From the NCBI RefSeq assembly GCF_001598795.1, contig NZ_BCZP01000020.1, forward strand, positions 60,001 to 92,000: a DNA stretch of 32,000 bases, written 5' to 3'. The notes under the pieces were generated by a model. The model made no database searches. It was not told where the DNA came from and worked only from the letters and a program-made list of their open reading frames with translations. Both the position numbers and the translations under genes were made by a program. Of the stretch, positions 1 to 32,000 are shown in pieces. The stretch is from Delftia acidovorans NBRC 14950 (GTDB lineage: Bacteria > Pseudomonadota > Gammaproteobacteria > Burkholderiales > Burkholderiaceae_C). Within the stretch, counting starts at the first letter, position 1, and each line of letters opens with the position of its first letter.

Positions 1-2
1 TG

Positions 3-866
3 GCCGCCAACCGCGTGGTCAACGCCAAGATCGGCTACGTGATCGGCCCCGTCTGCTCGGGCGCATCGATTGCCGCCGCCCCGATCTACAACAACGAAGG
101 CGTGGTCGTCGTGACCCCCTCGGCCACCTCCCCGGCCCTGACCGACGGCAAGAACTACCACTTCATCTTCCGCACCATCGGCCGCGATGACCAGCAGGGC
201 CCAGCCGCCGCCAAGTTCATCCTGGAAAAGGCCAAGCCCAAGAAGGTTGCCGTGCTGCACGACAAGCAGTCGTATGGCCAGGGCATTGCCTCCTCCGTGC
301 GCGACGACCTGAAGAAGGCCGGCGTGGAAGTGGCCCTGTTCGAAGGCATCAACGCCGGCGACAGCGACTACTCCGCCGTCATCACCAAGCTCAAGAGCGC
401 TGGTGTGGACTTCGTCTACTACGGCGGCTACCACCCTGAAATGGGCCTGCTGCTGCGCCAGGCTTCCGAGCAGGGCCTGAAGGTCCGCATGATGGGCCCC
501 GAAGGCGTGGGCAACCCCGAAGTCAACGCCATCGCCGGCAACGCCGTCGAAGGCATGCTGGTGACCCTGCCTGCAGACTTCTCGGCCAACCCCAAGAACG
601 CCGCCGTGGTCAAGGCCTTCAAGGACAAGAAGCGCAATCCCTCGGGCGCCTTCCAGCTGACCGCCTTTGCCGCCACGCAAGTGCTGCTGGACAGCATCAA
701 GGCCGTGGGCGACAGCCCCGCCAAGGTGGCTGACCACCTGCACAAGTCCAACTTCGAGACCGTTCTGGGCTCGGTGGGCTGGAACAAGCAGGGCGACCTG
801 AAGTCCTTCGACTTCCAGGTGTTCGAATGGCACAAGGACGGCAGCAAGTCGGTCGCTGCCAAGTAA
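3..866 (+). CDS. livK: Periplasmic branched-chain amino-acid-binding protein (LivK/LivJ/BraC family), 5' end cut by window edge
   Basis: The frame is open from the window edge to TAA at 864-866. The translation (GPVCSGASIAAAPIYNNEGVVVVTPSATSP...YYGGYHPEMGLLLRQ) looks like a type-I Leu/Ile/Val-binding protein, and the gene sits directly upstream of livHMGF. Confidence 0.9.
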   Translation, partial: AANRVVNAKIGYVIGPVCSGASIAAAPIYNNEGVVVVTPSATSPALTDGKNYHFIFRTIGRDDQQGPAAAKFILEKAKPKKVAVLHDKQSYGQGIASSVRDDLKKAGVEVALFEGINAGDSDYSAVITKLKSAGVDFVYYGGYHPEMGLLLRQASEQGLKVRMMGPEGVGNPEVNAIAGNAVEGMLVTLPADFSANPKNAAVVKAFKDKKRNPSGAFQLTAFAATQVLLDSIKAVGDSPAKVADHLHKSNFETVLGSVGWNKQGDLKSFDFQVFEWHKDGSKSVAAK

Positions 867-883
867 TCCCCCTCGTTGACTGG

Positions 884-909
884 CCGGGGCACGCTTGCGC
901 GTGTCCCGG
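884..909 (+). terminator. Imperfect GC-rich hairpin between livK and livH (possible partial terminator/attenuator)
   Basis: CCGGGGCAC (884-892) pairs with GTGTCCCGG (901-909) with one G-U wobble, followed by a weak TTGTCT. A partial terminator after the binding-protein gene is common in liv operons. Confidence 0.3.
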
Positions 910-963
910 TTGTCTGCATCCTGGCCTTTTAGGCCTTTTCCTGTTTTGGGGCGGCATTACACC

Positions 964-1889
964 ATGTCAGAACTCTTACCTCAGCTGATACAGCAGCTGT
1001 TCAACGGACTGTCCCTGGGCGCCATCTATGCCCTGATCGCCATCGGCTACACAATGGTCTACGGCATCATCGGGATGATCAACTTCGCCCACGGCGACAT
1101 CTACATGATCGGCGCCTACATCGGCCTGGTCACGCTGTCGGCCATCGGCACGACAAGCGGCCTGCCCGTGTGGGCCATCATCGGCCTGATGCTGGTGGTG
1201 TCGGTCTTCGTCACCGGCGTCTACGGCCTGGTGGTGGAACAGGTGGCCTACAAGCCGCTGCGCCGCAGCCCGCGCCTGGTGGCCCTGATCTCGGCCATCG
1301 GCATGTCCATCTTCCTGCAGAACTGGGTGGCCCTGGGCCAGGGCGCGCGCGACATGGCCGTGCCCTCGCTGCTGCCGGGCGCGCTGCGTTTCGGCGCCGA
1401 AGGTGGCTTCGAGATCTATGCGCCCTACTCGCGCATCCTGATCATCGTGGTCGCCATCGTGCTCATGGTGCTGCTGACGCTGTACATCCGCCATTCCCGC
1501 ATGGGCCGTGCCTCGCGCGCCTGCGCCCAGGACATGCACATGGCCAGCCTGCTGGGCATCGACACCAACCGCGTGATCTCGTTCACCTTCGTGCTGGGCG
1601 CCATGCTGGCGGCCGTGGGCGGCGTGCTGATCGCGCTGGCCGTGGGCAAGCTCAACCCGTTCATCGGCTTTCTGGCCGGCATCAAGGCCTTCACGGCGGC
1701 GGTGCTGGGCGGCATCGGCTCCATCCCCGGCGCCATGCTGGGCGGCGTGCTGCTGGGCGTGGCCGAGACCTTTGCGGCAGCCTACATCTCGTCCGAGTAC
1801 AAAGACATCGTGGCCTTCGGCCTGCTGGTGCTGATCCTGCTGTTCCGCCCCACGGGCCTGCTGGGCAAGCCTGAAGTGGAGAAGGTCTG

Positions 1890-1890
<1 letters not shown>
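964..1890 (+). CDS. livH: Branched-chain amino-acid ABC transporter permease LivH
   Basis: The ATG at 964 gives [34 protein letters not shown], a typical LivH N-terminus, and the protein is polytopic and hydrophobic. Its TGA overlaps the livM ATG (TGATG at 1888-1892). Confidence 0.93.
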
Positions 1891-3128
<1,238 letters not shown>

Positions 3129-3180
3129 GGCATGCCGACACCATGATTTTTGGGACAACAGAAAGCAGCAAGGGCCGGCA

Positions 3181-3947
3181 ATGAGCGAGTATTTGCTAGA
3201 AGTCAAAGACCTGTGCATGCGCTTCGGCGGCCTGCTGGCCGTGGACCATGTGGGCTTCAACGTGCGCCCGCAGGAAGTGTTTGCCATCATCGGCCCCAAC
3301 GGTGCCGGCAAGACCACGGTGTTCAACTGCATCAGCGGTTTCTACCAGCCCAGCAGCGGCTCCGTCACGCTGGACGGCAGCGCCATCGAGGGCCGCAGCA
3401 GCCACCACGTGGCCAACCACGGCGTGGTGCGCACCTTCCAGAACGTGCGGCTGTTCAAGTCCATGACGGTGCTGGAAAACCTGCTGGTGGCACAGCACCG
3501 CAGCTCGGGCGTCAACCTGCTGTCGGGCCTGTTCAACACGGCAAGCTACCGCCGCAGCGAAGAGGAAAAGATCGAGAGCGCCCTGCACTGGCTGGACGTC
3601 ATGGGCCTGCGCGAGTTCGTCAACCGCGAGGCCGGCAACCTGGCCTACGGCCACCAGCGCCGCCTGGAGATCGCGCGCTGCATGATCACCAAGCCGCGCG
3701 TGCTCATGCTCGACGAACCCGCCGCCGGCCTGAACCCGCAGGAGAAGAAGGACCTGCAGGGCCTGATCGACCAGCTGCGGCGCCAGTACGGCATTGCCGT
3801 GCTGCTGATCGAGCACGACATGGGCCTGGTCATGGGTGTGTCCGAGCGCATCCTCGTCATGGAGTACGGCAAGCCCATCGCCATGGGCCTGCCGGACGCC
3901 ATCCGCAACGATGAACGGGTCATCAAGGCCTACCTGGGAGAAGCCTG

Positions 3948-3948
<1 letters not shown>
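3181..3948 (+). CDS. livG: Branched-chain amino-acid ABC transporter ATP-binding protein LivG
   Basis: MSEYLLEVKDLCMRFGG start, Walker A GPNGAGKTT, ABC signature and Walker B LMLDEPAAGLNP, and C-terminal VIKAYLGE. Confidence 0.93.
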
Positions 3949-4658
<710 letters not shown>

Positions 4659-4685
4659 CAACGCACAGGCGCCCAGCGCTCCACG

Positions 4686-4715
4686 GGCCCGCCCTTTGGC
4701 GGGCCTTTTTCTTTT
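4686..4715 (+). terminator. Rho-independent terminator of the liv operon
   Basis: GGCCCGCC (4686-4693), loop CTTT, GGCGGGCC (4698-4705), followed by TTTTTCTTTT. Confidence 0.8.
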
Positions 4716-4825
4716 CACGCGCAGATCGCACAGTGGTCTGGTCATGCGCGGCCGATTGTGGGGTCTGCGGCTTGGGCGCAGGCGTTATAAAACACGTCCC
4801 TGCCTCTCATTGCTCCCCTACGCCC

Positions 4826-5737
4826 ATGAACGCCTGCGCCCCCCAAGACATGCTGCAACCCCTGGCCATCGACGTGGTGTCCGTGCAGTCCCAGGTCGTC
4901 TACGGCCGCGTTGGCAACAACGTGGCCATGCCCACGCTGCAGGCGCTGGGGCTGGCGGCGGTGGCCGTGCCCACGGTGGTGTTCAGCAACACGCCGCACT
5001 ATCCCAGCATCCACGGCGGAGCAATTGCCGCCGAGTGGTTTGCGGGCTATCTGCAGGACCTGGGTGCGCGCGGCGGGTTGCGGCAGTTGCAGGCCGTGCT
5101 GGCCGGCTACCTGGGCGGGCCGGCCCAGGCCACGCTGCTGGCGGACTGGGTTGCCGGCCTGCTGGCGCAGCGGCCCGGCCTGCGCGTGGTGGTGGACCCG
5201 GTGATCGGCGACCACGACAGCGGCATCTATGTGGACCCCGCCATGGTCGAGGCCTACCAGCGCCACCTGCTGCCGCTGGCCGACGGGCTGACACCCAACC
5301 ATTTCGAGCTGGAGCAGCTGACCGCGCGCCCTGTGCGCGGCATGGACGATGTGGTCCAGGCCGCGCGCAGCCTGCTGACCGGCCGCACGCAGTGGGTGGC
5401 CGTGACCAGCGCATCGCCCGAGCTGGACGGCGAGCCCGCCCAGCGCATGCGCGTGGCCCTGGTCACGCGCGATGATGTGCATGTGATCACCCACGCGCGG
5501 GTGGACGCGGTGCCCAAGGGAACGGGCGATCTTTTCAGTGCCGCGCTCACCGGCCACTGGCTGCAGGGCGCCAGCCTGCACGAGGCGGCCGAACGTGCCT
5601 GCGAACGCATCGTGCAGGCGCTGGAGCGCACCCGGCAGGCGCACAGCGCCGAGCTGCTGCTGCCATCGGACCCTGTCGCCGCCCAGGCAGCGGCCGGGCC
5701 GGCAGCACGGGCACAAGCGATACCATCGCCCGCATGA
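4826..5737 (+). CDS. pdxY: Pyridoxal/pyridoxamine kinase (PdxY-type, ribokinase superfamily)
   Basis: [26 protein letters not shown]...NTPHYPS...VVDPVIGD...TPNHFELE...[10 protein letters not shown] match PdxY-type kinases. The start is taken at ATG 4826 (alternative Met at 4850). Confidence 0.85.
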
Positions 5738-6510
5738 ACAATGCATCGCCTCTTCTTTCCCTGACGATTCTTACCGGCGCCTCGCGCGGCATGGGCCAGG
5801 CCATGGCCCGGCAACTGCTGGATGCCGGCCATGAACTGGTCACGCTGTCGCGCTCCACCAGCGAAGACCTGGCCCAGGCGGCCGCCACGGCGGGCGCGCC
5901 GCTGCAGCAGTGGAGCGTGGACCTGGGCGAGCCCGAGGCCGCGGCCCGCAGGCTGGGCGACTGGCTGGCCGGCCTGGACGCCGCGCGCTACGCCAGCGTC
6001 ACCCTGATCAACAACGCGGGCGTGATTCCGCAGATTGCACCGCTGTCGCAGCTGCAGCCCGCCGACATTGCCCAGGCCATGCGCGTGGGGCTGGAGGCGC
6101 CCATGCTGCTGACGGCCGCCTTCCTGGCCGCCACCGAGAGCTGGACAGCCGTGCCGCGCAAGGTGCTCAACATTTCTTCGGGCCTGGGCCGGCGCGCCAT
6201 TGCCTCGCAGGCCTCCTACTGCGCGGCCAAGGCCGGCATGGACCATTTCAGCCGCAGCGTGGCGCTGGACGAGGCGCTCAAGCCCCACGGCGCGCGCATC
6301 TGCTCGCTGGCGCCCGGCGTCATCGACACCGACATGCAGGTGCAGTTGCGCAGCGCGGATACCGCCGCCTTCCCCGACGCAGGCAACTTTGCCCAGCTCA
6401 AGCAAGGCGGCAAGCTGTCCACGCCCGAGCAGGCGGCAGCGCTGGTGCTGGGCTGGCTGCAGCGTGCCGATTTTGGCGAGCAAGTGGTGGCCGACGTGCG
6501 CCAGCCCTGA
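5734..6510 (+). CDS. Short-chain dehydrogenase/reductase (SDR family)
   Basis: The [11 protein letters not shown] cofactor motif and YCAAKAG (YxxxK) catalytic motif are present. The ATG overlaps the pdxY stop (ATGA), suggesting translational coupling. Confidence 0.85.
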
Positions 6511-6671
6511 GCATTTTCCGGATGGCAGCTTCAATGCGGCGATGAATATCCGGCAATGGAAAAGGCATCGCCGCACTGGCCTGAATAATCCAAATACCGC
6601 ACTGGAAAATGTTCTGCAAGAATTACCGATTGCAGGCAGCATTTTCCGTATCCAACCTGAGCATTCGCTTG

Positions 6672-6703
6672 AAAATCGTCATCTGGCAAAGGATGACGTT
6701 TTT
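6672..6703 (+). terminator. Orphan intrinsic-terminator-like hairpin in an AT-rich spacer
   Basis: AAAA, then perfect 7-bp stem CGTCATC (6677-6683) / GATGACG (6692-6698) with an 8-nt loop, then TTTTT (6699-6703). It lies about 160 nt beyond the nearest upstream stop codon. Confidence 0.5.
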
Positions 6704-6798
6704 CATCTGCGTTTGCCAGTCCTGCATTTCCAATCCTCCTACAGCGGCGTCTATTGCGACTGGCAAGAATGGGGCACTCAACTCCAAGAAAGTCGGCC

Positions 6799-7797
6799 AT
6801 GTCCATTGCCTATTCCGAATCCGCGCCCCTGGCTGAAGCGCCAGTGGTCAACACGGTCGCCACCGTAGATACCTCACGCAGCGGCGTTTCATGGGCCGCG
6901 ATATTTGCCGGCGCCATGGCGGCGGCATCGCTGTCGCTGCTGCTGTTCATTCTGGGCACAGGCCTGGGCCTGTCGTCGGTGTCGGTATGGTCCGGTGAAG
7001 GCCTGGATGCAGGCGCCCTGGGCCTGACGGCCGTGGCATGGATCGCCTTCACCCAGCTGGCCTCGGCCGGCGTGGGCGGCTATCTGGCCGGGCGGCTGCG
7101 CACACGCTGGCAAGGCGTGCACACGGACGAGGTCTACTTCCGCGATACGGCCCACGGCTTTCTGTCCTGGGCACTGGCCACGCTGGCCATGGTGGCCCTG
7201 ATGGGCGCCGCTGCAGGCGGTGCCGTCTCCGGCGCCTTCAAGGCAGCGCAGACCGTGGCCACCAGCGCCTCCAACGTGGTGGGCGGCGCGATCGGCGCCG
7301 CCGGCGGTGCAGCTGCAGGCGGTGCCGCAGCCATGGCCGGTGCCTCGGGCGCCGATGCCTCGCCCCAGGGCCTGGTCTACTGGACCGGCAGCCTGTTCCG
7401 CAATTCAGGCGCCGCTACCTCCACCAGCAATGCCACCCCCGCCGACCTGGCCAGCGCCACCCGCGAGGCCGGCGTGATCTTTGCCCAGTCGCTGCGCACC
7501 GGCCAGCTGTCTCCCGCAGACGAGCAATACCTGGCCCAGCTGATTGCGCGCAATTCCGATATGTCCGTGGAAGATGCGCAAAAGAAAGTGCGTAGCACCT
7601 TTGATTCCGTGCAAATGCAGATAAAGCAGGCCGAGCAAAAGGCTGAAGAAGCCAAGCAAAAGGCCAAGCAGGCTGCTGAAGAGGCGCGCAAGGCCACGGC
7701 CCATTCCATGCTCTGGCTGTTTGTTTCGCTGATGCTGGGCGCTTTTGTGGGCAGCCTGTGCGCCACCTGGGGTGGTCGTCAACGCGATGCCTTTTGA
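6799..7797 (+). CDS. Hypothetical integral membrane protein with Gly/Ala-rich segment and Lys/Glu/Ala-rich helix before a C-terminal TM
   Basis: MSIAYSES start. Hydrophobic spans include AAIFAGAMAAASLSLLLFILGTGLGL, then a GGAIGAAGGAAAGGAAAMAG tract, a QIKQAEQKAEEAKQKAKQAAEEARK helix, and a terminal TM (MLWLFVSLMLGAFVGSL). No family name could be recognised with confidence. Confidence 0.7.
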   Translation: MSIAYSESAPLAEAPVVNTVATVDTSRSGVSWAAIFAGAMAAASLSLLLFILGTGLGLSSVSVWSGEGLDAGALGLTAVAWIAFTQLASAGVGGYLAGRLRTRWQGVHTDEVYFRDTAHGFLSWALATLAMVALMGAAAGGAVSGAFKAAQTVATSASNVVGGAIGAAGGAAAGGAAAMAGASGADASPQGLVYWTGSLFRNSGAATSTSNATPADLASATREAGVIFAQSLRTGQLSPADEQYLAQLIARNSDMSVEDAQKKVRSTFDSVQMQIKQAEQKAEEAKQKAKQAAEEARKATAHSMLWLFVSLMLGAFVGSLCATWGGRQRDAF

Positions 7798-7855
7798 TAA
7801 TCCCCGGCACTGAAACCCAATCAATCCAATTCAATCCATTCAACGGAGGCTTGCC

Positions 7856-7927
7856 ATGCGATCCATACTGCTTTTTCTCCTGGGCGTTCCCATTCCCATC
7901 ATCATCCTGATTGCGCTCATCCACTGA
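7856..7927 (+). CDS. 23-aa hydrophobic micro-ORF (MRSILLFLLGVPIPIIILIALIH), below the ORF-track cut-off
   Basis: GGAGG at 7845-7849 lies 6 nt upstream of ATG 7856. The peptide is a single predicted TM helix, and its TGA at 7925-7927 is 11 nt before the ligD ATG. Confidence 0.5.
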   Translation: MRSILLFLLGVPIPIIILIALIH

Positions 7928-7938
7928 CGGATGCCGCC

Positions 7939-10566
7939 ATGCCGGCCACGCGCAGCAAGTCCCAGGCATCCCGCCAGGCCCGCCCCACCAAAGGGGCGGC
8001 CAAGGCGGCGACACCCCAGGCCTCGCTCGCGCTGTACCGGCAAAAGCGCGACTTCACGCGCACACCGGAACCTTCGGCAGAACCTTCCAGTGAGACGATT
8101 GCAGGGCAGCCCGGCGCGGGCGCCCTGCAATTCGTCATTCAAAAGCACTGGGCCAGCCATCTGCACTACGACTTCCGGCTGGAGCTGGACGGCAGCATGA
8201 AAAGCTGGGCCGTGCCCAAGGGCCCCAGCTACGACCCGGCCGACAAGCGCATGGCCGTCCAGGTGGAAGACCACCCCATGGCCTACAACCGCTTCGAGGG
8301 CCAGATTCCACCGGGGCAGTACGGCGCGGGCAAGATCATCATCTGGGACCGTGGCACCTGGCTGCCCGAGGGCGATGCGGCCGAAGGCTATCGCAAGGGC
8401 AAGCTCAAGTTCGAACTGCGAGGCCACAAGCTGCAGGGCCGCTGGACCCTGGTGCGCATGCGCGGCAAGGACGACGCCAAAAAGCCCGCCTGGCTGCTGA
8501 TCAAGGAGCACGACGGCCTGGAACGTGCTGCCAGCGAATTCAACGTGGTCGGGGACATGCCCGACAGCGTGGCCGGCCTTCCCCTGCCCACCGCCACAGC
8601 GCCCGTCACCACACCCGTCACCACGCCCGTCGCTACGCACGTCACCGCGTCCATGCCGCAGAGCATCGCCCCGCAGTTGGCAACCTTGGTGGACCATGCA
8701 CCTGCAGAGGCCGGGCAATGGATCTTCGAGAGCAAGTTCGACGGCTACCGGCTGCTGGCGCGCATCGAGGACGGCGCCGTTCGCCTTTTCACGCGCAACG
8801 GCAAGGACTGGACCACCAAAATGCCCGCCCTGGCCCGCGCCTTTGCCGCACTGCCCCTGCAATCGGGCTGGGTGGATGGCGAGGTGCTGATGCTGGACAG
8901 CGACAGCCGCCCTGACTTCCAGGCCCTGCAAAACGCCTTTGACGGCGAGCGCACCGACCACCTGGTGTTCTTCGCGTTTGACCTGCTGTGGCATGACGGC
9001 CAGGACCTGCGGCCCCAGCCCGTGGAGCAGCGCCGCCAGCAGTTGCAGGCCCTGCTGCACAAGGCGCCTTCGGACCGCCTTCGTTTCAGCGAGGCCTTTG
9101 ACGCCCCGCCCGCCGACCTGGTGGCCGCCGCCTGCCAGCTGGGCCTGGAGGGCGTGATCGGCAAGCGGCGCGGCAGCGCCTATGCCTCGCGGCGCAGCGC
9201 GGACTGGATCAAGCTCAAGTGCGGCCTGCGCCAGGAATTCGTGATCGCGGGCTACACCGATCCCCAGGGCACGCGCACGGGCCTGGGCGCCCTGGTCCTG
9301 GCCGTGCATGGCGAGGACGGCCAGCTGCGCGCGGCAGGCAAGGTGGGCACGGGGTTCAACAGGCGCACCCTGGCCGACCTGCGCCAGCGCCTGGAGCGCC
9401 TTGCCACCGGCACCTCGCCGCTGGCGGACAGCCGGGGCCTTGGCAGCGGGGTGCACTGGGTGCGCCCCACGCTGCTGGCCGAGGTCTCGTTCGCGCAGTG
9501 GACCGAGGACGGCCAGGTCCGCCATGCCGTATTCCAGGGCCTGCGTGCGGACAAGCCTGCACGCAGCATTGTCAAAGAGGAGCCACAGCACGTGCCATCG
9601 ACCGCATCTTCCGCCAGCGCTGCCGCCACGCCTGGCGCTGCACGAACGCAAACCCGCCATGCCAGGGCGGCGCGACTGCCCGCCTCGATGACCATCACCC
9701 ATCCCGAGCGGGTCATCGATCCCTCCACCGGCATCACCAAGATGGATCTGGCGCGCTACTACGCCACGGTGGCGCCCTTCATGATCACCCACCTCAAGTC
9801 CCGCCCCGTGGCCATGGTGCGGGCGCCGGACGGCATCGAGGGCGAGCTGTTCTTCCAAAAGCACCTCGACCAGGCGCCGCTGCAGGGCATCGCCGCCCTG
9901 TCGCCGGAACTGGACCCCGGCCATGCTCCGCTGATGGAGGTGTCCCGGCGCGAAGGCCTGGTGGCGGCGGCGCAGATGAACACCATCGAATGGCACACCT
10001 GGAACGCGCGCAAGGACCGCATCGACCGGCCCGATCGCATGACCTTCGACCTGGACCCGGGCGAAGGCGTGCCCTGGCAGCAGGTGCAGGAGGCCGCCAG
10101 CCTGCTGCATGTGCTGCTGCAGGAGCTGGAGCTGCCGGCCTTCCTCAAGACCAGCGGCGGCAAGGGCCTGCACGTGGTCGTACCCATCAAGCGGCTGCTG
10201 GACTGGGACACCGTCAAGGCCTTCTCGCAGGCCGTGGTCCAGCACTTGGCCCATGCCGTGCCCCAGCGCTTCGTGGCCAAAAGCGGGCCGCGCAACCGCG
10301 TGGGAAAGATTTTTGTGGACTACCTGCGCAACGGCTTCGGCGCCACCACGGCCTGCGCGTGGACGGCCCGGGCGCGGCCGGGCATGGGCATCTCCGTGCC
10401 CGTGGCCTGGAACGAGCTGGACAGGCTCACGGGCGGCGCGCACTGGACCATTCGCTCGGTAGACCAGCGCCTGCGCCTGGGCAACTCCCCCTGGGAGCAC
10501 TACGGCACGGCCGCCGTGGGCCTGGGCCGCGCCATGAAGGCGCTGGGCTTCGAGGCGCAGCGCTGA
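7939..10566 (+). CDS. ligD: Multifunctional NHEJ enzyme LigD (3'-phosphoesterase - ATP-dependent ligase - polymerase/primase)
   Basis: N-terminal PE motif FVIQKHWASHLHYDFRLEL...SWAVPKGPS. Ligase motif I ESKFDGYR. C-terminal Pol domain ITHPERVIDP...FFQKH...TFDLDPGEGV...KTSGGKGLHVVVP. The domain order PE-Lig-Pol is as I recall it for Pseudomonas LigD. Confidence 0.95.
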   Translation: MPATRSKSQASRQARPTKGAAKAATPQASLALYRQKRDFTRTPEPSAEPSSETIAGQPGAGALQFVIQKHWASHLHYDFRLELDGSMKSWAVPKGPSYDPADKRMAVQVEDHPMAYNRFEGQIPPGQYGAGKIIIWDRGTWLPEGDAAEGYRKGKLKFELRGHKLQGRWTLVRMRGKDDAKKPAWLLIKEHDGLERAASEFNVVGDMPDSVAGLPLPTATAPVTTPVTTPVATHVTASMPQSIAPQLATLVDHAPAEAGQWIFESKFDGYRLLARIEDGAVRLFTRNGKDWTTKMPALARAFAALPLQSGWVDGEVLMLDSDSRPDFQALQNAFDGERTDHLVFFAFDLLWHDGQDLRPQPVEQRRQQLQALLHKAPSDRLRFSEAFDAPPADLVAAACQLGLEGVIGKRRGSAYASRRSADWIKLKCGLRQEFVIAGYTDPQGTRTGLGALVLAVHGEDGQLRAAGKVGTGFNRRTLADLRQRLERLATGTSPLADSRGLGSGVHWVRPTLLAEVSFAQWTEDGQVRHAVFQGLRADKPARSIVKEEPQHVPSTASSASAAATPGAARTQTRHARAARLPASMTITHPERVIDPSTGITKMDLARYYATVAPFMITHLKSRPVAMVRAPDGIEGELFFQKHLDQAPLQGIAALSPELDPGHAPLMEVSRREGLVAAAQMNTIEWHTWNARKDRIDRPDRMTFDLDPGEGVPWQQVQEAASLLHVLLQELELPAFLKTSGGKGLHVVVPIKRLLDWDTVKAFSQAVVQHLAHAVPQRFVAKSGPRNRVGKIFVDYLRNGFGATTACAWTARARPGMGISVPVAWNELDRLTGGAHWTIRSVDQRLRLGNSPWEHYGTAAVGLGRAMKALGFEAQR
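8602..8649 (+). repeat. 4 x 12-bp imperfect in-frame tandem repeat in the LigD PE-ligase linker
   Basis: The units CCCGTCACCACA / CCCGTCACCACG / CCCGTCGCTACG / CACGTCACCGCG encode PVTT PVTT PVAT HVTA. Confidence 0.8.
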
Positions 10567-10600
10567 GCACCGTCCTGCAGGAATCGAAGAAAGCAACGCC

Positions 10601-11578
10601 ATGAAGAAAGCCGCCTCCCCCAAATCCAGTCCGTCCACCTCCGCGCGCAGCATGTGGAAGGGCGCCATCAGCTTTGGCCTGGTGCACATTCCCATCGGCC
10701 TGTACGCGGCCACGGCCAGCTCGGACATCGACTTCGACTGGCTGGACAAGCGCAACATGCAGCCCGTGGGCTACAAGCGCATCAACAAGGTCACGGGCAA
10801 GGAGGTGGCCACGGCCGACATCGTCAAGGGCGTGGAATTCGAGGAGGGCCGCTACGTGGTGCTGAGCGCTGAAGAGATTGCCGCCGCCTTTCCCAAGACC
10901 ACGCAGACCATCGAGATCGAGGCCTTTGTCGATGCCCAGGACATCCCCTTCATCTACCTGGAACGCCCCTACTACACCGCCCCCCTGCACCGTGGCGAGA
11001 AGGTCTACGCCCTGCTGCGCGAGGCCCTGCGCAAGAGCAACAAGGTGGGCGTGGCCAAGGTGGTCATCCAGACCAAGCAGCATCTGGCCATCCTGATTCC
11101 CTGCGGCCGGGCGCTGGTGCTCAACCTGCTGCGCTGGGGCGGCGAGATCCGCTCCTTCGAGCAACTGGACCTGCCGCCTCTGGACGCCAAGGCCGCCGGC
11201 ATCAAGAGCGCCGAGATGACCATGGCCATGGCCCTCATCAAGGACATGAGCCAGGCCTGGGACGCCGACCAGTTCCGCAACTCCTTCAGCGAGGAAATCC
11301 ACCAGCTCGTGCAGGCCAAGGCGCACGCGGGCGATGTCCAAAACGTGGAAAAGCAGGAGACCACACCCGCCGCGCCGGCCAACGCGGCCGTGCTGGACCT
11401 GACGGCCCTGCTCAAGAACAGCCTGGGCAAGGGCGCAGGCGGACCATCCGCCACCGCAGCCAAGGAAAAAAATACCGCGTCAACGGTAAAAAATGCAAAG
11501 ACGCCAGCGTCCAGAAAATCGACAAAATCCACAAAAACCCCGGCCAGGGCCCCTGCAAAACGCCCCGCCGCTAAATAA
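10601..11578 (+). CDS. ku: NHEJ DNA end-binding protein Ku
   Basis: MWKGAISFGLVHIPIGLYAAT is the characteristic bacterial Ku N-terminus. The C-terminal tail is Lys/Ala/Pro-rich (KNAKTPASRKSTKSTKTPARAPAKRPAAK). The start may instead be the ATG at 10652. Confidence 0.93.
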   Translation: MKKAASPKSSPSTSARSMWKGAISFGLVHIPIGLYAATASSDIDFDWLDKRNMQPVGYKRINKVTGKEVATADIVKGVEFEEGRYVVLSAEEIAAAFPKTTQTIEIEAFVDAQDIPFIYLERPYYTAPLHRGEKVYALLREALRKSNKVGVAKVVIQTKQHLAILIPCGRALVLNLLRWGGEIRSFEQLDLPPLDAKAAGIKSAEMTMAMALIKDMSQAWDADQFRNSFSEEIHQLVQAKAHAGDVQNVEKQETTPAAPANAAVLDLTALLKNSLGKGAGGPSATAAKEKNTASTVKNAKTPASRKSTKSTKTPARAPAKRPAAK

Positions 11579-11794
11579 CCCCATATTTGGCCTGGCTGCA
11601 TTTTTTACAAAAGCAATTTCATTATAAGAAATACATCCATTTGTACCGACAAAATGGAACAAGACCACTCCATAGCAAATTCCAATGCTTTACCAAAAGT
11701 AATCTTCCAAATATCCTACAAGCCCGCCATTTTCACGGTCGCACAATGAAATTGCAGTGATGACGGCATCGCTGTTTACTTAAGGAGTACGGAA

Positions 11795-12007
11795 ATGACG
11801 CAACAGACCAACAACCCTCAAGGCAACACGGCCAGCAACCAGCAAAACGACAAGAACAAGCAGCAGCAGCAACAGAACAATCCGGGGCAGCAGCAGCAAA
11901 GCAATCCCAACAACCCGAACAATCCCAACCAACAGCAGCAACAGAGCAATCCCCAGCGCAACCAACCAGGGGAACAGCAAAAGCAGGGCAGCCATCAGCA
12001 GCGTTAA
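11795..12007 (+). CDS. 70-aa Gln/Asn-rich, hydrophobic-residue-free low-complexity protein
   Basis: AAGGAG lies 7 nt upstream of the ATG and a strong terminator follows directly downstream, so the gene looks monocistronic. By my count there are 26 Q and 16 N in 70 residues, with repeated NNP/QQQQ blocks. Confidence 0.65.
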   Translation: MTQQTNNPQGNTASNQQNDKNKQQQQQNNPGQQQQSNPNNPNNPNQQQQQSNPQRNQPGEQQKQGSHQQR

Positions 12008-12030
12008 GCTGCCGATAGCGTGAACTGGCA

Positions 12031-12054
12031 AAGGGCCCCCTGGGCCCTTTTTTT
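12031..12054 (+). terminator. Rho-independent terminator after the Q/N-rich gene
   Basis: AAGGGCCC (12031-12038), loop CCT, GGGCCCTT, running into a T-run of seven. Confidence 0.8.
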
Positions 12055-12159
12055 ATCTCCAGAGCTTTGCTGACGATGCCCTTTGGTTCAGCCAATCGCC
12101 TCTTCCAATAATTATTGCCTCATACAACAGGCCATCCTCTTTCTTTCAAGGAGTAAATC

Positions 12160-14247
12160 GTGGCTAAGAAATCCCCTGGTGAAAAGAAATCGTCCAAGCA
12201 ATCCCCCACAGGCCATGGCGGAGAATTACAGCAACAGGCCGACGGACAGCACCCCGGATTGACCACGCAGCAAGGCATTCCGGTCCCTGATAATCAGAAC
12301 TCCCTCACCGCCTGGGAAAAAGGCCCTACGCTGCTGGAAGATTTCATCCTGCGCGAGAAAATCACGCATTTCGACCATGAGCGCATTCCAGAGCGAATCG
12401 TCCATGCACGCGGCACAGGCGCCCACGGTTATTTCCAGCTGACAGATTCGCTGGAGCAATACACCACCGCCAAGGTCCTGACCGAAACCGGCAAGCAAGT
12501 GCCGATCTTTGTGCGCTTCTCCACCGTGGCCGGTGGAGCGGGCTCGGTGGATACCCCGCGCGATGTGCGCGGCTTTGCCATCAAGTTCTATACCGAAGAG
12601 GGCAACTGGGATCTGGTGGGCAACAACATCCCGGTCTTCTTCATCCAGGACGCCATGAAGTTTCCCGACCTGGTCCATGCCGTGAAGATGGAACCCGACC
12701 GGGGCTTTCCGCAGGCCGCCACGGCGCACGACACGTTCTGGGACTTCATCTCCCTCATGCCCGAGTCCATGCACATGGTCATGTGGATCATGAGCGACCG
12801 CACCATCGCGCGCAGCCTGCGCATGATCGAGGGCTTTGGCGTGCACAGCTTCCGGCTGGTCAATGCCCAGGGTGAAAGCACCTTCGTGAAATTCCACTGG
12901 CGGCCTGAGCTGGGCATCCAGTCCACGGTCTGGGACGAGGCCCTCAAGCTGCAGGCCGCAGACAACGACTACCACCGCCGCGACCTGTTCGAGGCCATCG
13001 AGGCGGGCGACTACCCGGCCTGGGAGCTGTGCGTGCAGCTGTTCTCGCAGGAGCAGGCAGACGCCCTGCCCTACGACCACCTGGACCCCACCAAGCTCAT
13101 CCCCGAAGAGGAAATTCCGCTGCGCAAGATCGGCCGCTTCGTGCTGGACCGCTGGCCCGACAACTTCTTCGCCGAGACCGAGCAGGTGGCCTTCTGCCCG
13201 GCCAATATCCCGCCCGGCATCGATTTCAGCAACGACCCGCTGCTGCAGGGCCGCCTGTTCTCGTACCTGGACACCCAGCTGTCGCGCCTGGGCGGGCCCA
13301 ACTTCACGCAGCTGCCCATCAACGCGCCCAAATGCCCGTTCGCCCACCACCAGCGCGACGGCCACATGCAGACCGAGGTGCCCAAGGGCCGCGTGGCCTA
13401 TGAGCCCTCCAGCCTGCAGGCCGACAGCCCGCGCGCCTCGGCAGCCCGCGGCTTGCGGCACTTTGCGCAGCCCGCGCAGGAGGGCGCCAAGGGCCGCATC
13501 CGCCCAGAGAGCTTTGCCGACCACTACAGCCAGGCGCGCATGTTCTACCAAAGCCAGAGCGCGCAGGAGCAGGCCCACATCGCCAGCGCCCTGGTGTTCG
13601 AGCTGTCCAAGGTACAGACGCCGCATGTGCGCTTGGCCGTGGTCGGCCACCTGCAGGTGATAGACGCCGACCTGGCACAGCGCGTGGCCGACGGCCTGGG
13701 CCTGCCCCAGTTGCCGCCTGCCGCCAAGCCTGCCGTGCCCCCGCAAAAGCTGCCGCCCAGCCCGGCCACGCGCATCATCGACCGCATGAAGCCCACCTTG
13801 CAGAGCCGCTGCGTTGCCATCCTGGTGGACGAAGGCTCCAGCGCCAGGCACGTTGCCGCCTTCCACAAGGCGCTGGTGGCGCAAAAGGCCAGCGTGAAGA
13901 TCATTGCGCCCAAGATCGGCGGCGCCACGCTGGACGACGGCAGCCACCTGCCCGCCGACGGCCAGCTGGCCGGATCGCCATCCGCGCAGTTCGATGCCGT
14001 GGTGTCCATCATCACGCTGGAGCGCGGCCAGGCGCTGGCCCGTGAGGCAGCCGCGCAGGACTGGTTCCGCGACGCCTTCGGCCACCTCAAGGCCATTGCC
14101 GCCTGCAAGGCCACGCAGCACATCATGAAGACGGCCGGCATCACACCGGACGAGGGCGTGTTCCCCATCGACAAGCCCGAACCCTTCATCGAAGGCGCCA
14201 AGAAGCGCTTCTGGGCCCGCGAAGCGAAGTTGAGAACGCTGGCCTGA
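12160..14247 (+). CDS. katE: Large-subunit monofunctional catalase HPII
   Basis: GTG start 7 nt after AAGGAG. Active-site region [22 protein letters not shown] and proximal Tyr signature [18 protein letters not shown] are present. The 695-aa length with a C-terminal extra domain is typical of clade-2 (KatE) catalases. Confidence 0.95.
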
Positions 14248-14275
14248 CCCCCCGCCCCGGCGTGCGCCACATCAT

Positions 14276-14290
14276 TGCCACCAGATGGCA
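14276..14290. promoter_or_regulatory. Perfect dyad TGCCA-N5-TGGCA about 60 bp upstream of a -24/-12 motif (candidate activator site)
   Basis: TGCCA (14276-14280), CCAGA, TGGCA (14286-14290). Only its position relative to the promoter motif at 14341 supports a role. Confidence 0.3.
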
Positions 14291-14340
14291 CCGCGCCGGA
14301 CTTCAACCAACCTTGTACCCGGGCCATTTACCTCGGGTCC

Positions 14341-14356
14341 AGGCATGGCGCTTGCC
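14341..14356 (+). promoter_or_regulatory. Sigma-54 type -24/-12 promoter motif (AGGCATGGCGCTTGCC)
   Basis: GG at 14342-14343 and GC at 14354-14355 give exact GG-N10-GC spacing, matching GGCAYG-N4-TTGC of the TGGCACG-N4-TTGC consensus. It lies 54 nt upstream of ATG 14409, in an intergenic region and in the correct orientation. Confidence 0.55.
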
Positions 14357-14408
14357 ACGGCAACACCAAGGCCGGCCCGGCCTGCCACCCCTACAGGAGC
14401 AACTTCCC

Positions 14409-14597
14409 ATGATCACTTCGGTACCTGCACCCCCTGTCACCCCGCCTGTCACCCCGCCTGTTGCGCCCCCGGTCAACCCGCCCCCCACCGAGCCGCTGGT
14501 TCCCCCCGTGGGCGACCCGCCACCGGCCCCGGCACCTTCGCCCTACTCCGACCCGCCCATTGCCCCGCCGCCACCGCCGCCGCAGGGGGTGCACTGA
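14409..14597 (+). CDS. 62-aa proline-rich mini-protein (PVTP PVTP PVAP PVNP ...)
   Basis: AGGAG at 14395-14399 upstream of the ATG, third-position GC high, preceded by a sigma-54 motif. It overlaps an alternative-frame extension of the TopIB ORF, so the coding status is uncertain. Confidence 0.5.
   Translation: MITSVPAPPVTPPVTPPVAPPVNPPPTEPLVPPVGDPPPAPAPSPYSDPPIAPPPPPPQGVH
14433..14480 (+). repeat. 4 x 12-bp in-frame tandem repeat inside the Pro-rich ORF
   Basis: Units are CCTGTCACCCCG x2, then CCTGTTGCGCCC and CCGGTCAACCCG. The unit resembles the LigD linker repeat (CCCGTCACC...). Confidence 0.8.
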
Positions 14598-14659
14598 GCT
14601 CCGCGCCAGCCAGGGGCAGGGCAGCGAACGCAGACGGCCCCGGCCCTGCCCTGACCTAT

Positions 14660-15730
14660 GTGAACGACCGCATGCCCGGCTGGCGCCGCGTGCGGCACGG
14701 CAAGGGCTTTTCCTACGTGGCGCAGGACGGCAAGCCCGTGCGCGATGCCCAGGCGCTGGCGCGCATCCGCAAACTGGCCATTCCACCGGCCTATGTGGAT
14801 GTCTGGATCTGCCCCGATCCCCAGGGCCACCTGCAGGCCACGGGCCGCGATGCCCGGGGCCGCAAGCAGTACCGCTACCACCCGCAGTGGCAGGAACAGC
14901 GCAAGCAGGTCAAGTTCGACCGCATGCACGCCTTTGGCCTCCACCTGCCCGCCATCCGTCGGGCGGTGGCGCGCGACCTCAAGCCTGGCCGGCCGCAGCT
15001 GGACACCGTGGTGGCCGCCATCGTCTGGCTGCTGGACTGCACGGCCCTGCGCATAGGCAATGACGAGTATTCCGAGAGCAATGGCTCCTACGGCCTCACC
15101 ACGCTCAGAAACCGCCATGCCCAGGTGCACGCGGGTGAGCTGACGCTGAGCTTCAAGGGCAAGAGCGGCGTGCTGCAGCAGGCCCGCGTGTCCGACCGGG
15201 CCGTGGCCCGCATCGTCAAGCGCTGCCAGGAGCTGCCGGGCCAGCGGCTGTTCCAGTTCATCGACGATGAAGGCGAAGTCCACCATGTGCGATCCGAGCA
15301 CGTGAACGACTACATCCGCAGGATATGCGGCAAGGCTGCGGCCCATGGGGCTGATACCGCAGATGTCGGAGATGCCGCAGACAGCCCGGATTTCAGTGCC
15401 AAGGATTTCCGCACCTGGCATGCCAGCGTGTACGCGCTGGAACTGGCGCTGACCGCAGGCAAGGCAGCGCCGCAAGAAGGCGCAGGCACCAGTGCGGCGG
15501 CGTTGAACGCTCTGGTCACGCAGGTCGCCCGGCGCCTGGGCAATACCTGTGCGGTTTGCCGCAAGTTCTACATCCATCCCCAGGTGCTGGCCCTGTGCGA
15601 GCAACCTGGGCAGGACATTCCCACCGCACCGGACAGGCGCCCGCGCGGACTGAGCGCCAAGGAATGCCTGTTCCTGGGGCTGCTGCAGCCCCGCAGCGGC
15701 CGGCGCGCCAGTCGCCAGCCGCCTCCCTGA
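14660..15730 (+). CDS. Bacterial (poxvirus-like) type IB DNA topoisomerase
   Basis: LTYVNDRMPGWRR N-terminal block, then RIGN, SFKGKSG, AKDFRTWHAS, LGNT and CRKFYIHPQV (catalytic Tyr) in the order expected for the TopIB catalytic residues. The start is uncertain: GTG 14660, ATG 14672 and far-upstream ATGs are all possible. Confidence 0.85.
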   Translation: MNDRMPGWRRVRHGKGFSYVAQDGKPVRDAQALARIRKLAIPPAYVDVWICPDPQGHLQATGRDARGRKQYRYHPQWQEQRKQVKFDRMHAFGLHLPAIRRAVARDLKPGRPQLDTVVAAIVWLLDCTALRIGNDEYSESNGSYGLTTLRNRHAQVHAGELTLSFKGKSGVLQQARVSDRAVARIVKRCQELPGQRLFQFIDDEGEVHHVRSEHVNDYIRRICGKAAAHGADTADVGDAADSPDFSAKDFRTWHASVYALELALTAGKAAPQEGAGTSAAALNALVTQVARRLGNTCAVCRKFYIHPQVLALCEQPGQDIPTAPDRRPRGLSAKECLFLGLLQPRSGRRASRQPPP

Positions 15731-15749
15731 TCCCGCCTCCCGCACGCCC

Positions 15750-15767
15750 GGCAAACACTGTGCCTGT
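15750..15767 (+). promoter_or_regulatory. GGCAA-N5-GTGCCTGT motif (GG-N10-GC spacing) upstream of the EBP gene
   Basis: GGCAAACACTGTGCCTGT lies about 100 nt upstream of ATG 15863. The same GGCAA-N5-GTGCCTGT string recurs at 21931-21948. Confidence 0.35.
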
Positions 15768-15862
15768 GGACTGACAAAGACGCCCGCATGCTCGCCCTTA
15801 AACTGGCCGATCATGAAATTTTGTCAAAACGCGTTGCGGCGAGGACCCCTGGAGGCCATGCA

Positions 15863-17494
15863 ATGAACCACGTGCTGATCGTCGATGACGATGCGGATTC
15901 CGCAGCGACCATGCGCGAACTCGTGGGCGTGGACCGCTTCTCGGTCGCCGTGGCCCACACCCTGCGCGACGCGCGCCGGCAGATGGCCATGCAGCCGCCC
16001 AGCCTGGTGCTGCTGGACCTGCAACTGCCCGATGGCAACGGCATGGACCTTTTCGGCGACCAGCAGGTGCCGCAGGACTCGCAGATCGTGCTGGTGACCG
16101 GCCACGCCAGCCTGGACTCCTCCATCGAGGCCCTGCGCCGCGGCGCCATGGACTACCTGGTCAAGCCCGTGGGCATCGGGCGGCTGGAGGACATTCTTTC
16201 GCGCTTTCTGATCCCCACGGCTGGCCTGCCGGAGACGGGCACCAGCACCGTCGCGGGCGCGGCCTTCGACCAGATCACCCCGCAAGACAGGCCCGGCGCC
16301 GGCTACTGCGCGCAGGAAGGGCGCTTTGGCCGGCTGTGGGGCGGCTCGCCCCCCATGCAGCGGCTGTACCAGCAGATGGAGCGCGTGGCGGGTACCTCGG
16401 TCACGGTCTTTCTGACGGGCGAAAGCGGCACCGGCAAGGAAGTCGTGGCACAGACCCTGCATGAGCTGAGCCAGCGGCGCAGCCGGCCCTTCCTGGCGGT
16501 CAACTGCGGTGCCATTTCTCCGCACCTGATCGAAAGCGAGATCTTTGGCCATGAAAAGGGAAGCTTCACCGGCGCCGACCGCCAGCACCAGGGCTTTTTC
16601 GAGCGCGCGGCCACGGGCACGCTGTTTCTGGACGAAATCACGGAAATGTCGATGGAGCTGCAGGTCAAGCTGCTGCGCGTGCTGGAGACCGGGCGCTTCA
16701 TGCGCGTGGGCTCCACACAGACGCTGCAGACCGATGTGCGCGTGATCGCCGCCACCAACCGCTGCCCCTACGAGGCCGTGGCCAGCGGCAAGCTGCGCGA
16801 AGACCTGCTGTACCGCCTGAACGTCTTCCCCATCGAGCTGCCGCCGCTGCGCGAGCGCCTGACCGACGTTCCGCTGCTTGCGCAGCATTTCATGGAGGCC
16901 ATCTCCCAGCGCGAGGGCCAGGCCAAGCAATTCACGGCATCGGCCCTCAAGCAGCTTGCGCAATACAGCTGGCCCGGCAATGTGCGCGAGTTGCGCAATG
17001 CCGTGCAGCGCGCCTATGTGATGGAGCCCGGCCCGCTGGTGGGCCAGGAATGGCTGCCCCGGCCGCCCGTGGCCATTGCCCAGCAGCCGGCCCCGGTGCA
17101 TCCGGCCGCCCACGCCCTGCACCTGCCCCAAGTGCCGGAAATGCCGCAAATGCCACATATGCCGCAGGCGGGGTCCATGCCAATGAGCGCGCCATTGACC
17201 ACGCCATTGACTGCGCCCACCTCCCCCACCATCACAGCGCATGCGCCCGCCGACCACGCCCCTGCAGCCGCCACCTACGACCTGCCCGACACGGAGCCGG
17301 CCACCATACAGCTGCCCATCGGCATGACCATGGCGCAGGCCGAGCGGTTGCTCATCCAGGCCACGCTCAAGCAGTGCAAGTACCAGAAGGAACGCACGGC
17401 GGCCGTGCTCGGCATCAGCCTCAAGACCCTGTACAACCGGCTCAGGGACTATGGGGGGGGCAAAAAGGGCGAAACGGACGCCGAGCCCGGCTGA
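15863..17494 (+). CDS. Sigma-54-dependent response regulator (REC - AAA+ - Fis-type HTH; NtrC family)
   Basis: GGAGG lies 7 nt upstream of the ATG. The REC domain has LVLLDLQLPDGNG and YLVKP. The AAA+ domain has GESGTGKE, a GSFTGA variant of GAFTGA, and LFLDEI. The C-terminal HTH is KERTAAVLGISLKTLYNRLRDYG, and a Pro/Met-rich linker precedes it. Confidence 0.9.
   Translation: MNHVLIVDDDADSAATMRELVGVDRFSVAVAHTLRDARRQMAMQPPSLVLLDLQLPDGNGMDLFGDQQVPQDSQIVLVTGHASLDSSIEALRRGAMDYLVKPVGIGRLEDILSRFLIPTAGLPETGTSTVAGAAFDQITPQDRPGAGYCAQEGRFGRLWGGSPPMQRLYQQMERVAGTSVTVFLTGESGTGKEVVAQTLHELSQRRSRPFLAVNCGAISPHLIESEIFGHEKGSFTGADRQHQGFFERAATGTLFLDEITEMSMELQVKLLRVLETGRFMRVGSTQTLQTDVRVIAATNRCPYEAVASGKLREDLLYRLNVFPIELPPLRERLTDVPLLAQHFMEAISQREGQAKQFTASALKQLAQYSWPGNVRELRNAVQRAYVMEPGPLVGQEWLPRPPVAIAQQPAPVHPAAHALHLPQVPEMPQMPHMPQAGSMPMSAPLTTPLTAPTSPTITAHAPADHAPAAATYDLPDTEPATIQLPIGMTMAQAERLLIQATLKQCKYQKERTAAVLGISLKTLYNRLRDYGGGKKGETDAEPG
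17132..17167 (+). repeat. 4 x 9-bp in-frame tandem repeat in the EBP linker
   Basis: The units GTGCCGGAA / ATGCCGCAA / ATGCCACAT / ATGCCGCAG encode VPE MPQ MPH MPQ. Confidence 0.8.
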
Positions 17495-17505
17495 CACCCG
17501 CCTGC

Positions 17506-17521
17506 AGGCACGCTGCTTGCC
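17506..17521 (+). promoter_or_regulatory. Sigma-54 type -24/-12 promoter motif (AGGCACGCTGCTTGCC)
   Basis: GGCACG-N4-TTGC matches the consensus core exactly. GG is at 17507-17508 and GC at 17519-17520. It sits in a 64-nt intergenic gap, 39 nt upstream of ATG 17559. Confidence 0.6.
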
Positions 17522-17522
17522 A

Positions 17523-17550
17523 CCTTGCTTGCACCTTCGTGCAACCAAGG
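17523..17550 (+). promoter_or_regulatory. Hairpin straddling the predicted sigma-54 start site and covering the SD of the 17559 gene
   Basis: CCTTG (17523-17527) pairs with CAAGG (17546-17550) and TTGCAC (17529-17534) with GTGCAA (17539-17544), leaving one internal mismatch and a 4-nt loop. The 3' arm runs into the AAGGA SD-like sequence. Confidence 0.4.
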
Positions 17551-17558
17551 ACAAGCCC

Positions 17559-18086
17559 ATGGACTCCTCTCCTCCCCGCGCCTACGGTGTCTTCAAGCCC
17601 GTGGGCCACATGGTGGTCTCGTTTCCCACAGCTGCGCAGGCCGATGACGGCGTGGCCGCGCTGCAGGCGCTGGACCTGCCCGCCCAGGACATCCAGCGCT
17701 ATACCGACCGGGAAATGCTGGCCCAGATCGATGAAGACCTGCGCCAGGCCAGCCCCGTTGCCGCCGTGGGCCAGGAGCTCAACCTGGTCAAGGCCCACCA
17801 GGCCCTGGCCGAACGCGGCTACCACTGGCTGGTGGTGCGCGTGGACAACGACGAGGCCGCACGCATGGCCGCCGATGCCCTGAAGGCCGCCGGCGCCGAG
17901 CGCGCCCAACTGTATGGCCGCTTCATCATCGAGGAATTGATAGAGCACGCCGCCGACCTGCCCCAGGTCAGCGAGTCGCCCGACCGGGGCCTGGATGCCC
18001 AGACGCCTTCGGGCCATGAGGCGGAGCGTGCAGAGATTCGCCCTGCCTCGGACCAGGACACCGCCCCTGACAAGCCGAGGCTCTGA
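17559..18086 (+). CDS. Hypothetical soluble protein, apparently with two similar alpha/beta modules and an acidic disordered tail
   Basis: ATG 17559 follows AAGGA. VVSFPTAAQADDGVAALQALDL and VVRVDNDEAARMAADALKAAGA look like an internal duplication. No family was recognised with confidence. Confidence 0.7.
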   Translation: MDSSPPRAYGVFKPVGHMVVSFPTAAQADDGVAALQALDLPAQDIQRYTDREMLAQIDEDLRQASPVAAVGQELNLVKAHQALAERGYHWLVVRVDNDEAARMAADALKAAGAERAQLYGRFIIEELIEHAADLPQVSESPDRGLDAQTPSGHEAERAEIRPASDQDTAPDKPRL

Positions 18087-18102
18087 ACGGCCTGCAGGAG
18101 CC

Positions 18103-18118
18103 GGGCACGCCGATTGCC
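18103..18118 (+). promoter_or_regulatory. Sigma-54 type -24/-12 promoter motif (GGGCACGCCGATTGCC)
   Basis: GGCACG-N4-TTGC is an exact core match. GG is at 18104-18105 and GC at 18116-18117, 41 nt upstream of ATG 18158. Confidence 0.6.
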
Positions 18119-18154
18119 CTTGACCACCAACCGTAACTTTTTCTCAAGGGCAAT
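18113..18154 (+). promoter_or_regulatory. Perfect 11-bp inverted repeat joining the -12 element to the SD region of the YeaQ-like gene
   Basis: ATTGCCCTTGA (18113-18123) and TCAAGGGCAAT (18144-18154) are exact reverse complements separated by 20 nt. The right arm contains the AAGGG SD-like sequence 7 nt from the ATG. Confidence 0.5.
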
Positions 18155-18157
18155 GCC

Positions 18158-18436
18158 ATGGACTTCCTCATCTGGCTGATGGTGGGTGGCCTGATCGGCT
18201 GGATTACCAGCATGGTCACGAACACCCAGGCCGAGCAGGGCATTTTGCTCAACGTGGTCATAGGCGCCATTGGCGCACTGCTGGGCGGCTGGCTGCTGGC
18301 GCCGATGCTGGGGCCTTCGGCCATGAATGCGCAGACGGAGGCGCCGGCCACCTCCATGTCCATCTTCGTCTCTCTGGCCTGCGCCGTTGCGCTGCTGGCC
18401 ATCTTCAACCTGTGCAAGCGGAGCGTGCCGCGCTGA
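18158..18436 (+). CDS. GlsB/YeaQ/YmgE-family stress-response membrane protein (transglycosylase-associated protein family)
   Basis: A 92-aa protein whose FLIWLMVGGLIGWITSMV...GILLNVVIGAIGALLGGWLL pattern is typical of this small-membrane-protein family. Confidence 0.85.
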   Translation: MDFLIWLMVGGLIGWITSMVTNTQAEQGILLNVVIGAIGALLGGWLLAPMLGPSAMNAQTEAPATSMSIFVSLACAVALLAIFNLCKRSVPR

Positions 18437-18454
18437 AAGCGGCCAGGCAGCCTG

Positions 18455-20026
18455 TCAGTCCAGCCTTTGCGCCAGGCAGTCCTGCGCCGCCATGGCCACG
18501 CGCGGCAGCACCAGTGAGACCGCCAGGCAGCGGCCATGCTCACCCTCGGCCCGCACCACGCCACCGCGCTCCAGGCACAGGCGGCGCGCCAGGCTCAGGC
18601 CGCAGGTGGCGTCCGCATCGGCATCGTTCAATGGAGTGAAGACAGGCGGCGGGTCCTGCCTTTCCACACTTTCCAGCCGTGGCGCGCCCGCCTCGCCAGT
18701 ACCGGAGCCGGTGCTGGCGGCGCCCGCCCCGTGGGCCAGGGCCTCGATGCGGATCTCCACCAGCGCATTCCCGCGAGAAGCTGCGGCCTGGTCCTCGGGC
18801 AGGGGCCGGGCGGCCATGTGCACCTGCGCGCCATCGGTCATCGCTTCGCGGATGGCAAGAAAAATACTGATCAGCGCCAGCTCCAGCTCATCCGGGTCCA
18901 CATGCACGCCCAATCGCGGCGCCGGCTGGCCGGGCTGACTGGCCTCGGCAGGCTCCGCCACCTCCATCGCCATGCGCTTGCCCAGCACCACGGCCAGCGT
19001 GCCCTGCAGGCCGGGCAGCCAGCGGTACAGGTCCACCACCAGCGCATGCGTGCAATGGCGCGCCCCAAAACGCAGCAGTTGCTGCGTGAGGCGGCTGGCC
19101 GTGTCCACCGAGCGCAGCATGGCCTGGGCGGGCAGGCGCAGGCCCGGGTCCTCGGAGCGCCGCTCTATCAGATAGGCGCTGTTGCTCAGAATGCCCAGCT
19201 GGTTGTTGAACTCATGGGAAAACCGGCCTGCCAGCCGCCCCACCACCTGCAGGCGTTCGCTCTGGAGACGGGCAGCGGCCTCTTCGAGGCCGGCAGCGTC
19301 CACCGCAGCGCCATCGGGCCGGCCGGCATCACCGCCGCCCTGGCCCTGGCCATGGTCTTGCGCATTGCCGCCCATTGCCGGCAACACCAGGGCCGCGCTG
19401 CCCCGCAGCGCCAGCCGCGCCAATCCCAGGCCCGCCACCGCAAACAAAACGATGGCCACCCAGATCACCCCCTTCAGGGGCCGGGAGCATGCGGGGTCCA
19501 GCGCAGAACAGGGGACCCAGCTCACCCAGGTCCAGCCCTGGGCGGACTTGCTGAAGAAGGCCCGCAGCGGCCCGCCCTGCGCATCTGGCAGATCCAGCCA
19601 GCCCTGCGAAGCGTCCTGCCCTGCGCCCTGCCCTGCGCTTTGCTCTGCGCCTTGCCCCGCACTTTTCACGCCGGGCGCAGCCTGCGCCAGGCTGGCCGCC
19701 AGCCGTTCGCTGAAATCGGCGGGCAAGGCAGGCAGGTCGGCTGCCGCGCCGGGCCCGGCCGGCAGGGCGCGGCCTGTGCTGTCCACCAGAAAGCCGGGCC
19801 AGCCGGAGTCCAGCAAGGGCCGCAAGGCCGCCAGCACCTGGTCGGCGCCGGCCGTGCGCGGCTCCTTGTCCAGCAAATGGGCCACGGCCATGCTGCTGAC
19901 GCGCGCGGCCTGCTCCTGCGCCGCATGCTCGGATTGGTAGGCGCGCAACAGCAGCCAGGACGAGGCCGCCAGTACAAAGACCAGCAAGGCCAGCAGCAGC
20001 AGGACCAACCTCAGGCGTATGGACAT
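18455..20026 (-). CDS. Membrane sensor histidine kinase with intact H-box but degenerate ATP-binding (N/G1) motifs
   Basis: Start MSIRLRLVLLLLALLVFVLAA (first TM) and a second TM (VIWVAIVLFAVAGLGLA). The H-box is FSHEFNNQLGIL. In the CA domain the N-box position reads ISIFLAIREAM (no Asn) and the G1 position reads EALAHGAG (no Asp), while the G2-like CGLSLARR is retained. The 297 codons upstream of this Met in the ORF track are antisense to rpoN. Confidence 0.85.
   Translation of the reverse strand: MSIRLRLVLLLLALLVFVLAASSWLLLRAYQSEHAAQEQAARVSSMAVAHLLDKEPRTAGADQVLAALRPLLDSGWPGFLVDSTGRALPAGPGAAADLPALPADFSERLAASLAQAAPGVKSAGQGAEQSAGQGAGQDASQGWLDLPDAQGGPLRAFFSKSAQGWTWVSWVPCSALDPACSRPLKGVIWVAIVLFAVAGLGLARLALRGSAALVLPAMGGNAQDHGQGQGGGDAGRPDGAAVDAAGLEEAAARLQSERLQVVGRLAGRFSHEFNNQLGILSNSAYLIERRSEDPGLRLPAQAMLRSVDTASRLTQQLLRFGARHCTHALVVDLYRWLPGLQGTLAVVLGKRMAMEVAEPAEASQPGQPAPRLGVHVDPDELELALISIFLAIREAMTDGAQVHMAARPLPEDQAAASRGNALVEIRIEALAHGAGAASTGSGTGEAGAPRLESVERQDPPPVFTPLNDADADATCGLSLARRLCLERGGVVRAEGEHGRCLAVSLVLPRVAMAAQDCLAQRLD
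19614..19661 (-). repeat. 4 x 12-bp in-frame tandem repeat in the periplasmic region of the histidine kinase
   Basis: The plus strand reads TCCTGCCCTGCG / CCCTGCCCTGCG / CTTTGCTCTGCG / CCTTGCCCCGCA, encoding the AGQGAEQSAGQGAGQD tract. Confidence 0.75.
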
Positions 20027-20122
20027 GGGATCTTCGGGTAGGGCATCACGCGGCGCCTCCCGTGGAACGGAATTTTGGGCCCCCGGGGGCGGGACCGTGT
20101 GGAAGCTGGTGGACTGGTACAT

Positions 20123-20167
20123 GGCAAAGTTTGCAGAAAACCTTGCGCCCAAACGGCAATTTCTGCC
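20123..20167. promoter_or_regulatory. Two GGCA-N5-TGCC/TGCA dyads 32 bp apart in the HK/rpoN divergent spacer (candidate enhancer/UAS)
   Basis: GGCA AAGTT TGCA (20123-20135) and GGCA ATTTC TGCC (20155-20167). The centres are about three helical turns apart and lie 145-190 bp upstream of the -24/-12 motif at 20310. Confidence 0.35.
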
Positions 20168-20309
20168 GTGGACGCCATGACCGGCCCCGCTGTTCCAGAA
20201 CCGATCCCCCGCAGCGGCGGCAAAACCCTGGGCCCCGTGCCGCCTGCGCAGGGAGACCACAGCAGGTTTCGTGCCCAAAGTGTATCCAGACGATTCGCCG
20301 CCCGCATGG

Positions 20310-20325
20310 CGGCATGGAGCTTGCG
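20310..20325 (+). promoter_or_regulatory. Sigma-54 type -24/-12 promoter motif (CGGCATGGAGCTTGCG) in front of rpoN itself
   Basis: GG at 20311-20312 and GC at 20323-20324. The GGCATGG-N-GCTTGC core is nearly identical to the 14341 site. It lies 31 nt upstream of ATG 20355. Confidence 0.5.
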
Positions 20326-20354
20326 TCTTCGGGTCATCGCACCAAGGAGATGAA

Positions 20355-21917
20355 ATGGGTTCCATGCACCTCAGGGCGGACATACGCCAGTCCCAGACGC
20401 TTTCTCCCCGCCTGCAGCTTGCAGTGCGGATGCTGCAGATGTCCTCGCTGGACTTTGCCGCCGTGGTGCGCAGCAAGCTGGAGGACAACCCGTTCCTGGA
20501 AGACCCGCAAGATGCGCAGGACGGCGAGTACGAACAGGGGCTGCTCGACGGCAAGGAGCTGGGTGAAGAGGACCGGGAAGGCGGCATGGGCAGGCTGGCC
20601 CCGGAGGCAGGCCTGGCCCCGGACACGGGCATGGATGACGGCATCGGCATGGGCATCGGTCTGGACATGGACCGCGATCTCCCCGGCATGCAGCACCCGC
20701 CCGACCCGGCCGACCACCTGCCCGGCCCCGCCACCGAACCCGCCGACGACCGCGACCTGTGGCTGGCCGACATGCATACCGGCGCGCGCCAGGGGGTGGA
20801 TGGAGAAGGCACCGCCATGGATCTGGCGGCCTGCGAGACCACGCTGGCCATGCACCTGCACGGCCAGCTCAATGTGATGACGATGACGCCGCGCGACCTG
20901 TGCATGGCCCGCGCCATCGTGGAGTCGCTGGACGACGACGGCTATCTGCGCACCGACCTGCAGGAGCTGGCCGGCCTGCTGGCCCTCACCCCCGCACCTG
21001 ACGCGCAGGAAATGCTCATTGCCCTGCGCCTGGTGCAATCGCTGGACCCGGCCGGCGTGGCCGCCCGCAGCGTGGGCGAATGCCTGTTGCTGCAATGCCC
21101 GCAGATCGGCGATGCCCACCTGCGCCAGCTGGCCCAGGCCATGGTGCAGGACCACATGGATGCGCTGGCCGCCCGCGACGTGCCCCGGCTGGCCCGGGCG
21201 CTGCAGGTGCCACCCGCGCAGATCACGCAGGCGCTGGACTGCATACGTCGGCTGAACCCCAGGCCGGGCTGGAACTTCGGCTCCTCCCACGTGGACTACA
21301 TCGTTCCCGACGTGATCGTGCGCCGGGGCCAGAACGGCTGGGACGTGCACCTCAACCCCGCGGTCGTGCCGCGCGTGCGCCTGAACCGCGTCTACGAGCA
21401 GCTGTTTCAGCGCCACCGCCGCAGCGGCCAGAACCAACTGGCCGACCACCTGCAGGATGCGCGCTGGACGGTGCGCAACGTGGAGCAGCGCTTTTCCACC
21501 ATCCTCGACGTGGCGCAGGCCATCGTGCGCAAGCAGCAGCTGTTCCTGGAGTTCGGCGCCATGGCCATGAAGCCGCTGGTGCTGCGCGAGATTGCCGAGG
21601 AAGTGGGCGTGCACGAGTCCACCGTCTCGCGCGTGACCAACAACAAATACATGGCCACGCCCACGGGCGTGTTCGAGCTCAAGCATTTCTTCTCGCGCCC
21701 CATGCTCAGCGCCAGCGGCAATGCCTGCTCGGCCACGGCCATCCGCGAGCTGATCGGCGACATCATCGCGGCCGAGTCCGATGCCCGGCCGCTGTCGGAT
21801 GTTGAAATCGCACGCCAGCTCGGTGCCCAGGGCCTGGTCGTGGCGCGCCGCACCGTCACCAAATACCGCCAGCTGCTGCGCATAGAACCGGCCGACCGGC
21901 GCAGGCGCCACGCCTGA
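20355..21917 (+). CDS. rpoN: RNA polymerase sigma-54 factor (RpoN), non-canonical genomic context (probable second paralogue)
   Basis: AAGGAG lies 5 nt upstream of the ATG. Region I is SQTLSPRLQLAVRMLQMSSLDF...NPFLE, followed by an acidic region II. The C-terminal HTH is EVGVHESTVSRVTNNKYMATPTGVFELKHFF and the RpoN box is ARRTVTKYRQ. Confidence 0.92.
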   Translation: MGSMHLRADIRQSQTLSPRLQLAVRMLQMSSLDFAAVVRSKLEDNPFLEDPQDAQDGEYEQGLLDGKELGEEDREGGMGRLAPEAGLAPDTGMDDGIGMGIGLDMDRDLPGMQHPPDPADHLPGPATEPADDRDLWLADMHTGARQGVDGEGTAMDLAACETTLAMHLHGQLNVMTMTPRDLCMARAIVESLDDDGYLRTDLQELAGLLALTPAPDAQEMLIALRLVQSLDPAGVAARSVGECLLLQCPQIGDAHLRQLAQAMVQDHMDALAARDVPRLARALQVPPAQITQALDCIRRLNPRPGWNFGSSHVDYIVPDVIVRRGQNGWDVHLNPAVVPRVRLNRVYEQLFQRHRRSGQNQLADHLQDARWTVRNVEQRFSTILDVAQAIVRKQQLFLEFGAMAMKPLVLREIAEEVGVHESTVSRVTNNKYMATPTGVFELKHFFSRPMLSASGNACSATAIRELIGDIIAAESDARPLSDVEIARQLGAQGLVVARRTVTKYRQLLRIEPADRRRRHA

Positions 21918-21930
21918 AACCTGGCGTGGT

Positions 21931-21948
21931 GGCAAGCGGCGTGCCTGT
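21931..21948 (+). promoter_or_regulatory. GGCAA-N5-GTGCCTGT motif (GG-N10-GC spacing) downstream of rpoN and upstream of the small-gene cluster
   Basis: GGCAAGCGGCGTGCCTGT lies about 140 nt upstream of ATG 22087 and shares GGCAA and GTGCCTGT with the 15750 site. Confidence 0.35.
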
Positions 21949-22086
21949 CCAAAAGCCTGTCCGGCCCGTCCTGCCAAGCCCCACCGCCGTGCAGCGGCTT
22001 GTCGCTCCCGCAGGGCATGCCTTGTCCGACAGTTGCAGGCCGCCGCCCGGCCTAAGGTGAAAGCTCATGGACTGAAGGAGCCCGCC

Positions 22087-22401
22087 ATGGACAACTCACC
22101 CCGCCGAATGCATGCCCCCCTCGAACGCCAGCGCAGCGAGAACAACCACATCCGCGACGGACGCTGGCCCCTGCGCATTGGCGCACTCACCGCCGCCGTC
22201 GCACTGATCCTGGTGCTGATGTTCAACTTCATGGCCCCCAAGGGCCGGCTGGATGCGCCCAGCGCCACTGGAGCGACTGGAACGCCTTCGCCCTCACCGT
22301 CTCCCGCGACACAGTCCGTGTCGCCGCCCGCGCCTTCCGCCGCGCCGCAGCAGGCTGATCCGGCCACGACGCCTGCCCCCACCTCCACGCCTGCGCGCTG
22401 A
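22087..22401 (+). CDS. Single-pass membrane protein with Pro/Ser/Thr/Ala-rich extracytoplasmic tail
   Basis: GAAGGAG lies 6 nt upstream of the ATG. There is a basic N-terminus, one TM (IGALTAAVALILVLMFNFM), then TGTPSPSPSPATQSVSPPAPSAAPQQADPATTPAPTSTPAR. Confidence 0.55.
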   Translation: MDNSPRRMHAPLERQRSENNHIRDGRWPLRIGALTAAVALILVLMFNFMAPKGRLDAPSATGATGTPSPSPSPATQSVSPPAPSAAPQQADPATTPAPTSTPAR

Positions 22402-22449
22402 GCCGGCATCCACCGCTCATCACCACACACCCCCAAAAGGACACGCACC

Positions 22450-22644
22450 ATGAATCACCCTCTGCCCCACGCACCCAATATTCCCCAGGTGCCGACCACG
22501 CCCAACGACCCAGTGGCCCCCGATGATCCCAACCGCCAGCCCGGCCGCCCGCGCGGGCCCGAGCCCATCGACCCGCCCACCACGGCGCCGCCCATCGAGC
22601 TGCCACCGTCCCCGGAGCAGGAACAGACGCGCAAGGGAGAGTGA
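22450..22644 (+). CDS. 64-aa proline-rich mini-protein
   Basis: AAAAGGA lies upstream of the ATG. The sequence is MNHPLPHAPNIPQVPTTPNDPVAPDDPNRQPGRPRGPEPIDPPTTAPPIELPPSPEQEQTRKGE, and the stop is 1 nt before the next ATG. Confidence 0.5.
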   Translation: MNHPLPHAPNIPQVPTTPNDPVAPDDPNRQPGRPRGPEPIDPPTTAPPIELPPSPEQEQTRKGE

Positions 22645-22645
22645 C

Positions 22646-22846
22646 ATGCCACAAGGTGACAAATCGGCCTATACCGATAAGCAAAAGCGCCAGGCTCGGC
22701 ATATCGAAGACAGCTACGAGTCGCGCGGCGTGGGCCACGAAGAAGCTGAAAAGCGCGCCTGGGCCACCGTGAACAGGCAAAGCGGCGGCGGCAAGCTGTC
22801 GGGCTCGGGCCGGGGCAGGCAAGCGGGCCAGTCCAAGTCAAAATAA
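22646..22846 (+). CDS. 66-aa highly charged hydrophilic protein (conserved-looking KxYTDKQKRQAxHIE...RAWATVN core, Gly/Ser/Lys tail)
   Basis: GGGAGAG SD precedes the ATG and the gene is tightly coupled to the preceding ORF. MPQGDKSAYTDKQKRQARHIEDSYESRGVGHEEAEKRAWATVNRQSGGGK resembles small stress-associated proteins I recall from other proteobacteria, but I cannot name the family with confidence. Confidence 0.65.
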   Translation: MPQGDKSAYTDKQKRQARHIEDSYESRGVGHEEAEKRAWATVNRQSGGGKLSGSGRGRQAGQSKSK

Positions 22847-22901
22847 CCGCGACTGCGGCCAGGCCCGAGACCCGAGACCCGCAATTGCCGTGGGAGAAAG
22901 T

Positions 22902-25900
22902 GTGAACTCAGAAGACAGTTTTCGATTCCTGCCGCAGCGCGGCGAAATGCCGGCACGCGTGCGTTCCCACGACTGGGCGGCCACGCCCCTGGGATCGCCG
23001 GATGGCTGGCCGCAGAACCTGCGCAATGCCGTGAGCCTGGCGCTGGGCTCGCGCTTTCCCATCACCATCTGGTGGGGCGAAGACTTCCGCCTGATCTACA
23101 ACGATGGCTATATCCCCTTCCTGGGAACCAGCAAGCACCCCCAGGCGCTGGGCCAGGCCGGCGCGCACTGCTGGAGCGAGATCTGGAGCGATATCGGCCC
23201 CATGCTGGAAGGCGTGATGCGTACCGGCGAGGCCACCTGGTCCACCGACGCCCGCTACTTCTTCGACCGCGACCTGCCCCAGGAAGAGGTCTTCGTGACC
23301 TTCACCTACGGCCCCATCCTGGCCGATGACGGCGTCACCGTGCAGGGCGTGTTCTGCCCCTGCACCGAGACCACGGAAAAAATCGTCAGCCGCAGGCGCC
23401 TGGAGACGCTGCACCGCCTGGGCATACGCACGCTGGACATGCACAACGCCAGGGACGCCGCCCAGAAAGTCTGCGCCGTGCTGGACGAGAACCCCTACGA
23501 CGTGCCCTTCGCCATCATCTACGAATGCGTGGACACCCCTGCCGCGGGCAGCGCAGGCGCCAGCGGCCCGGCCTTCAGGATGCTCTGCGCCACGGGCATG
23601 GATATGGACATGGAGCTGGCGGCCGACCCCTCGCGCTGGCCGCTGGACCGGGCCGTGCAATCCGATCCATCGGACCGAACGGACCAGGCGCATCAGGCGG
23701 CCCAGCCGGGCCAGCCCGCCAATGTGGAACTGGCGTCCTTGGGCCTGTCCCTGCCCGGCGGCCCCTGGCCCGAGGTCTCGCGTCTGGCGCGCATCGTGCC
23801 TGTGCGCTGGTCGGGCGACGGCCAGGTCTCGGGCGTGATGGTGCTGGGCGTCAGCCCGCGCCGTCCGCTGGATGTGGACTATTGCGCCTTCCTCGACATG
23901 GTGGCAAGCCACACGGGCAGCGTGGTCGCGCACGCCCAGGCCTACGAGCAGGAAGCGCGGCGCGCCAAGGCCCTGGCCGAGGTGGACCACGCCAAGACCG
24001 TGTTCTTCTCCAACGTCAGCCACGAGCTGCGCACCCCGCTGACCCTGATCCTGGGCCCGCTGGAAGATGCCCTGCGCGAGCACGGCGGCCAGGTGCCGGC
24101 CGGGCAGACGCAGATGATCCACCGCAACGCGCTGCGCCTGCAAAAACTGGTCAATGCCCTGCTGGACTTCTCGCGCATCGAGGCCGGGCGCATGCAGGCC
24201 AGCTACGAGCCCACGGACCTGGCCCGCACCACGGCCGAGCTGGCCAGCATGTTCCGCTCGGCCGTGGAGCAAGCCGGCCTGCGGCTGCGCGTGGATTGCC
24301 CGCCGCTGGACGGACCGGTCCATGTGGACCGCGACATGTACGAAAAAATCGTGCTCAACCTGTTGTCCAACGCCTTCAAGTTCACGCTGCAAGGCGAAAT
24401 CGCAGTGGCGCTGCGCGATGTGCCCGATGTGTCCGATGTGTCCGATGCGCACGGCGCGGGCGGGGCCGATGGTGCGGTGGAGCTGTCCGTCACCGACACC
24501 GGATCGGGCATTGCGCCCCAGCACCTGCCCCATCTCTTCCAGCGTTTTCACCGCATTCCCGGCAAGCCGGCCCGCACGCACGAGGGCACGGGCATCGGCC
24601 TGGCCATGGTGCAGGAGCTGGCACGACTGCATGGCGGCACCGTCACGGTCAGCAGCACGGAGGGCGAAGGCAGCCGCTTCACCGTGCGCCTGCCCAGGGG
24701 GCATGCGCATCTTCCGGCCGAGCACCGGCCCGCGCGCCCGCCTGCATCGCACCCGCAGGTGGATGAGGCCCTGCGCTGGCTGCCCGGCGAGCCCGCCCCG
24801 GCTGCCAGCGACGAAGTCAGGCCCATGCAGCGGGACATGCGCGGTACGCAGCCCCCACGCGCCCGCATCGTCTGCGCCGATGACAACGCCGACATGCGCA
24901 GCTACATCGGCCAGTTGCTGGAGCCGCTGTATGAAGTGGAGATCGTGGGCGATGGCCGCGCCGCGCTGGCCAGCATCCACCGCCAGCGGCCCGACCTGGT
25001 GCTGGCCGACGTGATGATGCCCGTGCTCGACGGCTTCGAGCTGCTGCATGCGCTGCGCAGTGACGAGACCACGCGCGCCATTCCCGTCATCATGCTGTCC
25101 GCGCGGGCCGGCCAGGAGGCCCAGGTCGAAGGCCTGCGCGCGGGCGCGGACGACTACCTGGTCAAGCCCTTTTCGGCGCGCGAGTTGCTGGCGCGCATCG
25201 CATCGCTGCTGCAGCTGGTGCGTGTGCGCGAACAGGTCCACGCCGCCGTGCAGGCCAACGAGAAAAAGCTGCGCGCCATCATCGACCAGATGCCTGCGGG
25301 CGTGGGCGTCTCCGACATGAGCGGCACCATGGTATTGAGCAATGCGCTCATGGACCGCTTCGTGCCGCGCGCCATTCCGTCCACCCTGGCGGACCGCCTG
25401 CCGCGCTGGAAGGGATGGGATGACAAGGGCCAGCCCATTGCCCCCGAGAACTGGCCCGGCAAGCGCGCGCTGCGCGGCGAAGTGGTCATGCCGGGTCTGG
25501 AGATGCTGCACACCGACGACGATGGCCGCGAATGGTGGATGCGCGTCAGCTGCGCGCCGCTGCGCGATGACGACGGCCAGCTCATAGGCACCTGCTCCGT
25601 CATACAGGACATCACCGAACTCAAACAGGCCGAGTACCACCTCAAGGAAGCCGACCGACGCAAGGACGAATTCCTGGCCACGCTGGCGCATGAGCTGCGC
25701 AATCCGCTGGCGCCCATCAGCCACGGCCTGCAAATCCTCAAGCGCACCGCCAGCGGCGACGACAGCGTGCGCCACAGCCACGAGATGCTGGAGCGCCAGG
25801 TCAACCACATGATCCGCATGGTGGACGACTTGCTGGAGGTCTCGCGCATCACCACGGGCAAGGTCCAGTTGCGCAAGGAACTGGTGGATCTGAACGATGT

Positions 25901-26762
25901 GCTGCAAGGCGTGGTGGCGGCCAGCGGCGCGGTCATGGAGGCAGGCAGCCACCAGTTGCGCCTGGAGCTGCCCGCCGCGCCCGTATCGCTGCTGGCCGAC
26001 CCGATGCGGCTGGCGCAGATGGTCTCCAACCTGCTCAACAATGCCGCCAAGTACTCGCACTCCGGCGGCCACATCGTTCTGTCCGCCTGGACCGATGGCG
26101 CGCAGGCCGTGGTCTCGGTACGCGACAACGGCATCGGCATCCCGCCCGCCCTGCTGGGCAAGGTGTTCGATCTGTTCATGCAGGTGGACCGCAACGGCCG
26201 CCGTGGGCAGGGCGGCCTGGGCATCGGGCTGACCCTGGTGCGCAGCCTGGTCGAGATGCACGGCGGCAGCGTGCAGGCGCTCAGCGGAGGCAAGGGCCAG
26301 GGCAGCGAATTCAGGCTGCACCTGCCCCTGCCCACCCAGGCGCAGCCCCTGGCGGGACAGGCACCAAATGCCCAGCCCGAGGATGCAACGGCCTTCGGCC
26401 GCATCCTGGTGGTCGATGACAACATCGACGCCGCCGACACCCTGGCCATGCTGCTCAGGCTGCTGGGCGCCGAAGTCGAGATTGCCCGCGACGGCCCCGG
26501 CGCCCTGGCCATGCACGCGGCGTTCAGGCCCGAAGTGGTGCTGCTGGACATCGGCCTGCCCGGCATGGACGGCCTGGAGGTCGCCCGCCGCATCCGTGCC
26601 GAGCACGGCCGCGACCAGGTCGTGCTGATCGCGCTCACGGGCTGGGGGCAGGAGGAGGACCTGAGACGATCGCGGGAAGCCGGCATGGACCACCACCTGG
26701 TCAAACCCGTGAGCTTCGACACGCTCGAGCGTCTGCTGGCGGGCCTGCGTCCCCTGCCGTGA
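22902..26762 (+). CDS. Hybrid sensor with two complete transmitter-receiver units (PAS/GAF-like sensor - HisKA/HATPase - REC - PAS - HisKA/HATPase - REC)
   Basis: GTG 22902 lies 5 nt after GGGAG (alternative GTG at 22890). Unit 1: SHELRTPL, LNLLSNAFKF, DTGSGI, GTGIGLAMV, then REC (VLADVMMPVLDG, YLVKPF). A PAS domain follows (IIDQMPAGVGVSD). Unit 2: AHELRNPL, NLLNNAAKYS, DNGIGI, GGLGIGLTLV, then REC (VLLDIGLPGMDG, HLVKPV). Confidence 0.9.
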   Translation: MNSEDSFRFLPQRGEMPARVRSHDWAATPLGSPDGWPQNLRNAVSLALGSRFPITIWWGEDFRLIYNDGYIPFLGTSKHPQALGQAGAHCWSEIWSDIGPMLEGVMRTGEATWSTDARYFFDRDLPQEEVFVTFTYGPILADDGVTVQGVFCPCTETTEKIVSRRRLETLHRLGIRTLDMHNARDAAQKVCAVLDENPYDVPFAIIYECVDTPAAGSAGASGPAFRMLCATGMDMDMELAADPSRWPLDRAVQSDPSDRTDQAHQAAQPGQPANVELASLGLSLPGGPWPEVSRLARIVPVRWSGDGQVSGVMVLGVSPRRPLDVDYCAFLDMVASHTGSVVAHAQAYEQEARRAKALAEVDHAKTVFFSNVSHELRTPLTLILGPLEDALREHGGQVPAGQTQMIHRNALRLQKLVNALLDFSRIEAGRMQASYEPTDLARTTAELASMFRSAVEQAGLRLRVDCPPLDGPVHVDRDMYEKIVLNLLSNAFKFTLQGEIAVALRDVPDVSDVSDAHGAGGADGAVELSVTDTGSGIAPQHLPHLFQRFHRIPGKPARTHEGTGIGLAMVQELARLHGGTVTVSSTEGEGSRFTVRLPRGHAHLPAEHRPARPPASHPQVDEALRWLPGEPAPAASDEVRPMQRDMRGTQPPRARIVCADDNADMRSYIGQLLEPLYEVEIVGDGRAALASIHRQRPDLVLADVMMPVLDGFELLHALRSDETTRAIPVIMLSARAGQEAQVEGLRAGADDYLVKPFSARELLARIASLLQLVRVREQVHAAVQANEKKLRAIIDQMPAGVGVSDMSGTMVLSNALMDRFVPRAIPSTLADRLPRWKGWDDKGQPIAPENWPGKRALRGEVVMPGLEMLHTDDDGREWWMRVSCAPLRDDDGQLIGTCSVIQDITELKQAEYHLKEADRRKDEFLATLAHELRNPLAPISHGLQILKRTASGDDSVRHSHEMLERQVNHMIRMVDDLLEVSRITTGKVQLRKELVDLNDVLQGVVAASGAVMEAGSHQLRLELPAAPVSLLADPMRLAQMVSNLLNNAAKYSHSGGHIVLSAWTDGAQAVVSVRDNGIGIPPALLGKVFDLFMQVDRNGRRGQGGLGIGLTLVRSLVEMHGGSVQALSGGKGQGSEFRLHLPLPTQAQPLAGQAPNAQPEDATAFGRILVVDDNIDAADTLAMLLRLLGAEVEIARDGPGALAMHAAFRPEVVLLDIGLPGMDGLEVARRIRAEHGRDQVVLIALTGWGQEEDLRRSREAGMDHHLVKPVSFDTLERLLAGLRPLP
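24417..24452 (+). repeat. 4 x 9-bp in-frame tandem repeat inside the first HATPase domain of the hybrid kinase
   Basis: The units GATGTGCCC / GATGTGTCC / GATGTGTCC / GATGCGCAC encode DVP DVS DVS DAH. Confidence 0.8.
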
Positions 26763-26828
26763 GGACTGCTTTTTTCGCGCGAGAATTCGGGCTGCCCGAT
26801 CCAGCTGCCCCAGACGCCACCGAGACCG

Positions 26829-28121
<1,293 letters not shown>

Positions 28122-28375
28122 GCGCCTGGCCTGCGGCCAGGGACCAAGGCGGCATAAAATAGCCCGCTTCCCTCTGGAGCAGGCACAAGCTGCTCCTTGG
28201 TGGAAGCCCCTGTGGCACAGATTGCGGAAATCCGCCCAAATAGCGGGTTTCCCAATGCAAGATGGCGGAACCACCCTCCCCGATCATCGACAACCCACCG
28301 CATGGGCGGCCCGGCACTGCCGGTCCGCTGCGAGAGGGTTGCACCGCCCCATCAGACCCTGGAGTTTCTTCTTTC

Positions 28376-29359
28376 ATGTTCCGCCAACTGATCACCTGCA
28401 CCGCCGTGGCCGCCGCCATGGGCCTGAGCTTTTCCGCAGCCGCCCAAGGCACGGCGGCCGACTATCCGAACAAGCCCGTGCGCATGATCGTGCCCTTCCC
28501 GCCCGGCGGCGGCACCGACATCCTCGCGCGCGTGGTGTCCAACAAGCTCACCGAAGTCAGCAAGTGGACCGTGGTGCCCGACAACCGCGCAGGCGCAGGC
28601 GGCACCATCGGCATCACCGAGGCCGCCAAGGCGGCGCCCACGGGCTACGACATGGTCATGGGCCAGAAGGACAACGTGGTCCTGGGCCCCTACCTCTACA
28701 AGAACCTGCCCTGGAACCCCGTCAAGGACCTGGTACCCGTGGCCCACGTGGCCTACACGCCCATCGTGATCGCCACCAGCGTGAACTCGCCCTACAAGAC
28801 CCTGGCCGACATCGTGGCCGCTGCCAAGCAGCACCCGGGCAAGGTGACCTACGGCTCGCCGGGCAATGGCACCAGCATCCACATCTCGGGCGTGCTGCTG
28901 GAGAAGGCCGCAGGCATCCAGCTGGTGCACGTGCCCTACAAGGGCTCCAATCCGGCATTGATGGATGCGCTGGCCGGCAACGTGGACCTGCTGGTGTCCT
29001 CCGTGCCCTCGGCCATCGGCCAGATCAAGGCCGGCAAGCTGCGCGCCATCGCCGTGACCTCGGCCAAGCGCTCGTCCTCGCTGCCCGACACGCCCACGCT
29101 GGCCGAAGCAGGCCTCAAGGGCTTTGACGTGAGCACCTGGTACGGCCTGTTCATGCCCAAGGGCACGCCCACGGCCATCGTGACCAAGGTCAACGCCGAA
29201 GTGAACAAGCTGCTGGCCATGCCCGAAGTGCGCGACGCCATCCAGACCCAGGGCGCCGAGCCCCAGGCCATGAGCGTGGCCGACTTCGACAAGATGTTCC
29301 AGGCCGACTTCAAGCAGTCCAAGCAGATCGTCGAGTCCTCGGGCGCCAAGATCGAGTGA
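28376..29359 (+). CDS. Tripartite tricarboxylate transporter substrate-binding protein (Bug/TctC family)
   Basis: A signal peptide (MFRQLITCTAVAAAMGLSFSAAAQG) is followed by DYPNKPVRMIVPFPPGGGTDILAR and VPYKGSNPALMDALAGNVDL, both hallmark Bug-family blocks. Confidence 0.9.
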   Translation: MFRQLITCTAVAAAMGLSFSAAAQGTAADYPNKPVRMIVPFPPGGGTDILARVVSNKLTEVSKWTVVPDNRAGAGGTIGITEAAKAAPTGYDMVMGQKDNVVLGPYLYKNLPWNPVKDLVPVAHVAYTPIVIATSVNSPYKTLADIVAAAKQHPGKVTYGSPGNGTSIHISGVLLEKAAGIQLVHVPYKGSNPALMDALAGNVDLLVSSVPSAIGQIKAGKLRAIAVTSAKRSSSLPDTPTLAEAGLKGFDVSTWYGLFMPKGTPTAIVTKVNAEVNKLLAMPEVRDAIQTQGAEPQAMSVADFDKMFQADFKQSKQIVESSGAKIE

Positions 29360-29421
29360 CATGCCTGCGGTGCCAGGGCGGCATGCCCGGCACCGCCTGC
29401 AATGGCCAACGCCGCATTTCA

Positions 29422-29450
29422 TTGATGCAGATCAGCCTGATCTGCATCAA
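29422..29450. promoter_or_regulatory. 29-bp perfect palindrome composed of two adjacent FNR/Anr-like boxes
   Basis: TTGATGCAGATCAG c CTGATCTGCATCAA. Each 14-mer matches TTGAT-N4-ATCAA with one mismatch. The centre of the second box is about 41.5 bp upstream of a start site predicted from the AATACT -10-like hexamer at 29473-29478. Confidence 0.5.
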
Positions 29451-29511
29451 GGAGCTATGTGACAGTCCCATGAATACTTCTCTGGAAATCACCGAATTCC
29501 TGGAGAACGTC

Positions 29512-30024
29512 ATGGCATTGCTGGTCTGGGTCCCCGAGCTGGACACCGGGATTGCAGAAATCGACCGGCAGCATCGCCGCATCGTCGATTACATCAACAA
29601 GCTCTACGAGCTGCGCTCGTCGCCCGACCGTGAGGCCCTGGGCGATGTCATCGGCGAGATGATCGACTACACCGTCTCGCACTTCGTGTTCGAGGAAAGC
29701 CTGATCGAGAGCGCCGGCTACATGTTCGCCGGCCCGCACAAGAAGGTGCACGAGCTGTTCACGCGCCGCGTGATAGAGATGCAGACCCGCTTCGATGCAG
29801 GCGAGGACGTGGCCGCCGAGCTGCACGGCATGCTCTCGCGCTGGCTGTTCAACCACATCCGCAACGAAGACACCGGCTACGTGGATTCGGCCAAGGCCTA
29901 TCTGCGCATGGCGCGCGAGTCCAGTCCTGCCGCCGAGAAGGAAAGGCTCAAGAACGAAGTGCTGCAGGAGCTGGAACTGCAGCGCAAGAAAAAGGGCTGG
30001 CTGGCACGGCTGCTCAATCGCTGA
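29512..30024 (+). CDS. Bacteriohemerythrin (hemerythrin-like metal-binding protein) with charged C-terminal extension
   Basis: MALLVWVPELDTGIAEIDRQHRRIVDYIN...HFVFEE...HKKVHELF...WLFNHIRNEDTGY carries the hemerythrin His/Glu/Asp ligand pattern. ATG 29512 has GGAG 6 nt upstream. An in-frame ATG at 29470 is possible but lacks a well-spaced SD. Confidence 0.85.
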   Translation: MALLVWVPELDTGIAEIDRQHRRIVDYINKLYELRSSPDREALGDVIGEMIDYTVSHFVFEESLIESAGYMFAGPHKKVHELFTRRVIEMQTRFDAGEDVAAELHGMLSRWLFNHIRNEDTGYVDSAKAYLRMARESSPAAEKERLKNEVLQELELQRKKKGWLARLLNR

Positions 30025-30052
30025 TCACCCTCTCCCCTTGCAGCGCACCAAG

Positions 30053-30077
30053 AAAAACGGCTCCCGAGGGAGCCGTT
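30053..30077 (-). terminator. Rho-independent terminator between the convergent hemerythrin and usp genes (T-run on the minus strand)
   Basis: AACGGCTCC (30056-30064), loop CGAG, GGAGCCGTT (30069-30077). The A-run at 30053-30057 becomes the U-tract for the minus-strand usp transcript. The downstream T content on the plus strand is weaker. Confidence 0.7.
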
Positions 30078-30114
30078 GACGTTTCACCCGGCGAAGGGCC
30101 GAGCGGCCCGGTGA

Positions 30115-30552
30115 TTACTCGCGCACCACCAGCACCGGCACGCGCACGGCGCCCAGCACGCGCTGGGTCACGCTGCCCAGCATCAGCTTTTCCAGGCCAC
30201 GGCGGCCTTGCGAGCCCATGATGATCAGGTCGGCGCCCGTGCTCTCGAGCACGCGCACGATGCCTTCGTGCACCGCATGGCCTTCGCCCACCACGGTGGT
30301 GGCGGTGATGCCGGCCTCGTCGGTGATCTTCTTGACGGCATCCAGCGTGGTGTTGGCCTCGGCCGTGGCCGCGCTCAGGTACTGCGACTGGCCGTAGGCG
30401 AAGTCGGCGCCCACGCCCGTGAATGGATAGGGGTCCACCACGTAGACCGCCGTCAGCGTGCTGCCAAAGGCCTTGGCCAGCTCCACGCCCTTGTGAACCG
30501 CCAGCATCGAGCTGTTGGAGCCGTCCACGGGAACCAGGATGTGCTTGAACAT
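30115..30552 (-). CDS. Universal stress protein (UspA family)
   Basis: AAGGAG lies 7 nt upstream of the ATG. MFKHILVPVDGSNSS...DLIIMGSQGRRGLEKLMLGSVTQRVLGAVRVPVLVV is the classic Usp ATP-binding-type pattern. Confidence 0.9.
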   Translation of the reverse strand: MFKHILVPVDGSNSSMLAVHKGVELAKAFGSTLTAVYVVDPYPFTGVGADFAYGQSQYLSAATAEANTTLDAVKKITDEAGITATTVVGEGHAVHEGIVRVLESTGADLIIMGSQGRRGLEKLMLGSVTQRVLGAVRVPVLVVRE

Positions 30553-30641
30553 GCGTTTTCTCCTTTGTGCTTGGCCGCCGTCAACAATCGGGGGCGGCCG
30601 GGTCGATGAACCAAAGTGTGCGCCCATCATGCGCCAGCGTC

Positions 30642-30655
30642 TTGAGCTGCATCAA
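30642..30655. promoter_or_regulatory. FNR/Anr-like box TTGAGCTGCATCAA upstream of usp
   Basis: It has one mismatch to TTGAT-N4-ATCAA, is centred about 97 nt upstream of the usp ATG, and overlaps the stop codon of the upstream dioxygenase gene. The right half (CTGCATCAA) is identical to that of the hemerythrin box. Confidence 0.45.
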
Positions 30656-31434
30656 TCCTTGCGGCGACGCGTCAGCTCCGAGCCCTGGAAACCCTGGCGG
30701 CGATAGGTCAGCACCAGGGTATCGCGCACGCCGCCCGGCTGCTCTGGCTGGATGGGCGTGGTCTCATGGATCATGCGGGCATCGTCCAGCAGCATCACCG
30801 ACCAGGGCTCGGTCAGCGTGAAGCGCTGGCCGCTGGGGCCCGTGGCCTCGAAGATGCGTGTCTCGCCGCCCTTCACGCCCTCGCGCCCGACCAGGATCAC
30901 GGCCACCAGGTCCACGCCGTCGCGGTGCGCGCCTTCGGGCGTGGGCCGGCCAATGCCGTCCGTGGTGTCGATGCGGAACTGGTGGGACTCGATGAACCAG
31001 CGCTCGTGCTGCACATCATCACCCTGGGCGCAGAACACCTGGTCGGACAGGCCCGCCAGCGCCAGCAGCAGCCGGCTCCAGGTGGCGCTTTGCGCCGTGG
31101 CGTCGCGCATGGGATCGAACATGCGCAGCATGCCGCCATGCAGGGCGTTGTATTCCACCGGCTGCCAGTGCGCGCGGTGCTCCACCTGCTGCAGCCCGTC
31201 CTCCCCGGCGATGAAGCAGGAATGGCGGCGGCGCCGGTAGCGCCCGCCGTCCTTCAGAAAGGCATCTGGCGGCAGCTGGGCCCAGTCGGCATCGAGCGCA
31301 TGCAGCTCGGTCAATGACACGCTTGCCCAGGCCGCGAATTCATCGGGGCGCAGCACCGCATAGCCTGCGTCGCGCAGCGACTGCGCTGCATTCTGGGGGG
31401 CGATATAGGGAGGGGGAAACGTGATGTGCGCCAT
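30652..31434 (-). CDS. 2-oxoglutarate/Fe(II)-dependent dioxygenase, PF10014-like (2OG-Fe_Oxy_2) family
   Basis: The block PEGAHRDGVDLVAVILVGREGVKGGETRIF contains an HxD iron-binding motif and there is a distal His in MIHETTPI. Overall length and pattern resemble the family that includes free-amino-acid hydroxylases. Confidence 0.75.
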   Translation of the reverse strand: MAHITFPPPYIAPQNAAQSLRDAGYAVLRPDEFAAWASVSLTELHALDADWAQLPPDAFLKDGGRYRRRRHSCFIAGEDGLQQVEHRAHWQPVEYNALHGGMLRMFDPMRDATAQSATWSRLLLALAGLSDQVFCAQGDDVQHERWFIESHQFRIDTTDGIGRPTPEGAHRDGVDLVAVILVGREGVKGGETRIFEATGPSGQRFTLTEPWSVMLLDDARMIHETTPIQPEQPGGVRDTLVLTYRRQGFQGSELTRRRKD

Positions 31435-31565
31435 AACCCGACAAGCTTACTCCTCGCCCGCACCCGTCCGGGCGAGGCGGGCTGCAAATTTGCGCAATGC
31501 TGTGGCGACAGACGCGCATCAATGCGGGCGCAGCCTCGGCGGCGCGCGGGGCCTCACACCGGTTC

Positions 31566-32000
<435 letters not shown>

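Follow-up and report, generated by a model that had tools for sequence, protein, structure and literature searches.

An RpoN2-type sigma-54 paralogue of Delftia acidovorans among stress genes, and a promoter variant that recurs around its relatives

To our knowledge, the RpoN2-type sigma-54 paralogues of Burkholderiales have gone without an agreed role in the 15 years since they were recognised: no phenotype has been assigned in Ralstonia, and a single target in B. pseudomallei. The Ralstonia rpoN2 gene requires rpoN1 for its expression; it is preceded by a sigma-54 promoter and lies beside genes for EBPs and a hybrid kinase (PMC4371752, PMC4676750). Ralstonia RpoN2 rescued growth on C4-dicarboxylates, yet it did not replace most of the RpoN1 functions; no stress regulon or phenotype was assigned to it, and its "role remains enigmatic". 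In B. pseudomallei, an rpoN2 mutant no longer transcribed katE or showed KatE activity at 48-72 h, and the gene is reported to have an RpoN box in front of it (PMC4745423); the same rpoN2 complemented an E. coli rpoN mutant. Finally, the RpoN1 and RpoN2 proteins of Cereibacter discriminate between promoters at position -11 (cf. Francke 2011).

Here we analysed a locus of Delftia acidovorans NBRC 14950 within a stretch of 32,000 nucleotides (the window). It had the traits of an RpoN2-type module, namely a sigma-54 promoter before rpoN with a homologous EBP and a hybrid kinase beside it. A sequence-only reading of this DNA had called the system possibly undescribed, which finds no support given the published work on such paralogues in Ralstonia (PMC4371752, PMC4676750) and on the katE link in B. 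pseudomallei (PMC4745423). With a probability of roughly 0.6, we consider that the window rpoN encodes a second, specialised sigma-54 of the RpoN2 type that heads a stress or stationary-phase regulon.

The locus occupied a segment of about 20 kb on the Delftia chromosome. ORF identities were assigned by Pfam and NCBIfam profile searches, and the NCBI gene calls on contigs identical to this DNA were concordant. The genes were as follows.

6796..7797, plus strand: neighbouring membrane protein of 333 aa, with low-complexity regions that are Ala/Gly-rich or charged and coiled
7939..10566, plus strand: LigD with 3'-phosphoesterase, ATP-dependent ligase and Prim-Pol domains (Pfam)
10601..11578, plus strand: Ku (Pfam PF02735, E=3.7e-45)
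11795..12007, plus strand: 70-aa Gln/Asn-rich hydrophilic mini-protein, in an AT-rich segment
12160..14247, plus strand: KatE-type large-subunit catalase (Pfam Catalase, E=3e-179, and Catalase_C)
14409..14597, plus strand: 62-aa proline-rich mini-protein, Pro62 (ORF, NCBI gene call)
14672..15730, plus strand: bacterial TopIB (Pfam Top1B_N_bact and Topoisom_I, gene call)
15863..17494, plus strand: NtrC-family EBP (Pfam Response_reg, Sigma54_activat with E=1e-67, AAA_lid_14 and HTH_8)
17559..18086, plus strand: conserved 175-aa protein, p175 (ORF)
18158..18436, plus strand: YeaQ/GlsB-type small membrane stress protein (Pfam Transgly_assoc, 24.5 bits, just below the cut-off)
18455..20122, minus strand: HK-like membrane-anchored protein, divergent from rpoN, with H-box SHEFNNQL and a degenerate ATP-binding domain
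20355..21917, plus strand: sigma-54 paralogue of the RpoN2 type, 520 aa (Pfam AID, CBD and DBD)
22087..22401, plus strand: 104-aa membrane-anchored Pro/Ser/Thr/Ala-rich protein, p104 (ORF, gene call)
22450..22644, plus strand: 64-aa proline-rich mini-protein (ORF, gene call)
22646..22846, plus strand: 66-aa basic hydrophilic mini-protein, MPQGDKSAYTDKQKR... (ORF, gene call)
22902..26762, plus strand: double hybrid sensor kinase of 1286 aa, HisKA-HATPase-REC-PAS-HisKA-HATPase-REC (Pfam)

The gene content proposed earlier was thus real according to Pfam and the NCBI calls, from LigD-Ku, KatE, TopIB, the EBP and YeaQ/GlsB to the kinases, rpoN and the mini-ORFs; those of 70, 62, 104, 64 and 66 aa were all present in the NCBI gene calls. 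The TopIB domains lay within an ORF at 14285-15730 with a true start at about 14672. For comparison, we collected 81 loci from Comamonadaceae, Roseateles, Hydrogenophaga and Rubrivivax, comprising the window and 80 related loci. The 70-aa mini-protein was restricted to Delftia among them, and p104 matched no Pfam or NCBIfam family and had homologues only in Delftia. The 66-aa mini-protein had no Pfam match and an 80%-identical homologue in an Acidovorax locus (L014). No family match was found for p175 among Pfam and NCBIfam profiles; it was predicted to consist of a tandem beta-alpha-beta (ferredoxin/ACT-like) core and a disordered acidic tail. The 333-aa membrane protein had no significant Pfam or NCBIfam match, and a PWM scan found no sigma-54 site upstream of it. 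A mobile genomic island was considered and rejected, since there was no tRNA, no Rfam match and no integrase or transposase domain in the scanned ORFs; the flanks of the segment were kept across Delftia species.

The window rpoN is a paralogue and not the housekeeping copy. Its product belonged to the sigma-54 family (PF00309, E=3.6e-13; PF04963, 6e-56; PF04552, 7.5e-57), passed the generic TIGR02395 model with 410 bits against a 277-bit cut-off and carried the RpoN box ARRTVTKYR. It failed the equivalog models NF004598 (479 vs 621 bits) and NF004595 (478 vs 513), passing only the NCBIfam subfamily NF009118 (501 vs 396 bits). The protein was identical to RpoN in Delftia assemblies and only 42% identical to the RpoN of Delftia sp. 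PS-11 that is encoded in an argS-dsbA-lptA-lptB-rpoN context, and the canonical rpoN of Acidovorax and Comamonas was likewise found next to lptA-lptB. The window gene was flanked instead by the divergent HK-like gene upstream and the 104-aa ORF downstream, in line with the earlier remark that it lay away from lptB, and neither lptA nor lptB adjoined rpoN in any of the 80 related loci, whose RpoN proteins were 50-93% identical. According to supplement 1 of Francke et al. 2011, D. acidovorans SPH-1 has two RpoN proteins, while a single one is given for Variovorax, Leptothrix, Methylibium and Diaphorobacter. The idea that this might be the only rpoN in its genome therefore fails at the genus level, where SPH-1 has two copies and PS-11 a canonical one.

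Between the window-type paralogues and the canonical Comamonadaceae sigma-54 there were 37 fixed differences. These included substitutions in the HTH (HESTVSRVTNNKY in the paralogue vs HESTISRVTTAKY in the canonical protein), and the RpoN box read ARRTVTKYRQ vs ARRTVAKYRE. The window RpoN was 42-49% identical to the RpoN2 proteins of Ralstonia and Burkholderia, and a neighbour-joining tree of 50%-identity representatives, drawn without support values, placed these and the window-type proteins in one large star-like half, apart from the canonical beta/gamma RpoN.

Sigma-54 promoters are activator- and ATP-dependent, have zero basal activity and direct a transcription start about 12 nt downstream of their GC element. 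We searched for them with the pattern GGCAYGNNNNTTGC (GGCAYG-N4-TTGC), using 100 dinucleotide shuffles as a control. The window held five exact matches, compared with 0.39 +/- 0.58 in the shuffles, none of which reached five. The sites are listed below, with gaps counted from the end of the motif to the ATG.

14342..14356, plus strand: class II promoter GGCATGGCGCTTGCC, C at -11, 53 nt before ATG 14409, PWM score 22.9
15750..15764, minus strand: promoter-like element GGCACAGTGTTTGCC, antisense, between TopIB and the EBP, with A at motif position 6
17507..17521, plus strand: class II promoter GGCACGCTGCTTGCC, 38 nt before ATG 17559, PWM score 20.8
18104..18118, plus strand: class II promoter GGCACGCCGATTGCC, 40 nt before ATG 18158, PWM score 22.8
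20311..20325, plus strand: class I promoter GGCATGGAGCTTGCG, G at -11, 30 nt before the rpoN start
21931..21945, minus strand: class II-type promoter-like element, the fifth pattern match (21945-21932), abutting the rpoN stop

All four plus-strand motifs of the sequence-only reading were therefore present upstream of start codons, but its coordinates were one base low, and the first motif preceded the 62-aa ORF ahead of TopIB rather than TopIB itself. Pro62 was probably the first gene of a Pro62-TopIB(-EBP) operon. The promoter before p175 was also kept in L007 and L008, and the antisense element at 15750..15764 stood at the same place in L007, L008, L011 and L013. The element abutting the rpoN stop could be an antisense promoter into rpoN, or else what remains of a convergent gene that has since been lost.

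Across the 81 loci the motif was found 344 times against 22.6 +/- 5.5 in simulations, so the conservation and strong enrichment of these promoters were borne out; 308 of 351 matches lay no more than 200 nt upstream of a plausible ORF. According to Pfam, the downstream genes encoded DUF883/ElaB-like, BON, CsbD, YeaQ, DUF2383, hemerythrin, PRC-barrel, PLD, Crp/Fnr and single-REC proteins. Class II promoters preceded YeaQ/GlsB family members in 16 loci, p175 in six, proline-rich mini-ORFs in six other loci, the EBP gene in L015, L018 and L071, and TopIB in L045. An equivalent of the class I promoter next to rpoN was present in 73 of the 81 loci. The two classes differed at position -11, where C was found in none of the 73 promoters before rpoN vs 203 of the 235 elsewhere (Fisher p ~1e-45), and this split spanned more than 20 unrelated gene families. 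The gene neighbourhood also extended far beyond this strain: among the 80 related loci, HK-like genes were found in 34, p175 in 25, TopIB in 22, YeaQ in 19, KatE in 13 and the orthologous EBP within 10 kb of the rpoN paralogue in 12.

The EBP had a REC-AAA+-Fis-type HTH architecture with a GSFTGA loop at residue 233 and the Walker A motif GESGTGKE, which placed it in the NtrC class. It was 57% identical to an EBP adjoining rpoN2 in Ralstonia and 44% to one adjoining rpoN2 in Burkholderia FXe9, and both of these loci also contained kinase homologues. The proposed histidine kinase stood in part: the protein matched an NCBIfam histidine-kinase subfamily (E=5e-14), but it was degenerate, encoded on the minus strand and had nothing significant in Pfam (HisKA E=0.11). 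Its homologues in other loci were HATPase+REC hybrids of 700-750 aa. The double hybrid kinase, essentially Delftia-specific among the loci compared, was possibly co-transcribed with rpoN because neither a promoter nor a strong terminator lay between them. Thus, the description of the module as self-contained suited Delftia but not the relatives, given the 12 loci with a nearby EBP and the near absence of this kinase outside the genus.

We propose the following mechanism. Upon an inducing signal, the HK-like protein and the hybrid kinase would phosphorylate the REC domain of the island EBP, which would then remodel the sigma-54 holoenzyme at the class I promoter before the paralogous rpoN. Following the Ralstonia rpoN2 precedent, this promoter would probably be read by the housekeeping sigma-54. 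The new sigma-54 would in turn read the class II promoters (GGCAYG-N4-TTGCC, C at -11), with the Pro62-TopIB(-EBP) operon, p175 and yeaQ as candidate targets in the window and the gene families given above (DUF883/ElaB-like to single-REC) as those in relatives. The circuit would be self-reinforcing because the EBP gene is downstream of a class II promoter. LigD-Ku and KatE are co-located stress genes with no recognisable sigma-54 promoter in this strain. Counted against this explanation were the low number of loci with a nearby EBP, the promoterless ligD, ku and katE genes, and a shared upstream activator site that was looked for and not found.

A bolder version, which we put forward tentatively and hold to be possible rather than probable, is that in Comamonadaceae and in Roseateles, Rubrivivax and Hydrogenophaga a sigma-54 to sigma-54' cascade with a private C(-11) dialect and dozens of RpoS/EcfG-like genes might run the general stress (stationary-phase, dormancy) response. 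If so, general stress control would have a third type of solution, one that depends on enhancers, and the "enigmatic" RpoN2 would have a role. The more specific label of a persistence or desiccation regulon was overstated, as gene content was its only basis.

The strongest competitor of this scheme, though in our judgement an unlikely one, holds that there is no private dialect: both sigma-54 factors would read all promoters, the EBP would give specificity, the extra rpoN would add capacity under stress, and C at -11 would merely tune promoter strength or tightness. RpoN2-type factors can indeed read canonical promoters, because rpoN2 of B. pseudomallei restores amino-acid use in an E. coli rpoN mutant and that of Ralstonia rescues C4-dicarboxylate growth. 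Moreover, the base at -11 was A or G in the promoters around rpoN2 in Ralstonia and Burkholderia, which limits the C dialect to one clade at best, and the sole housekeeping control, the canonical promoter on the RtcR side in Delftia (TGGCACGTATCTCGCA), provides a single promoter for the -11 rule. On the other hand, simple tuning does not sit well with a split of 0/73 vs 203/235 across so many unrelated families, with fixed substitutions in the HTH recognition helix and the RpoN box, or with the failure of Ralstonia RpoN2 to replace RpoN1 in most functions.

An improbable alternative is that the segment is a loose collection of stress genes, in which no more than three or four small genes answer to the sigma-54 module, while other regulators (e.g., RpoS-type, OxyR) control LigD-Ku, KatE and the mini-proteins. 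In the PWM scan, ligD, ku, katE, the 70-aa ORF, p104 and the hybrid kinase all lacked a comparable upstream site, the 70-aa gene was bordered by AT-rich stretches upstream and by a terminator of its own, and Ku and LigD were near the paralogue in only 2-4 of the 80 loci. Therefore, LigD-Ku and KatE were neighbours rather than demonstrated targets, and their earlier inclusion in the sigma-54 regulon was not upheld in the window, where the 70-aa gene upstream of katE has its own intrinsic terminator (12030-12050, directly 3' of the gene). Nevertheless, KatE accompanied the paralogue in 13 loci, class II promoters preceded Ku-LigD in L012 and L026, and katE of B. pseudomallei depends on rpoN2, all of which speak against this alternative. 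As far as the window is concerned, this alternative and our preferred explanation agree, the extent of the regulon being the sole difference.

That the gene is a single housekeeping rpoN merely moved from lptB, as its three sigma-54 domains and the TIGR02395 match might allow, is very improbable and already contradicted by the two RpoN of SPH-1, the lptA-lptB-linked RpoN of Delftia (only 42% identical), Comamonas and Acidovorax, the failed equivalog cut-offs, and a promoter of the sigma-54 type from which the gene could not start its own expression alone.

With respect to the specialised second sigma-54, the C(-11) promoter variant before general-stress-type genes in the 81 paralogue loci appears to be undescribed, as do the fixed HTH and RpoN-box substitutions of the paralogue. 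The recurrence of the paralogue among stress-survival genes with this variant in about 80 genomes suggests, from sequence comparison, a possible function for the "enigmatic" RpoN2-type factors. It predicts a general-stress-type regulon, C at -11 as a single-base mark by which targets differ from the sigma gene's own promoter, and candidate specificity residues in the HTH and RpoN box. If confirmed, RpoS-type control of survival functions could be replaced by an activator-dependent sigma-54 with zero background, whose inherent positive feedback would suit a switch by which cells enter a protected state either fully or not at all. This would matter for how Delftia, Comamonas and Acidovorax persist and tolerate desiccation and disinfectants in clinics and water systems, and could supply orthogonal sigma-54/promoter pairs for synthetic biology.

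Among the known systems, RpoN2 of R. solanacearum (RSp1671, megaplasmid) resembled the window as a second sigma-54 outside the lptB context with a sigma-54 promoter before its own gene, adjoining NtrC-type EBPs, a hybrid kinase and small membrane or hypothetical genes. However, the two sigma factors shared only 42% identity, the local Ralstonia promoters were canonical (TGGCAC..TTGCA), and there was no TopIB, p175 or YeaQ alongside. The B. pseudomallei RpoN2 (chromosome 2) was likewise a paralogous sigma-54 tied to a late stationary-phase stress function, and the Burkholderia rpoN2 locus L088 had small DUF proteins, an EBP, a kinase and trehalose genes around it, whereas the Delftia katE lacked a sigma-54 promoter and the Burkholderia rpoN2 promoters had G at -11.

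In Cereibacter (Rhodobacter) sphaeroides, RpoN1-RpoN4 were similar in being several sigma-54 paralogues with cognate EBPs and a specificity that depends in part on position -11, where our two promoter classes also differ. Yet they are alphaproteobacterial and non-orthologous, their regulons comprise nif, flagella and xrpA, and their specificity was established by experiment, whereas here we infer it. The Rrp2-RpoN-RpoS route of Borrelia burgdorferi is comparable to our proposal in that a response-regulator EBP and sigma-54 activate a second sigma factor with an adaptive regulon; the downstream factor there is RpoS of the sigma-70 family, whereas here it would be another sigma-54 that needs the EBP at every target.

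KatE, OsmY/BON, ElaB/YqjD, YeaQ, CsbD and similar proteins belong to the regulons of RpoS (Gammaproteobacteria), EcfG (Alphaproteobacteria) and SigB (Firmicutes). The repertoire at the paralogue loci was similar, with KatE, OsmY/BON, ElaB/YqjD (DUF883), YeaQ, CsbD, Blc lipocalin, ferritin-like DUF2383, PRC-barrel and Ku/LigD, whereas the promoter class and the sigma family of our proposal are entirely different from theirs.

The gene map of the window was based on GC3-guided ORF selection, Pfam and NCBIfam scans and public gene calls on identical contigs, and it showed that the gene inventory of the sequence-only reading was correct:

15-4658, plus: liv-type ABC transporter
4733-6510, plus: PfkB/pyridoxal-type kinase and SDR
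6796-7797, plus: 333-aa low-complexity membrane protein
7939-10566, plus: LigD
10601-11578, plus: Ku
11795-12007, plus: 70-aa Gln/Asn-rich ORF, own terminator at 12030-12050
12160-14247, plus: KatE-type catalase
14409-14597, plus: 62-aa Pro-rich ORF (Pro62)
14672-15730, plus: TopIB
15863-17494, plus: REC-AAA+-HTH enhancer-binding protein (EBP), GSFTGA present
17559-18086, plus: 175-aa protein of no family (p175)
18158-18436, plus: YeaQ/GlsB
18455-20122, minus: degenerate histidine-kinase-like protein
20355-21917, plus: RpoN
22087-22846, plus: ORFs of 104 (p104), 64 (Pro64) and 66 aa
22902-26762, plus: double hybrid kinase
beyond 26762, plus: M20 peptidase, TctC, hemerythrin, Usp

The rpoN gene of the window is not the housekeeping copy. 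Its upstream neighbour was the divergent kinase-like gene rather than lptB, and NCBIfam placed its product in subfamily NF009118, below the equivalog-model cut-offs. The identical protein was encoded on several Delftia assemblies (e.g., GCA_000741825.1, contig KN046795.1). Two RpoN accessions have been listed for D. acidovorans SPH-1 and two for B. pseudomallei, against a single accession for each of Diaphorobacter, Variovorax, Leptothrix and Methylibium (Francke et al. 2011, supplementary table 1, PMC3162934). With a Comamonas nitrativorans representative as query, we found the canonical RpoN of Delftia sp. PS-11 in the order argS-dsbA-lptA-lptB-rpoN, sharing just 42% identity with the window protein; the lptA-lptB-rpoN arrangement was also present in Acidovorax and Comamonas. 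When one genome per species was scanned, 80 loci had an RpoN 50-93% identical to the window protein (in Delftia, Comamonas, Acidovorax, Ottowia, Hydrogenophaga, Roseateles/Mitsuaria/Pelomonas, Rubrivivax, Ideonella, Aquabacterium and many MAGs), and at none of the 80 was rpoN flanked by a homologue of LptA or LptB. The SPH-1 listing, the lptA-lptB-linked Delftia RpoN and this last count led us to reject a relocated housekeeping gene and upheld the earlier assignment as a paralogue; co-existence of the two copies was shown at the level of species and genus.

The textbook block around the housekeeping gene is lptB-rpoN-hpf-ptsN. In the Delftia, Acidovorax and Comamonas loci inspected (L092, L095 and L096), the canonical rpoN came after lptA-lptB and was followed by rtcR, a thioesterase or an MCP gene, not by hpf and ptsN; thus, the block was truncated in this family.

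The motif GGCAYG-N4-TTGC occurred five times in the window against 0.39 expected, a number reached by none of 100 shuffles. Four copies, already noticed from the sequence, lay correctly oriented on the plus strand; they stood 30-53 nt before the RBS-preceded ATG codons of Pro62 (leading to TopIB), p175, yeaQ and rpoN. Two further promoter-like elements were found on the minus strand (21945-21931 and 15764-15750). A PWM derived from related genomes gave 21-23 bits to the three plus-strand sites other than that of rpoN, which scored 11.6, and nothing above about 1 bit before the 333-aa gene, ligD, ku, the 70-aa ORF, katE, p104, Pro64 and the hybrid kinase. Thus, the predicted sigma-54 promoters of this strain appeared limited to Pro62-TopIB(-EBP), p175, yeaQ and rpoN, perhaps with the genes downstream of rpoN. 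Since no PWM site lay upstream of ligD, ku or katE, we rejected their direct control by sigma-54 in this strain; LigD-Ku and KatE, earlier placed in one island with the sigma-54 module, are neighbours and not demonstrated targets here. A search for common 8-10-mers and inverted repeats in the 220 nt upstream of each of the four promoters yielded no shared activator site, an alignment of the rpoN upstream region from three Delftia species gave conserved blocks with no interpretable site, and a sigma-70 consensus scan of 6400-23000 returned no matches.

Across 81 non-redundant loci (1.50 Mb), GGCA[CT][GA]-N4-TTGC occurred 344 times against 22.6 +/- 5.5 expected from second-order Markov simulations, and this excess together with the window shuffles excluded a chance origin of the matches. 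Of 351 matches, 308 had a plausible ORF start within the 200 nt that follow. These ORFs were clustered and then annotated with Pfam.

Gene families downstream of the promoters
rpoN paralogue: biggest cluster, 73 of 81 loci
DUF883/ElaB-like membrane-anchored proteins: 36 promoters, 35 loci
Single-domain response regulators: 29 promoters
YeaQ/GlsB: 16 promoters
BON lipoproteins: 12 promoters
Hemerythrins: 11 promoters
Membrane protein without a name: 11 promoters
Crp/Fnr regulators: 9 promoters
PLD/cardiolipin-synthase-like enzymes: 7 promoters
p175: 6 promoters
Pro-rich mini-proteins: 6 promoters
Further clusters: GT4 glycosyltransferases, PRC-barrel, CsbD, DUF2383 ferritin-like and SDR proteins

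We take these families to be the repertoire of the RpoS, EcfG and SigB general stress regulons. A sigma-54 stress regulon centred on the paralogue was our main reading, with a probability of roughly 0.6-0.7. Promoters of the second class described below also preceded Ku-LigD in L026, LigD in L012 and TopIB in L045 (loci from other genomes), so DNA-repair and topology genes would belong to the predicted regulon in some genomes, though the Delftia ligD-ku genes had no site. Hemerythrins were targets of this class at 11 promoters in nine related loci; hemerythrin and Usp genes lay at 29356-30630 of the window, just past the interval of the sequence-only reading, and the window hemerythrin had no such promoter.

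The promoters fell into two classes according to position -11, the base right after TTGC. Before rpoN this base was G in 48 cases, A in 24, T in one and C in none, whereas it was C in 203 of the 235 other promoters (34% C by chance; Fisher p about 1e-45 against the rpoN set). The class I consensus, before rpoN, was yGGCAYGG-nn[G/C]-TTGC[G/A], with the textbook TGGCAC-N5-TTGCA in several lineages; that of class II was GGCACG-CCG[A/C]-TTGCC, in which T at -26 was rare, and the spacer also distinguished the two. The window obeyed the rule, with TTGCG before rpoN and TTGCC at the three other plus-strand sites and both minus-strand sites.

This split may reflect the two sigma-54 proteins. Between 73 paralogues and 119 canonical Comamonadaceae proteins there were 37 fixed differences. 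The HTH recognition helix read HESTVSRVTNNKY in the paralogue versus HESTISRVTTAKY in the canonical protein, the RpoN box ARRTVTKYRQ versus ARRTVAKYRE, and the paralogue stretch QTLSPRLQhAVRLLQMSSLDF of Region I also differed from its canonical 21-residue counterpart. The one housekeeping sigma-54 promoter of Delftia inspected, on the RtcR-controlled side of the rtc locus, was canonical (TGGCACGTATCTCGCA). In Cereibacter sphaeroides, position -11 is involved in discrimination between RpoN1 and RpoN2 (PMC11999139; Francke 2011), exactly the position that separated our classes. In Ralstonia, rpoN2 has a canonical promoter and its transcription requires rpoN1 (PMC4371752), and RpoN2 is no substitute for RpoN1 in most functions (PMC4676750). 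The competing view is that strict sigma specificity does not hold at these promoters: the rpoN2 gene of B. pseudomallei complements an rpoN mutant of E. coli, Ralstonia rpoN2 restores growth on C4-dicarboxylates, and the promoters round the Ralstonia and Burkholderia rpoN2 genes have A or G at -11. Because of these three points, we regard a paralogue reading its own promoter variant as a tentative proposal that is somewhat more doubtful than probable.

The rtc locus of Delftia sp. PS-11 (L092:9330-9900) had a divergent rtcR directly downstream of the canonical rpoN, with a canonical sigma-54 promoter adjoining. This promoter led into about 550 nt of non-coding DNA followed by Band_7, an unknown gene and rtcB. 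The non-coding stretch gave Rfam matches to tRNA (31.5 bits) and YrlA (Y RNA-like; 28.4 bits, below gathering), and the region looked like an Rsr/Y-RNA-style RNA-repair operon lacking an annotated RNA.

By tblastn within 10 kb on either side of the paralogue, the kinase-like protein was found at 34 of 80 loci, p175 at 25, TopIB at 22, YeaQ at 19, KatE at 13, an orthologous EBP (AAA+ domain 71-98% identical) at 12, Ku at four and LigD at two. Gene calls round the paralogue in Rubrivivax gelatinosus, Hydrogenophaga sp. YM1 and a Roseateles strain added more genes of stress type, namely YeaQ, a holin_3_6-type protein, Blc lipocalin, DUF2383, a HATPase+REC hybrid kinase, PLD and an AI-2E transporter, as well as BON, several hemerythrins, CBS, DUF421, SOD, a LigD Prim-Pol domain and the EBP. 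Thus, the proposed island was kept beyond this strain as a neighbourhood, but the double hybrid kinase, the Gln/Asn-rich ORF and the 104-aa and 64-aa ORFs after rpoN were Delftia-specific and outside the conserved core; the 66-aa ORF had one homologue outside Delftia (L014). No tRNA or Rfam family was found in the window and no integrase or transposase among its scanned ORFs, so nothing marked a mobile element and a mobile island was rejected.

In the regulon that we propose, the EBP would be phosphorylated by the kinases and would switch on sigma-54 holoenzyme at the class I promoter, raising the level of the paralogue, which with the same or a related EBP would then fire the class II promoters. 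The Delftia EBP gene lay downstream of the class II-driven Pro62-TopIB genes, and in L015, L018 and L071 class II promoters preceded the EBP by 0.5-1.2 kb, an arrangement that suggests positive feedback.

The minus-strand element at 15750-15764 (GGCACAGTGTTTGCC) lay between the TopIB stop and the EBP start, antisense into TopIB, and was kept at the same position in three genera (L007:5466 and L008:5228, from D. acidovorans and D. tsuruhatensis, L011:6772 and L013:1618). AAGGAG and a tiny ORF came next in L011 and L013; no ORF was evident in Delftia, where the element's product may be a small RNA, an antisense transcript or the message of a micro-ORF. The element at 21931-21945, a perfect class II promoter (GGCACGCCGCTTGCC), was located 14 nt past the rpoN stop and directed back into rpoN, adjoining a hairpin (CCACGCC...GGCGTGG). 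It was kept in D. acidovorans (L007) and absent in D. tsuruhatensis (L008). In other genera this position is taken by a convergent gene on the minus strand, so the promoter may have been left stranded; another possibility is an antisense brake on rpoN that depends on the paralogue.

Pfam and NCBIfam assigned no significant family to the mini-proteins, p175, p104 or the 333-aa membrane protein. Single-sequence structure prediction of p175 gave a pLDDT of 61.8, higher in the core (10-residue block means about 74-91), which was modelled with moderate confidence as a tandem beta-alpha-beta. p175 remained without an assigned function because Foldseek against the PDB returned only weak ACT/ferredoxin-like matches (best E=0.07) and no significant structural neighbour. 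The G+C content was 63-73% over the window and dropped to about 57-58% at 11-13 kb, where the AT-rich segment 11580-12160 (about 57% versus 67% overall) contained the 70-aa ORF. This ORF, found in Delftia only, consisted mostly of Gln, Asn and Pro (MTQQTNNPQGNTASNQQNDKNKQQQQQNN...), had a strong RBS and a textbook intrinsic terminator, and its product resembled a hydrophilin-type disordered protein. At 22450-22846, 64-aa Pro-rich and 66-aa Lys/Gly/Ser-rich mini-genes stood back-to-back, 1 base apart, downstream of the 104-aa membrane-anchored Pro/Ser/Thr/Ala-rich ORF; all three had gene calls in public assemblies and no family. Pro-rich mini-ORFs followed class II promoters in six other genomes. 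The kinase-like protein, encoded divergently from rpoN, retained the H-box SHEFNNQL, its ATP-binding domain lacked the N-box asparagine and had degenerate G-boxes, and the receiver domain was absent; its counterparts in Rubrivivax, Roseateles and Hydrogenophaga were 700-750-aa HATPase+REC hybrids. It may be a phosphotransfer- or phosphatase-only protein.

A second sigma-54 in Burkholderiales is of a kind already published, as some members carry two variants (Francke 2011). The Ralstonia rpoN2 locus is built like the window, with a hybrid kinase, DUF1328, small hypothetical genes and EBPs that share 57% identity with that of the window. A Burkholderia rpoN2 locus contains an EBP, a kinase, small DUF3008/DUF1328/DUF3022/DUF1269 proteins and trehalose genes. 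In B. pseudomallei, katE expression in late stationary phase requires rpoN2, and a 2025 survey notes an enrichment in Proteobacteria of rpoN genes that have a sigma-54 promoter in front of them. Our literature search found no description of a conserved general-stress-type regulon, a C-at-(-11) signature or clade-specific DNA-binding substitutions. Relative to these known systems, the apparently new elements were therefore the general-stress-type regulon, its C-at-(-11) signature and the clade-specific substitutions in the DNA-binding elements.

Follow-up and report, generated by a model that had tools for sequence, protein, structure and literature searches.

In desiccation-tolerant non-sporulating bacteria, hydrophilins and LEA proteins accompany catalase and DNA-repair functions, and shielding, water replacement and vitrification have been proposed as their modes of action (PMC13552118, PMC13232832, PMC6054528). 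In A. baumannii, two hydrophilins, DtpA and DtpB, have a part in desiccation tolerance, with DtpA protecting enzymes in vitro (PMC13552118), and katE of the same organism is co-transcribed with a desiccation-protective factor (PMC13232832). Studies in yeast showed that generic hydrophilin-like properties are insufficient for desiccation protection (PMC6054528). Further small proteins of this kind carry KGG repeats, e.g., PA2146 of P. aeruginosa, which is encoded close to katE and whose transposon mutant forms biofilms sensitive to H2O2 and tobramycin, while a Salmonella homologue is RpoS-dependent (PMC9262955). Moreover, prion or condensate behaviour has its bacterial precedents in the Q/N-rich inserts of Rho (PMC11347177, PMC13269538).

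Here, we analysed a gene situated between ku and katE in a 32,000-nucleotide stretch of Delftia acidovorans NBRC 14950 DNA (the window; Table 1). Its 70-aa product, for which we coined the label QN70, is read from an ATG start to a TAA stop and is composed of 26 Q, 16 N, 7 P, 4 G, 4 S, 3 T, 3 K and 2 R, with M, A, D, E and H present once each. Q and N make up 60.0% of the chain, Met1 and Ala13 are the only non-polar residues, and V, I, L, F, W, Y and C were counted zero times among the 70 positions. The sequence contains QQQQQ twice, QQQQ once and NNP four times; the seven prolines (10%) are dispersed along the chain, leaving a longest Pro-free stretch of 21 residues. A unique 22-residue head is followed by three Q-run/NP repeats and a 17-residue tail, the repeat units being 27-34 nt long with start-to-start spacings of 24 and 45 nt and each coding for roughly xNP-x-QQQQ(Q)-[S/N]NP. 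The preliminary description, made by eye from the letters and the frames, had reported this ORF, its neighbours and its composition correctly, as confirmed by the ORF listing, by Pfam matches of both flanking genes and by the composition count.

Table 1. Features of the QN70 locus, in window coordinates.
Feature	Position	Strand	Basis or remark
ku, upstream neighbour, possibly co-transcribed with QN70	10601..11578	+	Pfam PF02735 (Ku)
AT-rich spacer, ku stop to QN70 ATG	11579..11794	+	216 nt, 39.8% GC, non-coding
Leader block B, candidate promoter/operator region	11671..11724	+	conserved non-coding in alignments
Leader block C	11741..11794	+	54 nt, invariant in three Delftia lineages bar one C/T position
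Shine-Dalgarno sequence AAGGAG	11782..11787	+	7 nt 5' of ATG; invariant in all Delftia lineages
QN70 CDS, 70-aa Q/N/P-rich protein	11795..12007	+	ORF listing and composition; MTQQTNNPQGNTASNQQNDKNKQQQQQNNPGQQQQSNPNNPNNPNQQQQQSNPQRNQPGEQQKQGSHQQR
Three imperfect internal repeats	11850..11957	+	repeat search, families D1, D2, D4
Intrinsic terminator	12030..12054	+	stem AAAGGGCCC / GGGCCCTTT, loop CCT, then T7
katE, large-subunit HPII-type catalase, downstream neighbour	12160..14247	+	Pfam Catalase, Catalase-rel, Catalase_C

The window contains 247 ORFs of 40 aa or more, among which QN70 is the extreme outlier both in Q+N content (60%, the next reaching 23%) and in hydropathy (GRAVY -2.75, the next -1.6), and the D. 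tsuruhatensis-type allele is similarly hydrophilic (-2.80). The 8-kDa product, with the predicted tryptic peptides MTQQTNNPQGNTASNQQNDK, NQPGEQQK and QGSHQQR, has a pI of 10.3 and a fraction of charged residues of 0.10; its Uversky mean hydropathy of 0.195 lies far below the boundary of 0.43. In line with the disorder that had been proposed for it, AlphaFold2 gave no secondary structure at all (pTM 0.15, pLDDT 58). QN70 is predicted to be an intrinsically disordered, extremely hydrophilic and mildly basic cytoplasmic polypeptide.

The codon composition had been thought to depart markedly from the GC-rich surroundings. This holds for overall GC (54% compared with 67% for the window), which is low mostly because the codons for Q, N and K are CAR, AAY and AAR. 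It does not hold at the synonymous level: GC3 is 73%, and the preference for CAG over CAA and AAC over AAT matches that of ku and katE, so the composition provides no evidence of foreign codon usage. A mobile-element origin was also considered and dropped, as neither tblastn searches of plasmids and phages nor a scan of viral contigs gave any match.

Like hydrophilins and LEA proteins, including DtpA and DtpB, QN70 is small and, by prediction, disordered and very hydrophilic. Unlike the charge- and glycine-rich hydrophilins, it is dominated by uncharged amides, and it matches none of the LEA, CsbD and SASP Pfam models at E <= 10. The hydrophilin criteria of Garay-Arroyo et al. 2000 are said to be a Gly content above 6%, a hydrophilicity index above 1 and accumulation under water deficit. 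Taken against these, the hydrophilin-like character suggested earlier stands for hydrophilicity (mean Kyte-Doolittle below -1 in both alleles) and falls narrowly short for glycine, with 4/70 residues (5.7%) in the window allele and 3/69 (4.3%) in the D. tsuruhatensis-type allele. The very low charged fraction is also unlike that of known bacterial hydrophilins. The KGG-repeat proteins (YciG/YmdF/PA2146, PF10685) are likewise small cytoplasmic proteins (about 55-80 aa) of low complexity and high hydrophilicity, but they are charged and rich in Gly, Lys and Ser, whereas QN70 is Gln/Asn/Pro-rich, and neither a PF10685 match at E <= 10 nor a KGG tripeptide occurs in it. CsbD (PF05532) is a positional analogue, as a CsbD small stress gene lies directly upstream of the closest non-Delftia ku examined (L069); in contrast to QN70, CsbD is helical, charged and recognisable by Pfam.

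Gene calling recovered QN70 from every sampled Delftia genome, and its variation there is that of a coding sequence. In 11 Delftia alleles, 23 of the 27 variable sites fall on codon position 3 (23:2:2 over the three positions), and the comparison with D. tsuruhatensis yields 13 synonymous and 3 nonsynonymous differences (omega 0.03, Fisher p 2e-9), between clades whose Ku proteins are 83% identical; the window Ku itself is 97% identical to D. acidovorans Ku. For ku the corresponding omega is 0.26, and every other open frame of the region reaches 1.2 or more. The alleles encode 67, 69, 70 or 71 aa, and their indels (+3, -3, +6 and -9 nt) are all in frame and all placed in the repeat segment, while the head is almost invariant in all alleles, with P8S as the single variant. 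In-frame conservation in relatives had been named beforehand as one test of the gene, and all of the 11 alleles keep the frame. By this pattern of substitutions, QN70 is a genuine protein-coding Delftia gene, and the purifying selection indicated by it is strong, extends to the amino-acid sequence beyond composition alone and exceeds that on ku. Selection of such strength is uncommon in low-complexity sequence.

The strong Shine-Dalgarno sequence, the strong terminator and the AT-rich upstream region had all been recognised previously and were confirmed (Table 1). The terminator stem (12030-12050) comprises 9 bp with 6 G-C pairs and belongs to the sole strong plus-strand terminator from 6.7 to 23 kb; at the equivalent place D. 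tsuruhatensis has a GC-rich stretch and a T-run of altered sequence. As the terminator scan revealed no plus-strand terminator in the 216-nt spacer between ku and QN70, the gene could be part of the ligD-ku transcript instead of forming a separate unit that acts with katE. The view of QN70 as a stand-alone gene is hence upheld for its translated appearance, its own Shine-Dalgarno sequence and its own terminator, and is qualified for its transcription. With regard to an own promoter, the standard scan found no sigma-70 site with 9/12 matches in the spacer, and the best candidate of a relaxed scan, TTTACC-17-TATCCT at 11689-11717, reaches 8/12 and has a -11 A that is not conserved. As had been noted before, a -24/-12 sigma-54 site (GG-N10-GC type, scanned as TGGCAC-N5-TTGC with at most 2 mismatches) is lacking in 11579-11794. 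The closest resemblance there, GGCAT-N5-TTTA, would put the transcription start within the Shine-Dalgarno sequence. A -24/-12 element, GGCATGGCG[C/A]TTGC, is found 5' of the neighbouring Pro-rich ORF in the window and in D. tsuruhatensis-type loci, but not in L011. Without the -24/-12 element of its neighbours, QN70 appears to stand outside the sigma-54-dependent set of the surrounding island. These surroundings have the character of a DNA-repair and oxidative-stress island with a sigma-54 (nitrogen-type) regulatory theme nearby; the activator gene lies at 15788-17494 and rpoN2 at 20271-21917.

Throughout Delftia, the gene order ligD-ku-QN70-katE-top1B is constant. The downstream gene katE has its own Shine-Dalgarno sequence and is separated from the QN70 stop by an AT-rich 152-nt spacer containing the terminator. 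A related MAG (L073) has the syntenic arrangement ligD-ku-katE-top1B-activator-rpoN with a ku-katE gap of 74 nt and without QN70. QN70, the conserved 216-nt leader and the terminator thus form one module between Delftia ku and katE, which may have been either gained in Delftia or lost in the L073 lineage. In 41 non-Delftia ku loci surveyed, ku adjoins katE in none, and none has a Q/N-rich or ultra-hydrophilic small ORF beside ku. A survey anchored on katE found a QN70-like ORF in Comamonas terrigena and Comamonas sp. CMM03 only; within 10 kb of katE it was absent in Comamonas piscis, Comamonas sp. Y33R10-2, Diaphorobacter and Acidovorax carolinensis.

The two Comamonas loci (L074:11584-11769 in C. 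terrigena and L079:16627-16812 in Comamonas sp. CMM03) encode an unnamed 61-aa Q/P/N-rich protein, which, like QN70, is the product of a small stand-alone gene with its own Shine-Dalgarno sequence (GAAGGAG) in a member of the Comamonadaceae. It contains 59% Q+N, 16% Pro and no hydrophobic residue past Met1, shares with QN70 the M-[ST]-QQ start, QQPGQ, QNPN and the QR C-terminus, and matches no family in Pfam or PHROGs. It differs in the predominance of Q (29 Q, 7 N) and a higher Pro content, and its gene, unlike QN70, adjoins none of ku, ligD and katE but lies in a general-stress cluster with DUF1328, BON, DUF883 and PRC genes, with katE about 4.5 kb away. Alignment of both proteins gave a global z of 2.9 (8/2000 shuffles) and a local z of 2.1 (74/2000). 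As this similarity beyond composition is only marginal, homology of the two proteins is no more than possible. The Comamonas gene has 2 differing sites between the two genomes, which is uninformative for dN/dS.

Searches with QN70 returned 0 families from Pfam-A (hmmscan) and NCBIfam at E <= 10, no match in PHROGs, 0 matches to PDB sequences at E <= 1, and 6 word-sharing candidates, 0 of them significant, in a word-based homologue search. In agreement with the preliminary description, QN70 is, as far as these libraries reach, a member of no named family. An exhaustive phmmer search of 1.84 billion representatives gave 0 matches, with QN70 itself missing, and says little on distribution; exact QN70 sequences are absent from the clustered protein collections searched. 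Since the libraries thus evidently omit QN70, their negatives carry little information on its range, and the taxonomic range given here, and hence the association with stress loci, comes from a small sample. Contigs in 808 blocks of the assembly collection nevertheless carry a gene call for the identical product; through this blind spot, families of this kind escape routine homology mining.

From composition and neighbourhood, the most plausible role of QN70 is that of a non-enzymatic stress protectant co-expressed with the NHEJ genes, to which we assign a probability of about 0.5. Expression with these genes could come about by read-through from ligD-ku or start at a non-canonical promoter within the conserved leader, and the protein would be made in non-growing or stressed cells. 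It would then act stoichiometrically in the manner of hydrophilins: its dense Gln/Asn side-chain amides could substitute for lost hydrogen bonds of water, proteins or DNA might be shielded against aggregation and damage, and QN70 would add to a protective gel or glass as the cytoplasm dehydrates. The regular prolines and the lack of hydrophobic residues may hold it soluble and non-amyloid in normal conditions. Predicted disorder and hydrophilicity, the order ligD-ku-QN70-katE, the lack of a terminator between ku and QN70, the Comamonas gene near katE and the CsbD gene by the L069 ku speak in favour of a protectant, as do the precedents of PA2146, of DtpA and DtpB and of the A. baumannii katE transcript. 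Against it, a specific binding partner would equally account for the strong conservation of the precise sequence, non-repetitive head included, and the island of L073 dispenses with the gene. The shortfall in glycine, the low charge and the yeast result on generic hydrophilin-like properties count against it as well.

Delftia is one of the non-sporulating environmental and opportunistic bacteria that withstand drying, oxidants and prolonged starvation. Few non-enzymatic proteins behind such survival are known, and those are charged, glycine-rich hydrophilins; QN70 is a candidate of a chemically different type, a soluble poly-amide chain encoded in physical linkage with NHEJ and catalase genes. 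It could thus serve as a compact model for the questions of whether Q/N-rich disorder can protect instead of aggregate, how prolines tune Q/N-rich behaviour and whether NHEJ in dormant cells depends on a dedicated protectant. A wider proposal, which we regard as doubtful, is that QN70 and the Comamonas 61-aa protein represent a new class of free-standing, Pro-punctuated poly-amide disordered protectants, nearly uncharged and free of hydrophobic residues, that reversibly gel or vitrify the cytoplasm or nucleoid. Dehydration, acidification or crowding could act as trigger, and production of QN70 from the Ku/LigD transcript, if it occurs, might lead to DNA ends and repair enzymes being embedded in a protective amide-rich matrix during dormancy. 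If true, this poly-amide chemistry would set such proteins apart from the hydrophilins, LEA, CAHS and KGG proteins described to date, which are charged and glycine-rich.

An unlikely option, albeit the best of the alternatives to a protectant, is a specific regulatory or adaptor protein, in which disordered QN70 binds and modulates one partner and folds or docks upon binding, e.g., Ku or LigD at DNA ends, KatE, Top1B, the sigma-54 activator or the second RpoN. The low omega over the full length and the nearly invariant head imply constraint above that usual for bulk protectants, and the probable co-transcription with ligD-ku and the basic pI would also suit such a role. However, QN70 offers no hydrophobic or aromatic residues for a typical binding motif, variation in repeat number (67-71 aa) is tolerated in its centre, the syntenic L073 island functions without it, and the Comamonas analogue adjoins neither ku nor ligD.

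Decidedly less credible is a prion-like or condensate-forming Q/N domain that would alternate between a soluble and a self-templating (amyloid) or phase-separated state and serve as a stress-triggered epigenetic or organisational switch. Q/N prion-like domains such as those of yeast Sup35 and Ure2 or the bacterial Rho inserts are, like QN70, Q/N-dominated, low-complexity and disordered, and the 60% Q+N extend across 70 residues, more than the 60-residue default core of PLAAC (PMC5003744), whose type of definition asks for a contiguous Q/N-rich stretch of about that length or longer that is poor in charged and hydrophobic residues; the Rho inserts provide the bacterial precedent (PMC11347177, PMC13269538). 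These domains are, however, appended to functional proteins, whereas QN70 is an entire stand-alone protein with prolines spread along its length, Q runs of merely 4-5 residues and no aliphatic residue or Tyr or Phe "stickers", the 10% Pro and the lack of Tyr being atypical. Studies of prion propensity indicate that amyloid nucleation is hindered by proline and charge and promoted by hydrophobic residues. Of the prion-like composition pointed out at first, Q+N and the low charged fraction of 0.10 would fit, but the 10% Pro and the absent hydrophobic and aromatic residues speak against prion or amyloid behaviour of the classical kind.

A young ORF restricted to this lineage, which would have arisen between ku and katE as CAG, CAA and AAC repeats expanded and whose product, with little or no function, would simply be tolerated, seems very improbable. 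Its repeat-built structure with slippage-type length polymorphism, its absence from the syntenic L073 island and the lack of detectable homologues in family libraries would be expected of such an ORF, but the codon-position pattern and omega point to long-term selection, leader, Shine-Dalgarno sequence and terminator are all conserved, and Comamonas has a comparable gene.

There is even less to recommend a leader peptide or attenuator, whose Gln/Asn codons would respond to the charging of tRNA(Gln) and tRNA(Asn), i.e., nitrogen status, and gate the terminator at 12030 in front of katE. The 42 Gln/Asn codons, the strong terminator 23 nt further on with katE behind it and the sigma-54 theme of the neighbourhood fit this idea. 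Attenuation leader peptides typically have fewer than 35 codons, with a regulatory codon run as their sole conserved feature and mutually exclusive terminator and antiterminator hairpins. QN70, by contrast, has 70 codons and is several-fold longer than known leader peptides, conservation is equal at Q/N and non-Q/N residues, and the ORF with its terminator folds into independent local hairpins (z = -0.9) with no stable, competing antiterminator. Moreover, katE has its own AT-rich spacer and Shine-Dalgarno sequence and is expressed without a QN70 element in the L073, L072 and Comamonas loci.

A non-coding RNA or an antisense gene, e.g., the Leu/Val-rich 83-aa ORF at 11780-12031 (-), with the sense ORF being incidental, would agree with the open antisense frame and the strong conservation of the region, but appears close to refuted by substitutions with three-base periodicity in the sense frame, by omega values of 1.2 for the aligned antisense ORF and 5.0 for the other open antisense frame, by an antisense start inside the terminator hairpin without Shine-Dalgarno sequence, and by an ORF that has no Rfam match at E <= 1 and folds no more stably than shuffled sequence.

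With respect to the leader, block C contains a 9-bp hairpin (11754-11775) just 5' of the Shine-Dalgarno sequence in both MFE and centroid folds as well as two GGA motifs, and its near-invariance compares with a pS of 0.40 at silent sites of the ORF in the identical lineages. No ORF is conserved across lineages in any frame of the 216-nt spacer; a 57-aa leader ORF (11587-11760) was rejected as an upstream gene, as stops or frameshifts interrupt it in both L012 and L071. Leader RNA is no more stable than shuffled sequence (z = +0.3), and Rfam 15 gave zero matches at gathering thresholds over the whole window and, at E <= 1, one chance match (E = 0.88) in 11500-12200, located outside the QN70 ORF. 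Nested inverted repeats (11613-11623 / 11745-11755 and 11645-11657 / 11727-11739) are present in the leader and were discarded as conserved RNA helices, as the D. tsuruhatensis alignment contains no compensatory changes. An imperfect 17-nt direct repeat (13/17), which is within chance expectation, flanks the module at 11591-11607 and 12039-12055.

The ORF between ku and katE, here called QN70, encodes a protein in which direct counting finds 26 Gln and 16 Asn (Q+N = 60%), 7 Pro, 4 Gly, 4 Ser, 3 Thr, 3 Lys, 2 Arg and one each of Met, Ala, Asp, Glu and His, with no aliphatic, aromatic or Cys residue among the 70 aa apart from Met1 and Ala13. This count, together with the ORF coordinates, bears out the stand-alone Q/N-rich ORF lacking hydrophobic residues reported in the preliminary description, and the strong Shine-Dalgarno sequence, the gene's own strong terminator and the AT-rich upstream region of 216 nt (39.8% GC after the ku stop codon vs. 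67% in the window) were likewise found in the sequence. In fact, the terminator is the sole convincing one on the plus strand within 6.7–23 kb according to a terminator scan. The deviating codon composition noted earlier holds for GC content (54% vs. 67%), but not as foreign codon usage: GC3 is 73% and the synonymous preferences (CAG over CAA, AAC over AAT) are those of ku and katE, so that the low GC reflects amino acid content. Among 247 window ORFs of at least 40 aa, QN70 is an extreme outlier in Q+N and in hydropathy.

Features of the island and of the related Comamonas loci (coordinates refer to the window unless a locus is named).
Feature	Position	Strand	Details
Terminator-like hairpin	6677-6698		before the 332-aa ORF
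332-aa ORF	6799-7797	+	directly 5' of ligD
Leader hairpin	11754-11775	+	9 bp; inside block 11741-11794, abuts the Shine-Dalgarno sequence
Antisense ORF	11780-12031	-	codon-aligned, Leu/Val-rich; omega 1.2 vs. D. tsuruhatensis
QN70 Shine-Dalgarno	11782-11787	+	AAGGAG, ends 7 nt 5' of ATG
QN70 ORF	11795-12007	+	70 codons, ATG to TAA; product MTQQTNNPQGNTASNQQNDKNKQQQQQNNPGQQQQSNPNNPNNPNQQQQQSNPQRNQPGEQQKQGSHQQR
QN70 repeats	11850-11957	+	xNP-x-QQQQ(Q)-[S/N]NP, n = 3, imperfect, seen at DNA level
QN70 terminator	12030-12050 + T7	+	hairpin, 9 bp, 6 G-C pairs
top1B	14285-15730	+	type IB topoisomerase (Top1B_N_bact + Topoisom_I), immediately 3' of katE
-24/-12-like site	14342-14355	+	GGCATGGCG[C/A]TTGC; ~65 nt 5' of Pro-rich ORF, also 5' of top1B
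Pro-rich small gene	14409-14597	+	between katE and top1B; 62 aa, ~half proline: MITSVPAPPVTPPVTPPVAPPVNPPPTEPLVPPVGDPPPAPAPSPYSDPPIAPPPPPPQGVH
Sigma-54 activator	15788-17494	+	response-regulator-type
-24/-12 sites	17506-17532		one mismatch; AGGCACGCTGCTTGC and TGCCACCTTGCTTGC; precede gene 17556-18086 (+)
-24/-12 site	18103-18117		one mismatch; GGGCACGCCGATTGC; precedes gene 18158-18436 (+)
555-aa gene	~18.5-20.2 kb	-	no Pfam match
Sigma-54 (rpoN) gene	20271-21917	+
Small hydrophilic ORFs	22450-22644; 22646-22846	+	just 5' of hybrid kinase gene; one 64 aa, Pro-rich; other 66 aa, MPQGDKSAYTDKQKRQARHIEDSYESRGVGHEEAEKRAWATVNRQSGGGKLSGSGRGRQAGQSKSK
Hybrid histidine kinase gene	22890-26762	+	large
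Comamonas 61-aa gene	L074:11584-11769; L079:16627-16812		called gene, same placement in both; product MSQQPHQQNANQQQPGQHQQQNPNQQQPGQQQPGQKPSDQQQQQNPNRQQPGQDQPNQPQR

Sequence comparison indicates that QN70 is a real protein-coding gene whose amino acid sequence is under strong purifying selection. The exact product appears among the gene calls for contigs from 808 blocks of a public assembly collection, and the order ligD-ku-QN70-katE-top1B-sigma-54 activator...rpoN recurred in 10 of 10 inspected loci; the Ku proteins of the window and of D. acidovorans MMO-42 share 97% identity. Compared with the 69-aa allele of D. tsuruhatensis NBRC 16741 (Ku 83% identical; indels of +6 and -9 nt), the sense frame shows 13 synonymous and 3 nonsynonymous differences (pS 0.40, pN 0.018, omega 0.03; Fisher p 2e-9), omega being 0.26 for ku. 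When 29 genomic and metagenomic copies were pooled, 11 alleles differing in nucleotide sequence were distinguished (67, 69, 70 or 71 aa), in which 23 of 27 variable sites fall on codon position 3, and 20 variable codons are purely synonymous while five change an amino acid (P8S, Q/H, P58L, E60Q, G65D). It is this position-3 bias, rather than the in-frame indels, which is strong evidence for coding, because the indels all lie within CAG/CAA/AAC repeats, where slippage naturally occurs in multiples of three. In-frame conservation, on which the preliminary description had made its proposal depend, thus holds in Delftia.

The protein consists of a non-repetitive head MTQQTNNPQGNTASNQQNDKNK, the three repeats and a tail QRNQPGEQQKQGSHQQR. 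Computed properties (8.0 kDa, pI 10.3, net charge +3, charged-residue fraction 0.10, GRAVY -2.75, Uversky mean hydropathy 0.195 vs. a boundary of 0.43) and a single-sequence AlphaFold2 model without secondary structure (pTM 0.15, mean pLDDT 58) describe a disordered, ultra-hydrophilic, weakly basic, conserved and translated-looking small protein in an NHEJ and catalase island, with which it is possibly co-transcribed. As it has no hydrophobic segment, a signal peptide or membrane span is impossible and QN70 is hence predicted to be cytoplasmic. Pfam gave 0 matches at E <= 10, which rules out KGG, CsbD, LEA and SASP membership and agrees with the earlier remark that QN70 belongs to no named family; the small-protein family that it represents has no name and a narrow taxonomic range. 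As such, small orphan stress proteins are no rarity; what is unusual about this solidly real gene is that strong purifying selection acts on a sequence of extreme low complexity.

Our preferred explanation, with a probability of about 0.5, is that QN70 protects by physical means during stress or dormancy. The amide side chains could take the place of water hydrogen bonds, shield macromolecules and add to gel or glass formation upon dehydration, while the even spacing of the prolines and the absence of hydrophobic residues would preserve solubility. The mode of action of QN70 is probably that of known hydrophilic stress proteins, with a distinct, almost charge-free poly-amide chemistry; it is speculative that QN70 founds a new protectant class, rich in amides, forming gels or glasses and produced with the NHEJ machinery. 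The precedents rest on position and function rather than on homology and include the KGG-repeat protein PA2146 of P. aeruginosa, encoded near katE, whose transposon mutant forms H2O2- and tobramycin-sensitive biofilms (PMC9262955), the A. baumannii hydrophilins DtpA and DtpB contributing to desiccation tolerance (PMC13552118), a desiccation factor of A. baumannii co-transcribed with katE (PMC13232832), and a CsbD gene directly 5' of ku in the non-Delftia locus L069. Against a protectant role, QN70 has the hydrophilicity of a hydrophilin but falls narrowly short in glycine, its charge is very low compared with known hydrophilins, and a protein with generic hydrophilin properties need not be protective (PMC6054528).

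That the exact sequence is so strongly conserved would also fit a specific binding role; QN70 might, e.g., regulate Ku, LigD, KatE, Top1B or the sigma-54 system, or serve them as an adaptor, which we regard as an unlikely alternative to the protectant. Still less probable is a prion-like or condensate switch: the Q/N-rich composition, low charge and length of at least 60 residues match the compositional idea of prion-like domains (PMC5003744), but the proline content is atypical and aromatic residues are absent. There is little room for a young, nearly neutral repeat-born ORF, and slightly less for a Gln/Asn-sensing leader peptide of katE, as an attenuation leader was rejected on length, residue conservation and folding. 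That the real feature is a non-coding RNA, the other alternative named in the preliminary description, or an antisense gene is most improbable, since Rfam gave no match even at E <= 1, neither leader nor ORF exceeds shuffled sequence in fold stability (z = +0.3 and -0.9, respectively), the tabulated antisense ORF has omega 1.2, its openness alone having no weight because the sense composition opens it automatically, a second open antisense frame has omega 5.0, and the remaining frames contain stop codons or show omega >2.

Constraint on the leader was unexpected: in three Delftia lineages, 11741-11794 is invariant except for one C/T site and 11671-11724 is nearly invariant, whereas these lineages differ from one another at ~40% of the silent sites of the ORF. 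No ORF is conserved in the leader, a sigma-70 scan of it at standard stringency was negative, the best candidate under relaxed criteria being unconserved, and it lacks a -24/-12 site, while the Pro-rich ORF and top1B have one, which supports the earlier remark on different control. No terminator was found between ku and QN70 in the terminator scan, and QN70 may therefore realistically be transcribed by read-through from ligD-ku, perhaps with a contribution from a promoter or operator that escaped recognition in the conserved blocks.

Concerning its distribution, QN70 was absent from an exact-sequence look-up in a clustered protein collection, a word-indexed search found nothing, and exhaustive phmmer against 1.84 billion representatives (50% library) returned 0 matches, self-match included. 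These negatives are uninformative, because the collections evidently omit this protein; extreme low-complexity small proteins appear systematically invisible to such homology resources. Surveyed from DNA, none of 41 non-Delftia ku loci had a comparable ORF or ku adjacent to katE, a metagenome scan gave Delftia-type alleles only, and plasmid, phage and viral collections gave nothing. Of the non-Delftia Ku loci examined, L069 is the closest (Ku 80% identical); its CsbD-family small stress gene lies at L069:3622-3843, and a Crp-family regulator and micro-genes of DUF3309 and DUF5670 are found nearby. A related MAG (L073; Ku ~70%, KatE 82% identical) carries the same island as the window (ligD-ku-katE-top1B-sigma-54 activator-166 aa...rpoN) with 74 nt between ku stop and katE start and no QN70 remnant; therefore, a module of ~0.5 kb (leader, ORF, terminator) was either acquired by the Delftia lineage or lost from that of the MAG. 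An imperfect 17-nt direct repeat (11591-11607 / 12039-12055, CCTGGCTGCATTTTTTA and CCTGGGCCCTTTTTTTA, 13/17 identical) brackets the missing segment and could be a trace of the module's origin, or chance.

The closest relative found is an unnamed 61-aa protein of Comamonas terrigena (L074) and Comamonas sp. CMM03 (L079), with 29 Q, 10 P, 7 N, 4 G and the Shine-Dalgarno sequence GAAGGAG. In C. terrigena, its gene is 4.5 kb away from katE, in a typical general-stress cluster with DUF1328, BON, DUF883 and PRC-barrel genes. Similarity to QN70 above composition appears marginal (global alignment z = 2.9, 8/2000 shuffles scoring as well; local z = 2.1, 74/2000), and the common M-[ST]-QQ start, QPG and NP motifs and QR end suggest, without proving, shared ancestry. 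No such gene was found within 10 kb of katE in C. piscis, Comamonas sp. Y33R10-2, Diaphorobacter or Acidovorax carolinensis. Directly 3' lies a 64-aa hydrophilic gene of the same katE-near cluster (MSTKTSSTDASQHRSPKRAPGEG...KSGKNNQE; L074:11940-12091+, L079:16983-17177); neither gene has a Pfam family.

Moreover, the island contains regulatory genes of its own, the set comprising the sigma-54 activator, the 555-aa gene, rpoN, presumably a second copy, and the hybrid histidine kinase gene. In L073, too, the activator and rpoN are linked to ligD-ku-katE-top1B, which points to a conserved module for DNA repair and oxidative stress under sigma-54 control in some Comamonadaceae. top1B is syntenic in Delftia and L073 and lies near ku in several other Burkholderiales loci. 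The Pro-rich ORF, a second small low-complexity ORF next to QN70's neighbour katE and without Pfam match, is a separate gene, because the overlapping top1B frame stops there in L012 and D. tsuruhatensis has the C-terminal 45 residues of the Pro-rich product almost unchanged; the window shares the site preceding this ORF with L012 and L068, both of D. tsuruhatensis type, but not with L011. The two small genes behind the other -24/-12 sites encode a 175-aa protein without family and a 92-aa protein scoring 24.5 bits, just under the cutoff of 25.3, against Transgly_assoc (GlsB/YeaQ/YmgE stress membrane proteins). Both ORFs 5' of the hybrid kinase lack Pfam/NCBIfam matches, and the longer 107-aa ORF containing the 66-aa one has a GRAVY of ~ -1.6. 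The 332-aa ORF, likewise without Pfam/NCBIfam family, keeps its position in all Delftia loci and so may be the first gene of a ligD-ku(-QN70) unit. Finally, Delftia Ku ends in a long basic Lys/Thr/Ala/Pro-rich tail (…KEKNTASTVKNAKTPASRKSTKSTKTPARAPAKRPAAK; 11440-11578), in whose DNA the GC drop begins and which consists partly of short tandem duplications (11453-11473 / 11474-11494 and 11511-11539).

Follow-up and report, generated by a model that had tools for sequence, protein, structure and literature searches.

A predicted sigma-54-dependent promoter of the second rpoN gene in Delftia acidovorans, and two promoter classes that differ at position -11

Second rpoN genes in related bacteria

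In Ralstonia solanacearum the second rpoN gene, rpoN2, is preceded by TGGCACAGCCTTTGCA 63 nt upstream, and an rpoN2::lacZ fusion loses its expression when rpoN1 is mutated (Ray et al. 2015, PMC4371752). Candidate regulators of Ralstonia rpoN2 are NtrC and the enhancer-binding proteins (EBPs) encoded next to it, RSp1667/1668 (Lundgren et al. 2015, PMC4676750). The Ralstonia rpoN2 mutant is without phenotype, no regulon is known, and the second rpoN of the Burkholderiales has been called enigmatic (PMC4371752, PMC4676750). In Burkholderia pseudomallei, RpoN2 is needed for the stationary-phase expression of katE (Diep et al. 2015, PMC4745423). RpoN1 and RpoN2 of Cereibacter (Rhodobacter) sphaeroides discriminate promoters at position -11 and work with cognate EBPs (Poggio et al. 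2006, as cited in PMC11999139 and PMC3162934). An enrichment of sigma-54 promoters ahead of rpoN genes has also been found in silico (PMC12316311).

The window analysed here is a stretch of 32,000 nucleotides from Delftia acidovorans NBRC 14950, and it contains a sigma-54 paralogue gene that we call rpoN2. As in Ralstonia, this second rpoN is not in the lptB/hpf context, it has a -24/-12 element upstream (at 63 nt in Ralstonia, at 30 nt in Delftia), and it adjoins one or more EBP genes and the gene of a hybrid kinase. Expression of the Ralstonia gene is conditional and requires RpoN1, as may also hold for the Delftia gene. The two loci also differ. Their RpoN2 proteins are only 42–44% identical, and at -11 each of the two sigma-54 sites of the Ralstonia locus carries A, with no -11C class, whereas Delftia-type loci are dense with -11C promoters before stress genes.

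Because RpoN1-dependent expression of rpoN2 has been shown in R. solanacearum, the core idea of a cascade is already known, and finding a sigma-54 promoter before another second rpoN, with a cascade as its reading, adds a member to a demonstrated kind. The new point is the base at -11, a purine in the rpoN2 promoters and C in the surrounding ones. The preliminary description took as background that rpoN does not itself depend on sigma-54, which is too broad a statement in view of the rpoN2 genes of Ralstonia and of R. etli, the latter as cited in PMC3162934.

The rpoN2 gene and its predicted promoter

The features of the locus are collected in Table 1. RpoN2 matches all three sigma-54 domains of Pfam: the N-terminal, activator-interacting region I (PF00309, E=3e-13, residues 7–49), the core-binding domain (PF04963, E=5e-56) and the C-terminal DNA-binding domain (PF04552, E=7e-57). 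Its LSPRLQ..LLQMS motif lines up with E. coli sigma-54 in the alignment, its HTH is HESTVSRVTNNKYM, and its RpoN box is ARRTVTKYR; HESTVSRV and ARRTVTKYR are invariant across the RpoN2 alignment. The protein is 98% identical to that of Delftia sp. SD018. The ATG is in frame, and the MGSM it begins is the N-terminus conserved in the orthologues. Region II, of about 101 residues, contains 26 acidic and 6 basic ones. It is thus long and acidic as described before, but this acidic Gly/Pro-rich expansion is lineage-specific and mostly missing in D. tsuruhatensis, a congener in which it is thus dispensable.

Two RpoN proteins are listed for D. acidovorans SPH-1 (Francke et al. 2011, suppl. file 1), so that the gene described here is probably a second rpoN copy in its genome as well. 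The same source gives Diaphorobacter sp. TPSY a single rpoN. The best 120 protein matches to RpoN2 are all of the RpoN2 type. Against the RpoN2 of Ralstonia and Burkholderia the identity is 42–47%, similar to the published distance between RpoN1 and RpoN2. Neither the window nor any one of 80 related loci contains a homologue of Hpf, PtsN, LptA or RapZ, in agreement with the earlier placement of the gene outside the lptB/hpf context.

Table 1. Coordinates of the features discussed, numbered from the first letter of the window
Feature	Position	Strand	Remarks
Class II (-11 C) site	14341..14356	+	ahead of Pro-rich small ORF (14409-14597) and topoisomerase IB gene; PWM 21.4 bits
NtrC-type EBP gene	15788..17494	+	Pfam REC, AAA+ with GSFTGA loop, HTH_8
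Predicted class II promoter	17506..17521	+	ahead of orf17 (17559-18086); PWM 18.8 bits
Predicted class II promoter	18103..18118	+	ahead of YeaQ/GlsB-type gene (18158-18436); PWM 23.7 bits
Divergent membrane histidine-kinase-like gene	18455..20026	-	degenerate catalytic domain; H-box FSHEFNNQLG
Dyad 1	20123..20135	.	GGCAAAGTTTGCA (GCAAA-G-TTTGC; GGCA-N5-TGCA); -188; candidate second UAS half
Dyad 2	20153..20169	.	ACGGCA-ATTTC-TGCCGT; -156; candidate EBP site (UAS)
Predicted class I -24/-12 promoter of rpoN2	20310..20325	+	CGGCATGGAGCTTGCG (also written cGGCAtGGagcTTGCg and cGGCAtGgagcTTGCg); -11 = G
Shine-Dalgarno AAGGAG	20344..20349	+	5 nt 5' of rpoN2 ATG; conserved in Delftia
rpoN2	20355..21917	+	520 aa, complete sigma-54 paralogue
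Large hybrid histidine kinase gene	22890..26762	+	downstream of rpoN2; Pfam

The -24/-12 site ahead of rpoN2 has its GG at 20311-12 and its GC at 20323-24, with a spacing of exactly 10 nt (GG-N10-GC), and it departs at three positions from the 16-nt sigma-54 consensus (TGGCAC-N5-TTGCW-like). It lies about 30 nt 5' of the ATG. The presence of a site here had been described correctly; its last base is 29 nt before the ATG, not 31 nt. Transcription is predicted to start around 20336, which would make the leader some 19 nt long.

A loose search with the 16-nt consensus that allowed as many as three mismatches proved uninformative (68 matches in the window against 83 expected). It is useless in GC-rich DNA and was therefore replaced by a core pattern and by PWMs. 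The core GGCAY-N5-TTGC occurs six times in the window against 1.66 expected; all six sites fall within 14.3–22.0 kb and all are intergenic, the intergenic fraction being 7.6% (p ~2e-7). PWMs for rpoN2 promoters (class I) and for the surrounding promoters (class II) were trained on orthologous sites without Delftia. They single out 20307-20328 as class I and five other intergenic sites as class II. Over the whole window the rpoN2 site, at 19.5 bits, is the only outstanding class I match, the next one reaching 11.9.

The site is also conserved. Of 78 orthologous loci, 75 have GGCA[CT]-N5-[TG]TGC within 300 nt upstream of rpoN2, where the background is 0.05 per 300 nt, although these loci are phylogenetically related and the counts overstate their independence. 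They come from many genera of the Comamonadaceae/Sphaerotilaceae, with RpoN2 proteins of 51–93% identity. In the 75 loci the site is always oriented towards rpoN2 and lies 45–165 nt upstream of the ATG. This conservation over the background shows that the site is not due to chance, and on these comparative grounds the -24/-12 motif noticed in the preliminary description is a real, conserved promoter of sigma-54 type belonging to the rpoN paralogue. A simple sigma-70 scan found no sigma-70 consensus promoter in 19950-22150, where it must be considered that high-GC promoters often escape such scans. The simple sigma-70 and terminator scan gave nothing relevant, and an Rfam search of 11000-23500 gave no match.

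Upstream of the promoter are two dyads, whose GGCA starts are 32 bp apart, at -188 and -156 when counted from the -24 GG. Within the window alone such dyads are not enriched (2 found, 3.35 expected), so their support comes entirely from the comparative data. An element of the type TTGC-N-GCAA / GGCA-N5-TGCC accompanies 33 of 72 rpoN2 promoters (46%), compared with 20 of 418 other sites (4.8%) and 92 of 3240 random positions (2.8%), and its positions in the orthologous rpoN2 promoters cluster at -145 to -190. The tandem dyads pointed out earlier match the position of this conserved element, which appears specific to rpoN2 promoters and is a candidate EBP-binding UAS. Dyad 1 sits in a block of about 36 nt that is invariant in three Delftia species and resembles the element cGGCAAtaTTTGCAGCAA of loci L012 and L016; dyad 2 is of the element type seen in the orthologous promoters but is degraded in D. 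tsuruhatensis. The exact sequence TTGCCGCAA, 193 nt upstream of the palindromic site before the EBP gene, looked like a shared UAS and was dropped because it is absent from D. acidovorans and from other loci.

Two promoter classes and the genes around rpoN2

The rpoN2 promoters have a purine (G or A) at -11 in 69 of 72 cases and C in one; G, found in 63%, departs from the textbook W. In the vicinity of rpoN2, the remaining sigma-54-type promoters have C at this position in 320 of 422 sites, and for the 217 distinct sites that precede recurring gene families the fraction reaches 88%. Their pattern is GGCAC-GnCGn-TTGCC with C at -11. The PWMs sort the sites of the window into the same two classes. 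The rpoN2 promoter reaches 11.0 bits on the PWM of class II, compared with 16.9–23.7 for the five class II sites, and with its different -11 base and UAS it does not belong to the promoter class of the presumptive regulon. The window's 14341 site, AGGCATGGCGCTTGCC, is identical to the rpoN2 site at 13 of 16 positions, as the close resemblance claimed for the two implied. The likeness is nevertheless superficial, since the -11 base that separates the classes is not the same in the two. The regions upstream of class II promoters were searched for a dyad in common; the search found no shared UAS, just other class II sites nearby and, weakly, ACGA-N8-TCGT (12/200). From the 285 aligned sites we infer that each class may be read by its own sigma-54 paralogue.

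Across the loci, class II sites precede genes for YeaQ, BON, DUF883, hemerythrin, PRC-barrel, outer-membrane barrel, receiver and kinase proteins. The orf17 family follows such sites in 12 loci, and the family of the YeaQ/GlsB-type gene (PF04226) in 19. Downstream ORFs were picked with a GC3 filter, owing to which the low-GC loci L005 and L007 gave no downstream ORF calls. These families are typical general-stress proteins, which suggests a stress function for the regulon. The sites at 15750 and 21931 lie in reverse orientation. They could be read on the plus strand, as promoters of the EBP gene and of the small ORF at 22087, but this was rejected because the minus-strand match is consistently better; elsewhere, sites homologous to them appear to drive genes in divergent or convergent arrangement. 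A PWM scan found no sigma-54 site for the KatE, Ku and LigD genes of the window.

Candidate signalling genes flank rpoN2 on both sides. The NtrC-type EBP probably starts at M26 (15863), since the alignments with orthologues begin at residues 22–26. The product of 18455-20026 has a weak HisKA match (E=0.11) and matches the ZraS kinase in the PDB (E=3e-4), and homologues of it are found near rpoN2 in many loci. The sensor kinase from which rpoN2 was said to diverge is thus confirmed, as a degenerate one that retains the H-box. Downstream, three small ORFs (22087-22401, 22450-22645, 22646-22846) occupy the interval between rpoN2 and the hybrid kinase gene, which is possibly co-transcribed with rpoN2; a kinase directly 3' of rpoN2 is found in many loci.

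A proposed cascade, its alternatives and its relatives

The best reading of these observations, and a rather probable one, is a cascade in which the housekeeping sigma-54 (RpoN1) and an EBP switch on rpoN2, and RpoN2 serves the -11C stress promoters. The site at 20310-20325 would be a genuine sigma-54-dependent promoter that transcribes rpoN2. The lack of a sigma-70 consensus suggests that it is the sole one. If so, RpoN2 can not make its own first molecules, and the initiating holoenzyme would carry RpoN1. This holoenzyme would be activated by an EBP bound at the dyad element about 155–190 bp upstream, possibly the neighbouring NtrC-type protein, with signals reaching the EBP from the neighbouring histidine kinases. 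RpoN2 would then direct RNA polymerase to the class II promoters near its gene, in the window those of the Pro-rich ORF with TopIB, of orf17 and of YeaQ, and elsewhere those of the BON, DUF883, hemerythrin, PRC-barrel, outer-membrane barrel, receiver and kinase genes. The assignment of class I to RpoN1 draws on analogy and on the argument about the first molecules, which assumes that there is no additional sigma-70 promoter. The proposal made earlier, that the housekeeping sigma-54 together with the EBP switches on this copy, is consistent with the Ralstonia genetics (PMC4371752).

Positive autoregulation is the strongest alternative and seems unlikely. Here RpoN2 would read 20310-20325 itself once RpoN1 or leaky transcription had primed the system, forming a latch that might be bistable. 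RpoN2 does retain a canonical RpoN box and HTH. The RpoN2 proteins of Ralstonia and Burkholderia work at canonical E. coli promoters; they complement E. coli rpoN mutants, so canonical promoters are readable and RpoN2 may read its own. In vitro, the two RpoN proteins of Bradyrhizobium DOA9 bind to a shared set of promoters, and the sigma-54 promoters ahead of rpoN genes are interpreted in this way in PMC12316311. However, C at -11 separates the neighbouring families so sharply from rpoN2 (88% of 217 distinct sites versus 1/72), and the dyad UAS is found only at the rpoN2 promoter. Moreover, the Ralstonia rpoN2::lacZ fusion, on an integrative vector that we infer disrupts rpoN2, is still induced and rpoN1-dependent. 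The self-activating bistable latch proposed earlier therefore finds no support, the rpoN2 promoter being of another class (-11 purine, own UAS) than the presumptive regulon.

It is a good deal less probable that a sigma-54 holoenzyme at the site represses rpoN2, by negative autoregulation or by occlusion of an unrecognised sigma-70 promoter. The sigma-54 holoenzyme forms stable closed complexes, high-GC promoters may well have escaped the simple sigma-70 scan, and negative autoregulation of rpoN2 in B. japonicum was reportedly described by Kullik et al. (1991), a study cited in PMC3162934. Against repression stand the conserved dyad element that accompanies the site at a classical enhancer distance, the constant orientation and placement of the site in the 75 loci, and the positive dependence of the Ralstonia homologue on RpoN1. 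That the sites are chance matches, or the target of a dimeric transcription factor (a GGCA-N7-TGCC palindrome) with no promoter, is scarcely credible, for although this palindrome is perfect in five of the six sites of the window and the loose consensus is not enriched, the rpoN2 sites are non-palindromic (TTGCG/A with GGCAY across 68 distinct sequences), all sites share one asymmetry (GGCAC ... TTGC) facing a downstream ORF, and the 75/78 conservation remains.

For the proposed cascade, the comparative data offer a conserved promoter and an enhancer candidate for rpoN2, and a one-base code (-11 purine versus C) could explain how two sigma-54 proteins keep separate regulons in one cell. The candidate regulon consists of classical stress-protection genes. 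More tentatively, with chances somewhat short of even, the Comamonadaceae/Sphaerotilaceae may rely on RpoN2 for a general stress or dormancy response. Its own -11C code would insulate the regulon from RpoN1, and RpoN2 would be made only when RpoN1 and a specific EBP fire the -11 purine promoter. Sigma-54 requires an ATP-dependent activator at every promoter, and such a response would be ATP-gated and two-tiered, in a role like that of the general-stress sigma factors RpoS, EcfG and SigB. If true, sigma-54 paralogues would be told apart at -11 in a second, independent case, and a general-stress-like response would run on sigma-54.

The first case, that of Cereibacter, shares with Delftia two promoter classes that differ beside the -12 GC and a paralogue linked to its own EBP. 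Its specificity has been shown biochemically, whereas that of Delftia is read from aligned sites. Its functions are nif and flagella instead of stress proteins, and the excerpts of the two articles citing it note no sigma-54 to sigma-54 cascade.

On a Burkholderia replicon, TGGCATGGAAACTGCA lies about 45 nt before rpoN2, beside an EBP and a kinase gene. The order there is EBP, kinase and rpoN2, then sigma-54-preceded DUF1328, DUF3008, DUF3022 and trehalose genes, with sites that have G, A or T at -11 where the Delftia class II sites have C. In B. pseudomallei RpoN2 acts in stationary phase and in protection against oxidative stress, and in Delftia a large catalase gene lies 6 kb from rpoN2. 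Unlike the RpoN2-controlled katE of B. pseudomallei, Delftia katE has no sigma-54 site.

The general-stress systems of RpoS, EcfG and SigB differ in using another family of sigma factors, and the stress role in Delftia is read from gene content. Their sets resemble the presumptive Delftia regulon in its YeaQ, BON/OsmY-like, DUF883/ElaB-like, CsbD-like, YciE-like and PRC-barrel proteins. As in those sets, catalase and Ku/LigD genes are found near Delftia rpoN2, and control by sensing of the two-component type is common to both.

The rpoN2 promoter and its setting

The -24/-12 motif described ahead of rpoN2, the second sigma-54 gene, is present, with GG and GC spaced exactly 10 nt. It ends 29 nt ahead of the ATG, which is preceded by AAGGAG. 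A scan of the window with a degenerate sigma-54 consensus was uninformative. The core GGCAY-N5-TTGC has six matches where 1.66 are expected; all six lie within nt 14342–21945 and are intergenic, intergenic DNA making up 7.6% of the window.

The decisive evidence that the predicted rpoN2 site exceeds chance is comparative. A genome scan gave 80 loci with RpoN relatives at 51–93% identity, from Delftia, Comamonas, Acidovorax, Ottowia, Hydrogenophaga, Roseateles, Ideonella, Rubrivivax, Aquabacterium and many MAGs. GGCA[CT]-N5-[TG]TGC was found within 300 nt 5′ of rpoN on the coding strand in 75 of the 78 loci with an N-terminal match, against a background of 0.05 per 300 nt per strand in the same loci, and the total over all loci is 487 sites versus 93 in shuffles; because the loci are related, these counts are not independent events. 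Many of the loci share with the window its neighboring enhancer-binding protein (EBP), YeaQ, kinase, catalase, TopIB and Ku/LigD genes. The preliminary description placed the gene outside the lptB/hpf context, and indeed hpf, ptsN, lptA or rapZ adjoins rpoN in 0 of 80 loci.

Features of the window (gene map from Pfam scans; G+C content 67%)
Feature	Coordinates (nt)	Strand	Basis or remark
Liv-type ABC transporter	15–4658		Pfam
LigD	7939–10566		Pfam
Ku	10601–11578		Pfam
Gln/Asn-rich ORF	11795–12007		
Large catalase	12160–14247		Pfam
Pro-rich ORF, 62 aa	14409–14597		no Pfam match
Bacterial topoisomerase IB (TopIB)	end at 15730		Pfam
Class II site	15750–15765	minus	AGGCACAGTGTTTGCC, 16.9 bits
NtrC-type EBP	15788/15863–17494		Pfam: REC, AAA+, HTH_8
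orf17, 175 aa, unknown kind	17559–18086		
YeaQ/GlsB-type membrane protein	18158–18436		Pfam
Kinase-like gene	18455–20026	minus	
Dyads	starts 20123 and 20155		32 bp apart
Weak GG-N10-GC site	20261–20276	minus	GGGCACGAAACCTGCT
rpoN2 promoter site	20310–20325		
rpoN2	20355–21917		Pfam
Hairpin	21909–21929		CCACGCC-N8-GGCGTGG
Class II site	21931–21946	minus	AGGCACGCCGCTTGCC, 21.7 bits
Pro-rich ORF, 64 aa	22450–22645		no Pfam match
Small basic ORF	22646–22846		MPQGDKSAYTDKQKRQARHIEDSYESRG..., no Pfam match
Hybrid kinase, 1290 aa	22890–26762		preceded by three small ORFs after rpoN2
M20 peptidase, TctC, hemerythrin, Usp, 2OG-Fe oxygenase	beyond hybrid kinase		Pfam

RpoN2 has all three sigma-54 domains by Pfam, and the RpoN box is intact in the alignment. 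The protein is 98% identical to that of Delftia sp. SD018, 93% to that of D. acidovorans and 90% to that of D. tsuruhatensis. Its region II is acidic, as was noted earlier (26 D/E among 101 residues), and is mostly absent from D. tsuruhatensis RpoN in the alignment; it is thus a lineage-specific insert. The divergent gene, previously read as a sensor kinase, carries an H-box, a HisKA match (E=0.11) and a ZraS structure match (E=3e-4), and is a degenerate histidine kinase. The 7-bp GC-rich hairpin across the rpoN2 stop codon has no T-run; it may be a 3′-end stabilizer, or a transcription pause before the downstream small ORFs and hybrid kinase. A single polypeptide, the hybrid kinase, combines two HisKA/HATPase_c modules with two receiver domains, an unusual duplicated architecture.

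LigD, Ku, the Gln/Asn-rich ORF, the catalase and TopIB are grouped at nt 7939–15730 beside the sigma-54 module. The Gln/Asn-rich ORF follows 200 nt of unusually AT-rich DNA and is followed by a clean terminator. Such a set, for DNA-end repair and peroxide, is typical of survival in dormancy or desiccation. Scanning the window for both promoter classes (see below) gave no sigma-54 site for catalase, Ku or LigD, and their membership in the regulon is therefore not supported.

Two classes of promoter

The ORF downstream of every site was collected, with heuristic calling, and the products were clustered. The largest family is RpoN, with 72 sites in 70 loci. It is followed by a single-domain receiver protein (20 sites), YeaQ/GlsB and a large sensor kinase (19 each), a DUF883/ElaB-like protein and hemerythrin (18 each), an outer-membrane beta-barrel (16), a BON-domain lipoprotein (13) and the orf17 family (12). 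PRC-barrel proteins form a smaller set by Pfam; CsbD-like, YciE-like, phospholipase-D-like and glycosyltransferase families were recognized by eye only.

In position matrices, the 68 distinct rpoN sites have the consensus cGGCA(t/c)GGgngTTGC, and the next base is G (63%), A (32%) or C (1%); the consensus of the 217 other sites is GGCAC-G-n-C-G-n-TTGC, with C as the next base in 88%. The base at -11 is a purine in 69 of the 72 rpoN sites (class I); it is C, occasionally T, in essentially every other recurring family (class II). Matrices trained without the Delftia loci were run on both strands of the window. The rpoN site is the sole outstanding class I match, at 19.5 bits versus 11.9 for the next in 64 kb of two-strand sequence, and scores 11.0 bits on the class II matrix. 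Class II matches are found at 18100, 21928 (minus), 14338, 17503 and 15747 (minus), with 16.9–23.7 bits. The rpoN site had been likened to the site at 14341, ahead of a Pro-rich ORF and TopIB; the likeness holds, but the scores separate the two into different classes.

Across the 80 loci, the density of GGCA[CT]-N5-TTGCC is 0.13–0.33 per kb and flat to 10 kb on each side of rpoN2; base composition would predict roughly 0.006 per kb. The regulon of class II sites therefore occupies very large islands or is genome-wide.

Several sites and ORFs of the window have counterparts elsewhere. The strong class II site in the gap between TopIB and the EBP gene faces TopIB. A like-oriented site precedes EBP genes in 8 loci, driving a divergent TopIB gene in one (L039) and a small gene in another (L065). 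Since TopIB is co-oriented in Delftia and in loci L005 and L007, the window site is either a relic or else serves as an antisense promoter or sigma-54 roadblock. The near-perfect class II site beginning 14 nt past the rpoN2 stop is directed into rpoN2 in antisense. D. acidovorans has this site, and the strict pattern gives none in D. tsuruhatensis; its L005 homologue drives a convergent small hydrophilic gene, which Delftia lacks here. The site may serve as an antisense brake on rpoN2 that depends on RpoN2, or may be an orphan. Both Pro-rich ORFs are extremely proline-rich. The first lies immediately after a class II promoter and before TopIB, and Pro-rich ORFs like it are found behind class II sites at five further loci (cluster 20, among them L011 and L013). 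The small basic ORF resembles a family, MPQNSWSAKRERQYEHIK..., that sits behind class II promoters in 4 loci.

The upstream dyads

The two GGCA-N5-TGC(C/A) dyads described upstream of rpoN2 were recovered, dyad 1 at -188 and dyad 2 at -156. Dyad 1 is inside a block invariant across three Delftia species, and in D. tsuruhatensis dyad 2 has degenerated. For 67 non-redundant loci, dyads were enumerated over the 300 nt ahead of the rpoN promoter. TTGC-N-GCAA occurs in 25 loci (shuffled expectation 0.05), GGCA-N5-TGCC in 13 (0.7) and CGGCA-N5-TGCCG in 9 (0.15). The three patterns are overlapping readings of one putative element, roughly cgGCa-N4-TTGC-n-GCAAa, located mostly at -145 to -190 relative to the -24 GG. 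This element is specific to the rpoN promoter, because it lies upstream of 33/72 rpoN promoters versus 20/418 other sigma-54-type sites and 92/3240 random positions. No dyad shared among class II promoters was found.

The weak site facing the kinase gene scores low on both matrices; the 39-nt block that contains it (nt 20252–20290) does not vary among three Delftia species. Upstream of rpoN2, several other loci show a clear class II site in the divergent orientation.

Transcription of rpoN2 and known systems

The promoter, the enhancer-like element and a sigma-70 scan that found no recognizable promoter for rpoN2 support a predicted sigma-54-dependent transcription of the gene. If the -24/-12 site is the sole rpoN2 promoter, RpoN2 can not make its own first molecules, and the initiating holoenzyme carries the other sigma-54. 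In the simplest model, housekeeping RpoN1 with a dyad-binding EBP would transcribe rpoN2, and RpoN2, with an activator of its own, would then read stress-regulon promoters that carry -11C. This second activator may be the island EBP, controlled by the neighboring kinases. Of the two switches proposed earlier, the cascade from the housekeeping sigma-54 is supported and the bistable self-latch is not. RpoN2 feedback on its own promoter is the less likely course: the data give nothing positive for it, and the point in its favor is that Ralstonia and Burkholderia RpoN2 function at canonical E. coli promoters (PMC4745423, PMC4676750).

Two RpoN proteins are recorded in D. acidovorans SPH-1 (Francke et al. 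2011, suppl. file 1). In Cereibacter, the paralogues RpoN1 and RpoN2 tell promoters apart at -11 (PMC11999139; PMC3162934), the very position of the class split seen here. R. solanacearum rpoN2 has TGGCACAGCCTTTGCA 63 nt upstream, and its expression is abolished in an rpoN1 mutant (Ray et al. 2015, PMC4371752). A hybrid kinase gene and two EBP genes adjoin it; these EBPs and NtrC are candidate regulators according to Lundgren et al. (PMC4676750). A Burkholderia replicon carries an EBP, a kinase and rpoN2 with TGGCATGGAAACTGCA in front; behind these, sigma-54 sites accompany trehalose genes and small genes of stress type. Late-stationary katE expression in B. pseudomallei needs RpoN2 (PMC4745423). 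In a 2025 survey, rpoN genes preceded by a sigma-54 promoter were noted in several classes (PMC12316311). With these Ralstonia, Burkholderia and survey precedents, the idea of a sigma-54 cascade is already known. The Ralstonia and Burkholderia loci examined differ in being without a -11C promoter class, and the searched literature gave no account of this clade's rpoN2 system, its -11C class or its candidate stress-type regulon. A sigma-54 promoter before a second rpoN is, alone, one more case of something already demonstrated; the promoter-class dichotomy together with the rpoN2-specific enhancer-like element is a variant worth testing.
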